The notes under the pieces: generated by a model | Seen by the model: the letters and a program-made list of their open reading frames with translations, nothing else | The model's database searches: none | Told to the model about the DNA's origin: nothing | Program-made: the position numbers and the translations under genes | Part shown: positions 1 through 64,000 of the stretch, one piece after another | How positions within the stretch are numbered: position 1 is the stretch's first letter | How the letters are laid out: each line of letters starts with the position of its first letter | IMG/VR virus record: IMGVR_UViG_3300044712_000810 | Coordinates: 186,001-250,000 of that record | DNA: 64,000 nt | Direction: 5' to 3' (one strand)

Positions 1-34
1 GCATACATAGTTACAAGTGCAATATCGGCTTCGA

Positions 35-328
35 TCATACTAACTCAATAATATACTTTTGCATTTCAAGTCGCATGTCTTCATCAAACAAAACCTCCAA
101 AGCAGGATACATGTCACGGTGAAAATCAAAGAATGCTCGTGCATGTGGAATATAAACTCGATGTTTATATTTAATTTGATCACCAATACACACATATTCT
201 TTATTAAATCTATATTTGTATTTGATTTTAAATCGTTCAAATAATTCACGTCTTGATATTAATCTGTTGTCATATATTAACTCAACAAATATATTTATTA
301 ATTTACGATCATCTGCATTATCTGTCAT
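35..328 (-). CDS. Small paralog, family A (C-terminal DDD..L.MQKY..E.V motif)
   Basis: Ends FDEDMRLEMQKYIIELV; ATGA overlap with neighbours. Confidence 0.8.
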   Translation of the reverse strand: MTDNADDRKLINIFVELIYDNRLISRRELFERFKIKYKYRFNKEYVCIGDQIKYKHRVYIPHARAFFDFHRDMYPALEVLFDEDMRLEMQKYIIELV

Positions 329-606
329 ACTCGTTCAACCACATATTTCATCATATTAAGATACATATCATCATCCATAAGTGTTAATATTATATTAGAT
401 AAAGTTGGTGGATTTTGCATTTCAGTTCCACGTTCAATAACTTTATCATTATACTTGTATACTGTGACTTCACCAAGATCTTCTTCATCATAAACACTTC
501 GTTTAATTCCTAATGGAATAAATAGCTTTATATTAAAATACCCTGGTCTTTCTTTACTTCTAAAGAAATTCATATATGTAGTTAATAGTTGTTCTCTGTT
601 TGTCAT
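325..606 (-). CDS. Small paralog, family A
   Basis: LGI..YKYNDK core; ends MDDDMYLNMMKYVVERV. Confidence 0.8.
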   Translation of the reverse strand: MTNREQLLTTYMNFFRSKERPGYFNIKLFIPLGIKRSVYDEEDLGEVTVYKYNDKVIERGTEMQNPPTLSNIILTLMDDDMYLNMMKYVVERV

Positions 607-842
607 ATTAACTCCAGTAACAGTTTTTGATACTGAACTAACAAATCAGGATCTTTAAATGCCTTAACAATAGCAGATACATCTTCAATGGTTAGATGTT
701 TATTAACCATGCGATATTCATAATTGGAATCACGTTTATAAAATCTAACTTTACCAACTTTATATTTATACATATCCATTCTAATATTTAACGCATTAAT
801 AATCCAATACGACCAACCATCTAAATTTGTTTCAGGAGCCAT
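603..842 (-). CDS. Small paralog, family A-like
   Basis: Ends DPDLLVQYQKLLLELI; start uncertain. Confidence 0.7.
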   Translation of the reverse strand: MAPETNLDGWSYWIINALNIRMDMYKYKVGKVRFYKRDSNYEYRMVNKHLTIEDVSAIVKAFKDPDLLVQYQKLLLELI

Positions 843-1111
843 TTGTTGTACCTTATAGTTAGTTGTTCATCATCAAACTTACGTATTAGTATCCATAAGT
901 TATATAAGTCATTAGGAAATTGTCGTTTAATAACAATCTTACCATAGTGTTTAGTCCATGCATTATCGGATGGGCCGGAATATTTAAATTGATATTTAGT
1001 TACGACTTTTCTATGTAAGTCATACGTATCTACTGATTTGAATTCACTATATGTTATATTTAATTCAAACAAAATTTGTGACATTCGATGAAATGTAATA
1101 TGTTTATTCAT
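821..1111 (-). CDS. Small paralog, family A-like
   Basis: WTKHYGKIVI..FP shared with 13948..14205; ends NKWLLKQI. Confidence 0.8.
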   Translation of the reverse strand: MNKHITFHRMSQILFELNITYSEFKSVDTYDLHRKVVTKYQFKYSGPSDNAWTKHYGKIVIKRQFPNDLYNLWILIRKFDDEQLTIRYNKWLLKQI

Positions 1112-1359
1112 ACAAGTAACAACAATATTTTTTGATATTGAATTTTTAGATCAATATTATCAAATTCATTCACAATAGATTCAATATCTTCTAAACATGT
1201 TACATATTCTTTACGAATTACTTCTTTATTTTTAAATGAAAATTTATATCCATCATCAAAGTTATGATACATATGAGTTTTTATCTTTAACCCATCAAGT
1301 ATCATACGAAACCGTTTGGTTGAATAAAGAATCATTACCGATTTGCCAAGAAGGTTCAT
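1108..1359 (-). CDS. Small paralog, family A-like
   Basis: Ends DLKIQYQKILLLLV. Confidence 0.75.
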   Translation of the reverse strand: MNLLGKSVMILYSTKRFRMILDGLKIKTHMYHNFDDGYKFSFKNKEVIRKEYVTCLEDIESIVNEFDNIDLKIQYQKILLLLV

Positions 1360-1589
1360 ATAAGCTCCAGTAGAAGTCGTTGATATGCGATTGTTAGTTC
1401 TTCATCGTTGATAAATTCAACGATATCGGCAAGTCCATCAATAGTTACTGGGGCAGTACCCATGATACCAATGCGTTTACCTTTATAAAATATAGCAGAA
1501 GTCGGTGTGACTTTATCATTTTCATAAATTGTAGACATTTTGATATTATTATCACGAGTAAATTTAATAAGACAATCAAAAGGATTCAT
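1356..1589 (-). CDS. Small paralog, family A-like (first gene of array)
   Basis: Start reassigned to MNPFD at 1589 behind AGGAGG SD; ends QRLLLELI. Confidence 0.8.
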   Translation of the reverse strand: MNPFDCLIKFTRDNNIKMSTIYENDKVTPTSAIFYKGKRIGIMGTAPVTIDGLADIVEFINDEELTIAYQRLLLELI

Positions 1590-1614
1590 TTTATCCTCCT
1601 TAATACACCAAACT

Positions 1615-1624
1615 ATTTCTATAT
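1615..1624 (-). promoter_or_regulatory. Putative phage promoter motif ATATAGAAAT
   Basis: Exact copy of recurring intergenic motif upstream of array start. Confidence 0.6.
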
Positions 1625-1689
1625 GAAAAGTTATAAAACTAAAAAATGGGCTATACGAGATCTTAGCCCGTATAGCCCAATAAAAAAAC

Positions 1690-2112
1690 TTATTTTGGAT
1701 ATGTACTCTTAACAAAATCTACTTTTGCAATTAAGTCTTCCATATCTTTACCAATATTGATATTCTGTGATTTAAGTACTTTAAATCCTTTTATGATTGC
1801 ATCCAATTGTTCACCAAAGTATTCATATGAAATATTACGTAACTCTTGATAATTAGTTTTAATAAAATCTGGATCGGCAATAACTGGGACTGGATCCCCA
1901 ATCATAATATGATAACGTTCAGTTGTAATTGGTGGTATTGGTAAACCATGTTGTTTATCTATAACATCAACTATTGGCGTATCATATTTAAAGTTATCTG
2001 GAACCCATACAAGTTTGCTTCCATCTTCATAGAAGCTTAACATTTTTCTATCAATATTTTGACTGTCAGCATGAAATCCAATTATTTTATCATCTTTAAC
2101 AACTAGTAACAT
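1690..2112 (-). CDS. Hypothetical protein, possibly tail-fibre assembly/chaperone
   Basis: Directly downstream of collar genes; C-terminal R..Y..EQLDAI...VK..YPK pattern typical of such proteins. Confidence 0.5.
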   Translation of the reverse strand: MLLVVKDDKIIGFHADSQNIDRKMLSFYEDGSKLVWVPDNFKYDTPIVDVIDKQHGLPIPPITTERYHIMIGDPVPVIADPDFIKTNYQELRNISYEYFGEQLDAIIKGFKVLKSQNINIGKDMEDLIAKVDFVKSTYPK

Positions 2113-2123
2113 ATGTTATCTCC

Positions 2124-3092
2124 TTAAATTTTAATACATGGTAGTAATGCTATGTTTCTTGGTCTTGTACTACTTCCACCTATGGCATTAAATCCTACTC
2201 CAAGACCAGTTGTTATCCATGGTCCTCTATACCAACCAATACGGTTCACGTTCGCTAAATGGTTATAAAAGAATGCATAGTTTGCATATGTATAGTGTGC
2301 GTGTTGTGCCATATCTTCATTTTGGAATGTGCCTAAAAGTCTTCCAGCATCAGTTCCACCACGTCCACCATCATAACCACAAACGAATTCACCTCGAAGA
2401 TCTGGAAGTGAGAATAAGTTTTGTGATAATGCGACATTATCATATAATTCTAATTCACCAATACCAACAACAGACCCATGTCCATTATTTGCTGTAATAT
2501 TTAATTTATATGTTGTATAACTTGTAGAATTGTTAAAGTAAAAATAACGATTTTCACCATATGTCCAGTTAGTTTGGTTTGTTTGTGTGTCTAATGTTAC
2601 CCATGTACCGTCAGATCCATTAGTAGTATCATTAGATCCTAATAGTGTCCAAGTTTTAGGATGCCAGTTCATATTATTTCGATTATAATATTGTGAAGAA
2701 TAGTCGTAACCTTTAATACCATATCCATTTATAATCTTTGGCGATGTAAATTTATATGCAATCCAACCTGTAGTACTTGTTGTTTGCCAACAGTCATTAT
2801 TAGTAACACCATTAAATGCTTTCCATGCAAAATATGTTGAAGCTTCTTGTGTACTATAATATACGTTACCGGATGGTGCTGTAGCACTAGTCATAAATGG
2901 ATTAGTTCTAGTTACTCCACCAAAACCATATGAATATCCGATCTTATTAAATAAATTAGATAAAAACAATTTATTTGCAGCACTACCATCTGCTATTACC
3001 CAACCTGAAGGAACTGAAGTTCTTAAAAAATAACCAATAGATCCTGTTGGATAATCAGATGGGTGTATTGTTTTATTATGTGTTAATTTCAT
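2124..3092 (-). CDS. Phage tail-collar domain protein with inserted discoidin/F5-8C-like domain
   Basis: PSGW..ADG..LF.KIG.SYG, LPDLRGEF, HAH, TRPRNIALLPCIK; central AWKAF..PKTWTLLGSND..IGELELY. Confidence 0.8.
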   Translation of the reverse strand: MKLTHNKTIHPSDYPTGSIGYFLRTSVPSGWVIADGSAANKLFLSNLFNKIGYSYGFGGVTRTNPFMTSATAPSGNVYYSTQEASTYFAWKAFNGVTNNDCWQTTSTTGWIAYKFTSPKIINGYGIKGYDYSSQYYNRNNMNWHPKTWTLLGSNDTTNGSDGTWVTLDTQTNQTNWTYGENRYFYFNNSTSYTTYKLNITANNGHGSVVGIGELELYDNVALSQNLFSLPDLRGEFVCGYDGGRGGTDAGRLLGTFQNEDMAQHAHYTYANYAFFYNHLANVNRIGWYRGPWITTGLGVGFNAIGGSSTRPRNIALLPCIKI

Positions 3093-3102
3093 TATATCTC
3101 TC

Positions 3103-4068
3103 CTAATACTTTATATAAGGAAGTAGTGCTACGTTTCTTGGTCTTGTATCTAATGCACCAACATAGTTAGTATAGTTAACTGATGTTCCACCGGACATAC
3201 CACCAGTTACGTTAGTCATTCTGTTAGTTGCACCGATATTTACGTTTGCTTCATTATTTGCAGGAGGGGCAGTATGTGAGTGTGCATATACTTCATCCAT
3301 TTGAAAAGTGCCGATGAGTCGACCTGGATCAACTCCACGCCCAAGATCTGCACCACGAATAAATTCACCACGTAAATCAGGTAGTGATGCTTTAACTATA
3401 TCAACTTCATTATATAAATCTAATTCACCAATTAATGTATAATTTGCATATCCATTATTTGCGGTAATATTTAGTTTATATGTTTGAAATGGTTGTGGAG
3501 ATTTAATTTTATAACAACGTTTTTCACCAACACCCCATGATGTTTCACTAGTTTGTGTATCTAATGTAGTCCATGTACCATCTAAACCGTTTGTAGTATC
3601 ATTAGATCCCATAAATGTCCATGCTTTAGGATATGGTGTATATCCAGATCCTAATATTGAACTTGTATTAATATATCCACATACACGATATCCACCAATA
3701 GTCTGTTGAGTTGTGTATTTGTATGCAATCCAACCAGTTGTTACACCATTTGCAGTAATCCAACAATCGTTTTGATATACTCCATTAAATGCTTTCCATG
3801 ATTGATAGGTTGTTGCATCATACTGTGATGAATAAAATACAGTTCCAGATGGTGCTGTAGTACTTGTCATGATTGGATTCGATCTATTTATATTACCAAA
3901 TCCATATTTATATCCAATTAAATTAAATAAATTTGGATATAATATTGGATCATACTCTCCACCATCTGCAAATAACCATCCGTCTGTATTATCATTCCTA
4001 TGAAAATAATCAACCATTCCAACTGGAATCGGTTGTGTTTTTAAATCATGTTCAATTGATATTTTCAT
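3103..4068 (-). CDS. Phage tail-collar domain protein with inserted discoidin-like domain (paralog 2)
   Basis: YPNLFNLIGYKYG, LPDLRGEFIRG.D.GRGVD.GR, TRPRNVALLPYIKY. Confidence 0.8.
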   Translation of the reverse strand: MKISIEHDLKTQPIPVGMVDYFHRNDNTDGWLFADGGEYDPILYPNLFNLIGYKYGFGNINRSNPIMTSTTAPSGTVFYSSQYDATTYQSWKAFNGVYQNDCWITANGVTTGWIAYKYTTQQTIGGYRVCGYINTSSILGSGYTPYPKAWTFMGSNDTTNGLDGTWTTLDTQTSETSWGVGEKRCYKIKSPQPFQTYKLNITANNGYANYTLIGELDLYNEVDIVKASLPDLRGEFIRGADLGRGVDPGRLIGTFQMDEVYAHSHTAPPANNEANVNIGATNRMTNVTGGMSGGTSVNYTNYVGALDTRPRNVALLPYIKY

Positions 4069-4077
4069 ATTATTTCC

Positions 4078-5085
4078 TTATAACTTGATACATGGTAGGT
4101 ATGCAATGCTTCTTGGTGTTGTTTTTGTTCCACCATTCCATGTTGTTGTAGATCCTGACATATCTCCTACACCACCACTTATATAACCAAATTGGTTAAC
4201 AGCATATGTGTAGTTATAAGCAAACATACCAGAATTTAATGTATGATAATGTTGTCTAATATCTGGTGATTGCCATGATCCCAATATTCTATTACCGTCA
4301 ACTCCACGAGTACCATCATAACCACGAATAAATTCACCACGTAAATCCGGTAATTTAAAATAGTCACCAACATCATTAATATCATAAAGACCAAGATCGA
4401 TAATACTTAAATAGTATGGAGTCCCATTTGATGCAGATACATTAATTCTATATGCTATAAAACTTTGTGGTGTAGCAATTTTAAATATCTTTGTTTCACC
4501 ATAAGACCAGTTTAATATATTTTGTGTGTCTAATGTTACCCATGTTCCATCTGATCCATTAGTTGTGTTATTACTACCTTGGAATGTCCATGTTTTAGGA
4601 TATGTTGTAGTATTTTGTGAACTGTTATCAGTACTTGGAATTGTATTGATATAATTGTATGCGGTTCCATGATATCCTGGTTTTACTGTATAACCCAAAA
4701 GAGTCTTCGCCGCAGTAAACTTATAACATAACCAACCTGTAAGTGTTCCTTGTGGTGTTAACCATCCCCATTGATCTGTTAATACTCCATCAAATGCTCT
4801 CCATCCTTGATAGTTTGTTGAATCATATTGTGATGACTGATAAACAAATCCAGACGGTGCTGTCGCACTAGTCATAATTGGAGTTGCTTTAGTATTACAG
4901 AAACCATAAGTGTATCCAATTTGTGCAAATAAGTCAGGATTTTCTGTTTTATTTAATAATCCACCATCACATATAACCCATCCTGTTGGAGCAGTATTCG
5001 AATGAAAGAATTTAACAGTACCTGTTGGAATAGTAACATTATACGACGGACGCGGTGTTACTAATTCTGTAGATAAAAATGCCAT
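4078..5085 (-). CDS. Phage tail-collar domain protein with inserted discoidin-like domain (paralog 3)
   Basis: PTGWVICDG, LFAQIGYTYG, LPDLRGEFIRG, HYH, PRSIAYLPCIKL. Confidence 0.8.
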   Translation of the reverse strand: MAFLSTELVTPRPSYNVTIPTGTVKFFHSNTAPTGWVICDGGLLNKTENPDLFAQIGYTYGFCNTKATPIMTSATAPSGFVYQSSQYDSTNYQGWRAFDGVLTDQWGWLTPQGTLTGWLCYKFTAAKTLLGYTVKPGYHGTAYNYINTIPSTDNSSQNTTTYPKTWTFQGSNNTTNGSDGTWVTLDTQNILNWSYGETKIFKIATPQSFIAYRINVSASNGTPYYLSIIDLGLYDINDVGDYFKLPDLRGEFIRGYDGTRGVDGNRILGSWQSPDIRQHYHTLNSGMFAYNYTYAVNQFGYISGGVGDMSGSTTTWNGGTKTTPRSIAYLPCIKL

Positions 5086-5086
5086 A

Positions 5087-6337
5087 TTATATCTCCATAT
5101 TTATAAATTTAATATAATCTTCGCTTAATCTTTTTCTATGTGATGAATTGCATGATTGACATATCATAGGTAATTTAGTAATATCACCAAACATGTGTTG
5201 CCGAAGATTTCGAAAACCAGATGTATTCCATACTTTTCTAAAGTTATTAGTTATATTAAAATTTTGTTGTGCCCAATTTGGTTTAGTAGGATCTTTAAAG
5301 TGTTGAACTGTTGAACAGCATGGCCGAGAATTACTTTCAGGATCTACAACCATTTGTAACCAAGGCGCATAACAGTATGGTTCTCGAATATTTTCTTTTT
5401 GTTTTAATTCATCCATATACATTAGTATTAATTGATCTAATGAAAGTTTACCTGCACCATCATCTGAATTATCACCAAGTCTAATACGATGAATGAAATC
5501 TAAGTAATCATTATTGGTGCTTGGTTCACAACGTTTAAGTTCTACGCTTGGCAATTCTGTATGTAATGCAAATGATCTTCGCATATATCCATCTGCATAT
5601 ATAACATTTAACTCACGTTCATTAAATCCACTAAACTCAACATGTAAATCGTCTTTAATATCACGATAAAACATATTAAGATAATTCATATCATTAAGAT
5701 CAACTTCATATTCTTTTAACTCTTGCCAGTAGATACACTTCTGGAGTAGTATTTCCTTGACGCCAAGGTCTTTAGCAAATTTATACATATCATACACGTA
5801 TGCTAATGAGTATTTTGCGATTAACATGGTCGGGACGACGTTCACGTGTGGGTTTTGTTTAATAAAATTTTCTAAGTTAGATTTAACGGTATTCAGATCT
5901 CCACCCCGTAAACGGGTATAAAAACTACTTTCCGGAGCATCGATTGACACCATCATTCTTTTGAGGTTCTTAAATGTCTGGAAGTCATACTTATTAAGTA
6001 GAAGACCATTAGTGTAAAGTACTGAATTGTTTGTATTTAATGCCATAATTTTATTTATCATATCAGTTTGCAATAGTGGTTCACCTTCACCAGTTATTAC
6101 AAACGTTTCACTATGTTTTATAACTTCACTTAAGTTATCAACTATATTATCATTAAGATCATACTTTCTAAAATTAGTATAATCAGTATTTCCATATTTA
6201 GAATAATATTGACAATGAGCACATGATAAATTACATGTATTGCTCATGAATAAAACTAAACTACGCGGATATGAATATAACACGCGTTTTTCTAATGCTA
6301 TCTCTAATAAGTTTAAAAGTCTATACTTATCAAACAT
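5087..6337 (-). CDS. Radical SAM/SPASM(Twitch)-domain protein
   Basis: CNLSCAHC motif, GEGEPLL, YTNG, C-terminal CYAPW..PCC..CQSC. Confidence 0.9.
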   Translation of the reverse strand: MFDKYRLLNLLEIALEKRVLYSYPRSLVLFMSNTCNLSCAHCQYYSKYGNTDYTNFRKYDLNDNIVDNLSEVIKHSETFVITGEGEPLLQTDMINKIMALNTNNSVLYTNGLLLNKYDFQTFKNLKRMMVSIDAPESSFYTRLRGGDLNTVKSNLENFIKQNPHVNVVPTMLIAKYSLAYVYDMYKFAKDLGVKEILLQKCIYWQELKEYEVDLNDMNYLNMFYRDIKDDLHVEFSGFNERELNVIYADGYMRRSFALHTELPSVELKRCEPSTNNDYLDFIHRIRLGDNSDDGAGKLSLDQLILMYMDELKQKENIREPYCYAPWLQMVVDPESNSRPCCSTVQHFKDPTKPNWAQQNFNITNNFRKVWNTSGFRNLRQHMFGDITKLPMICQSCNSSHRKRLSEDYIKFINMEI

Positions 6338-6362
6338 GTTTACTCCAATAATTTAAATATTT

Positions 6363-6372
6363 ATATAGAAAT
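6363..6372 (+). promoter_or_regulatory. Putative phage promoter motif ATATAGAAAT
   Basis: Exact copy upstream of 6397 gene. Confidence 0.6.
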
Positions 6373-6396
6373 AGTTACGTAAAACAAGGAGGATGT

Positions 6397-6801
6397 ATGT
6401 CAGAAGAAAAAAAAGATTCACTTGAAAAACCAAGTGAAGTAGCCAAAGATCTAACAACGGATGTTGACAAGAAAGTTTTAACTGATGAGGATAAAGGAAA
6501 ACTGATTGCAGGATTAGTTTGTCTTTTAGCCCTCTGTCTTACTGCTCTATGGATCGCCCATGATAGATGGTATGATCCAATGAATCAAGAAGCGACATGG
6601 TATGAGTTGTCACGCAACGTGTGCAAATCACCAAAAGCAAAAGAAGAGTTCTTGAAGTTGGATCTATCAAAGAATGGCATATCGTTTTTCGAAAAACGTA
6701 GGATTGAAAAGATCTTAATTGATGAACGACTTGCCGAATCCGCAGAATCATGCCGTCGTCGTGCAGAAACATGCGACGAACGAATCAATAAGAAACCATA
6801 A
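6397..6801 (+). CDS. Hypothetical membrane protein
   Basis: AGGAGG SD; hydrophobic LIAGLVCLLALCLTALWI segment; own terminator. Confidence 0.75.
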   Translation: MSEEKKDSLEKPSEVAKDLTTDVDKKVLTDEDKGKLIAGLVCLLALCLTALWIAHDRWYDPMNQEATWYELSRNVCKSPKAKEEFLKLDLSKNGISFFEKRRIEKILIDERLAESAESCRRRAETCDERINKKP

Positions 6802-6808
6802 CCCGAAG

Positions 6809-6834
6809 GAAATCCCTTCGGGGATTTTCTTTTT
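6809..6834 (+). terminator. Rho-independent terminator
   Basis: AAATCCC-TTCG-GGGATTT followed by T-run. Confidence 0.7.
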
Positions 6835-6882
6835 GTTTTAAATTGGGGTGGAGATCTTCTCCCCACCCCCACATATCATAAC

Positions 6883-8325
6883 TTAATACTTCTTATAAAC
6901 TTTAATTTTACCTGTTACATTACTACCACCAGAATACAATCTCACTGAAGTAATTGTGGCAGATTGATTCCATGTAACATTTATCTGTCCTGTATATACG
7001 CCAGATGGTGTTTGATTGTAATTCATCCTTGCAGTTTTACTATAAGGATATATTTTAGCAGTTACATCAGAATTAGATGCTGCTATTAATGCAACTGGAA
7101 AACCTGTAATTTGTTGACCATTAGCTGTATTACCAGTACCATACATTTGTTCCCATGTATAGTGGCTAATTGTAGAATCGTTGTTAAAATAGATATTTAT
7201 AGGATTTGAATTCGATGGAGAAAACCCTTCAATTTCAAGAATATCACAATCAGTAACATCAATTGTCTCATCACATGGTTGTGTTGTATAAGTCTTATTT
7301 AAGACTAATTCAACAGGATTAGTATTTTGTTTTAATATTTGTTTAGTTGCTAATCTATATATTTTTAATGTTCCAGTTACAGCTAATCCAGATTGACTTA
7401 CAATTTGAATACTTGTAATAGGACTTGTAGTATTTGTCCAAGAGTTAGATTGAATTCTTCCTATTTGTACGGAACCAGAATATTGGCCACCCAAACTATT
7501 AATAAAGCGTCTTGTTCCACTTACTTTTAAATTTCCTTGTCCATGTGATGTTCCAGTACCGATAGATAATTGCATACTTGTCATTGCAGTATTACTTGTA
7601 GTATGAGAACTACCAAAGTAATGATCTGATAAAGCATAATTACTTGCAGAATCATTATTAAATCTTAATGCAAAGTTATCAGTGGAAGTATAAGTAACTG
7701 CTTCATAGTATAAAGTGCTATCAGTTTCACCATCCCAAGGAATATTAACATTTAGAACAGTGCCTGTTGCCGTTATTTCTTTTACTAATTCATATGTTGC
7801 TAAATTAGTAACTTTAACATCTTGCCATTTGTAAACAGTAATTGTACCTGTTACTGTAGCAGAAGTATTGAATGTTAATGTATTCATTGCACCAGAACCA
7901 ATATATCTAGCAACTTCTAATTGTATAGTTTCAACAGAAGCAATTAAAAATGATGCCTGTGTTGTTCCCATTTTTGTAGTTTTATCAAATTCTGTAATTC
8001 TTTTTTGTGGTTGTGATGTACCCGCAATAACAATACCAGGGTTTGTTGATAATCCACCTGAGACTGATGTTCCAGTACCTGTTACCATACCATTTTTATA
8101 ATTCGATCCAGTGTCAGAATCGAAACACATATATAGTGGTCCAGTTGCAGCTGTAAATTCAGATTCTATTCTAAATTTTGTACAACCACTAATATCAAAT
8201 GAACCTGACGGTATTGATGAATTAAATTTTTTACTTTCTACTTTGACCCAGTTAGAATTTTCTTGTGGGTCAACACCAGTTAACCATTTACTGATATCTA
8301 GATTCTCTTGAGTAGATAATTTCAT
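6883..8325 (-). CDS. Putative virion/tail-fibre protein with three beta-rich repeats (paralog 1)
   Basis: S/T/G/N-rich; three ~150 aa units each with F.(N/S)D..NY and ending G.I.VY(K/R). Confidence 0.65.
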   Translation of the reverse strand: MKLSTQENLDISKWLTGVDPQENSNWVKVESKKFNSSIPSGSFDISGCTKFRIESEFTAATGPLYMCFDSDTGSNYKNGMVTGTGTSVSGGLSTNPGIVIAGTSQPQKRITEFDKTTKMGTTQASFLIASVETIQLEVARYIGSGAMNTLTFNTSATVTGTITVYKWQDVKVTNLATYELVKEITATGTVLNVNIPWDGETDSTLYYEAVTYTSTDNFALRFNNDSASNYALSDHYFGSSHTTSNTAMTSMQLSIGTGTSHGQGNLKVSGTRRFINSLGGQYSGSVQIGRIQSNSWTNTTSPITSIQIVSQSGLAVTGTLKIYRLATKQILKQNTNPVELVLNKTYTTQPCDETIDVTDCDILEIEGFSPSNSNPINIYFNNDSTISHYTWEQMYGTGNTANGQQITGFPVALIAASNSDVTAKIYPYSKTARMNYNQTPSGVYTGQINVTWNQSATITSVRLYSGGSNVTGKIKVYKKY

Positions 8326-8337
8326 ATTGTATTATCC

Positions 8338-9825
8338 TTAGTATTTCTTCCAAACTTTAATCTTACCAGTAAATCCAGCACTAACAACTATTTGAACACT
8401 ATTTACTGTTCCACTACCATACCACGTATGATGATGCATTTGAACTTGTGGAACGGCTCCTACATCATAGTTTAATACAGCATTGAATTTCTTTACAGTA
8501 GGATATACTGTTATTTTTGAAGTAGACATTTGACCATTTGAGGAAGTCACACCACTAACAACGTTATTATTAGTTCCGGTTCCAACAGCAGTAGATATAG
8601 TAGAACCATTACCCGCAGTATAAGTTAATTTATAGTTTGAACTTACACCATCATTATTAAATTGTATAAAACCATTTTGTGTAGTACTAGAACCAATAAG
8701 TGATATTTCTAATTCATCACAATCAGAAACATCAATGGATTCACTAACGGCAGAATTAGAGTATGTTTTATTTAATACAAGTTCAACAGGTTTTACATTT
8801 TGTTTTAATAACTGTTTAGTTACTAAACGATATACTTTAACAGAACCGGTAATCGCTGCTAAAGAAAATATACGTATTGATGTTGTTACAGCAGCATTAC
8901 TCCAATATCCTCCGGTAAGTTCAGTTGTCGATGCACCAGGATTTTCTCTAAAATGTTTACATACACATTGATGTTTTCTTCCAGATTTTAAATTCATATT
9001 AAATTGACCATATGCAACATTTTTAAATCCATCTGCTATAAAAACATTTGAATAATTACTAGCATATGCAGCTGGTGATGCTCCACTATTAAATACACCG
9101 GTTGCAACATAATTAGTAGTAGTATCACCATTACATTGTAAACCAAGATAATTTGAAGTAGAACCATCACCAGATACGCTATATTCAATATATAAATCTG
9201 GTGTAGATTCCCAATCAATACCTGTAATAGTGTCGTTTAATACTGTTGCAGTAGTATAATTATATTCTTTTATTAATTCATATATAGCTAAGTTTGTGAC
9301 TTTAATATCTTGCCATTTGTATACTATGATTTCACCAGTAAAAGTATTAGTTCCACCAATATTAAGAGTATTCATCGCCGCAGTACCAGTATAAAAAACA
9401 CCCATTGGTTGAATAAATACACCTGATCCTGTAGTAGAATTAGCGGATATAATACTTTCACCCACTTTTGTAGTTCTATCAAACTCATGTTTGATAATAT
9501 AATTGCCACCCCATGTAGCACCTAGAATAAATCCGTTTCTAGTATTTCGGCCACCGCCAGCGACAGCTCCTTGGCCATATAAATCTTGTTCAACATAAGT
9601 TGCACCAGTATCACTATCGAAATATGCTAATATATTACCACTTGGCGATGCAGTTCCTTTTATTTCAATCATGAATTTAGTACATGTACTAATATCAAAA
9701 CTACATGTTGGGACCGCGTTTGTAAATTTCTTACTATCAATTTTAACCCAGTTAGTACTATCTTGTGGGTTTACTCCAGTTAACCAAGAACTAATATCTA
9801 GATTCTCTTGAGTAGATAATTTCAT
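8338..9825 (-). CDS. Putative virion/tail-fibre protein with three beta-rich repeats (paralog 2)
   Basis: Same MKLSTQENLDIS start, YKWQDIKVTNLA linker and TGKIKV.KKY end. Confidence 0.65.
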   Translation of the reverse strand: MKLSTQENLDISSWLTGVNPQDSTNWVKIDSKKFTNAVPTCSFDISTCTKFMIEIKGTASPSGNILAYFDSDTGATYVEQDLYGQGAVAGGGRNTRNGFILGATWGGNYIIKHEFDRTTKVGESIISANSTTGSGVFIQPMGVFYTGTAAMNTLNIGGTNTFTGEIIVYKWQDIKVTNLAIYELIKEYNYTTATVLNDTITGIDWESTPDLYIEYSVSGDGSTSNYLGLQCNGDTTTNYVATGVFNSGASPAAYASNYSNVFIADGFKNVAYGQFNMNLKSGRKHQCVCKHFRENPGASTTELTGGYWSNAAVTTSIRIFSLAAITGSVKVYRLVTKQLLKQNVKPVELVLNKTYSNSAVSESIDVSDCDELEISLIGSSTTQNGFIQFNNDGVSSNYKLTYTAGNGSTISTAVGTGTNNNVVSGVTSSNGQMSTSKITVYPTVKKFNAVLNYDVGAVPQVQMHHHTWYGSGTVNSVQIVVSAGFTGKIKVWKKY

Positions 9826-9837
9826 ATTATATTATCC

Positions 9838-11325
9838 TTAATATTTTTTATATACTTTAATTTTACCAGTGAATGCGGCAGATGGTGTTAATGTAATTGT
9901 CGTCGAAGTATCAGGTCCATTATATCTGTATGCATATTGTCCAGTTTGGATATCACTTGATGATGTTCCATTTTGCCAATTACATACAATTGTTTTTGAA
10001 TATTTAAAGAATTTTGTAATACAATGCGATGCTCCACCATAACAGGCTGAAGGTCTAGCATTATCACGACCACCTAGTGCAGAACTAGCAGAATAAAAAT
10101 AATTTCTAGCATAATTCGCGGCAGTTACATCTGCTCCAATCTGAACACCTATTGATGCAGCATTCGCATTTGGTGCATCACATACTATTTCAAGTGAATC
10201 ACAATCAGAGAAATCGATTGTAAGTGGAGCTGTACTAGCAGTATAATACTGATCATGTACAAGTTCAATGGGTTTAGTATTTTGTTTTAATAATTGTTGT
10301 GTTACTAAACGATATACTTCAACTGTTCCAGAACAATTTGCACTTGTAATAAGTTGTAATGATGTTACTGCCGATGATGTATTTGCCCATCTAGATCCAT
10401 ATACACCCATTCTATCTGTTGCATTAGTTCTATATCTTTGCATTGTGGATGTTGACAGTCGTTGTGATCCTGTTTTTAAATTAATTTCTGTAATCCAGTG
10501 CTCAGTTCCACTATTTGCAGCTGTATCACAACCACCAACCAAAAGTCCAGTATATGATGCGTTTTGTGAATCGGATGCTCCAAATAAAGTTGATCCGTTA
10601 TGTCCATAATAATTTAAAAAATAATTTGTATAAGTACTATCACCATTAGGTCTAACCCATAAATATGTAAATGCACCGGAGGCATTATATATCTTAGAAA
10701 CAATTCTAATATTTGGTGTAGATTCACCATCAATAGCAATAGTTTGATTTAATGTCGTATTATTTAAAGTATATGATCCAATTAATTCATATGTAGCTAA
10801 GTTTGTAACTTTAATATCTTGCCATTTATAAACAGTAATAGTACCAGTAAATGCGGCAGTTGCTGTTAATGTCAATGTATTCATTACAGCCGAACCAAGA
10901 TATATTGATCCATGTGTTTGAGCGTATAATACACCAGCACTTTGAATTGGATTTATATCATACCAACATTTAGATGTTTTATCGAATATAGTTTGTGTAA
11001 ATGATGGTGTTCCAACAGATAAATTAATTCCTGCGGATGTTACTTGTGATGCACCAACACTTGAACCATTATATGCAGCTATAGCTTGTTGTTTATAGTT
11101 GGCGGCAGTTTGATCTGTATCTAAATATGCATAAATAGCCGCAGAACTAGCGGAACATTGTGTTTCAATCATAAATTTAGTACAGTTACTAATATCAAAA
11201 CTACCAGAAGGTGTAGTACCATTAAATGTTAAAGTTTTTACTTTAACCCAGTTAGTATTCTCCTGTGGATTAACACCGGAAAGCCATTTACTGATATCTA
11301 GATTCTCTTGAGTAGATAATTTCAT
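9838..11325 (-). CDS. Putative virion/tail-fibre protein with three beta-rich repeats (paralog 3)
   Basis: Same conserved blocks as the other two copies. Confidence 0.65.
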   Translation of the reverse strand: MKLSTQENLDISKWLSGVNPQENTNWVKVKTLTFNGTTPSGSFDISNCTKFMIETQCSASSAAIYAYLDTDQTAANYKQQAIAAYNGSSVGASQVTSAGINLSVGTPSFTQTIFDKTSKCWYDINPIQSAGVLYAQTHGSIYLGSAVMNTLTLTATAAFTGTITVYKWQDIKVTNLATYELIGSYTLNNTTLNQTIAIDGESTPNIRIVSKIYNASGAFTYLWVRPNGDSTYTNYFLNYYGHNGSTLFGASDSQNASYTGLLVGGCDTAANSGTEHWITEINLKTGSQRLSTSTMQRYRTNATDRMGVYGSRWANTSSAVTSLQLITSANCSGTVEVYRLVTQQLLKQNTKPIELVHDQYYTASTAPLTIDFSDCDSLEIVCDAPNANAASIGVQIGADVTAANYARNYFYSASSALGGRDNARPSACYGGASHCITKFFKYSKTIVCNWQNGTSSSDIQTGQYAYRYNGPDTSTTITLTPSAAFTGKIKVYKKY

Positions 11326-11362
11326 CAATATATCTCCTATTTAAATTTTAATTACAATAAAA

Positions 11363-11386
11363 AGTGAGTGGGAATAACCCACTCAC
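11363..11386 (-). terminator. Hairpin at end of family A array
   Basis: GTGAGTGGG-AATAA-CCCACTCAC with T-run on minus strand. Confidence 0.6.
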
Positions 11387-11387
11387 G

Positions 11388-11687
11388 TCATAAATCCATA
11401 ATTAATTTTTTTTGCATTTCTAATAACATATCATCGTCATATAGATTTGATATGATTTCATATAAATGTATACTTTTAAAAACATCTGGCGTGTATTTAT
11501 TTGCGTCGATGTATTTTTTTCTATTTAAGTATGTGTATACTCGAAAATCACCCGTTATACAACATTTGATTTGTAAATCTTTGAACAGTTGCGATACATA
11601 ATAGTAACCAACTGCATTTTTAATACCATCCGTACTATATTTGTTAATAAATAGCATTATTAAATCAGTATGTTCTTCTGGTATCAT
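11388..11687 (-). CDS. Small paralog, family A
   Basis: Ends YDDDMLLEMQKKLIMDL. Confidence 0.8.
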   Translation of the reverse strand: MIPEEHTDLIMLFINKYSTDGIKNAVGYYYVSQLFKDLQIKCCITGDFRVYTYLNRKKYIDANKYTPDVFKSIHLYEIISNLYDDDMLLEMQKKLIMDL

Positions 11688-11977
11688 AACAACGCTATTA
11701 TAATCTTTTGTATTTTTAATCTTTGCGAATCAGTCAATCCAAACCTATTAACTACATCAACATACATTTGTCTCATACAACTATGATAACGACTTGATAT
11801 ATTATGAATATACTCACGATGATAATACATAAACTCATTTCCAAAATCTTTAGATATTATCATATTATATTCATTTAATATTGCGATTGTTACACTCACA
11901 TTTAATATTTGTTTAATTAAAGCCTCATCTCGAACAACATCACATAATGTTTCAACTAACTCGATGTCACTACTCAT
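11684..11977 (-). CDS. Small paralog, family A
   Basis: Start MSSDIEL at ATGA overlap; ends QKIIIALL. Confidence 0.75.
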   Translation of the reverse strand: MSSDIELVETLCDVVRDEALIKQILNVSVTIAILNEYNMIISKDFGNEFMYYHREYIHNISSRYHSCMRQMYVDVVNRFGLTDSQRLKIQKIIIALL

Positions 11978-12258
11978 ATTGCATGTTCCAGTATATATTT
12001 TTGTATTTTCACGCAAAGATCTTCATCCCAGAAATGATCAACAACTTTAACGAATATTTGTTCGTGTACATATGATTCGTATGTTTCATATGTTTTATTA
12101 TTATATTTGTATAAATAAGGTGCTTTTAGGTCGAAATCTTTATCAAGATTTTCAACACTTATGTTTAACACGTTATATGGAGCAATAGCAGTTTCTGGTT
12201 CTACTACTATCCAAAATTCATGTATTAACTTTTCTTCTAACTTATTAACATTGTTCAT
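11974..12258 (-). CDS. Small paralog, family A
   Basis: Ends WDEDLCVKIQKYILEHAI. Confidence 0.8.
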   Translation of the reverse strand: MNNVNKLEEKLIHEFWIVVEPETAIAPYNVLNISVENLDKDFDLKAPYLYKYNNKTYETYESYVHEQIFVKVVDHFWDEDLCVKIQKYILEHAI

Positions 12259-12536
12259 ATTATGTGTTCCAGTACATACTTGTTTAATGCGGTTACTAGA
12301 TCTTCGTCGTACAAAGCACGAAAGACAAATACGAATGTTGAGAATCCACTAATTTGTAATGTGGATGGTAATTCATATGTTTTATCACCATGCACGAATA
12401 ATACTTGTGCATTTTCTGTAACATTAAATGTTATTCCTAACTTTTCATACATGTTTGATACTACGAATGTTCTATGTGACCAGAAGATCTTCAACAAATC
12501 CATTTCTTCATCAGACAATGGTGTTAATTTGCTCAT
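12255..12536 (-). CDS. Small paralog, family A
   Basis: Ends YDEDLVTALNKYVLEHII. Confidence 0.8.
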   Translation of the reverse strand: MSKLTPLSDEEMDLLKIFWSHRTFVVSNMYEKLGITFNVTENAQVLFVHGDKTYELPSTLQISGFSTFVFVFRALYDEDLVTALNKYVLEHII

Positions 12537-12784
12537 ATGTGTTCTACCACAAACTTCTGCATTCTAAGCATCATGTCATCATCCATCATTTCACAAATAA
12601 CATCAACCCATTGTCCATGCTCATATATTTCACCTTTATAGTGTACTCCAAAATTAGGTAAGTCCTCATCACATTCAATCTCGATATTAAGTAAATTTAG
12701 AAGTGCAGTATATCGAAAATCATATACTTTTTTAAATGTATTATAAAATAATATGGCAAACTTTCTACGTTCTAATGGAGTCAT
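12533..12784 (-). CDS. Small paralog, family A
   Basis: Ends MDDDMMLRMQKFVVEHI. Confidence 0.8.
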   Translation of the reverse strand: MTPLERRKFAILFYNTFKKVYDFRYTALLNLLNIEIECDEDLPNFGVHYKGEIYEHGQWVDVICEMMDDDMMLRMQKFVVEHI

Positions 12785-13002
12785 ATGTCAATAATTAATG
12801 CTTTAATAAGTTTTTCTCGAAGTTCATCATCAACAAGTTGTGATAATACTGTTTTCCACATTCCATGTTTTGCCATTTTATCTTTATAAAATACATATTC
12901 ATTATTATTAGACAATTCAGGTATACGTGAATATAAATCAGTATCAGGTCTTTTAAGTGCATAAAATTCATCAATTAGTTCAAACAACTCATTATCGGTC
13001 AT
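12781..13002 (-). CDS. Small paralog, family A
   Basis: Ends DDELREKLIKALIIDI; close duplicate of 12999..13217. Confidence 0.8.
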   Translation of the reverse strand: MTDNELFELIDEFYALKRPDTDLYSRIPELSNNNEYVFYKDKMAKHGMWKTVLSQLVDDELREKLIKALIIDI

Positions 13003-13217
13003 ATGTGTACTATTGCTACTTTTATAAGTTTTTCACGCAATTCATCATCAATAATTTCAGGCAAGATATCTTGCCACCAACCATGTTGTACCTTCTTACC
13101 TTTATATTCAACCCCATCACCGTGTTCTATTAATTCAGGTATATGATCATAAAGACAAAATGGTATAGGTTTATGATAAAATGAATCTATAAGTTTACAT
13201 AGTTCGTGATCTGTCAT
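12999..13217 (-). CDS. Small paralog, family A
   Basis: Ends DDELREKLIKVAIVHI. Confidence 0.8.
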   Translation of the reverse strand: MTDHELCKLIDSFYHKPIPFCLYDHIPELIEHGDGVEYKGKKVQHGWWQDILPEIIDDELREKLIKVAIVHI

Positions 13218-13485
13218 GTTTTACCTTCTGTTTACGTACTTCACGTTCAAACTGAACTATCTCAGTCATCTTTTGACGTATGTTGTCGTCTAAGATCTTA
13301 TTAAATAATATAAACCAGAAATGATCTATGCGTTCAAGTATAAAATCTCGTATGTTTGTAGTTTTATCTTTATAAGATATATTATAATTTCCATTATCTG
13401 TAATGCCAAAATATGTATAATAATTAATTTTACCATTAGTGTATAATAGAAATTCACTTATAAGTTTACGTTTACTTAATTTCAT
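13195..13485 (-). CDS. Small paralog, family A (aberrant C-terminus)
   Basis: FGI..YKDK core and LDDNIR present, but basic tail replaces the terminal motif. Confidence 0.7.
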   Translation of the reverse strand: MKLSKRKLISEFLLYTNGKINYYTYFGITDNGNYNISYKDKTTNIRDFILERIDHFWFILFNKILDDNIRQKMTEIVQFEREVRKQKVKHDRSRTM

Positions 13486-13766
13486 AGTGCTTGTATTAAA
13501 CACTTTTGAATGTTAAGTGCCATGTCTTCATCGAAAAATTGCGATAGTATTTCAAAATGATAATCACTCATTGGTTTACTATCTAATAATTCATTTGTAT
13601 CCAAAATAGTCCGACCTTTATATCCATATTCTCGACAATCACGAATGGTATTAGGATCATAATGAATTCCTATTTCACGAAAAGCATCGGTCCAAGTATG
13701 CCATATATTACCATTATAAATTATATCTAGAAATGTCCTTAATATATCTGCATCATGATGTGTCAT
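13482..13766 (-). CDS. Small paralog, family A
   Basis: Ends FDEDMALNIQKCLIQAL. Confidence 0.8.
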   Translation of the reverse strand: MTHHDADILRTFLDIIYNGNIWHTWTDAFREIGIHYDPNTIRDCREYGYKGRTILDTNELLDSKPMSDYHFEILSQFFDEDMALNIQKCLIQAL

Positions 13767-13951
13767 ACTCGCTCCAATAACCACTTGTTTAAGTTATTAG
13801 TCACATCAGGATCATTAATTTCTAATACTACTTTACATAAAACATCTACAGGAACATAAACATTATGTGATTGACTTATAATATCCGATTCTAAATAACT
13901 TACACCAAAACGATGTAATAGTATTCTTAAATGATGGACATTTGTACTCAT
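13763..13951 (-). CDS. Small paralog, family A-like
   Basis: Ends DPDVTNNLNKWLLERV. Confidence 0.7.
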   Translation of the reverse strand: MSTNVHHLRILLHRFGVSYLESDIISQSHNVYVPVDVLCKVVLEINDPDVTNNLNKWLLERV

Positions 13952-14205
13952 ATTCGTTCCAGTAAATACTTTTGATATGTTATGATGACTTGTGGATCTT
14001 CAAACTTATATAATAACTCCATAAAATCTTCTTTAGTTTCAGGAAACCCATCTATAATTATCTTACCATAATGATTGGTCCACCATTCTTCTGATTGTCC
14101 ACAATATCTAAATGCACATTTTCTTTTATTTCCAACATATCCATCAAGTCTAGTGACTCTTATTTCAGAACCACGTATATGATTTACTAATTCATAATAA
14201 GTCAT
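13948..14205 (-). CDS. Small paralog, family A-like
   Basis: WTNHYGKIII..FP; ends YQKYLLERI. Confidence 0.8.
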   Translation of the reverse strand: MTYYELVNHIRGSEIRVTRLDGYVGNKRKCAFRYCGQSEEWWTNHYGKIIIDGFPETKEDFMELLYKFEDPQVIITYQKYLLERI

Positions 14206-14453
14206 ACATGCTCCACTAAGTATTTTTGTATATTGAGTTTAAGATCCTCGTCCATAAGTTTTAAAATACTTTCACAAATATTACCTGTTCGCTTTTGATG
14301 TATATATGATTTATTATTAAATCGTAATAACCATCCATATGGCAATGATTCATCTTCAATTCCTATAACTTCAAATATACTTTTAGTAGGATCATCATTA
14401 GTATTAAATACATTCCAATATGTATATATTAAATCACGATATTCTTGATTCAT
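14202..14453 (-). CDS. Small paralog, family A
   Basis: Ends MDEDLKLNIQKYLVEHV. Confidence 0.8.
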   Translation of the reverse strand: MNQEYRDLIYTYWNVFNTNDDPTKSIFEVIGIEDESLPYGWLLRFNNKSYIHQKRTGNICESILKLMDEDLKLNIQKYLVEHV

Positions 14454-14698
14454 ATTACATGATCCAATAACCATTTTTGCATTTTGCTTCTAATATCATC
14501 ATCCATTAACATCATAAATGCATCGGACCATAATACAACTGAAGTTCGTTCTAAGTCCCATTGTGAGTAATCATATTCTTTATTTTTATATCGCATTTTA
14601 TATTTACTACTTGCGTCTATTTTGAAATACTTTAAAAATGAACAGGTATCATATGCTTCTTCAATAAACCATTTAACAAGTTCTTCATCCGAACTCAT
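14450..14698 (-). CDS. Small paralog, family A
   Basis: Ends MDDDIRSKMQKWLLDHVI. Confidence 0.8.
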   Translation of the reverse strand: MSSDEELVKWFIEEAYDTCSFLKYFKIDASSKYKMRYKNKEYDYSQWDLERTSVVLWSDAFMMLMDDDIRSKMQKWLLDHVI

Positions 14699-14949
14699 AA
14701 GTGCTCCAGTAAGTATTTTTGCATTGCCAGCCGAAGATCTTCATCCATGAATTGAATTATGACACTATGTATTGAATTAGGCCATATCCAATCGTATTTT
14801 TTATTCTTATAAATAAGATACTTATCCAAATCGTCGATATATTCCATACCGTTCTTATAAGTGTGTACTTCTATTCCGAACTCATCAAGTGTAGTAATAA
14901 ATTCAACACTATCCCAAAATAGATCTATTAATGTTTCATCGGCGTTCAT
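14695..14949 (-). CDS. Small paralog, family A
   Basis: Ends MDEDLRLAMQKYLLEHL. Confidence 0.8.
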   Translation of the reverse strand: MNADETLIDLFWDSVEFITTLDEFGIEVHTYKNGMEYIDDLDKYLIYKNKKYDWIWPNSIHSVIIQFMDEDLRLAMQKYLLEHL

Positions 14950-15242
14950 ATGAATTCCAACATAAACTTCTGTATCTTGACGAGCATGTCAACATCCATT
15001 ATTTGCATTATGATTCGTGTAAGATGATTTTTAGTCCAAGAAGAAAAGTTTTTCTTCATATGCACTTCATACATCTTATCATTGTATAAAACAAATCGTC
15101 TATTCCCGGATGGATTGCATTTGTATTGCAATCCTAAGTGTCTAAACACTCTATCGGGCAGTAATGATGTTTCTTTTTTATCACGTAACTTAATAATATA
15201 AGAATTCACTAAGTCTCTAGTGATTAACTTCTCTTGTTTCAC
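14946..15242 (-). CDS. Small paralog, family A
   Basis: GTG start behind AGGAG; ends MDVDMLVKIQKFMLEFI. Confidence 0.8.
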   Translation of the reverse strand: MKQEKLITRDLVNSYIIKLRDKKETSLLPDRVFRHLGLQYKCNPSGNRRFVLYNDKMYEVHMKKNFSSWTKNHLTRIIMQIMDVDMLVKIQKFMLEFI

Positions 15243-15273
15243 GTGTGCTCCTGTAATTATTATTTACCTGTAT

Positions 15274-15283
15274 ATTTCTATAT
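15274..15283 (-). promoter_or_regulatory. Putative phage promoter motif ATATAGAAAT
   Basis: Between terminator hairpin (15304-15329) and next sub-array. Confidence 0.6.
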
Positions 15284-15303
15284 GAAATCTTGAATAATAA
15301 AAA

Positions 15304-15329
15304 AGTGGACGGGCATATGCCCAATCCAC
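15304..15329 (-). terminator. Terminator-like hairpin
   Basis: GTGGA..GGGCA-TA-TGCCC..TCCAC with T-run on minus strand. Confidence 0.55.
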
Positions 15330-15331
15330 GG

Positions 15332-15634
15332 TTAAAGTCTTTTTAATACTATTTTTTGTAAGTTTATTCTCATGTCGTCATCATATAACGTTTGAAGAAT
15401 ATACTTTATATCTCTAAATTGAAGTGACATTGATGGTGTCTTCAATACCTTGTTTTTATATTTAATTTTTGTTGACATTTTATCAACTGATGCGAACTTA
15501 AAACCAAAATCATTAATTAATAAATGTAATATATCAGCTATATTATATTGTGTAACATGTTTAAAGAATTGATCAATTAAGAAATCCTTTTCATCCATAT
15601 CAACTAAGTCACCATCTAGATCTAATTCCATCAT
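15332..15634 (-). CDS. Small paralog, family A
   Basis: Ends YDDDMRINLQKIVLKRL. Confidence 0.8.
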   Translation of the reverse strand: MMELDLDGDLVDMDEKDFLIDQFFKHVTQYNIADILHLLINDFGFKFASVDKMSTKIKYKNKVLKTPSMSLQFRDIKYILQTLYDDDMRINLQKIVLKRL

Positions 15635-15867
15635 ATGCGATCCAATATGTATTTCATCATTTTAAGTTTCATATCATCATCATAAAAGTAACATAATATT
15701 CTATATAATGGTACATCATATAAAGTCTTTACCTTTACAGTAAATTGTTTATCTTTATATTTATATTTAATATACTGATTTGACATTTGAACATGTGTAA
15801 TATCCAAATGATAAAATATATCTTTGCCTACTGATAAATATGTTTTGACTAATATAGTATCAATCAT
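15631..15867 (-). CDS. Small paralog, family A
   Basis: Ends YDDDMKLKMMKYILDRI. Confidence 0.8.
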   Translation of the reverse strand: MIDTILVKTYLSVGKDIFYHLDITHVQMSNQYIKYKYKDKQFTVKVKTLYDVPLYRILCYFYDDDMKLKMMKYILDRI

Positions 15868-16118
15868 ACATACTCCAATAAGTATTTTTGCATTTTAAGT
15901 GTCATGTCATCATCGACAAGCGATTCAATTGTACTCCAGAAAGCATTGATTAATACCTTCTTATGAAACTCTTTATACTCTATTTCAAATATCATTGGTT
16001 GTCCCATCATATTATGTCGTTTAACACTAATACCTAACATGCTAAGTATAGTTAAATCATTATGTATGTATTTAGACATTACATTAAAACATGTGTTTAA
16101 TAATGTTTCATCATTCAT
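15864..16118 (-). CDS. Small paralog, family A
   Basis: Ends VDDDMTLKMQKYLLEYV. Confidence 0.8.
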   Translation of the reverse strand: MNDETLLNTCFNVMSKYIHNDLTILSMLGISVKRHNMMGQPMIFEIEYKEFHKKVLINAFWSTIESLVDDDMTLKMQKYLLEYV

Positions 16119-16363
16119 ATGCGTTCCACCAATAGTTTAAGCATTTTAATCCTTATATCTTCGTCCATAAATTGTTTTAGTACATGTGACCAATAACCAT
16201 ATCGGTCATTATCAGTAATAGGATCAATGATATATTCCTGATCTTTATAATATATTGCTTCGTAATTAAGTTGTTCATAATATGTAAGTCCAAAGTATTC
16301 ATAATACTTTACTGGGCCGAAGGTCTCTTCAAGAAACCATTCGATAAGTTTATCATCGGTCAT
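16115..16363 (-). CDS. Small paralog, family A
   Basis: Ends MDEDIRIKMLKLLVERI. Confidence 0.8.
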   Translation of the reverse strand: MTDDKLIEWFLEETFGPVKYYEYFGLTYYEQLNYEAIYYKDQEYIIDPITDNDRYGYWSHVLKQFMDEDIRIKMLKLLVERI

Positions 16364-16647
16364 ATGTGTTCAACCACATATTTTTGCATTTTTATATATA
16401 ATTCATCATCCATAATGTCGTATAACATGTTTATCCAACTATTTAAATCATATTTAGAACAGTGTGGATCAATAGCATATTTAAGTATTTCTACTTTTTT
16501 ATTTTTGTATTTAAAATATTCCATAAATGTTTTTTCTTTACTTGGAACTCCATATACTCCAAATGATTCTAGTGTATCCCATAAATTATATGGAGGTAAT
16601 TCAAATATTAATCTGAATGTTAATATAAATGTTTTATCATATTTCAT
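16360..16647 (-). CDS. Small paralog, family A
   Basis: Ends MDDELYIKMQKYVVEHI. Confidence 0.8.
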   Translation of the reverse strand: MKYDKTFILTFRLIFELPPYNLWDTLESFGVYGVPSKEKTFMEYFKYKNKKVEILKYAIDPHCSKYDLNSWINMLYDIMDDELYIKMQKYVVEHI

Positions 16648-16946
16648 ATGTGTTCCAATATATATTTCTGCATTTTAATTAATATATCATCATCAAAGAT
16701 TTCACAGAATGCATCAATCCATTTTTGTTTACCTACTGGAGTATTTGCAAGTCCGATTTTATAAATATAATGTTGTTTATTTTTGTATTTATAATGTATA
16801 TCACCATACAGAGCTTTAGGATTATATCCATCGCGATCTTCGCTACGTGAATAATCTGTGAATTCAAAGTATTCACGATATACAATATCGTTAATTGATA
16901 ATTCAACAAATGTTTTTATAAAGTCGTAGTAAGGATGTTGATTCAT
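16644..16946 (-). CDS. Small paralog, family A
   Basis: Ends FDDDILIKMQKYILEHI. Confidence 0.8.
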   Translation of the reverse strand: MNQHPYYDFIKTFVELSINDIVYREYFEFTDYSRSEDRDGYNPKALYGDIHYKYKNKQHYIYKIGLANTPVGKQKWIDAFCEIFDDDILIKMQKYILEHI

Positions 16947-17206
16947 AATGTTTTAATTATAAATTTTTGCATGTTCACGCGAAGATCTTCATCCATAAAA
17001 TGATTTAATATATATCTAAATGAATCACGATTCCATGAAGCGCCACCGTCGATTTCATATCGACATGGAGGATCATTTATATTCATCGATTTATCTTTAT
17101 AATGAATACGTTCAGGAAATGTAATTCCAATTTGATAGAATACAGTCCTGTATGGTTTGTGTTTTAGTTCATGGTCAAGATACAACTCGATTAGATCTTT
17201 GTCCAC
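16943..17206 (-). CDS. Small paralog, family A
   Basis: Ends MDEDLRVNMQKFIIKTL. Confidence 0.8.
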   Translation of the reverse strand: MDKDLIELYLDHELKHKPYRTVFYQIGITFPERIHYKDKSMNINDPPCRYEIDGGASWNRDSFRYILNHFMDEDLRVNMQKFIIKTL

Positions 17207-17532
17207 TACAACGCCTCCAGTAAGTATTTTTGTATTGCAATTCTGATATCATCATTGAATATTTGTTTCATGCATCTATAGACTGAATCACGTTGTAGTT
17301 TTGATAAATAGTATCTGTATTCAGGAACATCTATATTAATTTTTTTATTATTTAACTGTACTTCTATACCATCGTAATGTGTTTTAGTGACATAATGATA
17401 TAAAGATATATAGTTCCACTCAATATTTAAAGTTTGCAATAGGTGTTCAAATGAATAGTTCTTATATCCATTAATATAATAACAGTGCGCGTCAATAAAC
17501 AAGTTCACAAGTCTGCAATCAGCCAGTTTCAT
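17206..17532 (-). CDS. Small paralog, family A
   Basis: Ends FNDDIRIAIQKYLLEAL. Confidence 0.8.
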   Translation of the reverse strand: MKLADCRLVNLFIDAHCYYINGYKNYSFEHLLQTLNIEWNYISLYHYVTKTHYDGIEVQLNNKKINIDVPEYRYYLSKLQRDSVYRCMKQIFNDDIRIAIQKYLLEAL

Positions 17533-17795
17533 ATGTGTTCCAGTAAGTACTTCTGCATTTTGAGAATCATATCATCATCAACAATCCTCATTAAAGTATC
17601 TTGCCATGTTTCAGTATGAAACTCATGCATTTTCATTTCAAATATAATATTACCATTAATCTCAAATATCATATCACAATCTAATCTATGGAGTTTAAAA
17701 TCCAAAAACTCATCTATACTTTTATTACTTGTATTTTCATAACCAAAATACATATCACAAAACATATTAACTAACTCTTGTGTCGTGGATTCCAT
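17529..17795 (-). CDS. Small paralog, family A
   Basis: Ends VDDDMILKMQKYLLEHI. Confidence 0.8.
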   Translation of the reverse strand: MESTTQELVNMFCDMYFGYENTSNKSIDEFLDFKLHRLDCDMIFEINGNIIFEMKMHEFHTETWQDTLMRIVDDDMILKMQKYLLEHI

Positions 17796-17813
17796 GTATG
17801 GTTCCCAAACCCG

Positions 17814-18116
17814 TTATATATTTTCTATTATGTACTTTTGCATATTAAGTATGAGTCTTTCATCATGTAATTTATGAAACAATTGAATATAATTACCACG
17901 TTTCCATTTAGATAAATGTTTGCAGTTATTAATAGTAAACACTCGATTATCATATGTAACTTTAAGAGTACGTTGTTGATATTTATAAGTGATATCAAGT
18001 ACATCAAATATATCCATCCAATAAAGGTAACTTTTATCTTTACTTTTAAAGTAATTTAGAAACAGTAGTACTTCATCAGGGGCTTTAGGAAACACGTAAC
18101 ACTCCTTACAGTTCAA
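17814..18116 (-). CDS. Small paralog, family A
   Basis: Ends HDERLILNMQKYIIENI. Confidence 0.8.
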   Translation of the reverse strand: MNCKECYVFPKAPDEVLLFLNYFKSKDKSYLYWMDIFDVLDITYKYQQRTLKVTYDNRVFTINNCKHLSKWKRGNYIQLFHKLHDERLILNMQKYIIENI

Positions 18117-18387
18117 CGATTAAATGTTTTATCATATTGAGACGTATGTCGTCATCAAAGAAGTATCTGATTACTTCATAATAATTTCTAGTTCCATACT
18201 TGTGTTTAAGATCTTCCGCCCATAACTGTTTACCTTTATACTCATAATATAATACTGCTAACCTATATTCAGGATTATCTACTAATTTAATTTTAATTGG
18301 ATCATAATAATCTCTAAACCTTAATGTTACTAATGAATTAATTGAACTAACATACTTTCGCATTAGATTGTAATCGTCCAATAACAT
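18106..18387 (-). CDS. Small paralog, family A
   Basis: Ends FDDDIRLNMIKHLIVEL. Confidence 0.8.
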   Translation of the reverse strand: MLLDDYNLMRKYVSSINSLVTLRFRDYYDPIKIKLVDNPEYRLAVLYYEYKGKQLWAEDLKHKYGTRNYYEVIRYFFDDDIRLNMIKHLIVEL

Positions 18388-18388
18388 A

Positions 18389-18718
18389 TTATAAGTCCAT
18401 GATCAATTGTTTTTGTATGTTTATCTCAATGTCTTGATCAAAGAAATGTCTTATCACAGTAACATTACGTCTTTCCCAATCATATTGTATGTAATTACAA
18501 TTAGTAAGGTTAATGTAGTTATCTTTATATTTTAAATATAATGAATAAGTTCGATAATCATAATGTTGATTGATATTTAGATTAGTTAATATCGCATGAT
18601 CTCGATCCATTGCACTTTTATCACGATATAATGCAATATACTTTCGTAGTAATATATATTGATGCTTCAGTACTAATGGTGGTTTATGATATATTTGCAT
18701 AAACGGAACAACTGTCAT
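18389..18718 (-). CDS. Small paralog, family A
   Basis: Ends FDQDIEINIQKQLIMDL. Confidence 0.8.
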   Translation of the reverse strand: MTVVPFMQIYHKPPLVLKHQYILLRKYIALYRDKSAMDRDHAILTNLNINQHYDYRTYSLYLKYKDNYINLTNCNYIQYDWERRNVTVIRHFFDQDIEINIQKQLIMDL

Positions 18719-19059
18719 TACAACTCCTGTATTACATACTTCTGAACGTTAAGAAACAACTCATCATCCATAAAGTGCAATATAATACGTGGAACTTCAG
18801 TACGCCACCATGATACATGTTTCATATTTTGAGTATCGTATATTATAGTCATGTCTTTATAAGTGTATTCTGTTGCAGATGCATCATTATGTTCATTATT
18901 AGAAGTAATTCCAATATCTTTGAATTGTGTTTGTCTAGTTAAAGCATATTGTATTCCAATTTTTATTTGCATTTTAATATATTGATTGACTATTTTACGA
19001 TATTTTCTTTTATTGATTTGATTAATTGTTAGTAGTTCAGACATTTTTATTGTAGTCAA
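18718..19059 (-). CDS. Small paralog, family A
   Basis: TTG start behind GAGG; ends MDDELFLNVQKYVIQEL. Confidence 0.8.
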   Translation of the reverse strand: MTTIKMSELLTINQINKRKYRKIVNQYIKMQIKIGIQYALTRQTQFKDIGITSNNEHNDASATEYTYKDMTIIYDTQNMKHVSWWRTEVPRIILHFMDDELFLNVQKYVIQEL

Positions 19060-19342
19060 TGTTTTAGTACCTCAGGTTGTAGTTTTAGACTTGTAATATT
19101 ATAAACCTAAAAAATCAAATTTGACAACTTCAAGACTTTGCTTTAAGTAATTTTTGATTTTTCTTACAATATAACATCATAAACAAAATCACGACAACCA
19201 ATGTGTAAATTTTTACAACCACGATGGTCAAAAATTAAATAAAACCCAGTCCCATGTGAAATAAAATATAATATAATGGGGAGTACTACTAGTATAGCAA
19301 TACTCCCATCATGACATACGAGTAAAGAGTATTAAAAAGTAC

Positions 19343-19672
19343 TTACTGATCGGACACTTTACCATATAATTGATGATCATCATGTTTATCTAGTAAATTA
19401 TTACTAGGTTTCTTTTTAGGGAACATAGGAAATACCTTATTGTGTTGTAAATATGCTGGTTTCTTACCTTCTAATTCTCTTTTCTTTTGTCTTGCTGCAG
19501 TTTCTCTTGCTTTTTGTTCATTATATGCTGCAAATCCTTTTTTAGCTGCAATAATGTGTGCAGATGTAACATCAACTCTTTTTGCTTTTTTAGCAATAGG
19601 ATGATTAGATGGATACACCATTTCATTTAATATAGTTTCTAAAATGGATAACATAATTATAAATAACCTCAC
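19343..19672 (-). CDS. Basic hypothetical protein
   Basis: Lys/Ala-rich ORF; true start probably MLSILE. Confidence 0.55.
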   Translation of the reverse strand: MRLFIIMLSILETILNEMVYPSNHPIAKKAKRVDVTSAHIIAAKKGFAAYNEQKARETAARQKKRELEGKKPAYLQHNKVFPMFPKKKPSNNLLDKHDDHQLYGKVSDQ

Positions 19673-19675
19673 TTT

Positions 19676-19969
19676 TTATATTTTAATACTTACATCATAT
19701 CCAGACATACACTGACTATTAACAAAGTCCAATACTGTTTTATAATTTTCATTCATTTTCATATGTTCTTTAATTAATATATCATCAGTATCTAATAACG
19801 ATAATTTAACTAACATTTTAGTAGATAAACTACCACGTGTAAAAGTAAATAATACATCGCTTTTAAAATAACCATACATAGTTAAAATTGTAATACCATG
19901 ATTTGTAATGAAGGCTTTGGCCGGAGATCTAAGTAATAAATCACATACGTGTTGTTCTAGTGTATTCAT
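19676..19969 (-). CDS. Small paralog, family B (MNxLE...KI)
   Basis: Starts MNTLEQHV, ends VSIKI. Confidence 0.75.
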   Translation of the reverse strand: MNTLEQHVCDLLLRSPAKAFITNHGITILTMYGYFKSDVLFTFTRGSLSTKMLVKLSLLDTDDILIKEHMKMNENYKTVLDFVNSQCMSGYDVSIKI

Positions 19970-20187
19970 ATCTTCACTATAAATGTAAAATTATGAAAAG
20001 TACAATAGTAACTACGTTTTACATTTATATCTAATTCACATGGATCAACTAAACTAATATGTATTCCACGAGATTTAAACACCAAACCAAATTTAGTTTT
20101 ATAATAATTAATAGTTGGAGTATATTTATAAAATTCAATCTCAGTAGATCTTAATAGTTGATACACGTGTCTTTCTAAAGCATTCAT
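19966..20187 (-). CDS. Small paralog, family B
   Basis: MNALERHV...KTKFG...IVKI. Confidence 0.75.
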   Translation of the reverse strand: MNALERHVYQLLRSTEIEFYKYTPTINYYKTKFGLVFKSRGIHISLVDPCELDINVKRSYYCTFHNFTFIVKI

Positions 20188-20450
20188 ATCTTTATTCTCA
20201 CTTGTCCTCCGTAGTCACGTATAAAGTCACTGAAATTATTATAAGACTTAAAGAAGTATTCTTGATTGAATAATGTAGTGGTTGCTACTAGAAGACAAAT
20301 AAGATCTCTATCAGTAGGCATTCTTTCTGCGTCAATTACAAAACTAAGATACTGCGTTTTTAAGACAGTACCATCTTCTGTAAAATACATTTGAAATGTA
20401 TTACCTTTTATTAATAACAGATTAAATACTTCTTGTTCTAATACATTCAT
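20184..20450 (-). CDS. Small paralog, family B
   Basis: MNVLEQEV...RIKI. Confidence 0.75.
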   Translation of the reverse strand: MNVLEQEVFNLLLIKGNTFQMYFTEDGTVLKTQYLSFVIDAERMPTDRDLICLLVATTTLFNQEYFFKSYNNFSDFIRDYGGQVRIKI

Positions 20451-20665
20451 ATCTTAACCTGAAATTGATTATTACTAATATCTTGTGTTATTATAGCAGA
20501 TGGATCTGCTTTAAATTCACCATTATAAGGAGTTATAGAATTATGTGTATGAGATGATTTAAATATACCAAGTCTAGTACGGTATATAGCATCATGTATT
20601 GTACAATAGTAATCAACAGTACTTCCAACTAATAAATCACGAACATATGTTTCTAAGATATTCAT
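20447..20665 (-). CDS. Small paralog, family B
   Basis: MNILETYV...RTRLG...QVKI. Confidence 0.75.
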   Translation of the reverse strand: MNILETYVRDLLVGSTVDYYCTIHDAIYRTRLGIFKSSHTHNSITPYNGEFKADPSAIITQDISNNQFQVKI

Positions 20666-20937
20666 ATCTTAAGATCCATATCACAAAGTTCATAACCAAA
20701 ATTAAATTGAAAATAATCAAATAACCCTGTCATGAGATATTGATGTGATACACCATGAGAAATATCATTAGGAATACTTTGACCGACATAAACAAATGTC
20801 ATACCATCTTTATTATTGACATATTCAACTTTGTATACACCATAATTGGTTTTAACAAAGGTACCTTTTTGACGTACATATAGTACTCCAGATGAATTAA
20901 GTATTTTATCTAAAACATACTGTTCTAAGATATTCAT
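20662..20937 (-). CDS. Small paralog, family B
   Basis: MNILEQYV...KTNYG...DLKI. Confidence 0.75.
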   Translation of the reverse strand: MNILEQYVLDKILNSSGVLYVRQKGTFVKTNYGVYKVEYVNNKDGMTFVYVGQSIPNDISHGVSHQYLMTGLFDYFQFNFGYELCDMDLKI

Positions 20938-21224
20938 AGTTTTATCACAAAATAAGCATTATCGAATGATGTTTTATTTACTTCTTCTGATTTAGGATCG
21001 AATCCTTTCTTATGAATAGTTAATGTAGTGAAAACATCATTGTTTGGAGGAGCATGTGTAAATGTACCTATTCTAGTATGATATACATATCTATCTGTTC
21101 CTGTATACACATCATAATACTTATACCATTCACATTCAATAAACTGCAATAAATGATATATATGACGTTCTAATGCATTCATTTTATAATAATAGTATTT
21201 GAATGTTTTATCTGTTGTTGTCAT
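20934..21224 (-). CDS. Small paralog, family B
   Basis: Internal MNALERHI (ATG at 21182) matches family start; ends VIKL. Confidence 0.7.
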   Translation of the reverse strand: MTTTDKTFKYYYYKMNALERHIYHLLQFIECEWYKYYDVYTGTDRYVYHTRIGTFTHAPPNNDVFTTLTIHKKGFDPKSEEVNKTSFDNAYFVIKL

Positions 21225-21484
21225 ATTTTTATTTCCGCTGTTTCATACATGGCTAACTCATTAAATAATCTATCGGTTTCATGTATTGACATTACGTTGG
21301 TTATTATAAGTTGATCACAATGATATGTTAATATATATCTAGATTTAGGATTAAGAGGATATTCTAATTTGAGATATCCAAGATCTTCAAAATCAAATAT
21401 AAAAGTATCAGTTCTTGCTATTCTGTATATTTCAGGCTTTATTGGGCCGAAGATCTCTTTAAGTGTGCGTTCAAGATAGTTCAT
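21221..21484 (-). CDS. Small paralog, family B
   Basis: MNYLERTLKEI...EIKI; close duplicate of next gene. Confidence 0.75.
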   Translation of the reverse strand: MNYLERTLKEIFGPIKPEIYRIARTDTFIFDFEDLGYLKLEYPLNPKSRYILTYHCDQLIITNVMSIHETDRLFNELAMYETAEIKI

Positions 21485-21732
21485 ATCTTAATTATCCACT
21501 GGTCGAATGTTTTATATTTACAACTTTGTTGTATTGTAGTTTGTCTTTCTAAGATTACACTGTTAGAATTAAATTCATAAGTATAACGAAATATATCATC
21601 TGAATTAGTATCAAGAAAAAGACATCCTAATTCTTTAAAATCGAGTATAAAAACATCGGCATCTTTATGTGCATAAACTATTGGAGATAAATTAGTAATA
21701 ATCTCTTTAAGTGTGCGCTCAAGGTAGTTCAT
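21481..21732 (-). CDS. Small paralog, family B
   Basis: MNYLERTLKEI...IIKI. Confidence 0.75.
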   Translation of the reverse strand: MNYLERTLKEIITNLSPIVYAHKDADVFILDFKELGCLFLDTNSDDIFRYTYEFNSNSVILERQTTIQQSCKYKTFDQWIIKI

Positions 21733-21995
21733 ATTACAATCTCTAGTGCGTGGAAGTTGATTCTCATGTCTCGTTGCCGATATTCAAGAAATTCATTCTC
21801 ATCTATATGATCGTCAACATATACTAATTGGGTGATAATTTCATATTTGCCATTCATCTTAAGTTTTCTTGGCAATCTATATCGAAAATACCCAATAGAT
21901 GAATGAAATCGATATGAATTGTCCTTTGTTTTAATTACATCACCAGTAGGATTATCTGCTAACATTTCATATAGTAGTTGTTCAAGATAATTCAT
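21729..21995 (-). CDS. Small paralog, family B
   Basis: MNYLEQLL...HSSIG...EIVI. Confidence 0.75.
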   Translation of the reverse strand: MNYLEQLLYEMLADNPTGDVIKTKDNSYRFHSSIGYFRYRLPRKLKMNGKYEIITQLVYVDDHIDENEFLEYRQRDMRINFHALEIVI

Positions 21996-22258
21996 ATGTA
22001 AATCTCAAAATGATTTGCAATCATTACTTGTCTAACATTTACTCTTGGTATCAATCTTATATGTTCTAAATCATTTTCCATAAAGAAATCTTCCATTGAT
22101 ACCTGTGTTAATTGAAGAATATGCGGTCGTATACGTTTATCAAACCAATAGTTACCTAACATTGATTTGACATAATACAAATTACCTGAATTGTAACACA
22201 TACATATTAATCGACCATTCATAAAAATATCATGAACGTATCGCTCTAAATGATTCAT
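21992..22258 (-). CDS. Small paralog, family B
   Basis: MNHLERYV...KSMLG...EIYI. Confidence 0.75.
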   Translation of the reverse strand: MNHLERYVHDIFMNGRLICMCYNSGNLYYVKSMLGNYWFDKRIRPHILQLTQVSMEDFFMENDLEHIRLIPRVNVRQVMIANHFEIYI

Positions 22259-22485
22259 TGATCGCTACAACACTCCTTGTATTTACATGTAACGCACCAG
22301 TCACAATTATTTAACGGTTGACCAAAACACGGAGTATAACCTTCGCTAACTTGTTTAGCACGGATTTTATTTGCTAACATGTTTATCATACAACCATGAC
22401 AAAGTCCATGTGATATTAATTCATCATCATGTTCTTTATTCCCATCTGACCACGTTTTATGACATGAAATACATTCAGTAATCAC
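22255..22485 (-). CDS. Cys-rich putative metal-binding protein
   Basis: CISC, SHGLCHGC, CFG..C..C..C..CC; GGAGG SD before GTG. Confidence 0.6.
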   Translation of the reverse strand: MITECISCHKTWSDGNKEHDDELISHGLCHGCMINMLANKIRAKQVSEGYTPCFGQPLNNCDWCVTCKYKECCSDQ

Positions 22486-22552
22486 TGACGCCTCCGTAAA
22501 AATATTTAGTATTGGGCGAAGATCTTAAACTAAAACCTCCGCCCAATATTAT

Positions 22553-22975
22553 TTACTCAACTATGAATTGGTATCCTGAATCAGACTGAGATTTATGATA
22601 TTTATCGTATGCTTTCAAACAGACCATACGAGGTGATGTCTTTTTGAATGCGACAGTATAAACTGCGCACTTCTCATCATCGAGTTGTTCGATTTCCTCA
22701 TAAGCCATGCCGATATTTGTAATATCCCATGATTCATCAAGATCCATGAGTTCACGAGCCATTTCACCGTAGTACTCATCTTCCTGCGTTTCATCATGTC
22801 CATTAAGGACAAGTTCAACAATCTTCTCTTGTGTCAAATCAAAAATATGAAATGCCATACAACTTGGATCACATTTTCTGTCGATCATGCAACATGCACG
22901 AAGTTCTGCATCTTCAGTTGTTACGCCTTTTCCAATAGGCATTTCCATAAAATCACGAAACGTCTTAATTTCCAT
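22553..22975 (-). CDS. Acidic hypothetical protein
   Basis: Start reassigned to MEIKTF behind GGGAG; CC..C..CMAF motif. Confidence 0.7.
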   Translation of the reverse strand: MEIKTFRDFMEMPIGKGVTTEDAELRACCMIDRKCDPSCMAFHIFDLTQEKIVELVLNGHDETQEDEYYGEMARELMDLDESWDITNIGMAYEEIEQLDDEKCAVYTVAFKKTSPRMVCLKAYDKYHKSQSDSGYQFIVE

Positions 22976-23012
22976 GTGTTCTCCCAAGTAAAAAGTTAGT
23001 GTTTCGTGTATT

Positions 23013-23070
23013 ATTTCTATATAAATGTAATGAAAATAAAATTTTATATTCATTTTTCTCATATAGAAAT
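23013..23070. promoter_or_regulatory. Divergent pair of ATATAGAAAT motifs
   Basis: Minus copy 23013-23022 and plus copy 23061-23070 at a strand switch. Confidence 0.65.
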
Positions 23071-23120
23071 ATATATGTATACCCAACTAGATTGGGATAA
23101 CTCATAATGGAGGCATCATT

Positions 23121-23210
23121 ATGGAAACAATCATCGTGATCATTACGGTCACTGTGATAGAGGCAGTTGAAGAAGTTAAAACCTTCATCAGGAGTCTTTT
23201 GCCATGGTGA
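23121..23210 (+). CDS. Small 29-aa protein (not in ORF track)
   Basis: GGAGG SD; METIIVIITVTVIEAVEEVKTFIRSLLPW. Confidence 0.45.
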   Translation: METIIVIITVTVIEAVEEVKTFIRSLLPW

Positions 23211-23413
23211 TCAGGTTAGTAAAAAAACATTTTCAAGTAGTATTGAATCTCATGGCTTACAATCTAACAATTAACAAAGAACTGGTTGTAATCCCAAGAC
23301 AACTTGGGTTAACACCGGAAGTTGAAATGTCAGATCGTGACGATTACCCATATCGGGCAATCATTGGTGGAAAAACTCTGCTATTCAATGCAGAAGGAGA
23401 GATATCAGCATGA
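23204..23413 (+). CDS. Hypothetical protein
   Basis: AGGAG SD, coupled to next gene. Confidence 0.65.
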   Translation: MVIRLVKKHFQVVLNLMAYNLTINKELVVIPRQLGLTPEVEMSDRDDYPYRAIIGGKTLLFNAEGEISA

Positions 23414-23613
23414 CAGATGAACAAATTGTGAGTTATATATCAATGGCCGTCTTCATAGGCAGCATGATAATAACTCTGGGTATTGCGTACACGGTCGTAA
23501 GACTTGTGCGTAAAGGTGCTGCTCCTGTGGTCTTCTATGAAGACCCAGAGGAATACAAATTCGCATCCTTGAACTTCCCCAATGGGAATGTCAAGGTGGT
23601 GGGCAAACTATAA
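23410..23613 (+). CDS. Small membrane protein
   Basis: N-terminal TM segment; AAGGAG SD. Confidence 0.7.
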   Translation: MTDEQIVSYISMAVFIGSMIITLGIAYTVVRLVRKGAAPVVFYEDPEEYKFASLNFPNGNVKVVGKL

Positions 23614-23616
23614 CCC

Positions 23617-23648
23617 AGCTCGGCCCTTCGGGGCCGCGCTTCTTGTTT
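23617..23648 (+). terminator. Rho-independent terminator
   Basis: CGGCCC-TTCG-GGGCCG then T-rich tract. Confidence 0.7.
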
Positions 23649-23665
23649 GTATATTTAATTAATAC

Positions 23666-23675
23666 ATATAGAAAT
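23666..23675 (+). promoter_or_regulatory. Putative phage promoter motif ATATAGAAAT
   Basis: 8 nt upstream of ATG 23684. Confidence 0.6.
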
Positions 23676-23683
23676 ATTGACGT

Positions 23684-24094
23684 ATGAAACAATATACACG
23701 CGGTTACTTGCATAATCTTTTAAGACAAATTATGTTGAGCAGATATAATAGAATGCGAAAACATTTACGAGAACTTGTTTTTGATTTAACAACCATAAAT
23801 ATAATTTATGAAATGTTTAAATTAAAAGACTGTAGTATAATTCGTCAACCTGAATGGTTTTATTTTGTACAACTCGGTAAGAAACATCAAACAGAAAGAA
23901 GTGAACTATTTATACGTTTAATTGATGGTAAACATGTAACTATATTTGGAAGAACATATTGTCATGATGGTGATTATGACATTAAAGTAACTGATAAAAC
24001 ATATAAAATTGATTTTATTGATTTTGTATTGAGAATTTATACACCCGAGGAAGTTTACATTAAACTACTTAAACTACAATTGGAGTTTGTATGA
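23684..24094 (+). CDS. Hypothetical protein with shared C-terminal tag
   Basis: Ends LLKLQLEFV. Confidence 0.7.
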   Translation: MKQYTRGYLHNLLRQIMLSRYNRMRKHLRELVFDLTTINIIYEMFKLKDCSIIRQPEWFYFVQLGKKHQTERSELFIRLIDGKHVTIFGRTYCHDGDYDIKVTDKTYKIDFIDFVLRIYTPEEVYIKLLKLQLEFV

Positions 24095-24264
24095 CCGAGG
24101 CACGGCAAGAATTAATCAAATTATATAAGGAAGTAATCTCACCTGATTGTGCTGTTGATGATAAAATCCTCGACAACTTAATCAGTACAGTATGTAAAGA
24201 AAAGAATATAAGTGATGAACAATTGCGTGAAGAACTTATAAAGGATGCTATTATAAATTTATGA
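24091..24264 (+). CDS. 57-aa protein with shared C-terminal tag (not in ORF track)
   Basis: ATGA overlaps at both ends; ends DEQLREELIKDAIINL. Confidence 0.7.
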   Translation: MTEARQELIKLYKEVISPDCAVDDKILDNLISTVCKEKNISDEQLREELIKDAIINL

Positions 24265-24545
24265 GTGAATTTGATAAGGTCAAAGATTTTGTTTATGAGA
24301 CCTTTACCTTATTCACACATGACGAATTTAATACATTTATTAAAAATATAACAGGTCTTAATAATAGATTTGAAGTAATAGATAATGGATCATATATGTT
24401 CTGTTACTTCGATATACAAGTTGGGAATCATAATATTCCCAGTGTACCTGTTGGTGTGCCTATTAGTGAATTACACAACGTTGCAAACAAATCATGGGAG
24501 ACAATATACCATGAACTACTCAAATATAGAATTAATATGTTATGA
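24261..24545 (+). CDS. Hypothetical protein with shared C-terminal tag
   Basis: Ends ELLKYRINML. Confidence 0.7.
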   Translation: MSEFDKVKDFVYETFTLFTHDEFNTFIKNITGLNNRFEVIDNGSYMFCYFDIQVGNHNIPSVPVGVPISELHNVANKSWETIYHELLKYRINML

Positions 24546-25057
24546 CAAGTGAACAAGAAATTAATGACATTTTAAATGCATTATTAAATACTATTATAGA
24601 AAAACAAGAACAAGTAATGAAAAATGCAATCATAGGAAGATCAAATAGATATAGTGCTATGAATAGTTTTGTTGATGATAATGATATACTTGATAAAATG
24701 AGGCCACAAGAAGCATATGAATTTAGTAATAGTGTAATGTCCAATTCTATTGAAGAATTATATAACATAGTTAAAGACATTATATTATCTTATAATATAT
24801 TTAAAATAATCAAACTTGCTAATGTTACAAGATATTATTCTAAAAACTATCCAACGAGACAAATATCATTTGATCGATCACAAGTTGGTGAAACACATGC
24901 CGAAAGTGGTAATTTATTACAAATATTTGTACAGTATGCACCAAAGATAAATGTTAGAAACAATATATATTCAATATATGAATTTCTTGAACTTGAAAAA
25001 ATAGATATTGATGATTTCAAATTAAAAATTCAAAAACTAATACTGAGTGGCGTATGA
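24542..25057 (+). CDS. Hypothetical protein with shared C-terminal tag
   Basis: Ends DDFKLKIQKLILSGV. Confidence 0.7.
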   Translation: MTSEQEINDILNALLNTIIEKQEQVMKNAIIGRSNRYSAMNSFVDDNDILDKMRPQEAYEFSNSVMSNSIEELYNIVKDIILSYNIFKIIKLANVTRYYSKNYPTRQISFDRSQVGETHAESGNLLQIFVQYAPKINVRNNIYSIYEFLELEKIDIDDFKLKIQKLILSGV

Positions 25058-25362
25058 CCACAATCGATCACGTCAAATGGTATTATTACAGAGTATTTCA
25101 TGATTATAATATTTATAATCCTGAAAATGGAATGAGTGATTGGCAAGATAATGTTATTACAACATTTGAAAATATATGCAATAAATATATGAAGCCTGAA
25201 ATACAAAATGTTAAATATAATAAACAAACACGTGAAATTACATTTAATAAAGATGGTCAAAAGATATTTACATCACCATTAAATTTCATGGTCAATATAC
25301 TTAACATCCCATTGGATGAATTATGTACAGAGTTTGCAAAACTTGAATTGGAGTATTTATGA
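25054..25362 (+). CDS. Hypothetical protein with shared C-terminal tag
   Basis: Ends EFAKLELEYL. Confidence 0.7.
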   Translation: MTTIDHVKWYYYRVFHDYNIYNPENGMSDWQDNVITTFENICNKYMKPEIQNVKYNKQTREITFNKDGQKIFTSPLNFMVNILNIPLDELCTEFAKLELEYL

Positions 25363-25793
25363 TTACTTTCGACAACTGTCAAGAAGCTTATAAAACATTA
25401 TTGATAACTGTCGGAAGGAATCATAATGCAAGTAAAGATCCAACTAAACATGTGCCACCAACTGATAGATTATCTGGTGTTTTCGCCGAAGAGTTCTTTG
25501 AATATTTTAAATCAAGAGAAGATTCAGTCGCTATAGAGTTTATTGATTATGGATACTATATTCATAAACGATTAAGGACACTAACACAACAATTTGATTT
25601 CCTTGGATATACAAATCCAGATTTTAAAGAAACTTATGGGGCTGATCTTTCAATACTCACAACAGATGCTTTTGCATTAAATGTAAGACATTCTGAATTA
25701 TATGATTTGTTAGAGTATATGAATATAAAACTACAGATGTCAAATGATGAAATGTATAATCATTTAATCAAGATGACACTTAATCTTTTATGA
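25359..25793 (+). CDS. Hypothetical protein with shared C-terminal tag
   Basis: Ends HLIKMTLNLL. Confidence 0.7.
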   Translation: MITFDNCQEAYKTLLITVGRNHNASKDPTKHVPPTDRLSGVFAEEFFEYFKSREDSVAIEFIDYGYYIHKRLRTLTQQFDFLGYTNPDFKETYGADLSILTTDAFALNVRHSELYDLLEYMNIKLQMSNDEMYNHLIKMTLNLL

Positions 25794-25794
25794 G

Positions 25795-25818
25795 TTTGGG
25801 GGACAAACGTCCCCCAAA
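25795..25818. terminator. Hairpin between convergent operons
   Basis: TTTGGGGGAC-AAAC-GTCCCCCAAA. Confidence 0.65.
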
Positions 25819-25824
25819 CAATTT

Positions 25825-26187
25825 TTATTTCCAATCTAATCCATCGATTGGTGGATTTTCTTTTTTTAATCTTTCTATTTCATCTAATTCTGATTGAACA
25901 TCATCCCAACTTTCAGGTAATCTTATTAAATGTGTTCTGGCTTGTACATTATATGAAGGTACTGTTTCTTCTGGATAGTAATTATCTTCTGCGTCTGAAT
26001 ATTCTTCAATTATTTGTTCCGGCACATTATATGCTGGATATTCAACAACAACTGATGGAAAAGCAGACACATTTGGATATTGTTCCATACAATTGGGATA
26101 TACCAATACTTGTGCACCTTTAATAACTGCATACTGTTCAACAAACTCTCTTGAATATTTATCATATGGATTATGTAGTATTATCAT
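25825..26187 (-). CDS. Hypothetical protein, last gene of tail module
   Basis: Acidic 120-aa ORF co-oriented with tail genes. Confidence 0.65.
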   Translation of the reverse strand: MIILHNPYDKYSREFVEQYAVIKGAQVLVYPNCMEQYPNVSAFPSVVVEYPAYNVPEQIIEEYSDAEDNYYPEETVPSYNVQARTHLIRLPESWDDVQSELDEIERLKKENPPIDGLDWK

Positions 26188-26188
26188 A

Positions 26189-27214
26189 TTATATCACCAC
26201 TTTTTGAACTCGAATATTACCAGCACCACCATTACCACCGGTAAAGTACCAATTATATCCTTGTGAATTACAGGAACTAGCGCCACCAGAACCACCATTT
26301 GCTCTTATTGTTCCAGAATTTGTATAATTACCAGTATATAATAGTGTAATACCACCGCCACCAGAACCACCACCGCCAGCAGATCTATGACCACCACATG
26401 CTGATCCACCAGGTGATCCATCAGATATAATAGCACCAGTTGATCCAATTATAATATTTCCATAAACAACAAAAATTAATGCGCCACCAGTTCCAGAACT
26501 TCCTGTGTATCCAGTTCCCATAGGTCCTGAATATGGTGAACCTCCTGGGTTACCAGCACCACCACCACAAGCATTTGCTCCAGCTGTTCCAGAACCCGCA
26601 TCGTTACCATTACCACCAGCACCACCATTAGCTACACCAGCACTACCAGAACATGAAGATGCTGGCCATCCTCTCCATGCACATTCCCAACCAGATGCTC
26701 CTCCACCAGATCCGCCAGAATAAATAGTTCCAGCCGAACCATTACCACCGGCATTTCCAATTCCACCACCGTTACCACCACCACCGCATAATCCAGTGTT
26801 AGTCGCAGCAGCGTAACCATGTGTATACCATGTTCCACCGGCTCCAGCACTAGTACTTAACCATTGTATATCACATGTTGAAACATCAGTTTGATGTAAC
26901 ATTTCTAATGTTTTAAGTTTTAATCCTCTATTAGTCCCAGTAGCTCTTGCGCCTCTAGCACTCATATTAATTACACCATTAACAACCAGATCACCTCTAC
27001 AAAATATATGTAGACCTTTACATCTATTAGATGTTGTAAGTGTAACACCTGAATTAACTGTAATACCATCATAATATAATTCAACTGGTGCACCATCTAA
27101 TGTCGATGTTAATGTTGTATTTGTTGTATATGTAATCTTTGGTAAAAATGTTTTATTTAACCATGGTTTTCTAATACTTGATGCTTTTTGCATAAATAAT
27201 GTTGTACTTGGCAT
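26189..27214 (-). CDS. Glycine-rich virion (tail-associated) protein
   Basis: Extensive GGGG/G.AG repeats, GGGGSGGG, ending GNIRVQKV. Confidence 0.7.
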   Translation of the reverse strand: MPSTTLFMQKASSIRKPWLNKTFLPKITYTTNTTLTSTLDGAPVELYYDGITVNSGVTLTTSNRCKGLHIFCRGDLVVNGVINMSARGARATGTNRGLKLKTLEMLHQTDVSTCDIQWLSTSAGAGGTWYTHGYAAATNTGLCGGGGNGGGIGNAGGNGSAGTIYSGGSGGGASGWECAWRGWPASSCSGSAGVANGGAGGNGNDAGSGTAGANACGGGAGNPGGSPYSGPMGTGYTGSSGTGGALIFVVYGNIIIGSTGAIISDGSPGGSACGGHRSAGGGGSGGGGITLLYTGNYTNSGTIRANGGSGGASSCNSQGYNWYFTGGNGGAGNIRVQKVVI

Positions 27215-27223
27215 AATATCACC

Positions 27224-27961
27224 TTACTTAAGATCAAGTCCTGCTGCAAATCCGTATATGTTTTGTCCACCATCATCAGAAACAAATACTAAACGATCTA
27301 TTCCAGCAGTAGTTAACGTTGGTTTTGTTCCACCACCCCATTTTACATTGGGTGACCAAGTAACAGTATATGCTCCACCATTAGCCATACTTAATACAAC
27401 AGATGCAGATTGTCCTTGTGAAGCACTTGGAAATCCACTAAAACTTATAGTACATGCACCGCCAATTGTTACCAATTGAACTACACCTTTTGTAATATCA
27501 ACTGTAAAACTTGATGTTTTTGTATTATTATTAAATACAGTTTCAGTATATTGTGTAAAACGTTGATTTAAAAATCCAGCAGAATCACTCATTGCAAATA
27601 TTAATGCTTTACCAGATGTTGGTTCAGAGAAGTTTAAAATAATACTATCATTATTAGAAAATGTTATAGTTGAAGGGAAGTTAATATCACCTTCTTCATC
27701 ATATACTACAACAATTAAATCTTGTGAGTTCAACCCGTGAACAATTGACCACGTGGATGTAACTGCTGTTTGAACATGTTTATAATGTTGATTTTCTCTA
27801 GTTAATGGACGCCATGCTTGGACTCCTTCTACTTCTGTCCAAATATATAAAACGCCGCCAACTAATGCGAATTGCCCAACAGTGGGTGAAGTCGGAAAAG
27901 TATCATTATCATTTTTGAGGATTAGTTTTCCTCTACATGTAAAATCTGCAAGAGCTTTCAT
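27224..27961 (-). CDS. Tail-fibre-related structural protein
   Basis: W.I.H.L motif; C-terminal VTW...VKW.GGTKPTLT..GIDRLVF..DGG domain; N-terminus paralogous to 39952..41727. Confidence 0.7.
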   Translation of the reverse strand: MKALADFTCRGKLILKNDNDTFPTSPTVGQFALVGGVLYIWTEVEGVQAWRPLTRENQHYKHVQTAVTSTWSIVHGLNSQDLIVVVYDEEGDINFPSTITFSNNDSIILNFSEPTSGKALIFAMSDSAGFLNQRFTQYTETVFNNNTKTSSFTVDITKGVVQLVTIGGACTISFSGFPSASQGQSASVVLSMANGGAYTVTWSPNVKWGGGTKPTLTTAGIDRLVFVSDDGGQNIYGFAAGLDLK

Positions 27962-28010
27962 TCATATCTCCTAAATTTAAAAAATAGGGGGATTTCTCCC
28001 CCACTCGACA

Positions 28011-28781
28011 TTATATTTCTAGTTTGAATCTAGATATATATTTTCTTGTTTGTGCAATAATATTAATACATTTATTATGATTATTAATAAAATAAATATC
28101 TTTTATATGTCCTTCTGGAATTGTATCAATATCATATTTTTTACCATATTGAATGTAATTAATAATATCAATTTGTTCAGGTATTGCACCAACAATTTTG
28201 TTCAGTGCAGATTCAGATAAAGTTGATACTGGATTGTTTGGTGTTAAGCTTAATGAATTCATAAATGTTTCATACCATTTAGAGAAGAATTTATCTTTTC
28301 TAAATGCACAAACAAATGAACTATCACATGCGGGTTGTTCTTTCCACCAATATGATGCGATTTTAGCAATTTTATTATATCCTGGTGACATTAATAATAA
28401 AGATGGTTCTTTAATTAATGTCATATCAAGATCTATATGAATTAATAAATCTTCTGTTAAATTATTATCAGCCCAAGCCATGACCAATGGTTTATTAAAG
28501 ATAGGATATTTAAAATTATCACTTGTAGATATTAATTCGGGAACTTCCATATATGTTACATTAAGTTCAGATAATTTTGCTTGTTGTTCATCGGTTAATG
28601 TATAACTAGATGGACATATAGCATAAATTGGAATATTTCTAAGTTCTCCAGCAAGTGATCTCCATGCAGTAAAACATACGATTGCATCTGATAACATTGG
28701 TGAATGTGGATTTTTTATACCATTTTCATCAACTATTGGTCTATTATAATTTTCAATAATTGTAACTAATGCTGGATTCAT
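28011..28781 (-). CDS. Putative glycosyltransferase (GT-A/GT8-like)
   Basis: FNKP..., LIHIDLDM (DxD) motif, ESAL. Confidence 0.5.
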   Translation of the reverse strand: MNPALVTIIENYNRPIVDENGIKNPHSPMLSDAIVCFTAWRSLAGELRNIPIYAICPSSYTLTDEQQAKLSELNVTYMEVPELISTSDNFKYPIFNKPLVMAWADNNLTEDLLIHIDLDMTLIKEPSLLLMSPGYNKIAKIASYWWKEQPACDSSFVCAFRKDKFFSKWYETFMNSLSLTPNNPVSTLSESALNKIVGAIPEQIDIINYIQYGKKYDIDTIPEGHIKDIYFINNHNKCINIIAQTRKYISRFKLEI

Positions 28782-28795
28782 TTTTTATCTCCAGA

Positions 28796-29443
28796 TTATA
28801 CATTTTCAAGATCAGATCTTGTAATTGAAGGAACTCCTTCAAGTTCTGCACCTGTGATTGCATTTAAATATACATTATAGGAATTTTCAATTGCGGCAAA
28901 GTCTGTACTTGTTTTAATAAAATCAAATACATTAAGTGCGTATTTATATACTTTAAATGTATAGTAGAAACGATCCATATTATTAATATGTTCTTCTAGT
29001 GCATTGATTGCCTCAATATTTCCACTTTGTAAAATTTCAGCTGTTTTGATTTCGCGATTTTCATCGGTGACAACATAACCTAAGTTGAATAACTTAGACC
29101 AAGACATAAGATATGCCCAAAAATAAGCCATACCCATTGGTCCAGTTGCCATTTGCATATGATCATAAATCTTTTCAACAACTGCACTTTTAATTGCCAT
29201 TAAATTATCACGAGATTCAAAAGTAAAATCTGTAGTGTTACTAACAATTTGACCAGCAACAACTTTTGATTTTAAAATTAATGCATCATTAGTAGGCAAT
29301 TGTGATTGAAGTAATTCAAATACTTCTTGTGAAATCTCAAATGCAAATTGTGTTGAATATTTAAATGATTGATCGACAGTCATAATTGACTGTATTAAAT
29401 ATCTATCACTGTGTTCTGAATTTTTAATTTTTGCAAGATACAT
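28796..29443 (-). CDS. Hypothetical protein
   Basis: AAGGAG SD; 215 aa, helical C-terminal half. Confidence 0.7.
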   Translation of the reverse strand: MYLAKIKNSEHSDRYLIQSIMTVDQSFKYSTQFAFEISQEVFELLQSQLPTNDALILKSKVVAGQIVSNTTDFTFESRDNLMAIKSAVVEKIYDHMQMATGPMGMAYFWAYLMSWSKLFNLGYVVTDENREIKTAEILQSGNIEAINALEEHINNMDRFYYTFKVYKYALNVFDFIKTSTDFAAIENSYNVYLNAITGAELEGVPSITRSDLENV

Positions 29444-29464
29444 ATTATTTATCTCCTTTATTTA

Positions 29465-29968
29465 TTATGCGCACCAGAAACACCAACAGTTTCCATGGCA
29501 ATCACTATGACAGTTACAGTTTCCATGACAGTTACTATGACAATCACCAGACCAGTTACAATCACTATGACAGTTACTATGACAGTCTGAGTGACAGTTA
29601 CTATGACAGTTTGAGTGACAGTTTGAATAATATGCATCACAAACACATGCAACTTCATCGGTATTAACATCAGACTTAATTAAGTTTAATGTAGTACCGG
29701 CGATAATTTCACCAGTAGAAACATTTGAATAACCAGTATGTGTTGCTATTGTTTCTGCTGCACTTCTAAGATTGTTAGTATCTGTTGTTGGAATAATTGT
29801 TCCAACTGTTGGTGACGGTATAGAAGATGTTGCCAATCCTCTACGAGTTTGTTCACGAACAATTGCATTCGCGACTTCAATATATGCGCCAGTTTGAATC
29901 ATACTTCCAGTACTTGTACCATAAGACCACACGGTGGCATTTGATGCACAAGGAGGTATTCTACCCAT
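29465..29968 (-). CDS. Protein with C-terminal (CHxx)n Cys-His repeat, candidate radical SAM substrate
   Basis: CVCDAYYSNCHSNCHSNCHSDCHSNCHSDCNWSGDCHSNCHGNCNCHSDCHGNCWCFWCA; N-part has repeated G.II....N.(L/I) units. Confidence 0.75.
   Translation of the reverse strand: MGRIPPCASNATVWSYGTSTGSMIQTGAYIEVANAIVREQTRRGLATSSIPSPTVGTIIPTTDTNNLRSAAETIATHTGYSNVSTGEIIAGTTLNLIKSDVNTDEVACVCDAYYSNCHSNCHSNCHSDCHSNCHSDCNWSGDCHSNCHGNCNCHSDCHGNCWCFWCA
29488..29625 (-). repeat. 12-bp tandem repeat encoding CHS(N/D)
   Basis: Plus-strand (A/G)TGACAGTTACT-like units repeated about nine times. Confidence 0.85.
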
Positions 29969-31202
29969 TATTATACTCCTTTTTAATATTTATAAATTCG
30001 TTCTTTTTATGTGATATAATTCTATTTAATATACATACACGTTGTTCAACGTTAAAATCATACCATTTATCATAATAATTTTCTTTATTGCTGGCATCAT
30101 ATTTATCTTTATTACATTTTACACAATATAAAGGTGAACAGTCGACACATTCATCATCTAGTTTTGTTGATGATTCATATTTATCATGTTCCATTTTACT
30201 CTTCATGAGATCATTATAGAAATCTAATTCTATATGTGATATCATATGATCTTTTTTATTTGGAGTATATAATGTTCCATGACACTTATATATAAATCCA
30301 TCAATATCTATTGTAAATAAATCTTTACCAGCAAAACAATTACCTATTTGTTTTTTCTCTAGTAACCATGAAAAGAATGGTTTGACATTACGATCCTTTT
30401 CCCAACGATCAAGTTCGAAGTGCATTATCTTATATATCTGTAATTCAAGATTATGTAATGCAAATCTAAATGATTTTTTGTCAAGTGCTGTAACAGATTG
30501 GCCACGTTCTAATGTTGGGCAATAGCCTTTCATTATATGTGGTGCATCAGGGAATGAATTCTGTAAATCATATATATCACAATATGATTCATATACGTAA
30601 TTTACACTTTTTAATGGTATTGTGCTTTTGATTGAATGTACAACGCCATATTTCATACAGTTTATAATATTTTCACGGACTTTGTCGCCGCAGATTCTAT
30701 TGTATTCGTTAATTGGATTACCATCGTAACTTATTTGAGTTATAAGTTTAGGTTCTCCAAATGCAGTCATGTGTTTTGAATAAAAAATCATATTCTCAAA
30801 AATATTTTCTAAATATATTCCATTAGTATATAGTGTGAATTCTACATTTTTAAAGTTTAAGAAGTATCGTAACATAAATTTGATTGCTGGATAATTTAAT
30901 GTAGGTTCGCCACCCCAAAATGTAATATTTAATACATCATAATTCTGTTTAAAATGATCAGTTTTAACTAATTGTTCGAGTTTATAACAAGTGAGATATA
31001 TTTGATCTTCACTAAAATAAAGTTTATCAAAATGTCCTTTCTCAAAACAATAAGAACATTTAGAATTACAGTCATTTGTAAGATTTATTTCAATTGTTAA
31101 ACGTCTAAGATTTGGTTTATTTGTAAATTTTGGTTTTTGATATAAATCTAACGCTGATGATATATATTTACGAAGTTCATCTTTATAATTAAATTCTAAC
31201 AT
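29961..31202 (-). CDS. Radical SAM/SPASM protein (anSME/peptide maturase-like)
   Basis: CNSKCSYC, FWGGEPTL, YTNG, CFAG..DG.IYKCH, C..C....C..C. Confidence 0.9.
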   Translation of the reverse strand: MLEFNYKDELRKYISSALDLYQKPKFTNKPNLRRLTIEINLTNDCNSKCSYCFEKGHFDKLYFSEDQIYLTCYKLEQLVKTDHFKQNYDVLNITFWGGEPTLNYPAIKFMLRYFLNFKNVEFTLYTNGIYLENIFENMIFYSKHMTAFGEPKLITQISYDGNPINEYNRICGDKVRENIINCMKYGVVHSIKSTIPLKSVNYVYESYCDIYDLQNSFPDAPHIMKGYCPTLERGQSVTALDKKSFRFALHNLELQIYKIMHFELDRWEKDRNVKPFFSWLLEKKQIGNCFAGKDLFTIDIDGFIYKCHGTLYTPNKKDHMISHIELDFYNDLMKSKMEHDKYESSTKLDDECVDCSPLYCVKCNKDKYDASNKENYYDKWYDFNVEQRVCILNRIISHKKNEFINIKKEYNNG

Positions 31203-32143
31203 TTCTTAAAGCTCCCAATCTCACTACCTTGATTATTGCATAAGTTACGGTAATTTTTAAAGAATACAGATTGATATGTATTATATTTAGGTCTTGCTCG
31301 AACACCTTCTTGTGGGACTAAATATATATCATTTGTCATCTTTGTAAGTTTAATACATTGATGTTCACAAATAGAACATACTTCCTGACACATTTTGATT
31401 TTGTATTTCTTGTATATTTTATTCATGTAACATGCTTCAAGAATATCTTTCAATTGATATGCATCAGCATCAGGATGATGATTATCTATTTCATTCCAGT
31501 TATGTGTAATAGAAAATCTATGAACATTCGGATAATATTCACACATATAAACCATATCATGAACAATATGATCTATATTTTGTTTATTTACAGTATATGC
31601 AATACCATAACGAATACCAGAATGTTTTAATATTTCTAATGCTTCTTCGATTTCTGATTTAGCTGATTGTTTATTTCCACGCCAAATACGTCTATCAGAA
31701 TGTGGACCATCATAACTAACTTGAACTAGAAATGTACTATTGTGTTTTGATGTAATTCTTTTATTTAATTCTAATAACTCATTGATATATTTCTTTACTA
31801 ATATACCATTAGTTTCTATCATAATATTCAAGTATCCATCTATTTTTGCGAATACTTGTTCCATAGTATATAATATAGTATCCATTCGCAGTAATGGTTC
31901 GCCACCAAAGAATAATAAACCAGTAGGTCCTTTAGTTCCTTCGCGTTTGATTATATTATCAATAAATGCATCAACTTCTTCTTTTGATGCATCGCGTTGG
32001 TAATCACCAAGTTCTTGTCTTTTTTCTTCTTCAAAACAATATTCACATGCTAAGTTACAACGAGTTGTAACATATATAATATTCATTTGGTGGCCGGTAA
32101 TCTTACTAGCATCTTCTTCAAATATTTGAGACGCTTTAACCAT
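31196..32143 (-). CDS. Radical SAM protein
   Basis: CNLACEYC, FFGGEPLL, ETNG, SYDG; short Cys cluster CQEVCSICEHQC. Confidence 0.9.
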   Translation of the reverse strand: MVKASQIFEEDASKITGHQMNIIYVTTRCNLACEYCFEEEKRQELGDYQRDASKEEVDAFIDNIIKREGTKGPTGLLFFGGEPLLRMDTILYTMEQVFAKIDGYLNIMIETNGILVKKYINELLELNKRITSKHNSTFLVQVSYDGPHSDRRIWRGNKQSAKSEIEEALEILKHSGIRYGIAYTVNKQNIDHIVHDMVYMCEYYPNVHRFSITHNWNEIDNHHPDADAYQLKDILEACYMNKIYKKYKIKMCQEVCSICEHQCIKLTKMTNDIYLVPQEGVRARPKYNTYQSVFFKNYRNLCNNQGSEIGSFKKC

Positions 32144-32152
32144 GAATTACTC

Positions 32153-32839
32153 CTACAAATATTTTAACAACTTGTTCTTATTTCCAAGTGTAAAAGTTGA
32201 TGTTTTAACTGCTAAATACATTAATGATACTAGGCGCGGATGTGTTAGTTTTATTTTTGATAGATTTGGTTGAATGATTGTATCAAAATATTTAATAACA
32301 TCATCTTCTACTGCTGTTTTATCTTTACACAGTGCAATAAAGTATGAACTAATTAAATATGATTTACGACTATCTTCATTTATTGTTATTAAATATTTAA
32401 CAATAGCATCAAATCGTCTATTATTAAGTAATATTTTATATTTAATACAATACCTATCAAGATAATACATTATACCATCAAACAATGCATTATCTGGAGC
32501 ATCACCAGACTTAATTATCTCTTCAACATATGATGTTGAAATATCAAAGTTATTAAGATTAACTAGACAAAACAAAATATCATGTAACCAATCACTTTGT
32601 GTGTATTTATCTTTTATTAATGTTTCTTTATTTACATTAAGAAAAGTGAGCGCATCATCAAATTTATTTTGATTTATAAGATCAAAATAATAATTAAACT
32701 TATCATTTCCACGTTTAGAGCTTAGATCTTCATGAATAATTTTCTTTTGCCAATCTTTTAAATATTTAATTGTAAACTTAATAAGTTTATTATATTTACC
32801 TGTATAAAATTCTGATTCATCCATAACTCTATTAATCAT
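32153..32839 (-). CDS. Hypothetical helical protein
   Basis: GGAG SD; 228 aa within the radical SAM cluster. Confidence 0.65.
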   Translation of the reverse strand: MINRVMDESEFYTGKYNKLIKFTIKYLKDWQKKIIHEDLSSKRGNDKFNYYFDLINQNKFDDALTFLNVNKETLIKDKYTQSDWLHDILFCLVNLNNFDISTSYVEEIIKSGDAPDNALFDGIMYYLDRYCIKYKILLNNRRFDAIVKYLITINEDSRKSYLISSYFIALCKDKTAVEDDVIKYFDTIIQPNLSKIKLTHPRLVSLMYLAVKTSTFTLGNKNKLLKYL

Positions 32840-32852
32840 TTTATTATCTCCA

Positions 32853-33437
32853 TTACTTAGTTTGGGACAACTGTTCCTTCACATAAGCGATAATAGCGTT
32901 TACTTCATTTTCGCATTCCGCATCTTGTTCTTTTGTGAGTCGAACCATTGGTCCTTTAATTCTTGCTTCTTTATTAATCCATGTATTCGAAGTGACACCT
33001 TCGTGACCACTTACTTGTAAATATGCTGCAACTTGTGGTGCAGGTTTGGTTTCTGGAATATATTTTAAACTTCCATCAGGATTTCTATCAGCGAATTTTT
33101 TGACCGGCTCTGGACATTGTGGACATCTTTCAACTGGATCATCACCACAATTACATGAACGTTTTTCAGGAACTACCGTTGGTGGTGTTTTTGATGGACA
33201 TGCACTACAACCAACAACTTCATCTGGTCCGTTTTTGGCATTTTGTTCTGCACAATCACACGAACCAAATGCTTTAGTAAATTCATAATTATAATCAAAT
33301 TCTGCACCAACTGTTTTAGCGCAGAAAAACATAATAGTTTCTGACATCATTGGATTTTTATCTTTGAAATACATTGCACCTTTCATTAAACTAGATAGTG
33401 CATCTAACATTTCGTCTGGGATTTGTCTTTCTTCCAT
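32853..33437 (-). CDS. Hypothetical Cys-cluster protein
   Basis: CDC, CSAC, CNC, CPQC in low-complexity centre; GGAGG SD. Confidence 0.65.
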   Translation of the reverse strand: MEERQIPDEMLDALSSLMKGAMYFKDKNPMMSETIMFFCAKTVGAEFDYNYEFTKAFGSCDCAEQNAKNGPDEVVGCSACPSKTPPTVVPEKRSCNCGDDPVERCPQCPEPVKKFADRNPDGSLKYIPETKPAPQVAAYLQVSGHEGVTSNTWINKEARIKGPMVRLTKEQDAECENEVNAIIAYVKEQLSQTK

Positions 33438-34543
33438 GATTTCTGTCCTCCAAATTTAGTGATTTGATCTGTAAAATATTTCTGGAATGGTTCAAAATCT
33501 TTAAGTAGATCAAAAAGTCTTAAAGATTCACGAATAGTAATTTTAGTTACTTCACAAAAACCATCTAATGGTTCTTTAATCCATTCACCATCACACTGTT
33601 TTAATTCCTGATTAAGACATCCTGTCATACAAACAAATTTAACTTCACAATCTTTGCATTTAGGAACAAAATCAGGGACTAATATATCAGGTCTAGAAAA
33701 TAAATCCATATTTTCAGGATACCATTCATTTGTTCTATAATTTAATATAGGATATTTATGTTCATGTGCAAATCTTCCACATGGATATGCATTTCCATCT
33801 GGAAAAAATGATATCATCCATGAACATGCTTCACATGCTCTTATTGATTTATTCCTAGATCCTAAAGCCAGCATAAATTCAAGTTTCTCTCGAAACATCG
33901 TTGGCATATTAGGTATTCCAGATTTCCAATATTCTACTATTTTATCAACTAATTGAGGACATGTTTTATTAAAAGTTTCAACACCTTCGGGTGTCCAACC
34001 TTCTTTAATAAAAGCAAAATCCATAAATGGCCATTGCAATCCTTCAATAAAAAAACGATAGTTGTCAACTAATGTTGACACATTATCATTGGATACCATA
34101 CAACGTGAACGTCCAAATTGTTTAAAGAATTGTATACGTTTCATATATTCAGTAAATGAATCTCCACCAGTTTGTAATGGTCTGTTGGTTTTATTCCAAA
34201 GTCCATCAAAACTTAATGTGAATCCAACATCGTGTGATTTAAGGTAGTCAAACTTCTCTTGATCCATTAATAGACCGTTGGTTGGGAATATAATACGAAC
34301 AATTCTTTCATCTTTGCCATATGTTTCAATGAAATATTTAATCAAATCATATCGAATCAATGGTTCACCACCAAAGAAAGCAATGACGGCAGTTTTATGA
34401 CCATAAACTCGTAAATATTCATCAAGATTAGACACGATTGTATCTAAATCTTCTTTAGTCATGTCATCTTTATCATGCTCAATATAACAATATTTGCAAT
34501 TCAAATTGCATTTTTGTGTTAGAATTACTTGTAATGTTAACAC
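33404..34543 (-). CDS. Radical SAM/SPASM protein (anSME/peptide maturase-like)
   Basis: CNLNCKYC, FFGGEPL, PTNG, SFDG, C..DG.AYPC, CKDC....VCMTGC. Confidence 0.9.
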   Translation of the reverse strand: MLTLQVILTQKCNLNCKYCYIEHDKDDMTKEDLDTIVSNLDEYLRVYGHKTAVIAFFGGEPLIRYDLIKYFIETYGKDERIVRIIFPTNGLLMDQEKFDYLKSHDVGFTLSFDGLWNKTNRPLQTGGDSFTEYMKRIQFFKQFGRSRCMVSNDNVSTLVDNYRFFIEGLQWPFMDFAFIKEGWTPEGVETFNKTCPQLVDKIVEYWKSGIPNMPTMFREKLEFMLALGSRNKSIRACEACSWMISFFPDGNAYPCGRFAHEHKYPILNYRTNEWYPENMDLFSRPDILVPDFVPKCKDCEVKFVCMTGCLNQELKQCDGEWIKEPLDGFCEVTKITIRESLRLFDLLKDFEPFQKYFTDQITKFGGQKSWKKDKSQTKC

Positions 34544-34555
34544 ATATACTCCTAT

Positions 34556-34816
34556 TTATTCACCATGACATGCAGTGTGACAATCTACATAAGGACCCAT
34601 ACATTCACATGTTTCATATTGTTCTTGAATTATTACATCTGATTTTTTATTATGGGCATCATATAATACTACAACTTTGATATATTCCATATGAGGACCA
34701 ATAAGACATTCAAATTTTGTATTTGAAAATCCATCTTTGATTTTCTGAATATAAGCTAACATTTTATCATGCGGCATACTTTTTTTAGGAATTAAAAATT
34801 CAGTAATAAGTTCCAT
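34556..34816 (-). CDS. Small protein with C-terminal CEC...CHTACH motif
   Basis: Ends TCECMGPYVDCHTACHGE. Confidence 0.65.
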   Translation of the reverse strand: MELITEFLIPKKSMPHDKMLAYIQKIKDGFSNTKFECLIGPHMEYIKVVVLYDAHNKKSDVIIQEQYETCECMGPYVDCHTACHGE

Positions 34817-36042
34817 TACAAACCTCTAAATTTTAAATATTCATCACGAAACTGATGTCGATAACAATCATTACAATTCTTACACTCATCAGGAAGTCTT
34901 TCTTTACCAAACATTGCACGACGTAAGTGTTGATATTCTAAACTATTCCATGCACTAAATATATCAGTACATGTATTTATATTTAATTCTTTATCAATTT
35001 CACTTAAATCATTAAAATATTGCAATGTACTACAACATGGTCTAACATTTCCTTTCGGATCAATATTAAACCGTGTCCACGGCGCATAACACCATGGCTC
35101 TTTTATTTCTTTATCTTTTAATTCGGCATAATATTCTTTTATTAAATCATTTATATGCCTATTAGGTAATGTTTTATTATATTTTTGTTTTGGTATTTTG
35201 GCCAAAAAATCTATATAAGGATTAGTTTTTGGAATTTCAATCTTATTTACTTCAATGTTTTTTGGTATTTCATAAACATAAGTATAAACTGAATTTCGAC
35301 GTTCATTTCGAATGAAATCAAGTTCAGTACTACTAAAATTATTAAATGTCATTGGAATATCGCGAACTTCATTATAGAAATTATTTAATACGTATAAATC
35401 TGTATCATCTATTTCATATTTCTTAAGTTCTTTCCAAAATCTACATTTTTGAAGTAACATTGTACTTGCTTTATATTCTTTACATATTTTATAGAATTCG
35501 TCTAAATACATTATACTATATTTAGTTATTAACATACTTAAAATTAAATTTACATTTGGTAGTTCTTTTTTAAGTAATTTTAGATTATATAAAACATTAT
35601 CTAAATTACCACCTCTTGTTTTCTCATATAAATCTTTTGAAGGTGCATCAATACTAACAATCATTGATTTAACATTTTCAAAATGTTTCAATTCGACCGT
35701 ATGAAACAATGTGCCATTTGTAGTTATATGGACATTATTGTTAGCATATGCTACGGTTGCCTGTAATTGTGGGTCAAGAAATGGTTCACCTTCAGCAGTT
35801 ATAAGAATGTGTTCACAGTTTTGTAAGAATGGTAATATTTTCAATTCAAAATTCATAGGTAATGCCATTCTTCGAAAATGACTATTGTCAGTATTTGAAT
35901 ACTTTGAATAATATGGACAATGAACACATCTAAGATTACATTTATTACTAACAAATAACATTAAACTTTGTGGATAACTATATATTATTTCTTTTTGTAA
36001 TGCAATCTCAAATAGATTTAATACTTTTAGTTTATCATTCAT
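34816..36042 (-). CDS. Radical SAM/SPASM(Twitch) protein, paralog of 5087..6337
   Basis: CNLRCVHC, EGEPF, TTNG, CYAPW..RPCC..CKNC. Confidence 0.9.
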   Translation of the reverse strand: MNDKLKVLNLFEIALQKEIIYSYPQSLMLFVSNKCNLRCVHCPYYSKYSNTDNSHFRRMALPMNFELKILPFLQNCEHILITAEGEPFLDPQLQATVAYANNNVHITTNGTLFHTVELKHFENVKSMIVSIDAPSKDLYEKTRGGNLDNVLYNLKLLKKELPNVNLILSMLITKYSIMYLDEFYKICKEYKASTMLLQKCRFWKELKKYEIDDTDLYVLNNFYNEVRDIPMTFNNFSSTELDFIRNERRNSVYTYVYEIPKNIEVNKIEIPKTNPYIDFLAKIPKQKYNKTLPNRHINDLIKEYYAELKDKEIKEPWCYAPWTRFNIDPKGNVRPCCSTLQYFNDLSEIDKELNINTCTDIFSAWNSLEYQHLRRAMFGKERLPDECKNCNDCYRHQFRDEYLKFRGL

Positions 36043-37700
36043 TATTCAAACCTTGTAGGTTTAATATTTAATTGTTTTTGAGCGTTGGTAATATACTCAT
36101 TATCTTTTCGATAATATGTTTTGATAATATCCATAACATGTTGTTTATTTTTACAACATTTATATAATGCGAACAATAAATGTTGTGGTATACCGCGATT
36201 GTATGGTATTAATAAATCAAATGCTGATTTATAAAGTCCTTTTTTATATCTTTCAATTTGATCATAATCAAATCTTTTTGATTCACGATATAAATCATAA
36301 TGAAATGTAACATTCTTTTCATTATTGTCTGTCAATACTTTATCATCTCCATCAAAGTTTTTATGTTTTTTGATAAAGTGTACTGGATCTATAATTAAAT
36401 CATACTTTTCTGGATTTGTGTAAAATTCGCTATTATATGTTAGATAAAAACTATTGATTGCCACTGTATTTACTATTTCTATATTTTTTAAGATAAAGTG
36501 AATTGTTTCACTAGTCGAATGTTCATCATCGTATGGTAAACCAAATATAAAGTTCAATAAAGTCCATATACCAGATTTATGGCACCAATAAGTACCCTCA
36601 AGTATTTGATCTTTAGTAACACCTTTATTAATATATTTTAACATACGGTTATTAACACTTTCTGCACCAAATGATAAATGTCTACATCCGGCTTCATAAC
36701 ACATTTTAAAGAAATCTTCATCAACAAACTTATACTGACATGAATTTGACCAAGTAACTTGTTTCATATTCTTACGAATAAACCAATTACACATTTCATC
36801 AGCAATCTTTCTTGATGGATTAATACATGTATCTTTAAAGAATATATTATTTACACCTTGATCAACTAATCGTTCAATATTATCAAATATATCTTGTGAT
36901 TTACCACGATGATAAGTCGCAGTTGATGAACTACAAAATGCACACTTATTAGTACATCCGTAAAATGTATTAAAAGATGCTTGAAAAAACCAATCAGATG
37001 GTATATTAAGACCTTCTTTTGGTATATTGTAATAATCGAGTATATAATTATAACTATATTTTAAATCTTGTGTATTTTTTGGTAAAATGCTAGACATGCG
37101 ATGTTCTTTATGTAAGCGTCCAGCATTTCCAACTTTATTATCGACTAATAATTGACGTAAAGCTTCTTCATTTGGAATAGTACCAATATGAAGTATATCA
37201 ATAAATGATTTATCTTCTAACTTTTTAATATGTGTTTGTAACATTGATGCGTTATAACCACCAACAACAATTTTTGAATCTGGATATACATACCTTAACC
37301 ATTTTAACAACATGATATTAAGATAACTGGTTGGTGATATATCTATTGTTGGAGCATCTTGATATGATACAATGGATGCTAATATATATTTATATTTTTT
37401 ATGTAGATTTAAATTATTATCTACAATGTTATGTATTTTAGCTGGCCATAATGGATGTTTGAATAATTCTATGGCATTATCAAAATCATGTGGATATTTA
37501 AAATTTTCACAAAAGTTTTCAAATGTAGTATATTTCTTTAATAAATATGCATCAAAATCATAATAATCTATATTATGATCTGATTTTAAATACTCTGCAA
37601 ACATTGCAGGAGCATAATGACTAAACTTTAATGGCTTATATAATGGATTTTCATATGTAAATCTTGTCGGCATTGATAAAATTAAAACGTCCGCTTTCAT
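36042..37700 (-). CDS. B12-binding-domain radical SAM protein (class B methyltransferase-like)
   Basis: N-terminal ~240 aa with KIVVGG; GCTNKCAFC, F.D, AGC..FGAES, FIFGLP; start set at MKADV. Confidence 0.8.
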   Translation of the reverse strand: MKADVLILSMPTRFTYENPLYKPLKFSHYAPAMFAEYLKSDHNIDYYDFDAYLLKKYTTFENFCENFKYPHDFDNAIELFKHPLWPAKIHNIVDNNLNLHKKYKYILASIVSYQDAPTIDISPTSYLNIMLLKWLRYVYPDSKIVVGGYNASMLQTHIKKLEDKSFIDILHIGTIPNEEALRQLLVDNKVGNAGRLHKEHRMSSILPKNTQDLKYSYNYILDYYNIPKEGLNIPSDWFFQASFNTFYGCTNKCAFCSSSTATYHRGKSQDIFDNIERLVDQGVNNIFFKDTCINPSRKIADEMCNWFIRKNMKQVTWSNSCQYKFVDEDFFKMCYEAGCRHLSFGAESVNNRMLKYINKGVTKDQILEGTYWCHKSGIWTLLNFIFGLPYDDEHSTSETIHFILKNIEIVNTVAINSFYLTYNSEFYTNPEKYDLIIDPVHFIKKHKNFDGDDKVLTDNNEKNVTFHYDLYRESKRFDYDQIERYKKGLYKSAFDLLIPYNRGIPQHLLFALYKCCKNKQHVMDIIKTYYRKDNEYITNAQKQLNIKPTRFE

Positions 37701-38406
37701 AAGACTTCCTATACTCAAGCATAATATGTTCACTGATATCTTTTACATACTTACAAAAAGTAGAATATGATAAACCTCTATTTTCAATTTGAATACAATA
37801 ATTCAAATTTCCAAAATGTTTTCGATCATGTGATACTGATATTATATAATTCATTTGTGTATGTCCACATTTATTCATAGCTTCTGACATTAATTGATCA
37901 AATACATACAAATCATATGAACTTGAATAAAAAATTACATATAATACACATCGATTATGACCTTCACATGATGATATTGTCTTCATTCCACAAATAAGAT
38001 TGATTGCATCACATAAAGGTTTAACATTTTTATCTATTTTATTTTTAGTATCGATATTTATCATATAATTTGGTCCAAACAAATCACCACTTGATGTTTG
38101 TTGTGGTAAATATTCACGATATTTAACTTGTTCATCGTCAGTTAATCTACGAATTTTAACATTATCAATACTTTTTAGAAATGTTTCCAAAAATGCTTTA
38201 AGTTTATCACCAAATAGTTCCGAAAATGGTGAAACAAAACAAACATTTTCAAAAATATGAACAAATTCTAAATCTTTATCATAATCTTCAGGAAATTCAC
38301 CAATATCAACTATAAATTTATTAAGAAGATCATTTAATTGATCTTTCCATTCATAATTTTCAGCAAATATTACAAACATCCGTCTAAATTCACAAATAGT
38401 TATCAT
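37651..38406 (-). CDS. Hypothetical protein with TYW3/Taw3-like T.SSC.GH motif
   Basis: IDKNVKPLCDAINLICGMKTISSCEGH resembles the D..I..L...IN...TTSSCSGR signature. Confidence 0.45.
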   Translation of the reverse strand: MITICEFRRMFVIFAENYEWKDQLNDLLNKFIVDIGEFPEDYDKDLEFVHIFENVCFVSPFSELFGDKLKAFLETFLKSIDNVKIRRLTDDEQVKYREYLPQQTSSGDLFGPNYMINIDTKNKIDKNVKPLCDAINLICGMKTISSCEGHNRCVLYVIFYSSSYDLYVFDQLMSEAMNKCGHTQMNYIISVSHDRKHFGNLNYCIQIENRGLSYSTFCKYVKDISEHIMLEYRKSYESGRFNFINADKIYI

Positions 38407-39902
38407 AAAACCTTCCTGTAATATTTATCAATCATATCTCTAACTATAGTTTTATCATTATACATATCATAAAGTGCAAATATTAAATGTTGTGGTACAC
38501 GCATATGATATGGATTTAGATAATTAAGAGATATATTGTGTAATTTTGTTTTATATTCTTCAATTTCATGAAAGTCGAGTCTATCAATTTCGCGATATGC
38601 GGGATATTGAAACTCTGTAGTTGGGTCTTCTTCAGGTTTGACTTGTAAAGTCTTGTCCTTATTCAATGATGGAATACGAACAATCGACACATTTTTATTA
38701 AATTCAAGACCATACTTGTGTGGGTTTTCATAAAAATCACTACCGGCGGTCATATAAAACCGACTAAGTGTAATTTCATCAATATGTTTTATATTTTTCT
38801 TTATTAGAGCAATAGTAGTGCCAACTGTTGTTTCATCATCATATGGAAACCCAATAATAAAATTAAGTAAATTCCATATACCAACTTCACTACTATCCTT
38901 AGTACGTTCAAGTATTTCATCTCTGTTTGTATTCTTATTAATATATTTCAACATATCATTATGAAGACTTTCAGCGCCAAAACATAGTATTCGGCAACCG
39001 GCATCATATAACATATGAAAAAAATCTTTACTAGTATTATGAAAACAACATGAATTTGACCATTTGATATTCAAATTCTTTTTAATAAACCAATTACATA
39101 ATCTTTCGGCATATTTTATAGATGGATTAACAGAACTATCTTTAAAGAATAAAGTATTTACACCTTGATCATATAATTTTAATATACAATCATACAATTC
39201 ATTCTCATCTGGTATACACAATTTACTTTGTTGCCGACAGTAGGCACATTTATTGGGACAACCACGAAATGATATGATTGATGATTGAAAAATGTATTTA
39301 TTTGGATTTGGCCGAAGATCTGGAAATCCATATTGATCTAAAATTTCTTTATATGAATATCTTAAATCATTTTGATTTTCAGGTAATATACTTGTGTAAA
39401 AATCATCTACATGATTATGGTTATTTGTACCATTTAATAAATTGTCAAGATCACACTTATCGTTGATATTTTTATTATATATAATATCAACGATATTTTT
39501 ATTAATATTTTTTTGTATCTTCAATGCTTCTTTTCCACCAACTATTATTTTTGCTGATGGGAATCGTTTTCTTAAATACTCTAAAATTAAAATATTCAAG
39601 TCAATTGTCTTATTTCTTCCCATCGAATGATCTTGACGATGAGGCAGACAAGAACATAATATATAATTGTATGATTCTTTTAAATTTAAAGAATCAAACA
39701 TTTCATTCAAATTTATATTATTACAATTTTGATATCGTTTTGATAATAATACATCAAGATCGTAATAATCAACAACATCATCTTTTAAGTATTTAGCAAA
39801 AAGAGATAATGCGTAACTACTAAATCTCATTGGAACTGAATTAATTTCATTTTTATCTAATGTAAATAAACAAGGCATAGTTAATAATAAAAACGTACGC
39901 AC
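38403..39902 (-). CDS. B12-binding-domain radical SAM protein (paralog of 36042..37700)
   Basis: KIIVGG, RGCPNKCAYC, AGC..FGAES, FIIGFP; GTG start behind AGGAGG. Confidence 0.8.
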   Translation of the reverse strand: MRTFLLLTMPCLFTLDKNEINSVPMRFSSYALSLFAKYLKDDVVDYYDLDVLLSKRYQNCNNINLNEMFDSLNLKESYNYILCSCLPHRQDHSMGRNKTIDLNILILEYLRKRFPSAKIIVGGKEALKIQKNINKNIVDIIYNKNINDKCDLDNLLNGTNNHNHVDDFYTSILPENQNDLRYSYKEILDQYGFPDLRPNPNKYIFQSSIISFRGCPNKCAYCRQQSKLCIPDENELYDCILKLYDQGVNTLFFKDSSVNPSIKYAERLCNWFIKKNLNIKWSNSCCFHNTSKDFFHMLYDAGCRILCFGAESLHNDMLKYINKNTNRDEILERTKDSSEVGIWNLLNFIIGFPYDDETTVGTTIALIKKNIKHIDEITLSRFYMTAGSDFYENPHKYGLEFNKNVSIVRIPSLNKDKTLQVKPEEDPTTEFQYPAYREIDRLDFHEIEEYKTKLHNISLNYLNPYHMRVPQHLIFALYDMYNDKTIVRDMIDKYYRKVL

Positions 39903-39951
39903 AACTCCTCCTAAATTGGGTGGACCCAAACAAGCGTCCACCCTTCACACA

Positions 39952-41727
39952 TTAACTAGCTGAATATAACCATGTTGTTCCAGAATAAATAAACTCTACT
40001 CTGGCCCATGCAACGTCAACTGTAAGATCTTCTGCGACACCGCGAATGGTTGAACCATTGCGTATAACTATAATATTGTTTGTAGCAAACATGCCTTTTT
40101 CATCTATTAAACATACACGATCACCTTGTGATGGTGATGCTGGAAGCGTAAAGTTAAAACCAGCAGTTGTTGTATCAGCAATAACATAATCTGATGCGAC
40201 TGCTGTATATGCTGCGCTTTTCTTAAGAATTGTCCAACCACCGCCGCCACCAGATGCTGAAACAACTCCAGATCCATCAATTGAAAGACCTGAACCAATT
40301 TTAATAACACCGGCAACCGATGCTGATGCAGTTGGAAGTGTTGCTGAAGTTAATACATCATTTCCACCAACTTGAAGTTTAGTTCCTGTCCAAGTAATGT
40401 TTGATGATGTTGTGAACTTTCTTGTTGAGTTATCAAAGTATGGAACACCATTATTTACTGGTGAATCTTCACGTGTGGCAACAACTTGTTGATCATTTAC
40501 CATACCAACTGTAAATGCATCTTTTGTTTCATCGAAAATAAATTTATAATCGGTGAGTGTTCCACGATCAACTTGAATACCAGCTTCACCATTTGTTACG
40601 CCGGCTCCAGTTTCACCAGAGTTTACTTCAATTAAGTTATCTTTTGCTGTAATTGAAGTAGTATTAACAGTTGTTGTTGTTCCACTGACTGTTAAGTTAC
40701 CTGTAATTGTTACATCACCAAGACCTGTGATTGTTTTTCCAGTAAAGTCAACAGGTGAATTAAATTTAACGGTTGATGCATTAAAGTTAGTTTCGCCTAT
40801 TGAAGTGAATTGTACTTGTGAACTTGTACCAGAAGCAACAAAACTAATAATACCACCGGATGATTGGTTTTGGAAAAGAATGTTTTTATTTGCATTATTT
40901 GATGGGACTGTTGTTTCGACTCCACCCTTAGCATTTGTTGTAACAGTAGAATCGGAAAGAAGATTTACATCACCTGTTCCAGTAGTTTTAACTGCTAAAT
41001 CTTGATCTATATCTGTTTTAATTGTAATGGTATTTGAAACATCTTCGATAACTTTCTTATCGTTAACATAAAGTGAACTTGCGCCAACACGAACTTCTGC
41101 TGCATAAATGTTAGCAAAACGATTTGTTGCAGACCCAAGGTTACGTGTATTATCACCATCAGGTAAAATATTACCAGTTACACGGTATGAACCATCAAGT
41201 TGATCTACTGCATCAAGAACACCAGTTGTTGCACCAATAGATAGATTATTACCAACTTTAACACCACCAAGTGCTGTTGCTGTTGCGATTGGTAATGTAT
41301 ATGAACCACCGCCAGTGCCAGTTCCCATACCAGCATAAGAATCACTAGCAGCAAAAACTACTGCTTTACCTCTTATTGCTTCTGTGAAACTTAAATTAAG
41401 ACTATTGGCATCAATAAAACTTGGTTGTGTATTTTGTAATTCATCATTTTCATCATATGCAAAAATACCAACAAGTTTACTATTTAAATTGTGTGTAATT
41501 TGCCATAGTGTTGATAGTGTTTCTTGTGTATGAATATAATATAGCGCTTTATTTGTGAGTGGATACCAAGTTGCAGTTCCTCCAATATTTGCATAAATAT
41601 AGAGGACTTGTTCCATGAAACATATTTGGCCGATTGTTGGTGAATCAGGAAATGAAGTAACATTGTCGAACATTACTGTTGCACCAGCTTTCATCTTTAA
41701 ATTCGCGCGTGTATTTAATTGTGCCAT
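39952..41727 (-). CDS. Tail-fibre protein
   Basis: YTLPIAT..LGGVKVG and LPTAS..GVIKIG repeats, LGS...RF..IY, GNLTVSGTTTTVN..DN.I, C-terminal F..TLPASP..GD domain. Confidence 0.8.
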   Translation of the reverse strand: MAQLNTRANLKMKAGATVMFDNVTSFPDSPTIGQICFMEQVLYIYANIGGTATWYPLTNKALYYIHTQETLSTLWQITHNLNSKLVGIFAYDENDELQNTQPSFIDANSLNLSFTEAIRGKAVVFAASDSYAGMGTGTGGGSYTLPIATATALGGVKVGNNLSIGATTGVLDAVDQLDGSYRVTGNILPDGDNTRNLGSATNRFANIYAAEVRVGASSLYVNDKKVIEDVSNTITIKTDIDQDLAVKTTGTGDVNLLSDSTVTTNAKGGVETTVPSNNANKNILFQNQSSGGIISFVASGTSSQVQFTSIGETNFNASTVKFNSPVDFTGKTITGLGDVTITGNLTVSGTTTTVNTTSITAKDNLIEVNSGETGAGVTNGEAGIQVDRGTLTDYKFIFDETKDAFTVGMVNDQQVVATREDSPVNNGVPYFDNSTRKFTTSSNITWTGTKLQVGGNDVLTSATLPTASASVAGVIKIGSGLSIDGSGVVSASGGGGGWTILKKSAAYTAVASDYVIADTTTAGFNFTLPASPSQGDRVCLIDEKGMFATNNIIVIRNGSTIRGVAEDLTVDVAWARVEFIYSGTTWLYSAS

Positions 41728-41785
41728 AAAAATATCTCCTATTAAATTATTATTTGTTCATTTATATAAACTAATAAAAAAAATT

Positions 41786-41810
41786 TGATCTTGGGAAACC
41801 CCAAGATCAA
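41786..41810 (-). terminator. Terminator hairpin
   Basis: TTGATCTTGGG-AAA-CCCAAGATCAA with T-run on minus strand. Confidence 0.65.
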
Positions 41811-41817
41811 TTAAAGA

Positions 41818-42084
41818 TTAAACTTCAGTTTGTGTAAAATTAACTACGCCCGTTTTATTATCATTCATTGTAAATATGATTTGATACATAACATCTTTAT
41901 TGTTTACATATTTAAATTCAAAACTTTTAATTTTGTTTTCAAGAACATATGATAATATATGTGCCATTACTGCATTTAACTGTTTATCATCACCATGATC
42001 ACAGTATTGTGTACAAATATTTCCAACTTCAAATTTAATAAGGTCTACAATATTCATATCAGTGTAAGCAGTCAACATCTTCAT
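41818..42084 (-). CDS. Hypothetical protein
   Basis: ORF in tightly packed minus operon. Confidence 0.6.
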   Translation of the reverse strand: MKMLTAYTDMNIVDLIKFEVGNICTQYCDHGDDKQLNAVMAHILSYVLENKIKSFEFKYVNNKDVMYQIIFTMNDNKTGVVNFTQTEV

Positions 42085-42428
42085 TAGTTTTCTACCTTTT
42101 GTTTTCCTTCACTCATCCAATCGTCCATCATTTTATTTACGACTTCTGTTGAGTAACCTTTTTCAATTAACTCTTGTGCTTTTTTAATTTTATCTGTAAA
42201 TGCACAATATCTAAGTCCTTCTTGACCTTCTTCATATCCTATTAAATGTGCATCATCAAGTTCTTGTTCATGTCCTTTAGTAATTAATTCCATCATATCT
42301 TTTGTAAATTCTTTACTTACTTCTAAACCATATCTAATTCCAATTTTCTTTCCAGCCATATAACCAAATGCCGTAAAAATTATTGCAAACAAAATTAATA
42401 GTATTGTTGTATTTATATTTAATTCCAT
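42084..42428 (-). CDS. Hypothetical membrane-anchored protein
   Basis: N-terminal TM helix; AGGAG SD. Confidence 0.65.
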   Translation of the reverse strand: MELNINTTILLILFAIIFTAFGYMAGKKIGIRYGLEVSKEFTKDMMELITKGHEQELDDAHLIGYEEGQEGLRYCAFTDKIKKAQELIEKGYSTEVVNKMMDDWMSEGKQKVEN

Positions 42429-42436
42429 AGATTCTC

Positions 42437-42703
42437 CTAATCAATAATATTTGGAGGTGTATCTCTTTCCAAAGGTTCCGAGTATAAAAAATTATCAATA
42501 CTCATAACGACAAAATCAATTTCATCACGATCATCTTCATGTAGTATATGTCCTTGATCTTCTAATAATTGTTTTACTCCATCTTGAAATAATTCAAAGA
42601 ATTCAATCGCTGACATTTTACTTCTAGGAAAACTTATACTAGATTCCGATAAAAGTTTATGAACTTCTGGAGTCATTTTACTCTCCTGTAAGAATGTGAA
42701 CAA
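42437..42703 (-). CDS. Hypothetical protein
   Basis: Likely start MTPEV behind AGGAG. Confidence 0.6.
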   Translation of the reverse strand: MFTFLQESKMTPEVHKLLSESSISFPRSKMSAIEFFELFQDGVKQLLEDQGHILHEDDRDEIDFVVMSIDNFLYSEPLERDTPPNIID

Positions 42704-43139
42704 ATACTGGTTTATTTAACTTTTTCATGTAAGTAATCATGTGTTCGGTTCCTTTTGATTTCCCATCCCAAATAGCAATGAGAATATTTGCATAATTTCC
42801 CATTTGTTCATTTCTTACAAATCCAGCTAACTTATTATATTGATATTCACGTTCTGTAACTCGAGTAATACCAAATCTATCAGTTCTTTCTATTTTTTGT
42901 ATTTTTGTAGCAATAATTTTTTTCTCAACTGAAAGATCTTTCCATAATGCTGGAAAGAAAATTATTTTAAGTTGATTTTCATAACCATACATTTCACCAA
43001 ATGTATCCGCGCCTTTAGCACAACCAGAAATCACTTCAGTTATTTTAAAATTATTAGTTTCACAAATGTTATCAATAATAGTATTAAACTCTGATTGAGT
43101 AATTTTAATATTTCTGGAACCTGCTATTATAACTCTCAT
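42678..43139 (-). CDS. SLOG-superfamily (YspA/DUF2493-like) protein
   Basis: MRVIIAGSR, ISGCAKGAD, AGFVRNEQM, IWDGKSKGT.HM. Confidence 0.8.
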   Translation of the reverse strand: MRVIIAGSRNIKITQSEFNTIIDNICETNNFKITEVISGCAKGADTFGEMYGYENQLKIIFFPALWKDLSVEKKIIATKIQKIERTDRFGITRVTEREYQYNKLAGFVRNEQMGNYANILIAIWDGKSKGTEHMITYMKKLNKPVFVHILTGE

Positions 43140-43144
43140 AGATC

Positions 43145-43273
43145 TTATGAAATTTTCAACCAGGTTAAAAGAGTTATCGCAAAAACTGCTGCGCCGAATA
43201 AAAATACTAGAACCATTTTAAGATCGTGTTTATCATCTTCACGAACTATATTTAACTTGGGAATACTCATCAT
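43145..43273 (-). CDS. Small membrane protein (42 aa, not in ORF track)
   Basis: GAGG SD; MVLVFLFGAAVFAITLLTWL TM segment. Confidence 0.45.
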   Translation of the reverse strand: MMSIPKLNIVREDDKHDLKMVLVFLFGAAVFAITLLTWLKIS

Positions 43274-43381
43274 ACATTTTTCCTCGCTTATATACCTAAA
43301 TATTTCGGCATCCGCCAATTATATGTTATGTTTTTTCAACGCATGAATAATAATAAAAGGGGTTTTATGAATCGGGCCGGA

Positions 43382-43783
43382 TTACTCCAAGCCCGATTCA
43401 GGTATTGCTTTCGGAATTTCGAATTGAATGTTTATTTTCTTAAAAAATTCATCCTCGATTATCTTCACAATCGTTTCGAGTTTACGAGGATAGTATGTAT
43501 TGATGAAATGAAAGAGTTCGACATACTCTGTAGCATTTGAAATGCCAAGATTTTTTTCAATTCCAATTAAAATAGGATGTCTATCTCCTGCAGAGGATTG
43601 TGAAATTCTAGCAGATATATTAAGTTTTTTATTAAATAGTGTTTTACCACTACTTACAAAACCAAGGCATCGCAATATTTTGCGAGAGTGACTAGTGACA
43701 TATGGAGGTACACTATTTGATTGTTTAAATCTTTGACGGAATTCGAAAAGTTTATGATAATACAATTCAAAAAATGATTGCAT
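43382..43783 (-). CDS. Hypothetical protein
   Basis: Coupled to upstream gene. Confidence 0.6.
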   Translation of the reverse strand: MQSFFELYYHKLFEFRQRFKQSNSVPPYVTSHSRKILRCLGFVSSGKTLFNKKLNISARISQSSAGDRHPILIGIEKNLGISNATEYVELFHFINTYYPRKLETIVKIIEDEFFKKINIQFEIPKAIPESGLE

Positions 43784-44107
43784 CTAAATCTCCCTAATTA
43801 AATGTTTGGTCATTAGTTCAGTTGCAAGTTTATAATCGGTCCAATCAGATTTGTACAACATTTGTGGAAAACTACTAACTTTATTACCATTCATATAAAT
43901 CCATGGCACTGCTTCACGATATGTATGATCAAACGAAAATCCAGCATGATATATATTAAAACGTATATTCACCGATGCTAAAAATATAGAAAGATCATCG
44001 CGAACTATATCATGTTGATTTATACCATCTTGATATATTTTTTTATATATCATTTCATTGTATATATCACAAATATTAACAAAATCGAAAAATCGTTTAC
44101 CAGTCAT
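43784..44107 (-). CDS. Hypothetical protein with shared C-terminal tag
   Basis: Ends LMTKHLIREI. Confidence 0.7.
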   Translation of the reverse strand: MTGKRFFDFVNICDIYNEMIYKKIYQDGINQHDIVRDDLSIFLASVNIRFNIYHAGFSFDHTYREAVPWIYMNGNKVSSFPQMLYKSDWTDYKLATELMTKHLIREI

Positions 44108-44475
44108 AGTGCCTCCAACATAGTTTTCATAACTTGAAATTGAAATTCTTCAAGTGTTTCAAAGTTACGAAGAACATACTCATACAATGTGAGTATGTGT
44201 CCTGTTGCATTTTGCACATAAACATATTCACCATGTATAGTTACATATTTATTATATATTAAATTCATAGCTATTTCTTGACGTTTTTCAATAGGAAATG
44301 TATTAAGAAATTCATTAAATATATTACATAAATGTTTAACATCTGCTGTATTTTTATAAATCGACAATTTCGGATTTGAGGATATCGATGTAGATATCAT
44401 CGAATTGTCCGTCATGAAGTTCCTCCAAGTAAGTAAACAATGGCCATGCCCGGTATTGACCAGTCTTTGATCCAA
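44104..44475 (-). CDS. Hypothetical protein with shared C-terminal tag
   Basis: Ends VMKTMLEAL; true start probably near 44370. Confidence 0.6.
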   Translation of the reverse strand: MDQRLVNTGHGHCLLTWRNFMTDNSMISTSISSNPKLSIYKNTADVKHLCNIFNEFLNTFPIEKRQEIAMNLIYNKYVTIHGEYVYVQNATGHILTLYEYVLRNFETLEEFQFQVMKTMLEAL

Positions 44476-44716
44476 TAGTATGGATATTCAAATATATAGC
44501 ATTACGTTTGATATTAAACTGTATAAAGTCAATAGGTTTTGGGCCAGTCCATTTTAAATTATCTGGAGGTCTTATATTGTGAACATTTGATACATCATAT
44601 CCAAGTTTTTTAAATATAAGTTCAACATATCCTGCTAACTTTTCTGTTTCATCATATTTTTCCGGAATTAGGATTTTATTTATTATTTCTTTAATAAAAG
44701 AGAGTTTGTCGTCCAT
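44354..44716 (-). CDS. Hypothetical protein with shared C-terminal tag
   Basis: Start MDDKL behind AGGAG; ends ILKSEIVDL. Confidence 0.7.
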   Translation of the reverse strand: MDDKLSFIKEIINKILIPEKYDETEKLAGYVELIFKKLGYDVSNVHNIRPPDNLKWTGPKPIDFIQFNIKRNAIYLNIHTIGSKTGQYRAWPLFTYLEELHDGQFDDIYIDILKSEIVDL

Positions 44717-44734
44717 ACTTTCTCCTGTTTCAAT

Positions 44735-44792
44735 ATTTCTATATATAACTATCAAATATTAAATTAAACATTCAACTAAATCATATAGAAAT
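44735..44792. promoter_or_regulatory. Divergent pair of ATATAGAAAT motifs
   Basis: Minus copy 44735-44744 and plus copy 44783-44792 at a strand switch. Confidence 0.65.
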
Positions 44793-44799
44793 ATTACTG

Positions 44800-45005
44800 A
44801 TGAAGAAGTGTCCCGCATTGTGTGCGACATTGACTTCATGTGGAGAGAATGCGGTATACCCGGCCAATTCATGTACCGCATTAATGTTCAAGATCTGCTG
44901 GAGGCACAATATGTCTCATGCTCGAGATCGTCCCTAGGAAGATTAAGAACTCAACCCAACTCAGCAATGGCTTTAAGGGGGTCTGCCGGCCCCCTTTTAC
45001 TTTTA
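44800..45005 (+). ncRNA. Candidate structured small RNA (~200 nt)
   Basis: GC-rich island between promoter motif and terminator; three stems at 44801-44838, 44848-44882, 44892-44929. Confidence 0.5.
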
Positions 45006-45019
45006 TTTTTGCACGTTTT

Positions 45020-45029
45020 ATATAGAAAT
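45020..45029 (+). promoter_or_regulatory. Putative phage promoter motif ATATAGAAAT
   Basis: Upstream of GGGGAG SD and ATG 45048. Confidence 0.6.
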
Positions 45030-45047
45030 AATGCAACTGGGGGAGAC

Positions 45048-45566
45048 ATGAAAAGACAAAAAAAGAAAACACAAAGTGTCCTTTTGGACAATGCATTATT
45101 AGATGCTTATCTTTCTATTTTATTAAAGATTAAAAATGACCGTTTATTCAATGCTGTAAATATTTTTTCAAAATATGGTTTCACCGTTGATCGACATAAC
45201 TCGTGGCGTGGCGAATTAATAACAAGACATACAACTAAAAAATATATATATTTAACACCAGATATACGTACATATTTATTAACCGATGAAATGTTAAAAG
45301 AATTAAATTTAGAACATTTAAAGACAACAAAAAGATCAAGTACAGGTGCCATCGAATTAAAATTTCGTCTTGTTTGTGGCGCTATAAATGGTATGTTCTC
45401 TGTTGAATATGATGACTATGAAAAATTATTCTATCAAGGACGTGAACAAATCTTTAGAAAAGAAAAACGAGTATCAGTAGGATATTTCTTTAATAGAATA
45501 TTCACCGACGAACAAAAAGAAACACTATCACTCGACCTTATGAAGGTTTGTCTGGAGAACATATGA
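45048..45566 (+). CDS. Hypothetical protein with shared C-terminal tag
   Basis: Start reassigned to MKRQK; ends LMKVCLENI. Confidence 0.7.
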   Translation: MKRQKKKTQSVLLDNALLDAYLSILLKIKNDRLFNAVNIFSKYGFTVDRHNSWRGELITRHTTKKYIYLTPDIRTYLLTDEMLKELNLEHLKTTKRSSTGAIELKFRLVCGAINGMFSVEYDDYEKLFYQGREQIFRKEKRVSVGYFFNRIFTDEQKETLSLDLMKVCLENI

Positions 45567-45958
45567 GTGAAGCTACTGACCAGAGAGAAAATTTAAGACG
45601 CATTATATTAATATGTGAAAACTTAATCAAACAAGATCAGATGCAATTATCTGAATTTTGTAAAGAATTAGAAAAACTGGAAAGTAAAACAAGAGATATA
45701 AATATTTATTGGACAATGGCACAAATGAGAGCATCTTTAAGAGCAAATATAAATAAAACTAGATATACAAATTTATGTAAAATTGTAAATAAACATGATA
45801 ATAAAAAAATTAAATACATAAGATATTCTAATAAAGGTAAATTTAGCGTAAATACCAAAACAGGGAATTTACATACGTTCTTATTTAATACATTTACAAC
45901 AAAAACTATTACAGATTTTAATGATCGTATGTTAAAAACTCTAGTTGGTAAAATATAA
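45563..45958 (+). CDS. Hypothetical protein with shared C-terminal tag
   Basis: ATGA overlap; ends MLKTLVGKI. Confidence 0.7.
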   Translation: MSEATDQRENLRRIILICENLIKQDQMQLSEFCKELEKLESKTRDINIYWTMAQMRASLRANINKTRYTNLCKIVNKHDNKKIKYIRYSNKGKFSVNTKTGNLHTFLFNTFTTKTITDFNDRMLKTLVGKI

Positions 45959-45969
45959 GGAGGTGTGTC

Positions 45970-46647
45970 ATGTCAATAAATAATAAAATAGCAAGTTTCT
46001 TATTTCAAGATGATTGGAGTGACACAATAGAATATAAAAAACATAAAGAAAAAGTCAAAAAAATTGAAACTAGTGCATATATGAAAAAACCACAAGCGGT
46101 AGATGAAATAATAAATGATCTTAAAGAAAAAATTAAAATAGGTGAAGATATTTCATGTGAATGGTTACAAATATTATTACAAAAACATCCAATATTGACT
46201 AAACAATTAATTATTAATGAATTCAAAAAGTTCTTTGATGGACTTAAGACAATACCAACCGCTCCGGAAGTTACTGCCAAAGTCGATTTAATATCATCTA
46301 TGGCATCGCAACTTTCAAAGGAGCGTGAAGATATAAATAAAAAAACAAAACAATTAGAAATACAAATGAAAAAATATGAAGTACTTAAACAAAATATTGC
46401 TGGACTTGAAAAACAAAAAGCAACACAAATGAAAGAATTGAATTCAATTAAAAGTGAAGTAAATAGACAAAAAAGACTATTACAAAATTCAGCAAATACT
46501 TTAATTCCTGAAGTAACATTAAATTTAAATATCGATCAATTAATACCTAAACTTGAAAAACTTGATATAAATGTTGTAAATGCACTTATGATTCACATGG
46601 ATGATATTAAAGTGATCATACAAAAAGAAATGTTACGGAGAGTATAA
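45970..46647 (+). CDS. Coiled-coil protein, family C
   Basis: Heptad-rich; ends HMDDIKVIIQKEMLRRV. Confidence 0.75.
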   Translation: MSINNKIASFLFQDDWSDTIEYKKHKEKVKKIETSAYMKKPQAVDEIINDLKEKIKIGEDISCEWLQILLQKHPILTKQLIINEFKKFFDGLKTIPTAPEVTAKVDLISSMASQLSKEREDINKKTKQLEIQMKKYEVLKQNIAGLEKQKATQMKELNSIKSEVNRQKRLLQNSANTLIPEVTLNLNIDQLIPKLEKLDINVVNALMIHMDDIKVIIQKEMLRRV

Positions 46648-47069
46648 TGACACGACTTAAAGTGGAAAATGAAATTAATGATATATTATCATCACTAGAC
46701 GGAATAGATGATCCAAAGATATACACTGCAAGTCATTTGGCCGAAGAGCTAGGACTTGTAACAAAAGAAGAGGCATTACTACAAAAATCAAGGTCACTTG
46801 ATCAAAAGGAACGTGAACTTCTTCGTAAGGAATCATTTTTAGCTGATGAACAAGCAAAAGTTAGAAAAAAAATTAATGAATTACAAAATGAAATATCACT
46901 TATACATTCAAGTTTTAATAATATGATTCCAGGGATGGCACTTAATATGGATGTTGAAGATCTTCGGAGGAAGTTATCAAAACTTCCATTCACAGTATTA
47001 GCAGGACTAAGCGAATGGCTAGACCACGCAAAGACAGAAGTACAGAAAGAGATGACGAACCGGATATAA
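46647..47069 (+). CDS. Coiled-coil protein, family C
   Basis: Ends WLDHAKTEVQKEMTNRI. Confidence 0.75.
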   Translation: MTRLKVENEINDILSSLDGIDDPKIYTASHLAEELGLVTKEEALLQKSRSLDQKERELLRKESFLADEQAKVRKKINELQNEISLIHSSFNNMIPGMALNMDVEDLRRKLSKLPFTVLAGLSEWLDHAKTEVQKEMTNRI

Positions 47070-47563
47070 GAGAAATTTATGAAACTGCAACAGATGTTTA
47101 TTTTCCTAATGGATTTGATGCAAGAGATCATAATTTTATGGTATTTATTGAACAACAATATAAAGATTATTGGAATAAATATTATAAAAAACGAATGACT
47201 CCAAGTGCTAAAGAAATTAAAAAACGCACAGAAGAGTTAAATGAACGAGAAACCATATTAACGATTAAAGAACAAGAATTTAAAGATCGTATAAGAAATA
47301 AAGAAGATGACATTCGAGACATTAGTAGAGATTTAAAAGGTAAAGAAATTGCAATTCATCATAAGATGGAATTAGCAGATAAAAGATTAAAACAAATTGC
47401 TGAATCGAATGAAAAAATAATCCCAGAACTTGTATTTGAAATGGATCCTACAGTAATTCAAGAAAAATTAAGTAGGATCAATATGACATTTCTTGATTGT
47501 ATGTTAAATCATATGGACGATCTTAAAGCATTAATACAAAAAGAAATGTTACGGAGGATATAA
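47015..47563 (+). CDS. Coiled-coil protein, family C
   Basis: Ends HMDDLKALIQKEMLRRI. Confidence 0.75.
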   Translation: MARPRKDRSTERDDEPDIREIYETATDVYFPNGFDARDHNFMVFIEQQYKDYWNKYYKKRMTPSAKEIKKRTEELNERETILTIKEQEFKDRIRNKEDDIRDISRDLKGKEIAIHHKMELADKRLKQIAESNEKIIPELVFEMDPTVIQEKLSRINMTFLDCMLNHMDDLKALIQKEMLRRI

Positions 47564-48106
47564 ATGCCAAAAAAAACCAGTCTTTTCGACGATGATGATT
47601 CGCCACTTGTTGCATATTCTAAATTAAGTAAAGGTAAACGAACATATAGACATGAATTCGTCGACTTATCAAAATGTAATCGTAAACAATTTAGAGAAAT
47701 AATCAAAGACATTAATGAATTTTATGAAGATAAATATTCAAAATTAATGACACCAACGGTAAGTCGTCTTCGAAGAGAACAACAGGCATTACGTGATCAA
47801 GTTAAAGCAATAACTGCCAGACATTTTGCATTAGATGAAAAAGAAAAAAGACTTAAAGAAAGAGAAAACAGAGAAATTGAAAATAAAAAAATATTTCTTC
47901 ATAAACGTGAAACTGAAATAGAACATAGAGAAAAAACACTTAAAGATATAAATATAAGAGTATGTGAAAAAATAGTATTTGAATTGAATGAAAAATATAT
48001 AACCGACACAATTTCCGGCATTAATATAACATTTCTTTGTTGTATGCCTGATCATTTAGATCGAATCAAAGAATTAATTCAACGTGAACTACTCAACCGA
48101 GTCTAG
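47564..48106 (+). CDS. Coiled-coil protein, family C
   Basis: Ends HLDRIKELIQRELLNRV. Confidence 0.75.
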   Translation: MPKKTSLFDDDDSPLVAYSKLSKGKRTYRHEFVDLSKCNRKQFREIIKDINEFYEDKYSKLMTPTVSRLRREQQALRDQVKAITARHFALDEKEKRLKERENREIENKKIFLHKRETEIEHREKTLKDINIRVCEKIVFELNEKYITDTISGINITFLCCMPDHLDRIKELIQRELLNRV

Positions 48107-48115
48107 GAGGATCAA

Positions 48116-48451
48116 ATGCACCAACAGTACATCGATCAACATGCAGATTATGTGAAATTTGCAAATGCACAAAAACTGGCATGGAATAAAAATGCCATGA
48201 TTAAAACAAAACTGCATGAGATTTTTGAACTCATGCGTGATATTCCACAACATATCCAGACAATGGGTGTTCATAATGACAAACTCGATAAAGAGTTTGA
48301 TGAAGCAATCAAAACTGCAATTTTCACAGTCGATCCTGTGGAGATTGAACAAAAGTTCAATCGTATGAGTTCTCCTATGCTTCATGGTATTCTTGAACAT
48401 ATGGATGATGTGAAAGCAATCGCACAAAAAGTATTATTGGGACGCGTATAA
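48116..48451 (+). CDS. Coiled-coil protein, family C
   Basis: Ends HMDDVKAIAQKVLLGRV. Confidence 0.75.
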   Translation: MHQQYIDQHADYVKFANAQKLAWNKNAMIKTKLHEIFELMRDIPQHIQTMGVHNDKLDKEFDEAIKTAIFTVDPVEIEQKFNRMSSPMLHGILEHMDDVKAIAQKVLLGRV

Positions 48452-48768
48452 TGAAACCAGAAGATATGGTATATATAACGGAGGAGGAAAAACGCCTCAA
48501 GATAGATGCTACAGATAGAATAACAGAGATTGATAATCTGCATAAAACTTATGCAGTATTATTTGAGCAAATGAATGAAATCAATCAAAAAATTAAACAA
48601 ATTCAAAGATTGATGCAAGAAAAGCTCACCGAAGTCATTTTTACATTGGATATGACTGAAATTGATAATAAACTTGAGAAACTTGATGTACAAGTTCTCG
48701 GTCTTATGGCTGCTCACATTGACGGGGTGAAAATTCTCATCCAGAAGAAAATGACTGAAAAAGTCTAG
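48451..48768 (+). CDS. Coiled-coil protein, family C
   Basis: Ends HIDGVKILIQKKMTEKV. Confidence 0.75.
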   Translation: MKPEDMVYITEEEKRLKIDATDRITEIDNLHKTYAVLFEQMNEINQKIKQIQRLMQEKLTEVIFTLDMTEIDNKLEKLDVQVLGLMAAHIDGVKILIQKKMTEKV

Positions 48769-48778
48769 GAGACAACAC

Positions 48779-49186
48779 ATGACGTTACAGCAGAGGATTG
48801 AAAAAGATAGAATTGTTGCAATGAAAGATAAAAACATAGCAGTAAAAAATGAACTTACCGTTATTCTCGGTGAGTTTCAACGTGTTAACGACGGTAAACC
48901 GATTGACGACAATACGGCAATTGGTGAACTTATCAAAATGAAAAAAAATGAGATCGAACTCCTCAAAGCAAAAGGTGAGTCGAGTTCTGTATTTATGGAT
49001 CTCATGAAGATATATTTGCCCGAAATGGCAACCGATGATGATATCCGTGAGTTTATTAAGACTTTGGATTTGAATAAATATCCGAAGTTTGAAATGAACA
49101 TGAAGGATATCATGGCTCACTTTGGAAAACTCGCAGATGGAAAACGTGTATCTGCAATTCTACAGGAGTTTAAAAATGGAAATTAA
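48779..49186 (+). CDS. GatB/YqeY-domain protein
   Basis: L..RI..D...AMK.K, YLPEM...D.I, ADGKRVS. Confidence 0.8.
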   Translation: MTLQQRIEKDRIVAMKDKNIAVKNELTVILGEFQRVNDGKPIDDNTAIGELIKMKKNEIELLKAKGESSSVFMDLMKIYLPEMATDDDIREFIKTLDLNKYPKFEMNMKDIMAHFGKLADGKRVSAILQEFKNGN

Positions 49187-49445
49187 GGAATTCACAGCCG
49201 ATAATATTGATGAATTTGTTGATCATTATAATAATCTTTCCAATGGATTTGCACATAAGGATGACAAATATCTTTATATCTGTCTTGGAACAGATAATGC
49301 GGATCAACATACTTTTGGAGATCCTGATGGGGATAACATTAGTGTTATCCGAAATGAAATGGGGACAACATATAAACTTAAAATAGAAAATCTGCATATG
49401 CGCGTTGCAGTGCAAGGCACAGCAGATGATCGGGTGATGCACTAA
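49176..49445 (+). CDS. Hypothetical protein
   Basis: Start MEIKE behind AGGAG. Confidence 0.65.
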   Translation: MEIKEFTADNIDEFVDHYNNLSNGFAHKDDKYLYICLGTDNADQHTFGDPDGDNISVIRNEMGTTYKLKIENLHMRVAVQGTADDRVMH

Positions 49446-49723
49446 TGGTATTTAATCCATTTGCACCGGTTGATCCGCTGGTATATAAATTTTATATGGA
49501 AAAAAGTAATGAGAATGTGTTATTCACATGTCTCGATAAAACACTTACAATAACAGTAACATCAAACGGTAATGAACCGATGATGATTATTGATGAAGAT
49601 GAAATCGACCATGAAGAAATTCATGGCTTCGGTAAAATCATTCATCGCATCGAAGAATTTCCACCAGAGTGGGGTCGCGATGTAAGAACACAAATAATTG
49701 GTACTCTTTACGAGATACTTTAA
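49445..49723 (+). CDS. Hypothetical protein
   Basis: TAATG coupling; followed by terminator. Confidence 0.65.
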   Translation: MVFNPFAPVDPLVYKFYMEKSNENVLFTCLDKTLTITVTSNGNEPMMIIDEDEIDHEEIHGFGKIIHRIEEFPPEWGRDVRTQIIGTLYEIL

Positions 49724-49725
49724 CC

Positions 49726-49756
49726 AATGGCCCTTCGGGGCCATTTTTATTTTTTT
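49726..49756 (+). terminator. Rho-independent terminator
   Basis: AATGGCCC-TTCG-GGGCCATT plus T-run. Confidence 0.75.
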
Positions 49757-49772
49757 AATATTCTAAAATTTA

Positions 49773-49782
49773 ATATAGAAAT
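49773..49782 (+). promoter_or_regulatory. Putative phage promoter motif ATATAGAAAT
   Basis: Upstream of structured non-coding element. Confidence 0.6.
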
Positions 49783-49789
49783 TATAGTA

Positions 49790-49905
49790 ACGTAGTTAGC
49801 AATAACTTCCAGGAGGTATGACAAGGGTCATCCCCTCCTCCTCATACAGCAATGTGATGAGGTCTCCGACCGGTAGAAGCTCCCCGCAAGGGGAGCTTTT
49901 ATTGT
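49790..49905 (+). ncRNA. Candidate structured small RNA (~110 nt)
   Basis: Two hairpins plus terminator AGCTCCCC-GCAA-GGGGAGCT; GCAA tetraloops; own promoter motif. Confidence 0.5.
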
Positions 49906-49950
49906 TATTTTTTTTGCTAAAAAAAAGAGGGCCCTTTCGGGCCATCTTTA

Positions 49951-50301
49951 TTACTCTGCTGCCTTGATGTCGGTCAGCAGATATTCTGTTTCAGGTGAAC
50001 ACAGAAGACCGGGTTTCACCTTGACCTGCTTGTAAGTCACAATGACTTTCTTGCCGGCGAGAGAATTTGCCTTCTTGATCAATGTGCCGTCATCGCCTTC
50101 GTATGAGAATGCCCACAGATTGGCCTGTTCGTTTGAACTCACGGCCATGTTCAACTGCCCTTCATAGGTCTTGCAGTTGCTTCCCTTTTTGGAGAACTTG
50201 ATCAGTGTTCCGCTTCGGAAACCTTCCGAATATGTGTTACCACAACTGACGGTAATAGCCGTCATAACCAAAACACAGAGAACCGCAATCAGTGTTTTCA
50301 T
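49951..50301 (-). CDS. Putative lipoprotein (YSEG.R.G...KFS.KG family)
   Basis: Signal peptide with lipobox-like TVSC; AAGGAGG SD; promoter motif at 50328-50337. Confidence 0.65.
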   Translation of the reverse strand: MKTLIAVLCVLVMTAITVSCGNTYSEGFRSGTLIKFSKKGSNCKTYEGQLNMAVSSNEQANLWAFSYEGDDGTLIKKANSLAGKKVIVTYKQVKVKPGLLCSPETEYLLTDIKAAE

Positions 50302-50327
50302 TAAATCCTCCTTGGATTTAATCAACA

Positions 50328-50337
50328 ATTTCTATAT
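50328..50337 (-). promoter_or_regulatory. Putative phage promoter motif ATATAGAAAT
   Basis: Exact copy upstream of lipoprotein gene. Confidence 0.6.
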
Positions 50338-50378
50338 AAAACAATAGAAAATAAAAAAGACCCCGAAGGGTCTTTGAA

Positions 50379-50588
50379 TTAAATATCTTCTATAAGTCGA
50401 CGTAAATGTCGCTCTCTATATTTAATCAATTCATTTTTATGCATTCTGCAAAATTCATTATATAAAAAGTTTGGAGTACATGTTATATTCTCAAACATAT
50501 AATCTATTGTTTTTTCTTGAATTGTTAAACGAGTTTTAACTATATTCATCATATCGTTATAAATTTCATCAAAGTCATCATAGTCCAT
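50379..50588 (-). CDS. Small protein with shared C-terminal tag
   Basis: Ends HLRRLIEDI; resembles 50589..50780. Confidence 0.65.
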   Translation of the reverse strand: MDYDDFDEIYNDMMNIVKTRLTIQEKTIDYMFENITCTPNFLYNEFCRMHKNELIKYRERHLRRLIEDI

Positions 50589-50780
50589 TTAAATCTCACT
50601 AATTAATTCTTTTTGTAAATCATCTTTGATTTCACATATAACATCATACGATTCTTTACATAACATATTATATATGTATGCATCAGATTTTACAACTTCA
50701 CCTTTTCTACTTTCAGTTATAACTAACTTAAGTAATTGAACAGTTTCCATTGCTATTGGGTGAAAATTATCATGTTCCAT
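50589..50780 (-). CDS. Small protein with shared C-terminal tag
   Basis: Ends DDLQKELISEI. Confidence 0.65.
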   Translation of the reverse strand: MEHDNFHPIAMETVQLLKLVITESRKGEVVKSDAYIYNMLCKESYDVICEIKDDLQKELISEI

Positions 50781-52486
50781 TAGATTAAACAGTCCTCAAA
50801 CTTGGTTATGTTGTTCACATCGTACTGATATGGTATAATAATCTCGAAAACTACTCGAAGAAGCGTGTCATGATGAAAATTCGATGCATTTGGCAACTTT
50901 TTGAGTAAAAGATCATAATAACTAATCGTATCACAGTTTTCAGGTGAAATTTCTGCACTTGTTAGTACATTATTTGCCAAAATCTCAAACATGTTAAGTA
51001 TTTCTGGTTGAACTTTATCTTTCAACATCAAAATACTAGCACTGTCTTTAATATAATCAAGAAAATACTTATATAATGGTGTAATAATCTTTCGGCCATT
51101 AGTTCCAATGTTTTTATAATCCAAAAATGCATAGTTGTAATACTTATCATTACTTTCAACTTGACTCATTGCCACGTTATTAAATAACAAATCCATCATT
51201 TCACGGTTATTAAATGCTTTTGAATTGATATTGTTAGTTATACTAAGAAATTTTTCGATATCTATGATTTTTTTGTTAGTTACATAGAAATCTGTAGGAG
51301 TTTTTGTTGAATTTTCATCAATATTACTCAAAACTTTATTGATGAACTCATTTTCATCTATTTTTTTCAGATGTTTATGTTGTTCTGACAGTTGTTTTAC
51401 AATTTCTTCTGAAGATTTGTTTTCATCAGTAATATTTTCAGAATATTCTTTAAATTTTACTTCAATTTTGTCATAAAGTGTATCGAAATAGCGTTTTAAC
51501 ACATAATCGAACATTTTATTCTGACTAACTGACGAATTAATAATATTTAATAAATTTGTTCTTACATATGCATCATGTTCTAATGTTGCCATACGTAAAA
51601 CATAAATAAAAAGTAAGTAATTTATAAACATTACTAATAAAATTTGATTATTATATTCAGGATCCATTAATAACTTAAACAATGCTTGACATGCGAACTT
51701 AGTTTTGTCAACATCCAAGTCAAAGTTATTGGTTACTAATGTTTGAATATATTCTTTATCAAGTATAAATGAAGTAGGTAAAATCATAGGACAATTTATA
51801 GTTGTCTTATTATCATTTTTTTCAACTGAACAAAACTGGGCCGATACATATCTAAAATATTTTAAAGCATAGTGTATGGCCGAAGATTTAATAACAGAAT
51901 TCATACAAAGTTCTAAAATTGTATTAAGTTGGTTACCATGAACTTCATTTACTTGAATTTCTGTTACTTCTTGATCTTTATGTACAATTTTACGTTCTTT
52001 TTGTTCTTCTACATTTTTAACAGTCGGTGATGCAGTTGCACCTTGTAAAAGCATACGATACATTGCTTGCAATGACATATGATTGTTAACATAACTATTA
52101 AAAAATCTATAAATTCGTGTAATTACTTCATGGTCTGCACAAATTTTACATCTATCATTAATCGAAATTGATTTAATCCCATCTTTTTCTTTATCATAAG
52201 TATTATAATACCATTCAAACTCTTTTGCGATGCGTTCACATTCACAATATTCGAATGAACCATCGAAAATTACTTGATTTGCAATACGATCAATAAGATG
52301 AACATCAAATCTGTCAGCTATACATTGTTTTTTAAAAATCTCAATAATTTTTGGATCAACAATCTGAATTTGACAGAATTTAAAGTTGATTATAATATTG
52401 TGAAAACTTGGAATCGCAGCCATGCGTATTAGATACTTTTTAGTATTGTATTCTATAAACGCGTGATCTATGGATAAGATATTCAA
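50780..52486 (-). CDS. Large hypothetical protein
   Basis: Long ORF; TTG start behind AGGAGG chosen; no motif recognised. Confidence 0.7.
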   Translation of the reverse strand: MNILSIDHAFIEYNTKKYLIRMAAIPSFHNIIINFKFCQIQIVDPKIIEIFKKQCIADRFDVHLIDRIANQVIFDGSFEYCECERIAKEFEWYYNTYDKEKDGIKSISINDRCKICADHEVITRIYRFFNSYVNNHMSLQAMYRMLLQGATASPTVKNVEEQKERKIVHKDQEVTEIQVNEVHGNQLNTILELCMNSVIKSSAIHYALKYFRYVSAQFCSVEKNDNKTTINCPMILPTSFILDKEYIQTLVTNNFDLDVDKTKFACQALFKLLMDPEYNNQILLVMFINYLLFIYVLRMATLEHDAYVRTNLLNIINSSVSQNKMFDYVLKRYFDTLYDKIEVKFKEYSENITDENKSSEEIVKQLSEQHKHLKKIDENEFINKVLSNIDENSTKTPTDFYVTNKKIIDIEKFLSITNNINSKAFNNREMMDLLFNNVAMSQVESNDKYYNYAFLDYKNIGTNGRKIITPLYKYFLDYIKDSASILMLKDKVQPEILNMFEILANNVLTSAEISPENCDTISYYDLLLKKLPNASNFHHDTLLRVVFEIIIPYQYDVNNITKFEDCLI

Positions 52487-52627
52487 TTTCCCTCCTATGT
52501 AAAAAATAAAATTTTGACTATATGCACTATTTTTATATGAAACAGACAAATATTAAAATTTGTATAATCAATCAATTTATATACAAATATTGAAATTATA
52601 ATCTTATCTTATTTTTATGGAGATTTT

Positions 52628-54025
52628 ATGGACAACATCATACTTACTGATTTTAGCATGAACCACGAGACTATCACACTACCACAAGAAAAATTCAAGT
52701 ATCAAGAACCTGATCAAGAAATTTTATTAAAAGATTGTGAATTTAGATTACACCCATCATATATCTCTATAAGAAGAAATAAAGAAGTACATTATCCACA
52801 ATATTGGACATATTCTAATAAAAATATATCAGAAACGCATCATCTTATATTGATGATGGAACCTGATAATAATAAAATGGTTATAATTTTTCGAGAAATT
52901 AAAGATGATATTGATTCTATTCCATATTTTGAAGGTAATTATAATTACATGTATGAACGTGGGGCAAATAAAGATAATGTTTTAAGACAACAATGTGTAA
53001 ACTTATTAAATTCTTTATATTTATATTATTTAAATAATGAAGCTACGTTTCCAGTAAAATTTAAAACATACACTTCAAGATTTAATATTTTATACAATCA
53101 ATTGTATCGTTTTGCGTCGATGGAAATGTTAACCACCGAAGATTTTATATATAAACTTAAAAATGTTAAGTTTTTTCGTAAATTATTACCTATATTAGAT
53201 CAAAAATGTGATGATATTATCAAAGTTATTGAAAATGATCCCACTGGTAAGAAAAAATTACCAATTTTAAGTTTCTTTGGATGTTTTGGTAAACTTCAAG
53301 AACTTAGAGATCACCCAAGATTAGGTAAATATTTTAAAGATGATGACAAAGTGTATTTATATAAAACAATATTGCCTGTTCCGCATCTTGCAATGTATTG
53401 TAAAAAATGCAAACAAGTTAATGCTGGATGGAAACCAACAATTAAAAATGGTTATGAAGTTTGTAAGCGTGCATTTTCAAATCAGTTTGATGAATATCAT
53501 TTAGATTATATTAGAAAAACTTCAGGTTTTACAAAATTAGAAATGGATTATAATTTAAAACATGAAAATTGTCTTTATAATAGTAAAAAAGCTCACTGTA
53601 AACATAGACGTATAATTAAAACAAAACTTAGAACGTCAACTTTTCCACATGCCAGAGTTTTTACAATGAAATTTCTACTTGACGTTTACAATAATAAAAG
53701 AGCAGTTTACAGAGCTAAAACTAAAAATAATGGAGTTCCATATACTTTTAGAGAAATTAATAAAAACATTTTAACAATTCCAATGGCAAGCGCTAGTTAT
53801 TTAAATGACATATTTAACACAAAAGAAAAATGGAAACTTAACATATATCTAAACGATGAACGTTTTAATCGCAGTCTAAAATATTATAATGATAAAAAAG
53901 CATTATTTTTTAATAAAAATGGTACTGCATTAAAGATTATTGAAAATTTAGAGCTTATTAAAAACGAAAAAGTTCGTAAAAAAGCTAAATGGATATTTTT
54001 AAAAGTTGCCATAGAAAATTTGTAG
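52628..54025 (+). CDS. Large basic hypothetical protein with shared C-terminal tag
   Basis: 465 aa, CKKC; ends IFLKVAIENL. Confidence 0.7.
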   Translation: MDNIILTDFSMNHETITLPQEKFKYQEPDQEILLKDCEFRLHPSYISIRRNKEVHYPQYWTYSNKNISETHHLILMMEPDNNKMVIIFREIKDDIDSIPYFEGNYNYMYERGANKDNVLRQQCVNLLNSLYLYYLNNEATFPVKFKTYTSRFNILYNQLYRFASMEMLTTEDFIYKLKNVKFFRKLLPILDQKCDDIIKVIENDPTGKKKLPILSFFGCFGKLQELRDHPRLGKYFKDDDKVYLYKTILPVPHLAMYCKKCKQVNAGWKPTIKNGYEVCKRAFSNQFDEYHLDYIRKTSGFTKLEMDYNLKHENCLYNSKKAHCKHRRIIKTKLRTSTFPHARVFTMKFLLDVYNNKRAVYRAKTKNNGVPYTFREINKNILTIPMASASYLNDIFNTKEKWKLNIYLNDERFNRSLKYYNDKKALFFNKNGTALKIIENLELIKNEKVRKKAKWIFLKVAIENL

Positions 54026-54072
54026 TATTTCTCTTTTCATATAAAAATAATACAATATAGTTCACGGCCACC

Positions 54073-54756
54073 ATGTTGGAGGAAGGAGAACCCACGTTGA
54101 GCAGGCAAAAAGCACACGTGGAGCTTCTGACAGTCGTACTCGGACTTGTAGTTTTACTATTGACCTATGTAGTGTACGACCAACATCTAACAATTGCGGA
54201 ACTTGAAGCAAAGTCGGAAGATCTACGCGGAGCCGTTTTGACGGCCCAACAGAAGGTTGCCGATAGCCATAAGGTGACCAATCTGTATCGAGTCGGTTTT
54301 AACAACAGAACCAATCAACTAATGGACGCAGAACAAAGGCTAGCCGAAAGGACTAGTGAGTTAGAGACTCTTAAACTTGTAAATGCGTCACTGAAACCAC
54401 AGCAACAACCTTGGTTCAAACCGACATTGTCAAAGGTGGAGTACAAACGCGAATTTGTCGCAACTATAACTGCATACAACACGGTAAAAGGACAATGTCC
54501 TGCGCCATATGATCAAACGGCATCTGGAAAGAAAGCCAAGAAAGATATGGTTGCCGTGTCTCACGATCTCTTGAAATCAGGAATCGTGAAGTTTGGTGAC
54601 ACCCTGCACATAGAAGGTGTAGGAAGGTTCACCGTTGAGGACACAACAGCAGCAGGCTATTCCAAGCGGGTCGATATCTGCATGGAGAAAGACATTCCTG
54701 CGGCAAAGGAATTTGGAGTCAAACGACTCAAGGTTTCTGTAGTGTCTTCACTCTAA
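54073..54756 (+). CDS. Membrane-anchored 3D-domain (MltA-like) cell-wall hydrolase
   Basis: TM helix, coiled coil, then ITAY..TASG..VAVS.D..FG....I.G...VEDT...RVDI. Confidence 0.8.
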   Translation: MLEEGEPTLSRQKAHVELLTVVLGLVVLLLTYVVYDQHLTIAELEAKSEDLRGAVLTAQQKVADSHKVTNLYRVGFNNRTNQLMDAEQRLAERTSELETLKLVNASLKPQQQPWFKPTLSKVEYKREFVATITAYNTVKGQCPAPYDQTASGKKAKKDMVAVSHDLLKSGIVKFGDTLHIEGVGRFTVEDTTAAGYSKRVDICMEKDIPAAKEFGVKRLKVSVVSSL

Positions 54757-54816
54757 CCAACCAAAAACTTCTAAAGGTAGAAGTGAAAACAAACTTCAAC
54801 GGCCAGTGAACAAAGC

Positions 54817-54847
54817 TGGGAGGCTAAGGATGACCCTTAGCCTCCCA
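54817..54847 (+). terminator. Strong hairpin downstream of 3D-domain gene
   Basis: TGGGAGGCTAAGG-ATGAC-CCTTAGCCTCCCA. Confidence 0.55.
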
Positions 54848-54887
54848 ATAATTTTAATATTCAAGTATTTCATATAAAAATAATAGT

Positions 54888-55030
54888 AATGAACAAATGA
54901 TTTGGAGGTCCAGGATGGACGTGACTGACGGCGGCGATATTTCGATCGACTAGAAACTCACATTTCATTTTTGTATTCATTCCTTTTAGTTTAACTTTTT
55001 TGAACAAAAAGTGTCCGGGAGGGCACTTTA
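54888..55030 (+). other. Structured non-coding element or 12-aa minigene unit
   Basis: Promoter variant ATATAAAAAT at 54872; closing stem AATGAA/TTCATT; GGAGG then ATG..TAG 54915-54953; terminator-like hairpin 55008-55029. Confidence 0.35.
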
Positions 55031-55096
55031 TTTATATTTTTTTAATTTCTAAAAATATATAAAAATATTGAAAGTAAATAATTTTTTGGAGGGATT

Positions 55097-55510
55097 ATGT
55101 TAAAATTAAAAAATATAATACATTTTCCTGCATATTATAAAGAACATAATTTAAAACTCGATAATATTGATGTTACATCTATTAAAATTGAAAAAATTGA
55201 AGGAAAATACGAAATTAATGCAAAAAGTGGCAAACACGATGTTAAGATTGAATTTACAGATGAAAAATTAACAACTGATACAGATATTAAAGTGTTTTGT
55301 GGTTGTGAAAGTTTTAAATTTGAATTTGCACACGCACTCTACATAAAACAATCATTATTAGATGCTGAATCATTTAAAATGAATCTTGAAAGACGTGGAA
55401 AAAAGAAAAATGTATATGCAATTCCATCTGGCTGCAAACACGTTGTAGCTGTTGGACAGTATATTTTTAGGAATTTAGAGAAATTTCAAAAGGAGATCGA
55501 TAAATTATGA
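55097..55510 (+). CDS. SWIM zinc-finger protein
   Basis: VFCGCESF...GCKHV. Confidence 0.75.
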   Translation: MLKLKNIIHFPAYYKEHNLKLDNIDVTSIKIEKIEGKYEINAKSGKHDVKIEFTDEKLTTDTDIKVFCGCESFKFEFAHALYIKQSLLDAESFKMNLERRGKKKNVYAIPSGCKHVVAVGQYIFRNLEKFQKEIDKL

Positions 55511-55881
55511 GTAAAACCTCAAAAAATCTAGAAATGGATACAGAAGTTCTTGAAGTTATGGAAAAAAAGTTTCCACCTGTAACAGTTCATGCAACACTTG
55601 AAGGCGTTGTTAGTGTTCCATTTACTATTAACGCAACAGGTCAAAACAGTAACTCAAATACTGATGAAGGATGTATTCGACTTATTCATGGTCGCACATA
55701 TTACATTCCAGTAGATACAGATGCAGATTCAGATAGTTATGGTAATCTTAAAATATTTAGCAATGTTGCCGATAAAATCGATATCAGATTCGTGAAACAG
55801 AAGTTCTGTGCAATTATTCCTATACAGCATAACGTGAAAATTCAACACGGACAACAACTGTGTATTTTATGGAATAATTAA
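55507..55881 (+). CDS. Hypothetical protein
   Basis: Coupled ORF, beta-rich. Confidence 0.65.
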   Translation: MSKTSKNLEMDTEVLEVMEKKFPPVTVHATLEGVVSVPFTINATGQNSNSNTDEGCIRLIHGRTYYIPVDTDADSDSYGNLKIFSNVADKIDIRFVKQKFCAIIPIQHNVKIQHGQQLCILWNN

Positions 55882-55892
55882 AGAGGTATAAT

Positions 55893-56354
55893 ATGTATAA
55901 GTTACCTGAAGATATTGAAAAACAATTACAACAAAAGTATAATACAGTTCATATACCATCATTAGTACATACATTATTCCAAGAAATATTACAGAAAACT
56001 TTAAAAGATGGTGCATGTCATATTCGTGAGTTTGGTAAATTCGTGTCATTTCAAACTCAATCATCTAAAACTAAGAATCCAACAATTAGATTTAAGTTTA
56101 GATTAGCATTAAGTCTTGATAAGAAATTAAAAGGCGATCAATATTTGCTTCAAATTGTTCCAGTAAAGGCCAAAGTACCATTTACAGAGCAACATGAACA
56201 AAAAGTTCTTGATAAGAAAGAAATTAAAGCATATAATTTCGAAGCATTACAAGAAGCAAATAAACATGCCAATAAAGTTACGAAAGACCGACTCAATGAA
56301 CTCGAAATCAAACGAATTTTAGAAGAGGACGGTGGCGAGGAATATGTCAAATGA
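55893..56354 (+). CDS. HU/IHF-like DNA-binding protein
   Basis: F.EI...L.DG..HIREFGKF, ..FKF. Confidence 0.55.
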   Translation: MYKLPEDIEKQLQQKYNTVHIPSLVHTLFQEILQKTLKDGACHIREFGKFVSFQTQSSKTKNPTIRFKFRLALSLDKKLKGDQYLLQIVPVKAKVPFTEQHEQKVLDKKEIKAYNFEALQEANKHANKVTKDRLNELEIKRILEEDGGEEYVK

Positions 56355-57246
56355 TGAATTACAAGAAGTCACTAGTCCAAGACCTTTCTTAGGCAAATCT
56401 AAGTTAATTGACGAAGATGGTCTATTAAGTGAAAGGATATTTGGACCACAACAGAATTTTAGGTGCAAATGTGGTAAGTTGAATACTAAAACGCATGATC
56501 GTGGAAAAAGATGCCCGAAATGCAATGTCTTATGTGATACAAATGATCTTCGACTTACTACATTTGCAAAAATTACTGTTCCTTTTGGAGCAATCAAACC
56601 AACAAAGAAACGTGAATTCTATAAAATCACAGGTAAGAAAAATACAAACTTATTAAATCCGATTTTTGCTGACCATTCAGTATCTTCATATAGATATTTG
56701 GCCATCCAATCCGATGGGAAAAAACTTAAGATTGTAAACTCGTTGGACAAAGACTCTAATTGGTATAATATTCCTTTTAGAATTACCGGCATTTACAGTT
56801 TTATATTAGTTTTAAAATACGTGGCATTCACGTTAAATCTCCCCGTAGCAAAAGATTTATTCGATCAAAAATATATCATGGAATATATCAAAGTCCTACC
56901 TCCGGACGTTCGTCCAATCATCCCAATGAAAAATCAACAGAAGTTGAGAATTACCGAAGTAAATAAACAGTATGAAAGTTTAATTAGTTTGAATCTGGCA
57001 AATAGACCAGTTATTAACAACATTAAGACAGATGAAGAAAATTGGCTTGGTATGATTCACGAATCATTTAAAAGTCAATTACTGGAGGACGAAATTGTTG
57101 ACCAAGCTGTTATACAATATGATAACTTGGCCGCAAGATATCAGTATTACGTTGATTTGGCTTATGAAAACGTATATAATGATGTATGCGGCAAAACTGG
57201 ATATATTCGTTCCGGTATTTTAGGAAAAACAATCGAGTTTAGTGCT
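56344..57246 (+). CDS. rpoC: RNA polymerase beta-prime N-terminal part, exon 1
   Basis: DGLLSERIFGP, CKCG..CPKC zinc finger, VLPPDVRP, GKTGYIR..ILGK.IEFSA. Confidence 0.85.
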
Positions 57247-58216
57247 AGATTTGGCACCTTCTAGAGTGATCTAGATGTAAAAGTCTCTTAATTCGGTGAA
57301 ACTCCTACGAGATAACATCAAGAGGACAATACCGAGCCAAGCCTCTTTAGAGAGGAAGGTGTAACGACTATCCCGAAAGGGAGTACACGGTAACGCTAAC
57401 CGTGGAAACAGAGACTATCTCCCCCAATTGGAGTTTTATGGAAATAAAATATAATGAAATTGGAATTTCTAAAGAAATTTTAGAAAGATTTTGGTCGAAA
57501 GTTATATTCCCAACAAATTTAAATGATTGTTGGGAATGGAAAGGAAATGAAAGAAATAAAGATGGATATAAACGATTTACATATACTCCATCAAAATTGA
57601 ATAGAATTGAAGTGTCTGTACATAGATTTATATTTGAATTATATTATGGTAAAATAACTAATAATTTAGTTGTTTGCCACAACTGTGATAATCCGGGATG
57701 TTGTAATCCGACACATTTATTTCTCGGAACTGTTGCTGACAATATGAAAGATATGGTTAATAAAGATCGATCATGTTATGGTCAATATAACGGTAATAGT
57801 TCTTTAACTGAGGAAAATATTTCAGAAATTATTGAAAATATAATTTCTGGAGTTTACAAAAATAAACACCAAATAGCAGATGATTTTAATGTTGATGTTC
57901 ATTGTATTCAAGATATATTTCGTGAATATACATGGACTAAAATAACATCTACAATTCCAAACTTTAACATAGCAAAATCAATGTTAGATAGTAGAAAAAA
58001 ATTACCTGACGAATTAGTCAATCAAATAATAAATGATTTAAGATTGGGATTATCCCATAAACAAATTGCCACAAAATATAAAATAGCCAAAACAACAGTG
58101 TCAAATTATCGTCAAAAATATCTCGGGGGAGATAAAGATATAGTCTGATCTGCATAGTAATATGCAGCAGTGAGAAAATCACGGAAGAGGAGTAGCGATC
58201 CTCTTCGAACACCATG
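57247..58216 (+). mobile_element. Group I intron (IA-type) in the beta-prime gene
   Basis: P1 GTGCT/GGCAC with U-G at 5' splice site; P AATTCGGTGAAA, Q AATACCGAGCCAAG, R GTAACGACTA, S AAGATATAGTCT; P3 GTCTCT/AGAGAC; terminal G; splicing restores FSA-RSVI. Confidence 0.9.
57438..58148 (+). CDS. Intron-encoded HNH homing endonuclease
   Basis: RFWSKV..CWEWKG..GY..HR..VCHNCDNPGCCNPTHL..GT..DN; C-terminal HTH repeats; lies in P8 loop. Confidence 0.9.
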   Translation: MEIKYNEIGISKEILERFWSKVIFPTNLNDCWEWKGNERNKDGYKRFTYTPSKLNRIEVSVHRFIFELYYGKITNNLVVCHNCDNPGCCNPTHLFLGTVADNMKDMVNKDRSCYGQYNGNSSLTEENISEIIENIISGVYKNKHQIADDFNVDVHCIQDIFREYTWTKITSTIPNFNIAKSMLDSRKKLPDELVNQIINDLRLGLSHKQIATKYKIAKTTVSNYRQKYLGGDKDIV

Positions 58217-58480
58217 CGATCTGTTATTCGAGTTGATCCCAGTTTACCACCATATCAAATTGGTGTAAGTCGAAAGATTCTTCATAAGTTGTGGTATCCA
58301 TATTATAACTATTATATGACAACAATCAAAGGGATTGAGTACGAACAATTTTTTGAGAACTATACTGCTCGAGAAATGTATGATCAGCATACGTTTAATG
58401 AATTTTTAGTGTGGTTTATGCAATCTGATAATCCACAAGCGGAAGAAATGTTTCAAAAAGTGAAGGTAGTAACACCATAG
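58217..58480 (+). CDS. rpoC: RNA polymerase beta-prime N-terminal part, exon 2
   Basis: RSVIRVDPSL...QIGVS continues the conserved beta-prime sequence. Confidence 0.8.
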   Translation, partial: RSVIRVDPSLPPYQIGVSRKILHKLWYPYYNYYMTTIKGIEYEQFFENYTAREMYDQHTFNEFLVWFMQSDNPQAEEMFQKVKVVTP

Positions 58481-58490
58481 GAGAAACAAA

Positions 58491-58577
58491 ATGCTACTTA
58501 AACTCATACAAATAATTCCAACTTTTATATTTACAATAGTAGCAATCACTTTTGTAATCCTTTCATTTTCTAATTAA
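58491..58577 (+). CDS. 28-aa hydrophobic peptide (not in ORF track)
   Basis: AGGAG SD; MLLKLIQIIPTFIFTIVAITFVILSFSN. Confidence 0.45.
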   Translation: MLLKLIQIIPTFIFTIVAITFVILSFSN

Positions 58578-58586
58578 AGGAATGGC

Positions 58587-58886
58587 ATGAGAAATACTAT
58601 ACCAGTAAGATTCGTTTATGATAACAACGAAATTATTACATTTAGTTGTAATGGTATTAATTTAGCAGATAATTTAAATGGAAAATATGCAGATTTAATA
58701 TTAACCGATCGAAAATTAGTAAAATATAAACATGAGGATCATATATTTATTGATGGTATTATAAGTTATGATGACTGTATGTATATATTCGATGGATCAC
58801 TTAATAGATGTTCCGAAATTCTTAAAAAATATAATATATTCGATTTAGATTTATATAATTATCTTGAAAAAAGGTTTCCATCATGA
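58587..58886 (+). CDS. Hypothetical protein between the two beta-prime genes
   Basis: 99-aa ORF, ATGA overlap with catalytic fragment. Confidence 0.65.
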   Translation: MRNTIPVRFVYDNNEIITFSCNGINLADNLNGKYADLILTDRKLVKYKHEDHIFIDGIISYDDCMYIFDGSLNRCSEILKKYNIFDLDLYNYLEKRFPS

Positions 58887-60847
58887 GAAATAAAGAATTA
58901 AAAAGATTAGCATTCTGTAATAGACAACCAACTCTCTGGCGACATTCAATGCCAGCGATTGAAATTATTCCACTTGATAATGATGAAGATGAAACTATTT
59001 CATTGTCTCCACTTATGCTAGAGCCATTAAACGCGGACTTTGATGGAGATACTCTTGCAATATATTTACCTCACGACGAGGAATCACAAAAAGAGATAAA
59101 TGAAAAAGCGTTCATTAAAAATTATGTAACATACGATCAAGATGGAAGTTTTTTAGCCACTGTAAGACACGAAGCATTATATGCCTGTTTTATTCTGACT
59201 GAAGATCAAGAAAGTGATGATAATAATGTAATTCACATTAATACATTACAAGAACTACCAGAATCGTTTGATTATTATAATAATATTACGACTGGTGTGT
59301 ATATTAAAGATATTCACGCTACATGGCCTTATGGTTATGCACTTCTTAATAAATGGTGTGGATTTGACAAAATCCTAATCGATCAAAAAATCGTAAAAGG
59401 AATGTCAAACTATATCAGTTCAGTAATTTATGATTTTCATGGTAAAAACAGTGATGTATTTTATACACACTTAACAAATTTAAATAAAAATCTACTATTC
59501 TTTATTAGTAGCACAGTTCATGCACCAACCATCAATATTAAAGATATGATGGCAATCGTGGATGAAGATACACGTTCAAAATTCAAAAAAATACCATCGG
59601 GTCATGCACACCTTGGATATCATATAAACGAAGCACTTGTTGATAAATGTCTTGATAATTGTGATAAAACATCTCAGTTATATAAATTATTTAAATCAGG
59701 TTCACGTTTTAGTAAAACACAACTTGCACGTTCATGTATTAACATTGGTTATTGTGCCGATGACAGTAACAACGTAGTCGATATACCAATTCGTGGTAAC
59801 TTAATGGAAGGAATCACAGAAGATGACTTCTTTCTAGGTGCACCAGGTACACGTAAGGCAATTGCAGACAAATCGGATGCAACTCCTGACTCTGGTCACT
59901 TAGAACGTACACTCGTTATGGCATTAAGTCCTCTTGAGTGTATTGAAGATGATTGTAATACATCTGGATATCTTGAATTTGAAGTGCAAAGTAAAAAACA
60001 CGCCGAAACAATAGTAGGAAAATATTATCGTTTAGGAATTCATCAAGACTGGACAGTATTAGATGAGACTACAGCGATAAGTTTAGTTGGACAAACAATA
60101 CAAATGCGTTCACCAATGACTTGTGTTACTCCAAATTTTAGAATGTGTCGTAAATGTTTTGGTGACAGACAATATCCAACAAAATATTTAGGTATTTCGG
60201 CAGGACAAAACGTAACAGAAAGATTTACGCAATTAACAATGCGTACTTTCCATGAATCTGGTGCAGCAAGTCTTGAAGCTGACAAAGAGTCAGTTAATTT
60301 CTTAAAATATAATCTTGTTGACGTTCAAGAATTTGATGACATCATTAAAGTTACTGTCACAAATATTAATCAATGCCCAGATAAACTCAAAACAATGTCT
60401 GGATTCATTGGAATCGAAGAAGATAAAATCGTATATCAAAAACTTAAAAATCCAGTTGCAAACAAAGATACTATTAGTACTTTAAATGCAATTCGTGATT
60501 TATTAAAAACACAAAAGAAAAGCTTAAGTGAACCTAAGGAATACTACACTAAGATGATGAAACACATCCTTGAAGTTGGTAAACCTTATAGTTCATTTGT
60601 AGAAATGCTATTTGCAAACATGTTCATGACAGACATCAAAACTAAACAGTTTTGGCGTTATAATCAAGGTCAGAAAGTGGTTTGCAAATTAGGTGATAAA
60701 ACACTAGCAGCTAAATTAAGTCCGCTTCTCGGTTTACTGTTTACTCCAAACGCCAGGACAATCGATGACGTTGGCAAAATCGACGAAATCGATCTTGAAG
60801 AAGAACACTTAACTATATACGAACGTATATTCCTGGAGATGTTTTAA
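58883..60847 (+). CDS. rpoC: RNA polymerase beta-prime catalytic (C-terminal) part
   Basis: NRQPTL, NADFDGD, bridge helix GTRKAIADK..T..SG.L.R.LV, CRKCFG, trigger loop GQ...E..TQLTMRTFH. Confidence 0.92.
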   Translation: MRNKELKRLAFCNRQPTLWRHSMPAIEIIPLDNDEDETISLSPLMLEPLNADFDGDTLAIYLPHDEESQKEINEKAFIKNYVTYDQDGSFLATVRHEALYACFILTEDQESDDNNVIHINTLQELPESFDYYNNITTGVYIKDIHATWPYGYALLNKWCGFDKILIDQKIVKGMSNYISSVIYDFHGKNSDVFYTHLTNLNKNLLFFISSTVHAPTINIKDMMAIVDEDTRSKFKKIPSGHAHLGYHINEALVDKCLDNCDKTSQLYKLFKSGSRFSKTQLARSCINIGYCADDSNNVVDIPIRGNLMEGITEDDFFLGAPGTRKAIADKSDATPDSGHLERTLVMALSPLECIEDDCNTSGYLEFEVQSKKHAETIVGKYYRLGIHQDWTVLDETTAISLVGQTIQMRSPMTCVTPNFRMCRKCFGDRQYPTKYLGISAGQNVTERFTQLTMRTFHESGAASLEADKESVNFLKYNLVDVQEFDDIIKVTVTNINQCPDKLKTMSGFIGIEEDKIVYQKLKNPVANKDTISTLNAIRDLLKTQKKSLSEPKEYYTKMMKHILEVGKPYSSFVEMLFANMFMTDIKTKQFWRYNQGQKVVCKLGDKTLAAKLSPLLGLLFTPNARTIDDVGKIDEIDLEEEHLTIYERIFLEMF

Positions 60848-60848
60848 C

Positions 60849-61172
60849 ATGAACTACATCACTCACGACGACTGTGAACACAGAAAGTATCAGAAAGGAT
60901 GTAAGATTGCCAGTGGTGATCCATACTATCCTGCATCTGCATGGGGTGCATATCTTCCAGGTGATGAACCTGGTAACTATTGCGACTTTAATGAATGTAG
61001 TTGTGAGTGTTATACTCCGATTGAAATAGATTCATGCGGACGCATGGAAAAAACTGAAAAGGTTTGTCCAAAATGTCTTGAGGAAGAAATCGAATCAATA
61101 GTATATTTCGATAAAGATCTCGATGAGTACTATTGCCCGGAATGTGGTGAAATCCACAAAACTATAGGTTAG
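60849..61172 (+). CDS. Cys-rich zinc-ribbon protein
   Basis: CPKC...YYCPECG. Confidence 0.65.
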   Translation: MNYITHDDCEHRKYQKGCKIASGDPYYPASAWGAYLPGDEPGNYCDFNECSCECYTPIEIDSCGRMEKTEKVCPKCLEEEIESIVYFDKDLDEYYCPECGEIHKTIG

Positions 61173-61179
61173 GAGAATA

Positions 61180-61208
61180 GGGAGTCCATTCGGACTCCCA
61201 CTTTTATT
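61180..61208 (+). terminator. Rho-independent terminator
   Basis: GGGAGTCC-ATTC-GGACTCCC plus T-run. Confidence 0.65.
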
Positions 61209-61463
61209 ATGAAGCCAACAAAAGGTAACGCGATTAGAGGTTATAATTCTAATTCTATAATAATTGATGATGCAGGATTTAATGTTAGTGGTAATGTTCA
61301 CATGTGGGGCAGTACAATAATAAATAATCCACTATTACCACTTAAAGAAACAATAATTGAAGCAATTAAAAGTTGCACAGATACTTCTGAAATTAATGAT
61401 GTTTTATCTTCACTTGATGAAATACGAGAACTATTACTTAAACAAGGAATTAAAGAACTATGA
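61209..61463 (+). CDS. Small protein with shared C-terminal tag
   Basis: Ends IKSC.DT.EI..VL...LLLKQGIKEL; paralog of next gene. Confidence 0.65.
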   Translation: MKPTKGNAIRGYNSNSIIIDDAGFNVSGNVHMWGSTIINNPLLPLKETIIEAIKSCTDTSEINDVLSSLDEIRELLLKQGIKEL

Positions 61464-61753
61464 GTTGGTCCGCACAAGGTATACGAATTCTTCCACCTAA
61501 TTCATTTCCACAAAATGCCAATGAAGGCGATGTGTGTTATGATGATAATACTGGTGAAATGAAAATTTTTATATCTGGACACTGGTTACAATTTACTAGT
61601 AATAATCGAACAGAAATACGAAAAATAAAATTAATGCAACGATTATTAGAATGTATAAAAGATTGTGATGATACAAAGGAAATAGTTGAAGTTCTTGATA
61701 ACTTTGAATGGTTAAAAGAAGTTATAATTAAACAAGGAATTAAAGAATTATGA
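61460..61753 (+). CDS. Small protein with shared C-terminal tag
   Basis: Ends IKDC.DT.EI..VL...IIKQGIKEL. Confidence 0.7.
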   Translation: MSWSAQGIRILPPNSFPQNANEGDVCYDDNTGEMKIFISGHWLQFTSNNRTEIRKIKLMQRLLECIKDCDDTKEIVEVLDNFEWLKEVIIKQGIKEL

Positions 61754-61950
61754 TAAATGTAAATAAAAAGAAAGCAGTCGTGTTGTTAGGTACTTTACTT
61801 AACATGATGACAAAACATGAAGATAAAAAACTTAAAGTAACACAAATGTATGTCGAGCAAAAACTTGATGACATTATTGAGTGTTTAGTAAATGAAGCAG
61901 TCGAAAGAATCAATTTAAAATCACAAAACAGCCAAAATTCGAATAATTAA
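61750..61950 (+). CDS. Hypothetical protein
   Basis: ATGA overlap. Confidence 0.55.
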   Translation: MINVNKKKAVVLLGTLLNMMTKHEDKKLKVTQMYVEQKLDDIIECLVNEAVERINLKSQNSQNSNN

Positions 61951-61957
61951 AAAAATC

Positions 61958-61967
61958 ATATAGAAAT
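61958..61967 (+). promoter_or_regulatory. Putative phage promoter motif ATATAGAAAT
   Basis: Upstream of 62032 gene. Confidence 0.6.
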
Positions 61968-62031
61968 TATACTAGCACTGATATTTTTCTTGTAAACTTG
62001 TAATTTTTTATTAAACCTGTCGGAGGACAAA

Positions 62032-62448
62032 ATGGCTGAAATGATTTTTGACCCTGTTCTTGGTAAAGAAGCTGAATGCATTAAGAAAGGCACCAACTCC
62101 AAGGGCGATCAAGTTTGGATGAACAAAGAAACCAAAAAGCGTTTTTCCCAAACCCAGTCAGACGATGCAAAGAAGGCCGCAAAGCCTGGTAAGGCAAAGC
62201 CCAAAACCCAAACTCGTCCTACTACCGCCGCTGCTACTACTCCTGCAGCAAAGAAAGTTGTAAAGAGTCTTATTTACGTCAACAACCAATGTGTCAAAAC
62301 CATCGACGGCAAAGAAGTTAGTAAAGAACAAGCATTTGAACTTATCAAAGAAAACTTCCGCGAAGTCGCACTTCAGAATGCTGAAGTTACAATGAAGAAT
62401 GGTGAAACCAAGATTTATTTCACCATCATGACCGGAAACAAAGGTTAA
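62032..62448 (+). CDS. Protein with possible C-terminal ubiquitin-like domain (PRTRC protein C-like)
   Basis: K/A/P/T linker then ~60-aa domain ending IYFTIMTGNKG; GGAGG SD. Confidence 0.5.
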   Translation: MAEMIFDPVLGKEAECIKKGTNSKGDQVWMNKETKKRFSQTQSDDAKKAAKPGKAKPKTQTRPTTAAATTPAAKKVVKSLIYVNNQCVKTIDGKEVSKEQAFELIKENFREVALQNAEVTMKNGETKIYFTIMTGNKG

Positions 62449-62455
62449 TCTAATA

Positions 62456-62482
62456 GGGGGAGGGATTCCCTCCCCCACTTTT
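62456..62482 (+). terminator. Hairpin after Ubl-like gene
   Basis: GGGGGAGGG-ATT-CCCTCCCCC then ACTTTT. Confidence 0.55.
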
Positions 62483-62493
62483 GGAAGGATAAA

Positions 62494-63102
62494 ATGATAA
62501 GATCATACAAAAAAACGTTAACAATTACAGCGGATGAAATTCCAATTGAATGTTATCCTTCATTACAATTTAAATTAGATTCACCACGTGATGGTCATTC
62601 AGTTAAAATATATAATGAAACTTGGAGTTATTTAATGTCGATGAAAGTTGCAAAAGAATTTATAGAAAAATATAAAGATTCTATCAAATATGTCAACTTA
62701 CAACGACTTATTATTTTTATTAAAAATGAAATTGTTGGTGTACAAACTCAAATTCGACTGTCACCTTATGATTTTAAATATCCTAAAAAAACCATAACAA
62801 CAAGTTATGGTAGAGAATATGTTACAGATGATTATTCAAAAAATCCTCATAGAACTCGTGTTTTACCAATAAATGAAGAAATTGAAATATTATGGGATTA
62901 CTACCGCGTAACAAATAAAGTTGCAGAGTATGAAGAAATCGATTTTACCTTCAAAAATATATATTACTTCATTAAGTTTTTGAAAAAATATAAACAAGAA
63001 TTATTTGAAGCTATTATAATGGATAAAACACATTATCGTACTCTAGTTATTATGAAAACTCAAGAGGAACAAAATGCCAATAGAATTCTTACCAATATGT
63101 GA
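62494..63102 (+). CDS. Hypothetical protein
   Basis: AAGGA SD; 202 aa. Confidence 0.65.
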   Translation: MIRSYKKTLTITADEIPIECYPSLQFKLDSPRDGHSVKIYNETWSYLMSMKVAKEFIEKYKDSIKYVNLQRLIIFIKNEIVGVQTQIRLSPYDFKYPKKTITTSYGREYVTDDYSKNPHRTRVLPINEEIEILWDYYRVTNKVAEYEEIDFTFKNIYYFIKFLKKYKQELFEAIIMDKTHYRTLVIMKTQEEQNANRILTNM

Positions 63103-63427
63103 CGAACCTGTAAAAAATGATCATGATCATAGTTTTTATGGTCCATTAAAAAATCATGCTACTTGTAAAAATATACGAATAAATGATTATGAATTCCTTA
63201 CAAGAAATTCAGAAAATGTTAATATCACTCCTGAAAATGCATTAAAAAAACTTAATACCCATATTGAAAAAATGGAAACTAAGTTTTTGATGTTTTCACA
63301 GTTTGATATTAGTACAGATTATTGGTATCATTCTAGGCACTCTAAACAAAGAATTTATCTTGATCCACGGGACGGTGCATTTTGGAAAGAAAAACTAAAT
63401 TTGAAGTCAACTTTACTCAGTTTATAA
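63074..63427 (+). CDS. Hypothetical protein with shared C-terminal tag
   Basis: GAGG SD; ends NLKSTLLSL. Confidence 0.6.
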   Translation: MPIEFLPICDEPVKNDHDHSFYGPLKNHATCKNIRINDYEFLTRNSENVNITPENALKKLNTHIEKMETKFLMFSQFDISTDYWYHSRHSKQRIYLDPRDGAFWKEKLNLKSTLLSL

Positions 63428-64000
63428 ACAACGATAACAGTGAATATGAAACTATTTTATATTTTCCAAAAGATAATCCCAACACGATTATCATGGAACG
63501 TCCGGGAAGTAATACTTTTCGAAAAATAGATTCTCATCGTGCTGCGAATTTTATGAGACTTACAGAAATCAAAACCGATTGGATAAATATTCCAGGAAGT
63601 TTAGACTCTGTTTCTAAGTTTAAAATTCAAGGTGATATAATTAAATCGATTGTTCCTATCTTTGAAGATGATTATAAAGTATATAATACTACAATCAATT
63701 TTAGTTATATGTTAGAAACAAGTTCTAGAAATGATGTATATGATCCATTTCCATTGGCAGGATTTCATGATAAGAATTTCTCAATGACATGTTTTAAAGA
63801 TCCAAATGAAATGCGTAAAAATAGAATTAAGATTTCATGCAAACTTCCAGTATTCAAACCTTATGTTCGTTGCTCAAGTCAAAAGAGATCACCAATTATA
63901 ACAGTCGAAGACATGTTAATGAAAATTGGTGATAAATTCTATGGTTTCCCATACGGAAACGTTCATGCAAATGGACATATCTGTTATGGAGATGGAAAAC
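63382..64000 (+). CDS. Partial ORF with prokaryotic E2-like motif (runs off window)
   Basis: Frame open from TTG 63382 to window end; FYGFPYGNVHANGHICYG. Confidence 0.55.
   Translation, partial: MERKTKFEVNFTQFINNDNSEYETILYFPKDNPNTIIMERPGSNTFRKIDSHRAANFMRLTEIKTDWINIPGSLDSVSKFKIQGDIIKSIVPIFEDDYKVYNTTINFSYMLETSSRNDVYDPFPLAGFHDKNFSMTCFKDPNEMRKNRIKISCKLPVFKPYVRCSSQKRSPIITVEDMLMKIGDKFYGFPYGNVHANGHICYGDGK

What the first reader, a model, noticed from the sequence alone, without database searches (positions are those of the whole stretch)
35..63427. One C-terminal tag shared by about 55 otherwise unrelated phage proteins
Seen: about 55 ORFs of 57-465 aa, on both strands and from several unrelated families, end with [K/R]-x-x-hydrophobic-x-x-hydrophobic-COOH. 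The basic residue sits at -7 (at -8 in three cases) and is often preceded by an acidic helix start (DDD/DED). Examples: QKYLLEHI (17529), IKALIIDI (12781), LKLQLEFV (23684), IKMTLNLL (25359), TKHLIREI (43784), MKVCLENI (45048), QKEMLRRV (45970), QKELISEI (50589), LKVAIENL (52628), LKQGIKEL (61209, 61460), LKSTLLSL (63074). Tail, radical SAM, YqeY, SLOG and family B proteins lack it. It also occurs on genes that end an operon (11388, 15332, 25359, 50379, 52628), so stop/start coupling does not explain it. Inference: a terminal amphipathic helix used as an address or docking signal (capsid loading/ejection, import into a phage compartment, binding to a hub, or a degron), so that many variable effector heads share one handle. 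I do not know of a described system like this.
Basis: partly seen in the sequence, partly recalled or inferred. Interest (0 to 1): 0.88.

Follow-up and report, generated by a model that had tools for sequence, protein, structure and literature searches.

The report
Shared C-terminal helix on 91 phage proteins
In one uncultured 315-kb soil phage, about one gene in six (91 genes, 52 of them in this window) ends in the same 15-residue helix placed exactly at the protein's end; selection keeps it at the protein level on heads with no detectable similarity to one another, so it is most likely a common docking or recognition handle, and I found no description of anything like it in phages.

Summary
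The window is part of a complete 314,837-bp jumbo-phage genome from a rhizosphere metagenome.

**The tag**
- 91 ORFs (52 in the window) end with [DE][DE]-φ-x-φ-x-φ-Q-K-φ-φ-φ-E-x-φ-COOH.
- In a six-frame scan every strong match stops 0-1 residue before a stop codon, and none is internal.
- Shuffled proteins give 8.7±2.8 loose matches against 88 observed. A related 285-kb AT-rich phage has none.
- Synonymous sites in the tag are fully randomised, so the peptide is what selection keeps.
- The downstream gene's Shine-Dalgarno site and the ATGA overlap only bias codon choice. Thirteen carriers at operon ends keep the tag.

- 43 carriers (33 in the window) are one very divergent small-protein family.
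- The other 48 fall into at least six groups that share nothing detectable beyond the last ~15 residues.
- One carrier is a DUF7448 protein whose 119 nearest homologs elsewhere all lack the tag.

**Interpretation**
- The best reading is a portable C-terminal recognition helix bound by a common partner (hub, unfoldase or protease). This is inferred, not shown.
- Rivals are self-association or a structural role, and a degron.
- A phage nucleus, sliding clamp, microcompartment shell and membrane anchor found no support.

The parts
35..1715 (-). Array of six core-family genes, all tagged: 35-328, 325-606, 603-842, 821-1111, 1108-1359, 1356-1715. The true start of the last gene is probably the internal ATG (MNPFD...).
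   Evidence: Matrix scores 21-40. Aligned with the core family. Tested by leave-one-out HMM.
11388..15242 (-). Array of 14 tagged core-family genes: 11388-11687, 11684-12016, 11974-12258, 12255-12536, 12533-12784, 12781-13002, 12999-13217, 13482-13784, 13763-13951, 13948-14205, 14202-14474, 14450-14698, 14695-14949, 14946-15242. It also holds one decayed member, 13195-13503. The last gene of the array, 11388, is followed by a terminator hairpin.
   Evidence: The predicted structure of 14695-14949 has pLDDT 86 and pTM 0.73, and the tag is helix 70-83.
15332..19059 (-). Array of 13 tagged core-family genes: 15332-15634, 15631-15867, 15864-16118, 16115-16363, 16360-16647, 16644-16946, 16943-17206, 17206-17532, 17529-17795, 17814-18116, 18106-18387, 18389-18718, 18718-19059. 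The last gene, 15332, is followed by a terminator hairpin.
23684..25793 (+). Six tagged genes outside the core family (136, 57, 94, 171, 102 and 144 aa), ATGA-coupled. The last one is followed by a terminator hairpin.
   Evidence: Matrix scores 12-25. Not hit by the tag-less core HMM. No similarity to other groups once the tag is removed. No Pfam or PHROG match.
44354..44755 (-). Single tagged gene (133 aa as called), ending ...DDIYIDILKSEIVDL.
   Evidence: Score 14.6. Followed by no nearby gene.
44808..45566 (+). Tagged 252-aa protein ending ...LSLDLMKVCLENI.
   Evidence: Score 15.8. No Pfam or PHROG match.
45970..48768 (+). Six tagged paralogs, probably coiled-coil by their charged, repeat-like sequences: 45970-46647, 46647-47069, 47015-47563, 47564-48106, 48116-48451, 48451-48768. 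They end ...HMDD[IL]K.[IL]IQKEMLRR[IV].
   Evidence: Five of the six form their own family in iterated searches, and the six were treated as one positional group. Scores 15-27. Sequences.
50379..50780 (-). Two small tagged genes, 50589-50780 (63 aa) and 50379-50588 (69 aa). The second is followed by a terminator hairpin.
   Evidence: Scores 19.7 and 14.1. Terminator.
52628..54025 (+). 465-aa protein with a weak tag (...KWIFLKVAIENL). This is the least certain carrier.
   Evidence: Score 12.4. No family match.
61209..61753 (+). Two tagged paralogs, 61209-61463 and 61460-61753, ending ...LKQGIKEL.
   Evidence: Scores 18.5 and 14.5. They pair with each other by BLASTP.
43784..44107 (-). Borderline case ending ...LATELMTKHLIREI. 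It fits the minimal 10-residue pattern but falls below threshold.
   Evidence: 18-residue matrix score -3.9. 10-residue matrix score 5.4, the second-highest score among non-carriers.
13195..13503 (-). Core-family member whose tag is degenerate (DDNIRQKMTEIVQFE) and is followed by 17 more residues. It is a natural example of a decayed tag.
   Evidence: Hit by the tag-less core HMM, E 0.0015. Sequence.
15275..15283 (-). One of the promoter-like motifs (TTTCATATAGAAATA core) that head tagged arrays. Other copies in the window lie near 1624(-), 23666(+), 44744(-) and 44783(+).
   Evidence: That it is a promoter, and of the early or middle class, is inference.

Best explanation
The last ~15 residues form a portable, selected C-terminal recognition helix. 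In the core family it extends to ~25 residues as a helix, acidic cap and helix hairpin.

**Defining features of the tag**
- A hydrophobic last residue (I, L or V) sitting exactly at the chain end.
- Hydrophobic residues at -4, -5 and -9.
- A nearly invariant Lys at -7, usually preceded by Gln at -8.

**Proposed function**
- It serves as a common handle by which about 90 small, fast-evolving accessory proteins of this phage are bound by one shared partner.
- These proteins are probably expressed early or in the middle of infection.
- The partner could be a hub or scaffold, or a chaperone or unfoldase. The variable heads would do the different jobs.

**How it spread**
- New carriers arise by tandem duplication and divergence inside translationally coupled arrays.
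- Occasionally an unrelated gene is fused to a tag-bearing 3' end. The DUF7448 protein is the example.

**Shown and inferred**
- Shown: the motif, its exact terminal anchoring, peptide-level selection, its presence on non-homologous heads, and its restriction to this lineage.
- Inferred: that a partner exists, and the timing of expression.
- Unknown: the partner's identity. Untested candidates are the phage's own TPR protein at genome 162062-162886 and its AAA ATPase at 293680-295359, or a host factor.
For: **Discreteness and anchoring**
- 91 matches, all 0-1 residue from a stop codon, none internal.
- 88 of 91 end at exactly the same register. The three exceptions add a single Ile.
- Such exact termination across many families is what recognition of a chain end predicts. 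A structural helix gives no reason for it.

**Selection on the peptide**
- Codon homozygosity at identical residues is 0.54, against 0.58 expected from genome codon usage.
- Conservative K-to-R changes use unrelated codons.
- The residue profile is the same in ATGA-coupled and uncoupled genes. Thirteen carriers at operon ends keep the tag.

**Different heads**
- In the 48 non-core carriers, conservation stops at about -15.
- A 10-residue matrix trained only on the non-core carriers recognises the core family (median score 11.8). It recognises 0 of 432 other proteins of this genome, and in a related phage 1 of 446 at a score of 6 or more and none at 8 or more.
- hhalign between seven groups aligns only the extreme C-termini, and finds nothing after 15 residues are trimmed.
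- The DUF7448 domain (E 2e-30) is complete at residue ~113 of 152. None of its 119 closest homologs (median 127 aa) has the tag.
- Its predicted structure is a beta domain followed by two helices, the last being the tag.

**Conserved polar residues**
- The conserved Q and K across unrelated contexts point to an outside partner rather than to packing within each protein.

**Kept in relatives**
- Copies on two small metagenome contigs are only 28-41% identical to any copy here, yet have intact tags.
Against: - No partner is identified. The phage encodes no recognisable PDZ, ClpP, Lon, clamp or microcompartment shell.
- In both predicted structures the tag helix follows another helix directly, at fairly high confidence and with no flexible linker. 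This fits an integral helical hairpin as well as it fits a free docking peptide.
- About 220 degrees of the helix surface is hydrophobic, so it may be buried within the protein or in a homo-oligomer.
- Nearly half of the carriers are one family, for which ordinary domain conservation suffices as an explanation.
- Profile methods can miss homology among 60-100-residue proteins this divergent, so a single ancient superfamily cannot be excluded for most groups.
- There are no expression, localisation or interaction data, and the phage is uncultured.
Confidence: 0.45

Rival explanations
1. Structural or self-association helix. The tag is the last helix of a small helical hairpin. It either completes each protein's own fold or drives homo- or hetero-oligomerisation among the tagged proteins, forming bundles or a condensate. 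No separate receptor exists.
For: - High-confidence helix-turn-helix at the C-terminus in both models, with no disordered linker.
- Very broad hydrophobic surface and only a modest hydrophobic moment.
- In the core family, conservation runs on into the preceding helix, to -25.
- Encapsulation peptides of microcompartments are reported to drive condensation (abstract of PMC12339742, listed; paper not read), which shows that sticky terminal helices can act this way.
Against: - A purely internal packing role does not explain why the same Q-K and the same exact chain end are kept on heads with different folds.
- It also does not explain why a DUF7448 domain that is complete without the tag in 119 homologs acquired it here.
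Confidence: 0.27
2. C-terminal degron. The tag marks a cohort of early accessory proteins for timed removal or unfolding by a host protease (ClpXP, Lon, tail-specific protease) or by the phage's own AAA ATPase.
For: - Strict dependence on the free C-terminus with a non-polar last residue, as in known C-terminal degrons (own knowledge: ssrA LAA-COOH, MuA RRKKAI-COOH).
- The phage encodes a classic-clade AAA ATPase (genome 293680-295359) that has no homolog in the tag-less relative.
- Carriers share a promoter-like motif with DNA and RNA metabolism genes, not with virion genes.
Against: - The motif is much longer and more specific than known degrons.
- There is no phage ClpP, Lon or PDZ protease.
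- The AAA link rests on a single comparison in a genome where 80% of genes lack a homolog in that relative.
Confidence: 0.13
3. One ancient superfamily. All 91 proteins descend from one small gene, only the C-terminal helix stays recognisable, and larger carriers are N-terminal fusions. On this view it is an unusually large lineage-specific expansion and nothing more.
For: - 43 carriers are demonstrably one family. In leave-one-out tests of the tag-less parts, 21 of 43 reach E<1e-3 and, judged against a ~10-bit cut-off (the highest shuffle score was 10.2), about 35 of 43 score above their shuffles.
- Carriers sit in tandem, translationally coupled arrays, and 59% have ATGA overlaps against 10% of other genes.
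- Large expansions of small proteins are known in jumbo phages: about 35 zinc ribbons in Bacillus phage G (PMC7824862).
Against: - No similarity outside the tag between groups, either by HMM or by profile-profile comparison.
- The DUF7448 head certainly has a separate origin.
- Even on this view, the part kept under selection is the terminal helix, which still needs a functional explanation.
Confidence: 0.1
4. Nucleotide-level or translational cause. The motif reflects the downstream gene's ribosome-binding region, a recombination or junction sequence, or a nascent-peptide effect on termination and re-initiation.
For: - GAG at -3 is used in 48% of Glu codons, against 13% genome-wide.
- CTG and TTG are enriched at -4, and NTA codons at -1 in ATGA overlaps. 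A Shine-Dalgarno site and a start codon are therefore written into the tag.
Against: - Synonymous sites are otherwise random.
- The residue profile is identical in 37 carriers without the overlap, and in 13 carriers with no downstream gene.
- The ATGA-coupled 'family B' array works without the tag.
Confidence: 0.03

Closest known systems
Encapsulation peptides of bacterial microcompartments
   Same: A terminal helix of 15-20 residues is found on otherwise unrelated proteins and acts as a common handle for one partner, the shell. It was recognised because encapsulated homologs carry an extension that free homologs lack (PMC4594438). The DUF7448 case here follows the same logic.
   Different: - These peptides lack sequence conservation, are clearly amphipathic, may sit at either terminus, and are joined by a poorly conserved linker.
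- Here the sequence is strongly conserved (about 24 bits), always at the exact C-terminus, only weakly amphipathic and without a linker.
- The phage has no shell gene.
Encapsulin cargo-loading peptides and the phage T4 capsid-targeting sequence (own knowledge)
   Same: Short terminal peptides load diverse cargo into an HK97-fold shell or a phage head.
   Different: - Encapsulin peptides are Gly-rich, extended, and found on one to a few cargos.
- The T4 signal is N-terminal and is cleaved off.
- Here about 90 carriers share a promoter-like motif with DNA and RNA metabolism genes rather than with virion genes.
C-terminal address or recognition tags read at the free carboxyl end: PTS1 (SKL-COOH) read by the PEX5 TPR domain, EEVD read by Hop, ssrA and MuA tails read by ClpX (own knowledge)
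   Same: Exact anchoring at the chain end, one reader for many unrelated clients, and the phage does encode a TPR protein and an AAA ATPase.
   Different: Those tags are 3-11 residues long and not helical, and no link between the phage TPR or AAA protein and the tag has been tested.
Lineage-specific expansions of small proteins in jumbo phages, such as the ~35 zinc ribbons of Bacillus phage G (PMC7824862)
   Same: Dozens of tandem small paralogs in the accessory part of a jumbo phage genome. This describes the 43-member core family well.
   Different: The conserved element here also sits on heads that are not homologous to the family, and it is confined to the last ~15 residues.
Families of RiPP precursors with one conserved leader and many variable cores, such as the prochlorosins (own knowledge)
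   Same: One constant recognition peptide joined to many hypervariable payloads in one genome, all read by one enzyme.
   Different: Carriers here are folded proteins of 56-465 residues, the constant part is C-terminal, and the radical SAM cluster in the window has its own Cys-rich candidate substrates.

Membership tests
Single paralogous protein family (lineage-specific expansion) | Members are homologous over their whole length, not only at the tag | tested here: not met
   - Met for the 43 core members: with the tag removed, 21 of 43 reach E<1e-3 in leave-one-out tests, and about 35 of 43 score above a ~10-bit cut-off, the highest shuffle score.
- Not met for the other 48. They are not hit by the tag-less core HMM.
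- hhalign probability is <=0.3% between all group pairs after trimming.
- The DUF7448 head is a separate family.
Microcompartment encapsulation peptide | 15-20 residue terminal helix that is clearly amphipathic | tested here: inconclusive
   A helix of the right length is predicted. The hydrophobic moment is 0.33±0.12 against 0.28±0.14 for other C-termini.
Microcompartment encapsulation peptide | Poorly conserved flexible linker between the domain and the peptide | tested here: not met
   No low-confidence segment precedes the tag in either model. pLDDT is 75 or more over the blocks leading into the tag helix (residues up to 150), and a second helix abuts the tag.
Microcompartment encapsulation peptide | Shell proteins (Pfam BMC domain) encoded alongside | tested here: not met
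   No PF00936 match in the complete genome. The control genomes did match.
Sliding-clamp binding motif (QL[SD]LF or QLxLxL at C-termini) | Consensus Q-L-x-L-x-[LF], and a clamp to bind | tested here: not met
   - The residue after Q is K or R in all 91, never L.
- No PF00712 match.
- The PF02916 search found nothing, but that model matched none of the control genomes either, so it is uninformative.
Phage-nucleus (chimallivirus) cargo | The phage encodes the nuclear shell protein chimallin, and usually the tubulin PhuZ | tested here: not met
   - No match to phiKZ gp054 at E<=1. This is a single-sequence search and therefore a weak negative.
- No tubulin domain.
T4-type capsid targeting sequence | N-terminal peptide removed by the prohead protease, on late-expressed genes | tested here: not met
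   The motif is at the C-terminus. The arrays share a promoter-like motif with topoisomerase, Ro60 and HD genes, and the motif is rare in the virion-gene region.
C-terminal degron (ssrA or MuA type) | Tag-dependent degradation by an AAA+ protease | not testable with these tools
   Only the non-polar free C-terminus is consistent with this. The phage has no ClpP or Lon, but it does have an AAA ATPase.
Membrane-targeting amphipathic helix (MinD or FtsA type) | Cationic, strongly amphipathic terminal helix | tested here: not met
   Net charge of the last 18 residues is about -1, the hydrophobic moment is modest, and no carrier has a transmembrane-like stretch.

The most novel reading that the evidence does not exclude
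A phage-encoded address code at proteome scale. One exact C-terminal helix (...φQKφφφExφ-COOH) is read by a single phage or host receptor, and it recruits about 90 interchangeable small effectors to one machine or compartment, or to timed destruction. That is about 17% of the phage's genes. New effectors would join simply by fusion to a tag-bearing 3' end. This would be a phage counterpart of PTS1 or of encapsulation peptides, and a natural plug-in system for accessory genes.
Probability: 0.4. Interest if true: 0.88.

Novelty: new variant of a known kind. Interest (0 to 1): 0.72.

Why it matters
Most small accessory genes of jumbo phages are orphans with no handle for study. Here about 90 of them declare a shared property that can be tested directly: one peptide, one presumed partner.

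- If the tag is a docking signal, a single pull-down with the peptide would identify a hub of host takeover or anti-defence activity. It would also define the whole client set at once.
- It would further give a short portable tag for directing proteins in infected cells.
- If the tag turns out to be a self-association or stability element, it would still be an unusually clear case. A 15-residue module is kept under selection while the rest of each protein has diverged beyond recognition, and an unrelated domain has picked it up.

Tried and rejected
1. **Composition artefact of an AT-rich genome.** Rejected by shuffles and by a 29% GC relative with only background frequency, 12 of 446.
2. **Shine-Dalgarno site or start overlap of the next gene.** This only biases codon choice. 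The tag persists without any downstream gene.
3. **DNA repeat, gene conversion or recombination junction.** Synonymous sites are random.
4. **An internal domain that merely tends to be C-terminal.** There is no internal copy in any frame.
5. **Known families.** No Pfam or PHROG match for 19 of the 20 carriers tested. No fold match for the core model in PDB or AlphaFold DB clusters, TM<0.5. The ESM Atlas gave no lead.
6. **Relatives.**
   - A word-index search with one member found only itself.
   - A profile search of 1.84 billion representatives found 29 copies from this genome plus 2 outside proteins, on contigs of 518 and 717 bp.
   - IMG/VR pattern and protein scans found no tagged relative.
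   - A JGI metagenome scan found none.
   - Five IMG/VR relatives whose RNA polymerase beta' is 45-52% identical have no tag, while the same search finds 59 in this genome.
   - ENA and JGI contigs found through beta' could not be searched as whole records. Their 22-kb flanks hold no tag.
7. **Candidate receptors encoded by the phage.** ClpP, Lon, PDZ, beta clamp, microcompartment shell, tubulin and chimallin were all absent; the search for the T4 clamp was uninformative because its control matched nothing.
8. **RiPP follower peptide for the window's radical SAM enzymes.** I judged this unlikely, because carriers are folded proteins and the cluster has its own Cys-rich ORFs.
9. **Function of DUF7448 by fold search.** Nothing informative.

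Full report
**What the window is.** The 64-kb window is bases 186,001-250,000 of a single-contig virus record of 314,837 bp with 33% G+C. The record has direct terminal repeats and is rated 100% complete. It was assembled from a rhizosphere metagenome. It is a jumbo phage with a split multisubunit RNA polymerase: beta' pieces lie at 56332-57264 and 58883-60847, and a beta subunit lies at genome 253600-255561. It also has a large terminase subunit, tail fibres and virion proteins at 60-130 kb, a topoisomerase II subunit and a Ro60/TROVE protein. No near relative is in the GenBank phage collection. Many uncultured phages have a beta' that is 45-54% identical.

- I called ORFs mechanically.
- Genome-wide it fits 88 of 516 ORFs. 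All but three lie between 160 and 313 kb. Shuffling whole proteins, or only their last 40 residues, gives 8.7±2.8.
- A position-weight matrix of the last 18 residues converges on φφ-D-[DE]-[DE]-φ-[KR]-φ-x-φ-Q-K-φ-φ-φ-E-x-φ-COOH.
- The strongest positions are Lys at -7 (3.35 bits; K or R in every carrier), Gln at -8, I/L/V at -4 and I/L/V at -1. The score distribution has two clean peaks.
- I scanned all six frames of the genome with the matrix, independently of any gene calls. It finds 91 windows scoring >=10, and every one ends 0 residues (88) or 1 residue (3) before a stop codon. The best internal window scores 15.
- Fifty-two carriers lie in the window.
- The three off-register cases add one Ile after the normal end.

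**Is it a nucleotide-level or coupling artefact?** No.
- Carriers are strongly associated with ATGA stop/start overlaps: 54 of 91, against 42 of 432 other genes.
- The downstream ribosome-binding site is visibly written into the tag. GAG supplies 48% of Glu codons at -3 against 13% genome-wide, CTG and TTG are enriched at -4, and NTA codons occupy -1.
- Apart from that, synonymous sites are random. Codon homozygosity at identical residues is 0.54 against 0.58 expected from codon usage.
- The residue profile is the same in the 37 carriers without the overlap.
- Thirteen carriers with no gene within 25 nt downstream keep full-strength tags, and several of them are followed by obvious terminator hairpins.
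- The neighbouring 'family B' array is ATGA-coupled without any tag.
- Selection therefore acts on the peptide.

**Are the carriers unrelated?** Half of them are not.
- The 43 small minus-strand genes at genome 182-205 kb align with a common plan (33 of them are in the window, at 35-1715 and 11388-19059). The plan is an N-terminal helix (L-[IV]-x-x-F), a second helix ending LGI or LNI, a Y-K-[NDG]-K hairpin, then the terminal helices.
- With the tag removed, a leave-one-out profile recovers 21 of 43 at E<1e-3. About 35 of 43 score above a ~10-bit cut-off, which was the highest shuffle score.
- A structure predicted from 25 paralogs is confident (pLDDT 86, pTM 0.73). It is alpha-alpha-beta-beta-beta-alpha-alpha, and the tag is the last helix, residues 70-83.
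- That fold has no match in the PDB or in AlphaFold DB clusters.
They are one very divergent lineage-specific expansion.

The other 48 carriers are different.
- The tag-less core profile hits none of them, and iterated searches link only small local families.
- Position-specific information, anchored at the C-terminus, falls to zero beyond about -15 in this set. In the core family it continues to -25.
- A 10-residue matrix trained only on these 48 recognises the core family (median score 11.8). It recognises none of the 432 remaining proteins of this genome, and in a related phage only 1 of 446 at a score of 6 or more and none at 8 or more.
- Profile-profile comparison of seven positional groups aligns only their extreme C-termini. 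After the last 15 residues are removed it finds nothing: probability <=0.3%, E>=0.2.

The clearest case is the 152-residue protein at genome 282551-283009.
- Residues 4-113 are a complete DUF7448 domain (E 2e-30), a family with more than 3,000 homologs.
- The 119 nearest homologs (47-62% identical, median 127 residues) end soon after the domain, and none has the tag.
- Its model is a confident beta domain followed by two helices, the second being the tag.
- The tag can therefore be added to a head of separate origin.

**Distribution.**
- A profile of the core family, searched against 1.84 billion representative proteins, found 29 copies from this genome and only two outside proteins.
- Those two lie on metagenome contigs of 518 and 717 bp. 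The contigs show the same tandem, overlapping arrangement, and each complete gene on them ends in an intact tag.
- The outside copies are only 28-41% identical to the nearest copy here.
- Five IMG/VR relatives have no match to a tag profile that finds 59 places in this genome. One of them is a 95%-complete genome of 285 kb.
- In that 285-kb genome the loose motif is at background (12 of 446).
- No carrier has a BLASTP hit in that genome. Genome 130-235 kb here is almost wholly without homologs there.
- The tag is therefore a young, lineage-restricted feature of the accessory genome.

**Context and timing (inference).**
- A motif, TTTAATATT-N8-9-TTTCATATAGAAATA, occurs 83 times, oriented towards downstream genes.
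- It heads tagged arrays, and it also precedes topoisomerase II, Ro60/TROVE, HD phosphohydrolase and ATPase genes.
- It is rare in the 60-130 kb region that holds the terminase, virion and tail genes.
- I read this as an early or middle promoter class. That argues against loading into capsids, which would call for late expression.

**What the tag is likely to do.** Four features point to recognition by something outside each protein:
- the exact register of the chain end in 88 of 91 proteins across many families;
- the restriction of the last residue to I, L or V;
- the invariant Lys and frequent Gln, which are polar residues kept in unrelated contexts;
- acquisition by a domain that is complete without it.

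I therefore favour a common docking or recognition handle (confidence about 0.45).

There are real counter-arguments.
- The helix is hydrophobic over about 220 degrees and only weakly amphipathic, with a moment of 0.33 against 0.28.
- In both models it abuts a preceding helix with no flexible linker.
- A role in self-association or in the fold is therefore a serious rival (about 0.27).
- A degron is possible (about 0.13). The phage lacks ClpP, Lon and PDZ proteins. It does encode a classic-clade AAA ATPase (293680-295359) and a soluble TPR protein (162062-162886), and neither has a homolog in the tag-less relative.
- That comparison carries little weight, because 80% of the genome lacks homologs in that relative.

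Several other readings found no support:
- a phage nucleus: no tubulin, and no chimallin by a single-sequence search;
- a sliding clamp: the consensus differs and no clamp was found;
- a microcompartment shell;
- a membrane anchor: net charge about -1 and no transmembrane-like stretch.

**Comparison with known systems.**
- In its logic the tag most resembles the encapsulation peptides of bacterial microcompartments. Those are terminal helices of 15-20 residues on unrelated enzymes, and they were recognised because free homologs lack the extension (PMC4594438).
- It also resembles chain-end address tags such as PTS1 or the ssrA tail (my own knowledge).
- It fails the membership tests for each of these: the sequence is strongly conserved, there is no linker, there is no shell, and it is longer than any degron.
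- The core family by itself is an ordinary, if very large, lineage-specific expansion of the kind noted for Bacillus phage G (PMC7824862).

**Caveats.**
- Gene calls and start codons are mine, and they are crude. Several first-start calls are too long, for example 1356-1715.
- The 18-residue matrix was trained on the set it scores. The cross-trained 10-residue matrix and the control genome address that circularity.
- The weakest carriers (scores 12-14, such as 52628-54025, 24261-24545 and 25359-25793) could include a chance match.
- Homology among proteins of 60-100 residues at this divergence can escape profile methods.

Noticed in passing
window 19676-22258 (-): Ten tandem ATGA-coupled genes of 72-97 aa ('family B'). 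They share a conserved N-terminus, MN.LE..V..LL, and end in [IV]-K-[IL]-stop. This is a second lineage-specific expansion, and it lacks the tag.
   Followed up: partly
window 5087-6337, 29465-36042, 36042-39941 (-): - Five paralogous radical SAM genes form one BLASTP cluster; Pfam on one of them (5087-6337) shows radical SAM plus SPASM domains. Two more radical SAM proteins follow.
- Cys-rich ORFs sit beside them: 29465-29968, with CHSNCHSNCHSDCHSN... repeats, and 34556-34816.
- Together this looks like a phage-borne peptide-modification (RiPP-type) cluster.
   Followed up: no
window 2124-5085 and 6883-11328 (-): Three tandem paralogs of about 320-335 aa; the one scanned (2124-3092) carries a tail-collar domain. 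Next to them are three tandem paralogs of 480-496 aa ending GKIKV[YW]KKY. They are probably a set of alternative receptor-binding proteins.
   Followed up: no
window 13195-13503 (-): A core-family member whose tag is degenerate and is read on for 17 more residues, overlapping the next gene by 23 nt. It may be a decaying copy, and it offers a natural comparison for what loss of the tag does.
   Followed up: partly
genome-wide; in the window near 1624(-), 6363(+), 15283(-), 23022(-), 23061(+), 23666(+), 44744(-), 44783(+), 49773(+), 50337(-), 61958(+): A promoter-like bipartite motif, TTTAATATT-N8-9-TTTCATATAGAAATA, has 83 copies oriented towards downstream genes. It is probably the recognition site of one of the phage's RNA polymerases.
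   Followed up: partly
outside the window: genome 162062-162886 (-) and 293680-295359 (+): A soluble TPR-repeat protein and a classic-clade AAA ATPase with a DUF7025 domain. Both are absent from the tag-less relative. They are untested candidates for a reader of the tag.
   Followed up: partly
window 12262-12567 (+) and 16271-16678 (+): Long antisense ORFs that a longest-ORF gene caller prefers over the real minus-strand genes 12255-12536, 16115-16363 and 16360-16647. Automatic annotation of this region may therefore miss three tagged genes.
   Followed up: yes
genome 253600-260286 compared with loci L009 and L012: In this phage, tagged genes fill the slots between conserved core genes: RNA polymerase beta, a ~400-aa protein conserved in the relatives, and DNA ligase. 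Relatives hold untagged, unrelated small ORFs in the same slots, so these slots look like sites of accessory-gene turnover.
   Followed up: no

What the first reader, a model, noticed from the sequence alone, without database searches (positions are those of the whole stretch)
11388..19059. Array of 28 diverged small paralogs (family A), with a further block at 35-1589
Seen: head-to-tail 60-113 aa genes, mostly joined by ATGA overlaps, sharing L(I/V)..F near the start, (L/F)GI and YK.K.Y in the middle and DDD...MQK at the end, with highly variable sequence between. Recent duplicates exist (12781/12999; 821/13948). A terminator and promoter at about 15.3 kb split the array into two units. Inference: an accordion-like expanded repertoire under diversifying selection, such as anti-defence or host-takeover effectors with variable surfaces.
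Basis: partly seen in the sequence, partly recalled or inferred. Interest (0 to 1): 0.6.

Follow-up and report, generated by a model that had tools for sequence, protein, structure and literature searches.

The report
44-copy small-protein family in jumbo phage
A 315-kb uncultured soil phage devotes about 8% of its genes to 44 very diverged copies of one small protein that has no known relatives or clear known fold; its function is untested, but the genes sit in tightly coupled operons behind what looks like the phage's early promoter, which fits a set of proteins that bind or block host targets.

Summary
Positions 11388-19059 carry 28 head-to-tail minus-strand genes of one family, and 20 of the 27 junctions are ATGA overlaps. 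Six more members lie at 35-1589 and ten more upstream of the window. That makes 44 members in a 314,837-bp jumbo phage with terminal repeats, from a rhizosphere metagenome.

- **Relatives:** Pfam, PHROGs, PADLOC and PDB give nothing. A profile search of 1.84 billion proteins finds only two foreign members, on tiny metagenome contigs, and those are also in tandem.
- **Structure:** AlphaFold models of two divergent members are confident (pLDDT 88 and 83). They share a helix, three strands and two helices, with no significant structural match (best Z 4.6).
- **Conservation:** The hydrophobic core and a small polar set (DDD, QK, Y-K-x-K) are conserved. Everything else varies, and pI runs from 4.1 to 9.9.
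- **Transcription:** A terminator followed by an exact copy of a genome-wide AT-rich phage promoter splits the array at 15.3 kb. By analogy with other phages that encode two RNA polymerases, this is the early promoter class.
- **Not supported:** "recent duplicates" and "accordion". The closest pair is 51% identical with saturated synonymous sites, and the tree is a star.

The function as early host-directed binders or inhibitors is inferred, not shown.

The parts
15332..19059 (-). Unit 1 of the family A array: 13 genes. They are 18718-19059 (start possibly 19044), 18389-18718, 18106-18387, 17814-18116, 17529-17795, 17206-17532, 16943-17206, 16644-16946, 16360-16647, 16115-16363, 15864-16118, 15631-15867 and 15332-15634.
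   Evidence: HMM hits at E 1.7e-23 to 3.6e-16; alignments A1 and A2; junctions.
11388..15242 (-). Unit 2 of the family A array: 15 genes. They are 14946-15242, 14695-14949, 14450-14698, 14202-14453, 13948-14205, 13763-13951, 13482-13766, 13195-13485, 12999-13217, 12781-13002, 12533-12784, 12255-12536, 11974-12258, 11684-11977 and 11388-11687. Starts are corrected to the ATGA junction where the longest ORF ran further upstream.
   Evidence: HMM hits. The corrected starts agree with the lengths of the database gene calls and with the in-frame ATGA junctions.
15273..15304 (-). Phage promoter motif heading unit 2: upstream box TTTTATTATT at 15304-15293 and core TATAGAAATA at 15282-15273. An SD (AGGAG) and the GTG start at 15242 follow.
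   Evidence: Zero-mismatch match to the 17-mer ATTTCATATAGAAATAT. There are about 110 copies genome-wide, and the exact core occurs 61 times against 5.3 expected. Sequence read.
15301..15323 (-). Intrinsic-terminator-like hairpin (TGGGCATATGCCCG) plus T-run, ending unit 1.
   Evidence: sequence.
11364..11386 (-). Intrinsic-terminator-like hairpin (GTGAGTGGG-TTATT-CCCACTCAC, then TTTTTATT), ending the array 2 nt after the last stop codon.
   Evidence: 9 pairs, 6 of them G-C.
19098..19127 (-). Sigma-70-like site (TTGTCA-18-TATAAT) 39 nt upstream of unit 1. Its status is uncertain. The phage promoter motif is absent from the 283-nt leader at 19060-19342.
   Evidence: Sites of this quality occur 27 times genome-wide, about the chance level. 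The leader holds no repeated motif.
19279..19307 (-). 13-bp hairpin between the upstream operon (family B plus a 109-aa gene) and unit 1. It may be a terminator, but the tail is only moderately T-rich.
35..1589 (-). In-window part of the second family A block: 6 genes at 1356-1589, 1108-1359, 821-1111, 603-842, 325-606 and 35-328. The block continues upstream of the window with 8 more genes in the same operon and 2 more at genome 182167-182837.
   Evidence: HMM built only from the 28 array genes: E 3.7e-16, 6.3e-14, 1.7e-5, 3.9e-5, 7.4e-5 and 1.6e-4. Full list.
1614..1650 (-). Phage promoter motif heading the second block: TTTTCATATAGAAATAG, then AAGGAGG and the ATG at 1589.
   Evidence: genome 187629, minus strand.

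Best explanation
**Shown**
- Family A is a lineage-specific expansion of one small domain. [quoted passage not shown]
- The proteins are 62-113 aa and lack long hydrophobic segments, so they are probably soluble.
- Two divergent members are predicted with confidence to share a compact core: helix, three-stranded antiparallel sheet, two C-terminal helices.
- The buried hydrophobic positions and a small polar set are conserved: the Y-K-x-K hairpin, the DDD cap and the QK of the last helix. The rest, including net charge, varies freely.
- The genes form polycistronic units of 13, 15 and 14 genes, closed by hairpin terminators. The stop of each gene usually overlaps the next ATG. The conserved Leu-Glu codons near each C-terminus often spell a GGAG/GGAA ribosome-binding site for the next gene, so translation is probably coupled.

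**Inferred**
- Two of these three units, and a foreign relative's array, start right after the phage's abundant AT-rich promoter. In phages with virion and non-virion RNA polymerases, this kind of motif is the early, virion-polymerase promoter. The family would then be made in the first minutes of infection.
- The most likely role is a repertoire of non-enzymatic binder or inhibitor proteins on one scaffold. Each copy would have a different surface aimed at a different host target (takeover or counter-defence) or at a competing element.
- The expansion is old and has been maintained. It is not a recent amplification.
For: - **Family size and limits:**
- **Coding selection:** synonymous codon use at conserved residues. 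All 44 frames are open. dN is below dS in the closest pairs.
- **Fold:** pLDDT 88.1 / pTM 0.75 for 14695-14949 and pLDDT 83.1 / pTM 0.68 for the divergent 603-842, with the same order of elements.
- **Conserved core, variable remainder, pI 4.1-9.9:**
- **Operon anatomy:**
- **Promoter:**. It is depleted from the 70-150 kb large-gene module that holds the terminase. It also occurs in foreign contigs with 50% identical RNAP, and directly before the family A gene of L010.
- **Two RNAP sets:**
- **Early-promoter analogy:** the review PMC7598289 states that the bioinformatically visible AT-rich motif in such phages has proved to be the early virion-RNAP promoter wherever it was tested.
- **Fold-search hints:** among the weak, non-significant rows are the small phage inhibitors AcrIIA4 and T7 Gp1.2.
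Against: - No experiment or expression data exist. No RNA run holds the locus.
- Unit 1 lacks the promoter motif, so its timing is open.
- No member matches any known anti-defence, defence or host-takeover family.
- The structural similarities to inhibitors are within noise (Z 3.1-4.3, TM 0.50 or lower).
- Known anti-defence loci are usually mixtures of unrelated genes, not 44 paralogs.
- Positive selection could not be shown.
- The conserved polar set could be purely structural: a helix cap and a salt bridge.
Confidence: 0.45

Rival explanations
1. Adaptor family with a common hub. The conserved polar patch and last helix dock every member onto one shared phage or host machine, such as a polymerase, a protease or a compartment shell, or onto each other. 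The variable faces recruit different clients, so the repertoire redirects one machine to many targets.
For: The conserved polar residues (D69, D/E70, D71, Q77, K78, K48, K50) stand out against otherwise free variation, including charge. Equal-dose, translationally coupled expression would suit members that share a partner.
Against: No partner was identified. The conserved residues may only cap and stabilise helix 4. The dimer prediction could not be run.
Confidence: 0.15
2. Nucleic-acid-binding regulators or genome-structuring proteins, comparable to the roughly 35-copy zinc-ribbon expansion of Bacillus phage G. Each copy would recognise a different DNA or RNA site.
For: A precedent exists for a large expansion of small putative DNA binders in a jumbo phage (PMC7824862). 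The helix/three-strand/helix order recalls dsRBD, HicA and SRP9/14 arrangements, and such entries recur among the weak matches.
Against: 23 of the 44 members are acidic (pI below 6) and only 11 are basic. No basic patch is conserved and there is no HTH or zinc motif. All structural matches have Z below 5. The HicA catalytic histidine has no conserved counterpart.
Confidence: 0.12
3. Virion-associated or assembly proteins: internal or ejected proteins, decoration or scaffolding paralogs, as seen in some giant phages.
For: Giant phages do carry paralogous head proteins (titles and abstracts). The array lies next to triplicated tail-fibre-like genes at 2124-11328.
Against: The units are separated from those genes by a terminator. 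Two of the three large units are driven by the promoter type that is depleted from the large-gene terminase module. The proteins are very small, and no cleavage or structural family matches.
Confidence: 0.07
4. A recent genomic accordion: copy number was amplified lately under acute selection and is now diversifying.
For: Tandem arrangement. Accordion dynamics are documented in poxviruses and T-even phages (PMC13359090, PMC9391042, PMC13096335).
Against: No pair exceeds 51% aa / 62% nt identity, and dS is saturated. DNA repeats are limited to 55-109 nt at 60-78% identity. The tree is a star, and physical neighbours are hardly closer than distant copies: 23% against 20% identity.
Confidence: 0.03
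5. Functionless filler: duplicated DNA kept only to fill the capsid, or drifting as junk.
For: No function is known. The array is more AT-rich than the genome, 27.5-29% against 33% GC.
Against: All 44 frames are intact despite saturated divergence. The core residues are conserved through synonymous codons. Start/stop coupling and terminators are maintained. Foreign relatives keep the same organisation.
Confidence: 0.05

Closest known systems
Lineage-specific expansion of a zinc ribbon (about 35 copies) in Bacillus phage G (Iyer et al. 2021, PMC7824862)
   Same: A jumbo phage carries tens of copies of one very small domain confined to its own lineage. The function is unknown and was proposed from context only.
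   Different: Family A has no Cys/His metal motif and a different predicted fold. It has 44 copies, more than the 35 that paper called unprecedented. Its members sit in strict head-to-tail, ATGA-coupled operons.
Genomic accordions and multigene families of large DNA viruses (poxvirus K3L, Elde 2012 as cited in PMC13359090; T4 tifA amplification, PMC9391042; T6 SegB-driven amplification, PMC13096335)
   Same: Tandem paralogs in a large virus genome, thought to serve host antagonism.
   Different: Those are recent amplifications with near-identical, unstable copies. Family A copies have a median identity of 20% and saturated synonymous sites. It would be at most the long-term residue of such a process.
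Early small-gene clusters of large virulent phages (for example the SPO1 host-takeover module and early operons of phiKZ/AR9-type phages; the SPO1 details are from my own knowledge)
   Same: Dense operons of genes under 120 aa, behind strong phage-specific early-type promoters and closed by terminators.
   Different: Those clusters are mostly unrelated genes. Here one family fills the operons. The timing is inferred from the promoter type only.
Small phage inhibitor proteins with a helix/three-strand/two-helix layout: AcrIIA4 (5vzl_C, 5vw1_B) and T7 Gp1.2 (7u65_G)
   Same: Similar size. For AcrIIA4, the same order of secondary-structure elements, as I recall it from the literature rather than tested here. 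Both appear among the best rows for the family A models.
   Different: Similarity is within noise (Z 3.1-4.3, TM 0.47-0.50, identity 3-16%). There is no sequence relationship and no acr-aca type locus.
dsRBD-like / HicA toxin fold
   Same: A helix, three antiparallel strands, then a helix. HicA and dsRBD entries recur in the lists.
   Different: Z is 3.1-4.4. Family A has an extra C-terminal helix, and usually an extra N-terminal one. There is no conserved histidine, no HicB-like neighbour and no conserved basic surface.

Membership tests
Recent genomic accordion (poxvirus/T4 type) | Near-identical tandem copies produced by recent recombination | tested here: not met
   Maximum identity is 51% aa / 62% nt and dS is at least 1.07. 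The longest DNA repeat is 109 nt at 72%.
Recent genomic accordion (poxvirus/T4 type) | Copy number varies between close relatives or within populations | tested here: inconclusive
   No close relative is available. Contigs of two rhizosphere runs cover only fragments and show no variants.
Lineage-specific expansion of a small domain in a jumbo phage | Many paralogs in one genome, absent or rare outside the lineage | tested here: met
   44 copies. Only 2 foreign representatives among 1.84 billion proteins. Phages with 45-54% identical RNAP exist, yet they contribute no other detectable hit.
Phage G-type zinc-ribbon expansion | Cys/His zinc-ribbon motif | tested here: not met
   No conserved Cys or His column in A2. 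No Pfam hit for any of the 45 sequences.
Anti-CRISPR AcrIIA4-like / known anti-defence proteins | Significant sequence or structural similarity to a characterised inhibitor | tested here: not met
   AcrIIA4 gives Z 3.1-3.8 and TM 0.47-0.50; Gp1.2 gives Z 4.3. No PDB sequence hit.
Anti-CRISPR AcrIIA4-like / known anti-defence proteins | Inhibition of a defence system | not testable with these tools
   Needs expression of members against defence-system libraries.
HicA toxin / dsRBD-like | Significant fold match, a conserved catalytic His, and a HicB partner gene | tested here: not met
   Z 3.1-3.6 and Foldseek E 1.5. His is not conserved: H83 occurs in 13 of 45. All neighbours are family A genes.
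Early (virion-RNAP) genes of two-RNAP jumbo phages | The genome encodes two beta/beta' sets | tested here: met
   Beta' matches at genome 245810 and 313086; beta matches at 253969 and 4469.
Early (virion-RNAP) genes of two-RNAP jumbo phages | The operon is headed by the conserved AT-rich motif shared by the presumed early operons | tested here: met
   Met for unit 2 (core 15282-15273), for the block at 35-1589 (about 1623-1614) and for foreign L010. Not met for unit 1.
Early (virion-RNAP) genes of two-RNAP jumbo phages | Transcripts appear early and independently of host RNAP and protein synthesis | not testable with these tools
   No cultured host. No RNA run holds the locus.

The most novel reading that the evidence does not exclude
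The array is a germline-encoded binder library of a virus. One previously undescribed mini-fold serves as scaffold, and 44 fixed surface variants are made together at the start of infection, each pre-adapted to neutralise a different host defence or competitor. In the adaptor version, each variant hands a different host protein to one shared machine through the conserved DDD/QK patch. That would be a phage counterpart of repertoire-type recognition systems, and a new source of compact binding scaffolds.
Probability: 0.1. Interest if true: 0.85.

Novelty: new member of a known kind. Interest (0 to 1): 0.55.

Why it matters
- **Size.** With 44 copies, family A exceeds the roughly 35-copy zinc-ribbon expansion of phage G that a 224-genome survey of jumbo phages called unprecedented. 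I did not survey phage genomes myself.
- **Novelty of the protein.** The family has no entry in Pfam or PHROGs, has a confident predicted structure and has no convincing structural neighbour.
- **What it could test.** Why giant phages keep large sets of small orphan genes is an open question. A single family with 44 natural variants on one scaffold is a convenient test case. Members can be synthesised and screened in parallel for toxicity, binding partners and counter-defence activity. The conserved versus variable positions give a ready map for mutagenesis.
- **Side result.** The promoter motif found on the way gives a first transcription map for an uncultured clade of 280-315 kb phages.

Tried and rejected
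- **Megablast of the array against 50,697 phage records:** no match.
- **Family libraries:** Pfam, PHROGs and PADLOC on all 45 sequences gave only scattered single hits at E of 0.0006 or worse. A PDB profile search had a best E of 2.6. ESM Atlas gave no usable hit by features or by structure.
- **Word-index protein search with the family profile:** only the genome's own proteins.
- **Degenerate DNA pattern over IMG/VR:** 39 single-hit loci, and none holds a family member by HMM.
- **JGI metagenome scans:** the peptide pattern gave 273 candidates, none confirmed. The DNA pattern gave one locus, L050, which is an unrelated eukaryote-like contig and was dropped without further use.
- **RNAP beta' as bait in IMG/VR:** nothing close. 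In GenBank phages only 21-32% identity, to AR9-, phiR1-37- and S6-type and other phages.
- **Whole-record search of the 282-295 kb relatives behind L051-L053:** those records are not held. Their 12-22 kb loci contain no member.
- **Reads:** contigs of two rhizosphere runs cover only fragments. A second study holds identical 151-nt pieces at depth about 2. There is no variant information.
- **Family A versus the neighbouring family B:** unrelated, hhalign probability 0.1%.
- **Sigma-70-like promoter for unit 1:** cannot be told from chance, with 27 equally good sites genome-wide. The 283-nt leader has no repeated motif and there is no Rfam hit in 1-24000.
- **dN/dS:** synonymous sites are saturated even in the closest pairs, so no selection test is valid.
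- **Phylogeny:** 36 of 44 inner branches are unsupported. The only structure is a subgroup with the D-P-D/Q...YQK tail (603, 821, 1108, 1356, 13763, 13948; support 89/87) that spans both blocks.

Full report
**Setting**

The window is bases 186001-250000 of a 314,837-bp IMG/VR virus record with direct terminal repeats, 33% G+C and a completeness estimate of 100%. The only runs that hold the array are two rhizosphere metagenomes from two studies. One is probably the source. The other carries identical 151-nt pieces at low depth.

The genome encodes two sets of multisubunit RNA polymerase beta/beta' homologues. That places it with the jumbo phages that carry a virion and a non-virion polymerase (PMC7824862, PMC7598289). 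Its beta' is only 21-32% identical to those of cultured phages. It is 45-54% identical to proteins on uncultured contigs of up to 294 kb. The phage therefore belongs to an undescribed clade.

**The observation**

- An HMM made from the 28 array genes finds 44 ORFs in the genome and nothing else, and iteration adds none.
- 28 members fill 11388-19059 without gaps. Six lie at 35-1589, and ten lie just upstream of the window.
- Family A accounts for 44 of about 527 genes and is by far the largest paralog group. The next has 9 members.
- ATGA stop/start overlaps join 20 of 27 junctions in the array and 30 of 41 overall. Several apparent long overlaps disappear when the start is moved to the ATGA, and the resulting lengths agree with independent gene calls.
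- The motifs L(I/V)..F, (L/F)GI, YK.K.Y and DDD...QK are true alignment columns. They are encoded by varying synonymous codons.
- In about 60% of junctions the conserved Leu-Glu codons form a TGGAG/TGGAA element 8-12 nt before the next ATG. Part of the C-terminal conservation therefore doubles as a ribosome-binding site.

**What is not right**

The two pairs called recent duplicates are the closest pairs, but they are old.
- They are 51% and 34-45% identical in protein and 62% and 56% in DNA, with dS above 1.
- Median pairwise identity is 20.5%, and neighbours are barely closer than distant copies.
- The maximum-likelihood tree is a star with terminal branches near 1.85 substitutions per site. 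Physical blocks are not clades.
- One subgroup with a D-P-D/Q...YQK tail spans both blocks, so copies have moved between blocks.
- DNA similarity between copies is confined to the last 55-109 nt, at 60-78% identity.

This is an ancient, maintained expansion, not an accordion caught in the act.

**Structure**

With the family itself as the alignment, AlphaFold2 gives confident models for two members.
- The typical member (14695-14949) reaches pLDDT 88.1 and pTM 0.75. Its helices are at 3-12, 17-23, 60-67 and 70-83, and its strands at 27-30, 43-47 and 50-54.
- A member of the divergent subgroup (603-842) reaches pLDDT 83.1 and pTM 0.68. Its helices are at 8-17, 52-61 and 65-78, and its strands at 21-27, 30-36 and 42-45.
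- The shared core is helix, three antiparallel strands and two helices. The typical form adds an N-terminal helix.

No library gives a significant match.
- Foldseek against PDB had a best E of 0.5-0.7.
- BFVD had a best E of 0.078 with TM 0.49.
- The exhaustive aligner had a best Z of 4.6 for both models, below the tool's own noise guide.
- ESM Atlas stayed below TM 0.5.
- Recurrent weak rows are dsRBD, HicA and SRP9/14 arrangements and two small phage inhibitors, AcrIIA4 and T7 Gp1.2. I treat these as a description of the topology, not as kinship.

**Conservation pattern**

Conserved columns are mainly the hydrophobic positions with helical or strand periodicity. Added to these are Y47, K48, K50, D69, D/E70, D71, Q77, K78 and E82. 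All other positions are close to random. Loop lengths vary between strands 1 and 2 and after strand 3, and pI ranges from 4.1 to 9.9. No member has a long hydrophobic run. That the variable positions lie on the surface is inferred from their periodicity. I had no access to model coordinates.

**Transcription**

The spacer at 15.3 kb holds a hairpin with a T-run, followed by the sequence ATTTCATATAGAAATAT. That 17-mer, preceded by a TTTAATATT-like box, recurs about 110 times in the genome.
- The exact 10-nt core occurs 61 times against 5.3 expected. Half of the copies fall in the 6% of the genome that is non-coding.
- The motif typically sits after a terminator and 20-40 nt before an SD and start codon, including before tRNA genes.
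- It is almost absent on the sense strand of the 70-150 kb module of large genes that contains the terminase.
- It also occurs in foreign contigs with about 50% identical RNAP, and directly in front of the family A gene on foreign contig L010.
- According to PMC7598289, every two-polymerase jumbo phage has such a bioinformatically visible AT-rich motif before its presumed early operons. Wherever it was tested, it was the early promoter read by the virion polymerase. Middle and late promoters are not found this way.

By that analogy, unit 2 (15242 to 11388, 15 genes) and the second block (1589 downwards, 14 genes) are early operons.

Unit 1 (19059 to 15332, 13 genes) has no such motif. It has a 283-nt leader with a hairpin and a sigma-70-like site that is no better than chance. 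It may be read through from the upstream operon, whose promoter lies near 23021, or it may use an unrecognised promoter.

**Distribution**

A profile search of 1.84 billion representative proteins returned 39 hits. Of these, 37 are the genome's own and two are foreign. The foreign ones lie on 717-bp and 518-bp ENA contigs of 25-26% G+C. These carry three and two family members in tandem, again with 4-nt overlaps. They are at most 41% identical to any of the 44.

The family thus exists in at least two other phages and keeps its array form, but it is not conserved copy for copy. It is undetectable in the wider clade at this sensitivity. Scans of IMG/VR and of JGI metagenome contigs found nothing more.

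**Interpretation**

Firmly established:
- a very large, old, lineage-restricted family;
- small, probably soluble proteins (no long hydrophobic run) with one confident, unclassified predicted fold;
- purifying selection on the fold, but not on the remaining positions;
- co-expression in translationally coupled operons.

Early timing is a reasonable inference for two of the three large units.

The function is inferred only. The combination of small size, lack of catalytic-looking conserved residues, free variation of surface and charge, early-type promoters and rarity outside the lineage fits a repertoire of binders or inhibitors directed at host or competitor targets. I put this at about 0.45.

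A version in which the conserved patch docks all members onto one hub gets 0.15. Nucleic-acid-binding regulators, as proposed for the phage G zinc-ribbon expansion, get 0.12. Virion proteins, junk DNA and a recent accordion are less likely, for the reasons given under the rivals.

**Novelty**

Lineage-specific expansions in giant viruses and phages are a known phenomenon. This family, however, is not in any library searched. Its copy number exceeds the phage G case that was called unprecedented, and its predicted fold has no convincing neighbour. I file it as a new member of a known kind, of moderate to good interest because it is easy to test experimentally.

**Limits**
- There is no expression, proteome or host information.
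- No close relative is available for orthologue-based selection tests.
- Both structure models rest on the same paralog alignment.
- L050, a chance pattern match with eukaryote-like ORFs, was screened once with the family HMM and not used further.

Noticed in passing
Genome-wide; in the window e.g. 15273-15304 (-), 1614-1650 (-), about 23021 (-), 23056-23072 (+), 44778 (+), 52574 (+), 54034 (+): A strongly conserved AT-rich promoter-like motif, atTTtaATATT-N6-tttcaTATAGAAATA, occurs about 110 times (exact core 61 against 5.3 expected). It usually follows a GC-rich terminator hairpin and precedes an SD and start codon or tRNA genes. It is depleted from the large-gene terminase module and is shared with foreign contigs of the same uncultured clade. 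It is probably the early virion-RNAP promoter of the clade.
   Followed up: partly
window 19676-22258 (-): A second head-to-tail family (family B): 10 genes of 72-97 aa that start MN.LE..V and end (I/V)KI, all joined by ATGA overlaps. It is unrelated to family A by profile comparison (probability 0.1%). At its head sits a Cys-rich 76-aa gene (22255-22485), and a 109-aa Lys-rich gene (19343-19672) follows it.
   Followed up: partly
window 2124-5085 (-) and 6883-11328 (-): Two tandem triplications lie between the family A blocks. One is three proteins of about 320 aa with a phage tail-collar domain (45-49% identical). The other is three proteins of about 490 aa (38-41% identical) with nearly identical N-termini. 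They are probably receptor-binding or tail-fibre paralogs.
   Followed up: partly
window 5087-6337, 29961-31202, 31196-32143, 33404-34543, 34816-36042 (-): Five radical SAM-type paralogs, two of them 40% identical (5087-6337, which has a SPASM domain, and 34816-36042). This is an unusual load of radical SAM enzymes for a phage, and their role is unknown.
   Followed up: no
window 13195-13503 (-): This family A member lacks the usual ATGA stop. It runs 16 residues further as a basic tail (REVRKQKVKHDRSRTM) and overlaps the next gene by 23 nt.
   Followed up: no
window 58883-60847 (+); genome 253969-255330, 313086-313289, 4469-5689: There are two sets of split RNA polymerase beta/beta' homologues. 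The set in and near the window lies downstream of copies of the promoter motif, as expected for the non-virion enzyme if the motif is early.
   Followed up: partly
window 12000-22000: The small-gene arrays are more AT-rich (27.5-29% G+C) than the genome mean (33%).
   Followed up: no
L052:12373-18865 and L051 (foreign contigs with 48-50% identical RNAP beta'): Related uncultured jumbo phages also have long runs of 55-110 aa head-to-tail genes next to their RNAP genes, but none matches family A. Dense small-gene arrays seem typical of the clade, with different families in different members.
   Followed up: no

Follow-up and report, generated by a model that had tools for sequence, protein, structure and literature searches.

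A recurrent phage cassette of radical SAM enzymes and a Cys-repeat protein next to tail-fibre genes, and its possible role in protein cross-linking

A 315-kb phage carries, inside a tail-fibre operon, six intact radical SAM (rSAM) genes together with a 167-aa protein that ends in Cys/His repeats, and the same enzyme-plus-substrate cassette recurs next to tail-fibre genes in many unrelated large phages. The window analysed is a 64 000-nucleotide stretch of the IMG/VR virus record IMGVR_UViG_3300044712_000810 (positions 186 001 to 250 000 of that record); the phage is known only from a rhizosphere metagenome. The first-pass annotation described these genes between two tail-fibre genes and proposed that a RiPP-like maturase set crosslinks or methylates a virion component. 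The gene content is confirmed here, and the comparative evidence supports this interpretation, although all of it is genomic inference and neither the modification nor incorporation into the virion has been demonstrated.

The unit comprises 14 co-oriented genes from 41727 to 28011, all on the minus strand, separated by at most 21 nt or overlapping. It is bracketed by terminator-like hairpins on the same strand: an 11-bp stem followed by a T-run at 41785–41810, between ORF 41818–42084 and the first fibre gene, and a G5/C5 stem followed by a T-run at 27982–28006, immediately after the last gene. The unit starts with a 591-aa tail-fibre protein (39952–41727), which matches the phrog_21918 N-domain and phrog_972 (tail fibre proximal subunit); in tblastn searches it hits tail-fibre proteins of jumbo phages. 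The next unit starts with a second tail-fibre protein of 245 aa (27224–27961, minus strand; phrog_21918, phrog_9017 and phrog_7760), which shares its N-domain with the 591-aa fibre. It is followed by a Gly-rich 341-aa protein (26189–27214, minus strand).

Pfam Radical_SAM (PF04055) scores above its gathering cut-off for six genes (38403–39941, 36042–37733, 34816–36042, 33404–34543, 31196–32143 and 29961–31202), all of which keep the CX3CX2C motif. The first two, of 512 aa and 563 aa as listed, have class-B (B12-domain) families as their best NCBIfam hits: PhpK, BzaD and HpnJ for 38403–39941, all below their cut-offs, and PhpK, HpnJ, BzaD and the RiPP C-methyltransferase among those for 36042–37733; BchE is also among the hits to this pair. 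The alignments reach N-terminal of the rSAM core, and the closest solved structures are TsrM (6WTE) and AprD4 (6FD2). The B12-binding model of Pfam did not hit, and the description of these genes as B12-type in the first-pass annotation is therefore better read as class-B-like. The true start of 38403–39941 may be a downstream Met, and that of 36042–37733 is uncertain because it overlaps the upstream gene, 37651–38406. The latter codes for a 251-aa protein with a borderline TYW3-like motif (PF02676, 26.8 bits against a cut-off of 27) and has no PDB relative.

The four other enzymes are SPASM/twitch-like to different degrees. Pfam SPASM (PF13186) is above cut-off for the 408-aa enzyme encoded at 34816–36042, which has a 40% identical paralogue at 5087–6337 in a second fibre cluster and no close homologue elsewhere. 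The 379-aa enzyme at 33404–34543 carries CX2CX5CX3C and aligns end to end with PapB and anSME models; its best NCBIfam hit is the PapB family (E 1e-37, but 130 bits against a cut-off of 340). Its closest solved structure is CteB (5WGG), aligned from CteB residue 103, that is, after the RRE of CteB. The 315-aa enzyme at 31196–32143 has only a CX3CX2CX3C cluster, in addition to a Fer4_12 match. The 413-aa enzyme at 29961–31202 has a near-threshold TIGR04085 hit (24.4 bits against a cut-off of 27) and hits to PapB, FlmE/OhkG, SCIFF and CXXX-repeat maturases, all far below cut-off. The PapB family is the best NCBIfam model for three of the four. No curated maturase family threshold is reached, and the chemistry therefore cannot be read from homology.

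The 167-aa protein (29465–29968) is the only member of its family in the genome, and the stop of 29961–31202 overlaps its start by 8 nt. Its last 61 residues hold 16 Cys and 9 His, with nine C-x-x-x-C units (four CHSN, three CHSD and two CHGN), and end in CWCFWCA. Within the repeats Ser is coded by both TCA and AGT, and His by both CAC and CAT; the repeat is therefore kept at the protein level and is not a simple DNA repeat. A homologue with 55% identity keeps it. In the AF2 model the N-domain (residues approx. 10–110) is predicted to be a folded, helical module of about 100 aa with pLDDT about 90, whereas the Cys/His tail (residues approx. 107–167, about 29465–29650) is below 50. The same module is found inside FN3/LamG multidomain proteins. 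It is not a short leader, in agreement with the first-pass annotation, although a long N-terminal domain does not by itself rule out a leader.

An 86-aa protein (34556–34816), whose start overlaps the stop of the rSAM gene upstream, ends in two CHxx-like units and is a possible second small substrate; no family hit and no homologue in related loci were found. A 194-aa Cys-rich accessory protein (32853–33437) has no BLAST-level homology, but small proteins in the same position follow the orthologous rSAM in two related loci (L062 and L064, see below) and share an N-terminal helix plus a CxC segment. A 228-aa helical accessory protein (32153–32839) is 31% identical to a homologue in locus L019; its ESM Atlas structural neighbours are TPR proteins with TM about 0.5, which is only a lead. 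A 215-aa accessory protein (28796–29443) has homologues following the CXXX gene in L019 (36%) and L064 (30%), and a similar protein follows it in L065 by eye, without a BLAST hit; a weak phrog_25260 hit and weak Atlas neighbours hint at a tail protein or assembly chaperone. The last gene (28011–28781) codes for a 256-aa protein that matches phrog_23758 (E 1e-16) and has no Pfam hit. It is 38% identical over 94 aa to gp088 of Campylobacter phage CP220, annotated with a nucleotide-diphospho-sugar transferase (GT-A) superfamily hit; a glycosyltransferase-like function is plausible but not proven.

The Cys-tailed protein belongs to an unnamed family of at least 58 cluster representatives, which share the N-domain and a Cys-repeat tail with the consensus C-[HY]-[SG]-[ND]; only Cys is invariant, and some subfamilies (CSGSC) lack Asn/Asp acceptors. 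There are 11 distinct loci that encode the N-domain type (loci are designated L followed by a number), and every one has rSAM genes beside it. When the search starts from the substrate, L009, L012, L019, L020, L025/L028 and L026 all have one to six adjacent rSAMs. When it starts from the enzyme 29961–31202, which has 126 homologues, its orthologues are followed by a CXXX-tailed protein in L062, L064, L065 and L066, as in L019. The association persists in deeply diverged loci (25–37% identity). Orthologues of 33404–34543 are 29–34% identical in L062, L063, L064 and L066, and 31196–32143 is 62% identical in L019 and 26–33% in L062, L063, L064 and L066. L066 also holds orthologues of both class-B-like rSAMs (38403–39941 is 34–37% identical to two rSAMs that flank the CXXX gene there), a homologue of the Gly-rich protein and, with an rSAM in the slot occupied by the TYW3-like protein in the window, a YcaO. 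The presence of this peptide-backbone-modifying enzyme argues for protein modification and against DNA or cofactor chemistry. There are exceptions: L063 keeps the three rSAM orthologues without a Cys-repeat gene within 8 kb, and a bacterial CHSN protein (L051) has no rSAM within 10 kb as judged with a custom HMM.

The cassette sits beside tail-fibre genes in at least eight loci. In addition to the window, L009 has Peptidase_S74 and G2 matches, L015 has giant proteins with fibre repeats, L020 matches a long-tail-fibre PHROG (E 2e-32), and homologues of the 591-aa fibre head the orthologous cassettes L062, L064 and L066. In L043 the CHSN tail is fused to a tail-fibre-repeat protein (E 2e-14). 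In L064 the CXXX protein ends in SDERLKKDIIYL, at the start of a Peptidase_S74 fibre chaperone: the next ORF matches Peptidase_S74 positions 15–54 above cut-off. The protein of the window itself has no fibre repeat and no S74 domain.

The best explanation, which we favour with only moderate confidence, is that the unit is a tail-fibre operon carrying a RiPP-like protein-maturation cassette whose substrate is the 167-aa protein. The N-terminal domain would serve as the handle: the enzymes lack an RRE, so they probably dock on this domain, which probably also attaches the protein to the fibre. The disordered tail would be the modified part. The three conserved SPASM-type enzymes (33404–34543, 31196–32143 and 29961–31202) most likely convert the Cys thiols into irreversible thioether cross-links to the Asn/Asp three residues downstream; these would be ranthionine-type links, each costing 2 Da. 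The two class-B-like rSAMs and the TYW3-like protein would add further decoration, most simply C- or N-methylation (+14 Da), and the 408-aa rSAM may act on the adjacent 86-aa protein or on fibre proteins. In the absence of proteomic or mass data, the modified residues, the type of bond and the presence of the protein in the virion are inferred.

No paper describes this cassette, but related systems are known. In Methanococcus voltae, CrpC, a SPASM rSAM encoded beside the Cys-rich protein CrpA, installs ranthionines on C-terminal repeats with a C-X-X-(Q/D) motif, close to the C-X-X-(N/D) motif here, and is engaged by the N-terminal domains of its substrate (PMC13692751). That system is archaeal and chromosomal, with a single rSAM that has an RRE, a 17-residue repeat and no link to a virus or to fibre genes. 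Among the ranthipeptide maturases PapB (freyrasin) and CteB (SCIFF), PapB cross-links Cys to Asp/Glu in Cys-Xn-Asp motifs with n = 0–6 (PMC9413430), a range that covers the i to i+3 spacing seen here. In the phage, however, the acceptor is mostly Asn, the substrate is a protein with a predicted folded domain in a fibre operon, and the cassette has several rSAMs. The CXXX-repeat peptide system has tandem Cys-every-fourth repeats next to a SPASM rSAM, and an ESM Atlas neighbour cluster carries the corresponding Pfam 38.1 family of rSAM targets in 19 per cent of its members. Its maturase model TIGR04115 scores only 62 and 35 bits against a cut-off of 350, no protein of the cluster matched any other NCBIfam model of that system, and we found no functional paper on it.

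QhpD installs Cys-Asp and Cys-Glu thioethers in QhpC, a subunit of quinohemoprotein amine dehydrogenase that stays part of a larger assembly (summarized in PMC13692751), and its model gives a weak hit here; this bacterial periplasmic subunit has three cross-links, a leader plus RRE, no repeats and no viral context. The unit [HY]-[SG]-[ND] also fits the aromatic-X-X motif of the triceptides (HaaB, HtkB, YhhB), in which an aromatic ring, including His C2, is linked to the beta carbon of the third residue (PMC11499958). The YhhB, FxsB, AmcB and DynA models hit the core enzymes weakly, with no threshold reached, and Cys, the only invariant residue here, has no role in triceptides; this may be an alternative or additional chemistry. 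Finally, Campylobacter phages CP220 and CPt10 carry 11–12 rSAM genes of unknown role, in an exchangeable module with GT-like genes near a tail-fibre gene, interpreted at the time as metabolic (PMC2853527). The relationship is distant (CP220 gp099 is about 30% identical to 31196–32143). No Cys-repeat gene lies in the 18.5 kb inspected.

It is possible, although unlikely, that the cassette makes a diffusible RiPP-type product, such as a bacteriocin-like, signalling or metal-chelating peptide, with the N-domain as a long leader comparable to those of Nif11 or NHLP, the modified tail being cut off or released at lysis and the proximity to tail fibres reflecting only late expression. A conserved N-part followed by a variable Cys-rich C-part resembles leader and core, multiple rSAMs plus a YcaO (L066) are typical of RiPP clusters, the Atlas neighbours include clusters with the CXXX-repeat target family, and bacterial CHSN proteins with signal peptides lie next to rSAM/SPASM genes. 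However, none of the conserved cassettes has a protease, an exporter or an RRE, and there is no double-Gly type junction before the repeats. The occurrence of the N-domain in large FN3/LamG proteins, the fibre modules joined to the Cys tail in relatives and the recurrent tail-fibre adjacency also speak against this possibility.

More doubtful is the possibility that the tail is simply a metal-binding element (Zn, Fe or Ni) of a fibre-associated protein, in the manner of the His-metal sites that appear to be common in trimeric phage fibres, and that the rSAMs act on the fibre proteins themselves, on a glycan made with the GT-like gene or on another small protein of the cluster. The abundance of Cys and His in the tail, the GT-like gene, the paralogous rSAM in a second fibre cluster that has no Cys-repeat gene, and the rSAM clusters of L063 and CP220 are compatible with this view. 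On the other hand, His is replaced by Tyr in about a fifth of the C-x-x-x-C units scored (H 96, Y 28 at +1) and whole subfamilies have no His, which fits poorly with a conserved metal site; moreover, the substrate–enzyme adjacency, including overlapping stop and start codons, persists across many diverged loci, and the nearest relatives of the enzymes modify Cys-containing peptides. A role in DNA, nucleotide or cofactor modification, for example of a deazaguanine type, with the Cys-repeat gene as an unrelated neighbour, is very unlikely: large phages do encode rSAMs for nucleoside chemistry, weak QueE-like PHROG hits and the borderline TYW3-like hit are present, and Campylobacter phages with many rSAM genes also have modified DNA (PMC2853527; 10.1101/2023.04.13.536721), but the unit has no nucleotide-metabolism genes and lies within fibre rather than replication modules, the best enzyme matches are all peptide or protein maturases, the pairing with the Cys-repeat gene is conserved from both search directions, and an orthologous cassette contains a YcaO.

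The recurrence of the cassette next to tail-fibre genes suggests that phages chemically cross-link a tail-fibre-associated protein the way bacteria mature peptide natural products. We propose that the matured protein is built into or onto the tail fibre, where a covalently stapled, reduction- and protease-resistant Cys/His tip would serve as a rigid or adhesive element.

The window (bases 186001–250000) belongs to a 314,837-bp IMG/VR virus record that has direct terminal repeats and is estimated to be complete. G+C content is about 30 per cent, and the only sequencing run that holds the sequence is a rhizosphere metagenome. As in many jumbo phages, an RNA-polymerase beta-like subunit is encoded: the 654-aa protein at 58883–60847 (+ strand) is 24–31% identical to proteins annotated as phage multisubunit RNA polymerase beta or beta' subunits, which fits a jumbo phage with its own transcription apparatus. 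Among 50,697 deposited phage genomes, no record resembles the cluster at the DNA level (megablast of the whole cluster) or the Cys-repeat protein at the protein level (tblastn), and a tblastn search with a further protein query, P0062, also found nothing.

All the ORFs named in the first-pass annotation, which had described six radical SAM (rSAM) genes and a Cys-repeat protein between two tail-fibre genes, exist and lie on the minus strand. The six rSAM genes score 36–66 bits against the gathering cut-off of 29.5 of Pfam Radical_SAM (PF04055), and each keeps the CX3CX2C motif. Two of them, 38403–39941 and 36042–37733, called B12-type in that annotation, are better described as class-B-like: their best NCBIfam hits are class-B (B12-domain) families (PhpK, BzaD, HpnJ, BchE, RiPP C-methyltransferase), with alignments that start 100–150 residues before the rSAM core, and TsrM and AprD4 are the nearest solved structures, but all scores are below the cut-offs and the Pfam B12-binding model itself did not hit. 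The other four are SPASM/twitch-like, although to different degrees. Pfam SPASM (PF13186) is above its cut-off for 34816–36042 (33 bits against 21.5); 33404–34543 has a textbook CX2CX5CX3C motif and aligns end to end with PapB and anSME; 29961–31202 has a near-threshold SPASM hit (24.4 against 27 on TIGR04085); and 31196–32143 has only a short CX3CX2CX3C cluster. A homology search with the 408-aa enzyme 34816–36042 returned only itself, and a search for related loci with 33404–34543 alone found no viral relative. An eighth rSAM gene of the genome (G000:C1:272501–272887, a 336-aa frame) lies outside the window, on the + strand and away from the fibre clusters.

The protein encoded at 29465–29968 has 16 Cys and 9 His in its last 61 residues, arranged in nine C-H-[SG]-[ND] units. 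The repeat uses non-interconvertible Ser codons (TCA and AGT) and both His codons, so it is maintained at the protein level. Both genes flanking the cluster hit tail-fibre PHROGs and share an N-terminal domain. The gene described as glycosyltransferase (GT)-like has no Pfam hit; its product is 38% identical over 94 aa to gp088 of the Campylobacter phage CP220, which is annotated as a nucleotide-diphospho-sugar transferase fold.

From the 591-aa fibre gene (41727) to the GT-like gene (28011) there are 14 co-oriented genes, and every junction is an overlap or a gap of at most 21 nt. The stop of the rSAM gene 29961–31202 overlaps the start of the Cys-repeat gene by 8 nt. Terminator-like hairpins with T-runs lie just upstream of the fibre gene (41810–41785) and immediately after the last gene (28006–27982). 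The cassette is therefore most simply read as transcribed together with a tail-fibre gene. A scan for sigma-70 promoters was no better than shuffled sequences. Another strong hairpin (11 bp, 7 GC), reported on the + strand at 25794–25819, lies between the converging genes ending at 25793 (+) and 25825 (−), and may act in both directions. Within the unit, the 86-aa protein at 34556–34816 (− strand) holds two CHxx-like units at its C-terminus (CHTACHGE); it is translationally coupled to the 408-aa rSAM upstream and may be a second, minimal substrate, but has no homologues in the related loci.

The Cys-tailed protein is a member of a family. A word-indexed search found 14 relatives, and a profile search of 1.84 billion representatives found 58 at E <= 1e-3. 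Members are mostly 110–170 aa, with a conserved N-part of about 95 aa and a C-terminal Cys repeat of one of several kinds: C[HY]S[ND], CNCN[HY]xC[ST] or C[ST]G[ST]. Over all C-x-x-x-C units the consensus is C-[HY]-[SG]-[ND] (H 96 and Y 28 at +1, S 110 and G 39 at +2, N 97 and D 28 at +3), and only Cys is invariant. An AF2 model from a 10-sequence alignment was unusable (pLDDT 46); with a 52-sequence alignment, residues ~10–110 are predicted as a three-helix module at pLDDT about 90, whereas the Cys tail stays below 50. Foldseek found no match to the module among solved structures in the PDB, and only uncharacterised viral proteins in BFVD. In AlphaFold DB clusters, however, the same ~100-residue module (rmsd 2.4–2.9 Å) is embedded in large FN3, LamG and P-domain proteins, and at the sequence level it also appears in P0047, P0050 and P0059, three proteins from the profile search. 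It is thus a real domain of extracellular-type proteins and, as the first-pass annotation had supposed of the N-terminal part, not a short leader.

The pairing of this protein with rSAM genes was first examined from the substrate side, in loci (designated L plus number) recovered by homology to the Cys-tailed protein. Genuine N-domain members are accompanied by six rSAM genes and a second paralogous CXXX protein in L009, by four rSAMs, one fused to a SAM methyltransferase, in L012, by two rSAMs in L019, which is syntenic with window 32839–28796, by four in L020, and by six rSAMs and two CXXX proteins in L026; in L025 and L028, contigs of about 1 kb, an rSAM starts right after the gene. The two paralogues found together in some phage cassettes (L009:4951–5394 and L026:5191–5610) share the N-domain but have different tails (CHSN or CYSN against CSGSC-type), and each lies next to its own rSAMs. 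A 'long type' of about 200–260 aa, with the CHSN tail ending in RGRR-like residues, shows the same pattern: five to six rSAMs directly downstream in L021, three downstream in L043, one before the contig ends in L058, and two within 4 kb in L015. Bacterial chromosomal proteins with a signal peptide, CHSN/CHGN repeats and a conserved GSRGWR or SSRSWR C-terminus were found in L017, L018, L032 and L051. In L017 (6259–16956) they lie beside three to five uncurated rSAM/SPASM genes and next to type IV pilus and T2SS genes (PilS, T2SSE, T2SSF), but L051 shows no rSAM within 10 kb by our own HMM. Several metagenome 'hits' to CHSN (L037, L042, L049, L055 and L057) are frames through DNA repeats with no N-domain, and were discarded.

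The same association was recovered from the enzyme side. The rSAM just upstream of the Cys-repeat gene has 126 homologues at E <= 1e-8, and two of their contexts, L062 and L064, are orthologous cassettes. Their order is a fibre/spike protein (36% identical to the 591-aa fibre of the window), two further proteins, an orthologue of 33404–34543, a small Cys-containing protein, an orthologue of 31196–32143, an orthologue of 29961–31202 and then a protein with the family N-domain and CNCNYxCT repeats. In L064 a homologue of the 215-aa protein of the window follows, after a short S74 ORF, whereas the L062 contig ends inside the CXXX gene. L065 repeats the last part of this order. In L066, the CXXX gene is directly followed by genes for a 512-aa and a 503-aa rSAM that are 33–37% identical over nearly their full length to both class-B-like enzymes of the window; a YcaO (L066:8690–9658) and the orthologue of 31196–32143 lie between them, and the window has a TYW3-like gene in the slot comparable to that of the YcaO. 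So the class-B pair belongs to the same system, and a peptide-backbone-modifying enzyme can be part of it. One counter-example exists: L063 has the three rSAM orthologues followed by a GT-like protein and a DnaJ protein, with no Cys-repeat gene within 8 kb. A DnaJ (J-domain) gene follows the cassette in both L019 (4271–4864) and L063 (10128–10820); the unit of the window has none.

The link to tail fibres is also found outside the window. L009 has Peptidase_S74 and Peptidase_G2 proteins upstream, L015 has fibre-repeat and Big_2 proteins of 1118 and 1634 aa immediately upstream, and L020 has a long-tail-fibre distal-subunit homologue (E 2e-32) next to the first rSAM and another fibre downstream. 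In L043 the CHSN-tailed protein is itself made of tail-fibre repeats (phrog_7389, E 2e-14) and follows another fibre protein. L062, L064 and L066 have homologues of the fibres of the window. The S74 chaperone domain is absent from the Cys-repeat protein of the window, but in L064 (9136–10129) the Cys-repeat protein, whose last residues are SDERLKKDIIYL, ends with the first ~12 residues of a Peptidase_S74 intramolecular chaperone ('chaperone of endosialidase'). The rest of the domain is a separate, out-of-frame 96-aa ORF that matches profile positions 15–54 above the gathering cut-off (24.2 bits against 22) and aligns with the S74 part of the L009 protein; this is either a split gene or a frameshift. 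The Cys repeat therefore stands exactly where a trimeric fibre shaft precedes its intramolecular chaperone, and P0055 and P0057, two further proteins from the profile search, end in the same way.

The window also holds a second fibre cluster (11328–2124, − strand), with three paralogous proteins of 480–496 aa, then an rSAM/twitch enzyme (5087–6337, 416 aa, 40% identical to 34816–36042), then three paralogous proteins of 321–335 aa, of which the two scanned carry a Phage Tail Collar domain. An rSAM is thus embedded in a fibre cluster that has no Cys-repeat gene. On both sides of this cluster (35–2112 and 11388–12536, − strand) at least ten tandem small genes (79–140 aa) share a similar C-terminal ending (YQK/MQK-hydrophobic-LLELI-like), which suggests a multi-copy paralogous family of unknown function.

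What the enzymes do cannot be read from homology, as all curated maturase models score far below their cut-offs. The three core enzymes reach 130, 61 and 52 bits against 340 for the PapB-family ranthipeptide maturase (NF047865). The maturase of CXXX-repeat targets (TIGR04115) gives 62 and 35 bits against 350, although an adjacent protein with tandem C-x-x-x repeats, as expected of a CXXX-repeat system, is present. The His-Xaa-Ser system is not supported either: the repeat is C-H-S-N, with no H-x-S register, and HxsB and HxsC score 77 against 370 and 19 against 268 bits. The best-supported guess rests on the following points. Cys is the only invariant residue of the tail, and the nearest characterised relatives of the enzymes (PapB family; CteB structure) make Cys thioethers. 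PapB accepts Cys-Xn-Asp with n = 0–6 (PMC9413430). In the one proven case of rSAM cross-linking of a Cys-rich protein, the repeats carry C-X-X-Q/D and the enzyme uses N-terminal domains of the substrate (PMC13692751), which closely parallels C-X-X-[ND] plus a folded N-domain here. Finally, the phage enzymes lack an RRE: the cluster motif starts at residues 10–45 of the four SPASM-type enzymes, the alignment to CteB begins at CteB residue 103, and there is no PqqD or RRE hit. We therefore propose thioethers from the Cys sulfur to the beta carbon of the Asn/Asp at i+3, forming up to nine small rings, although the modification itself, the type of bond and the presence of the protein in the virion are inferred.

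The unit [HY]-x-[ND] also fits the aromatic-X-X motif of triceptide cyclophane synthases, which include His-modifying enzymes (PMC11499958), and this is an alternative or additional reaction for one of the rSAMs. The class-B pair would most simply methylate, since the NCBIfam names of their weak hits include RiPP C-methyltransferases and the methyl-coenzyme M reductase glutamine C-methyltransferase. The 228-aa protein of the unit looks TPR-like and the 215-aa protein has weak tail-protein or assembly-chaperone leads, but both are leads only.

Among the other explanations, a diffusible RiPP with a long leader is not excluded. It lacks an RRE, a protease and an exporter: no peptidase or transporter family appears in any of the 14 genes, nor in the called genes of L009, L012, L019 or L062–L066, although one upstream ORF in L043 matches a PHROG annotated 'peptidase'. 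This explanation is also hard to square with the fibre fusions. A pure metal-binding tail is weakened by the frequent replacement of His by Tyr and by subfamilies without His. DNA or cofactor chemistry has almost nothing in its favour.

The individual pieces are of known kinds: rSAM/SPASM maturases, CXXX-repeat targets (a TIGRFAMs-era bioinformatic family) and protein ranthionines (QhpC, CrpA). What we could not find described in the literature searched is the cassette as a conserved component of tail-fibre modules of large phages, with RRE-free enzymes and a folded handle domain. The Campylobacter phages CP220 and CPt10 were reported in 2010 to carry 11–12 unexplained rSAM genes (PMC2853527), and two genes of the present cluster have distant homologues there. 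A broader reading is possible, but remains tentative: large phages may use rSAM (and in some lineages YcaO) chemistry to staple a dedicated Cys-repeat module covalently onto their host-recognition apparatus. This would be a family-wide RiPP-like post-translational maturation of virion proteins, with the repeat type (CHSN, CNCNYxCT, CSGSC) and the enzyme set co-diversifying as part of host-range evolution. It would be the first case of rSAM cross-linking of a virus particle component, and might also explain the multi-rSAM clusters of Campylobacter and other large phages.

rSAM/SPASM cross-linking is known for small secreted peptides and for very few proteins (QhpC; CrpA in 2026). If a widespread family of large phages applies the same chemistry to a tail-fibre-associated protein, this would add a new class of virion post-translational modification, give a function to multi-rSAM clusters in phage genomes that have been unexplained since 2010, and offer RRE-free maturases that act on a folded protein handle, which is useful for protein stapling. 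It would also point to a new variable in phage host recognition and particle stability.
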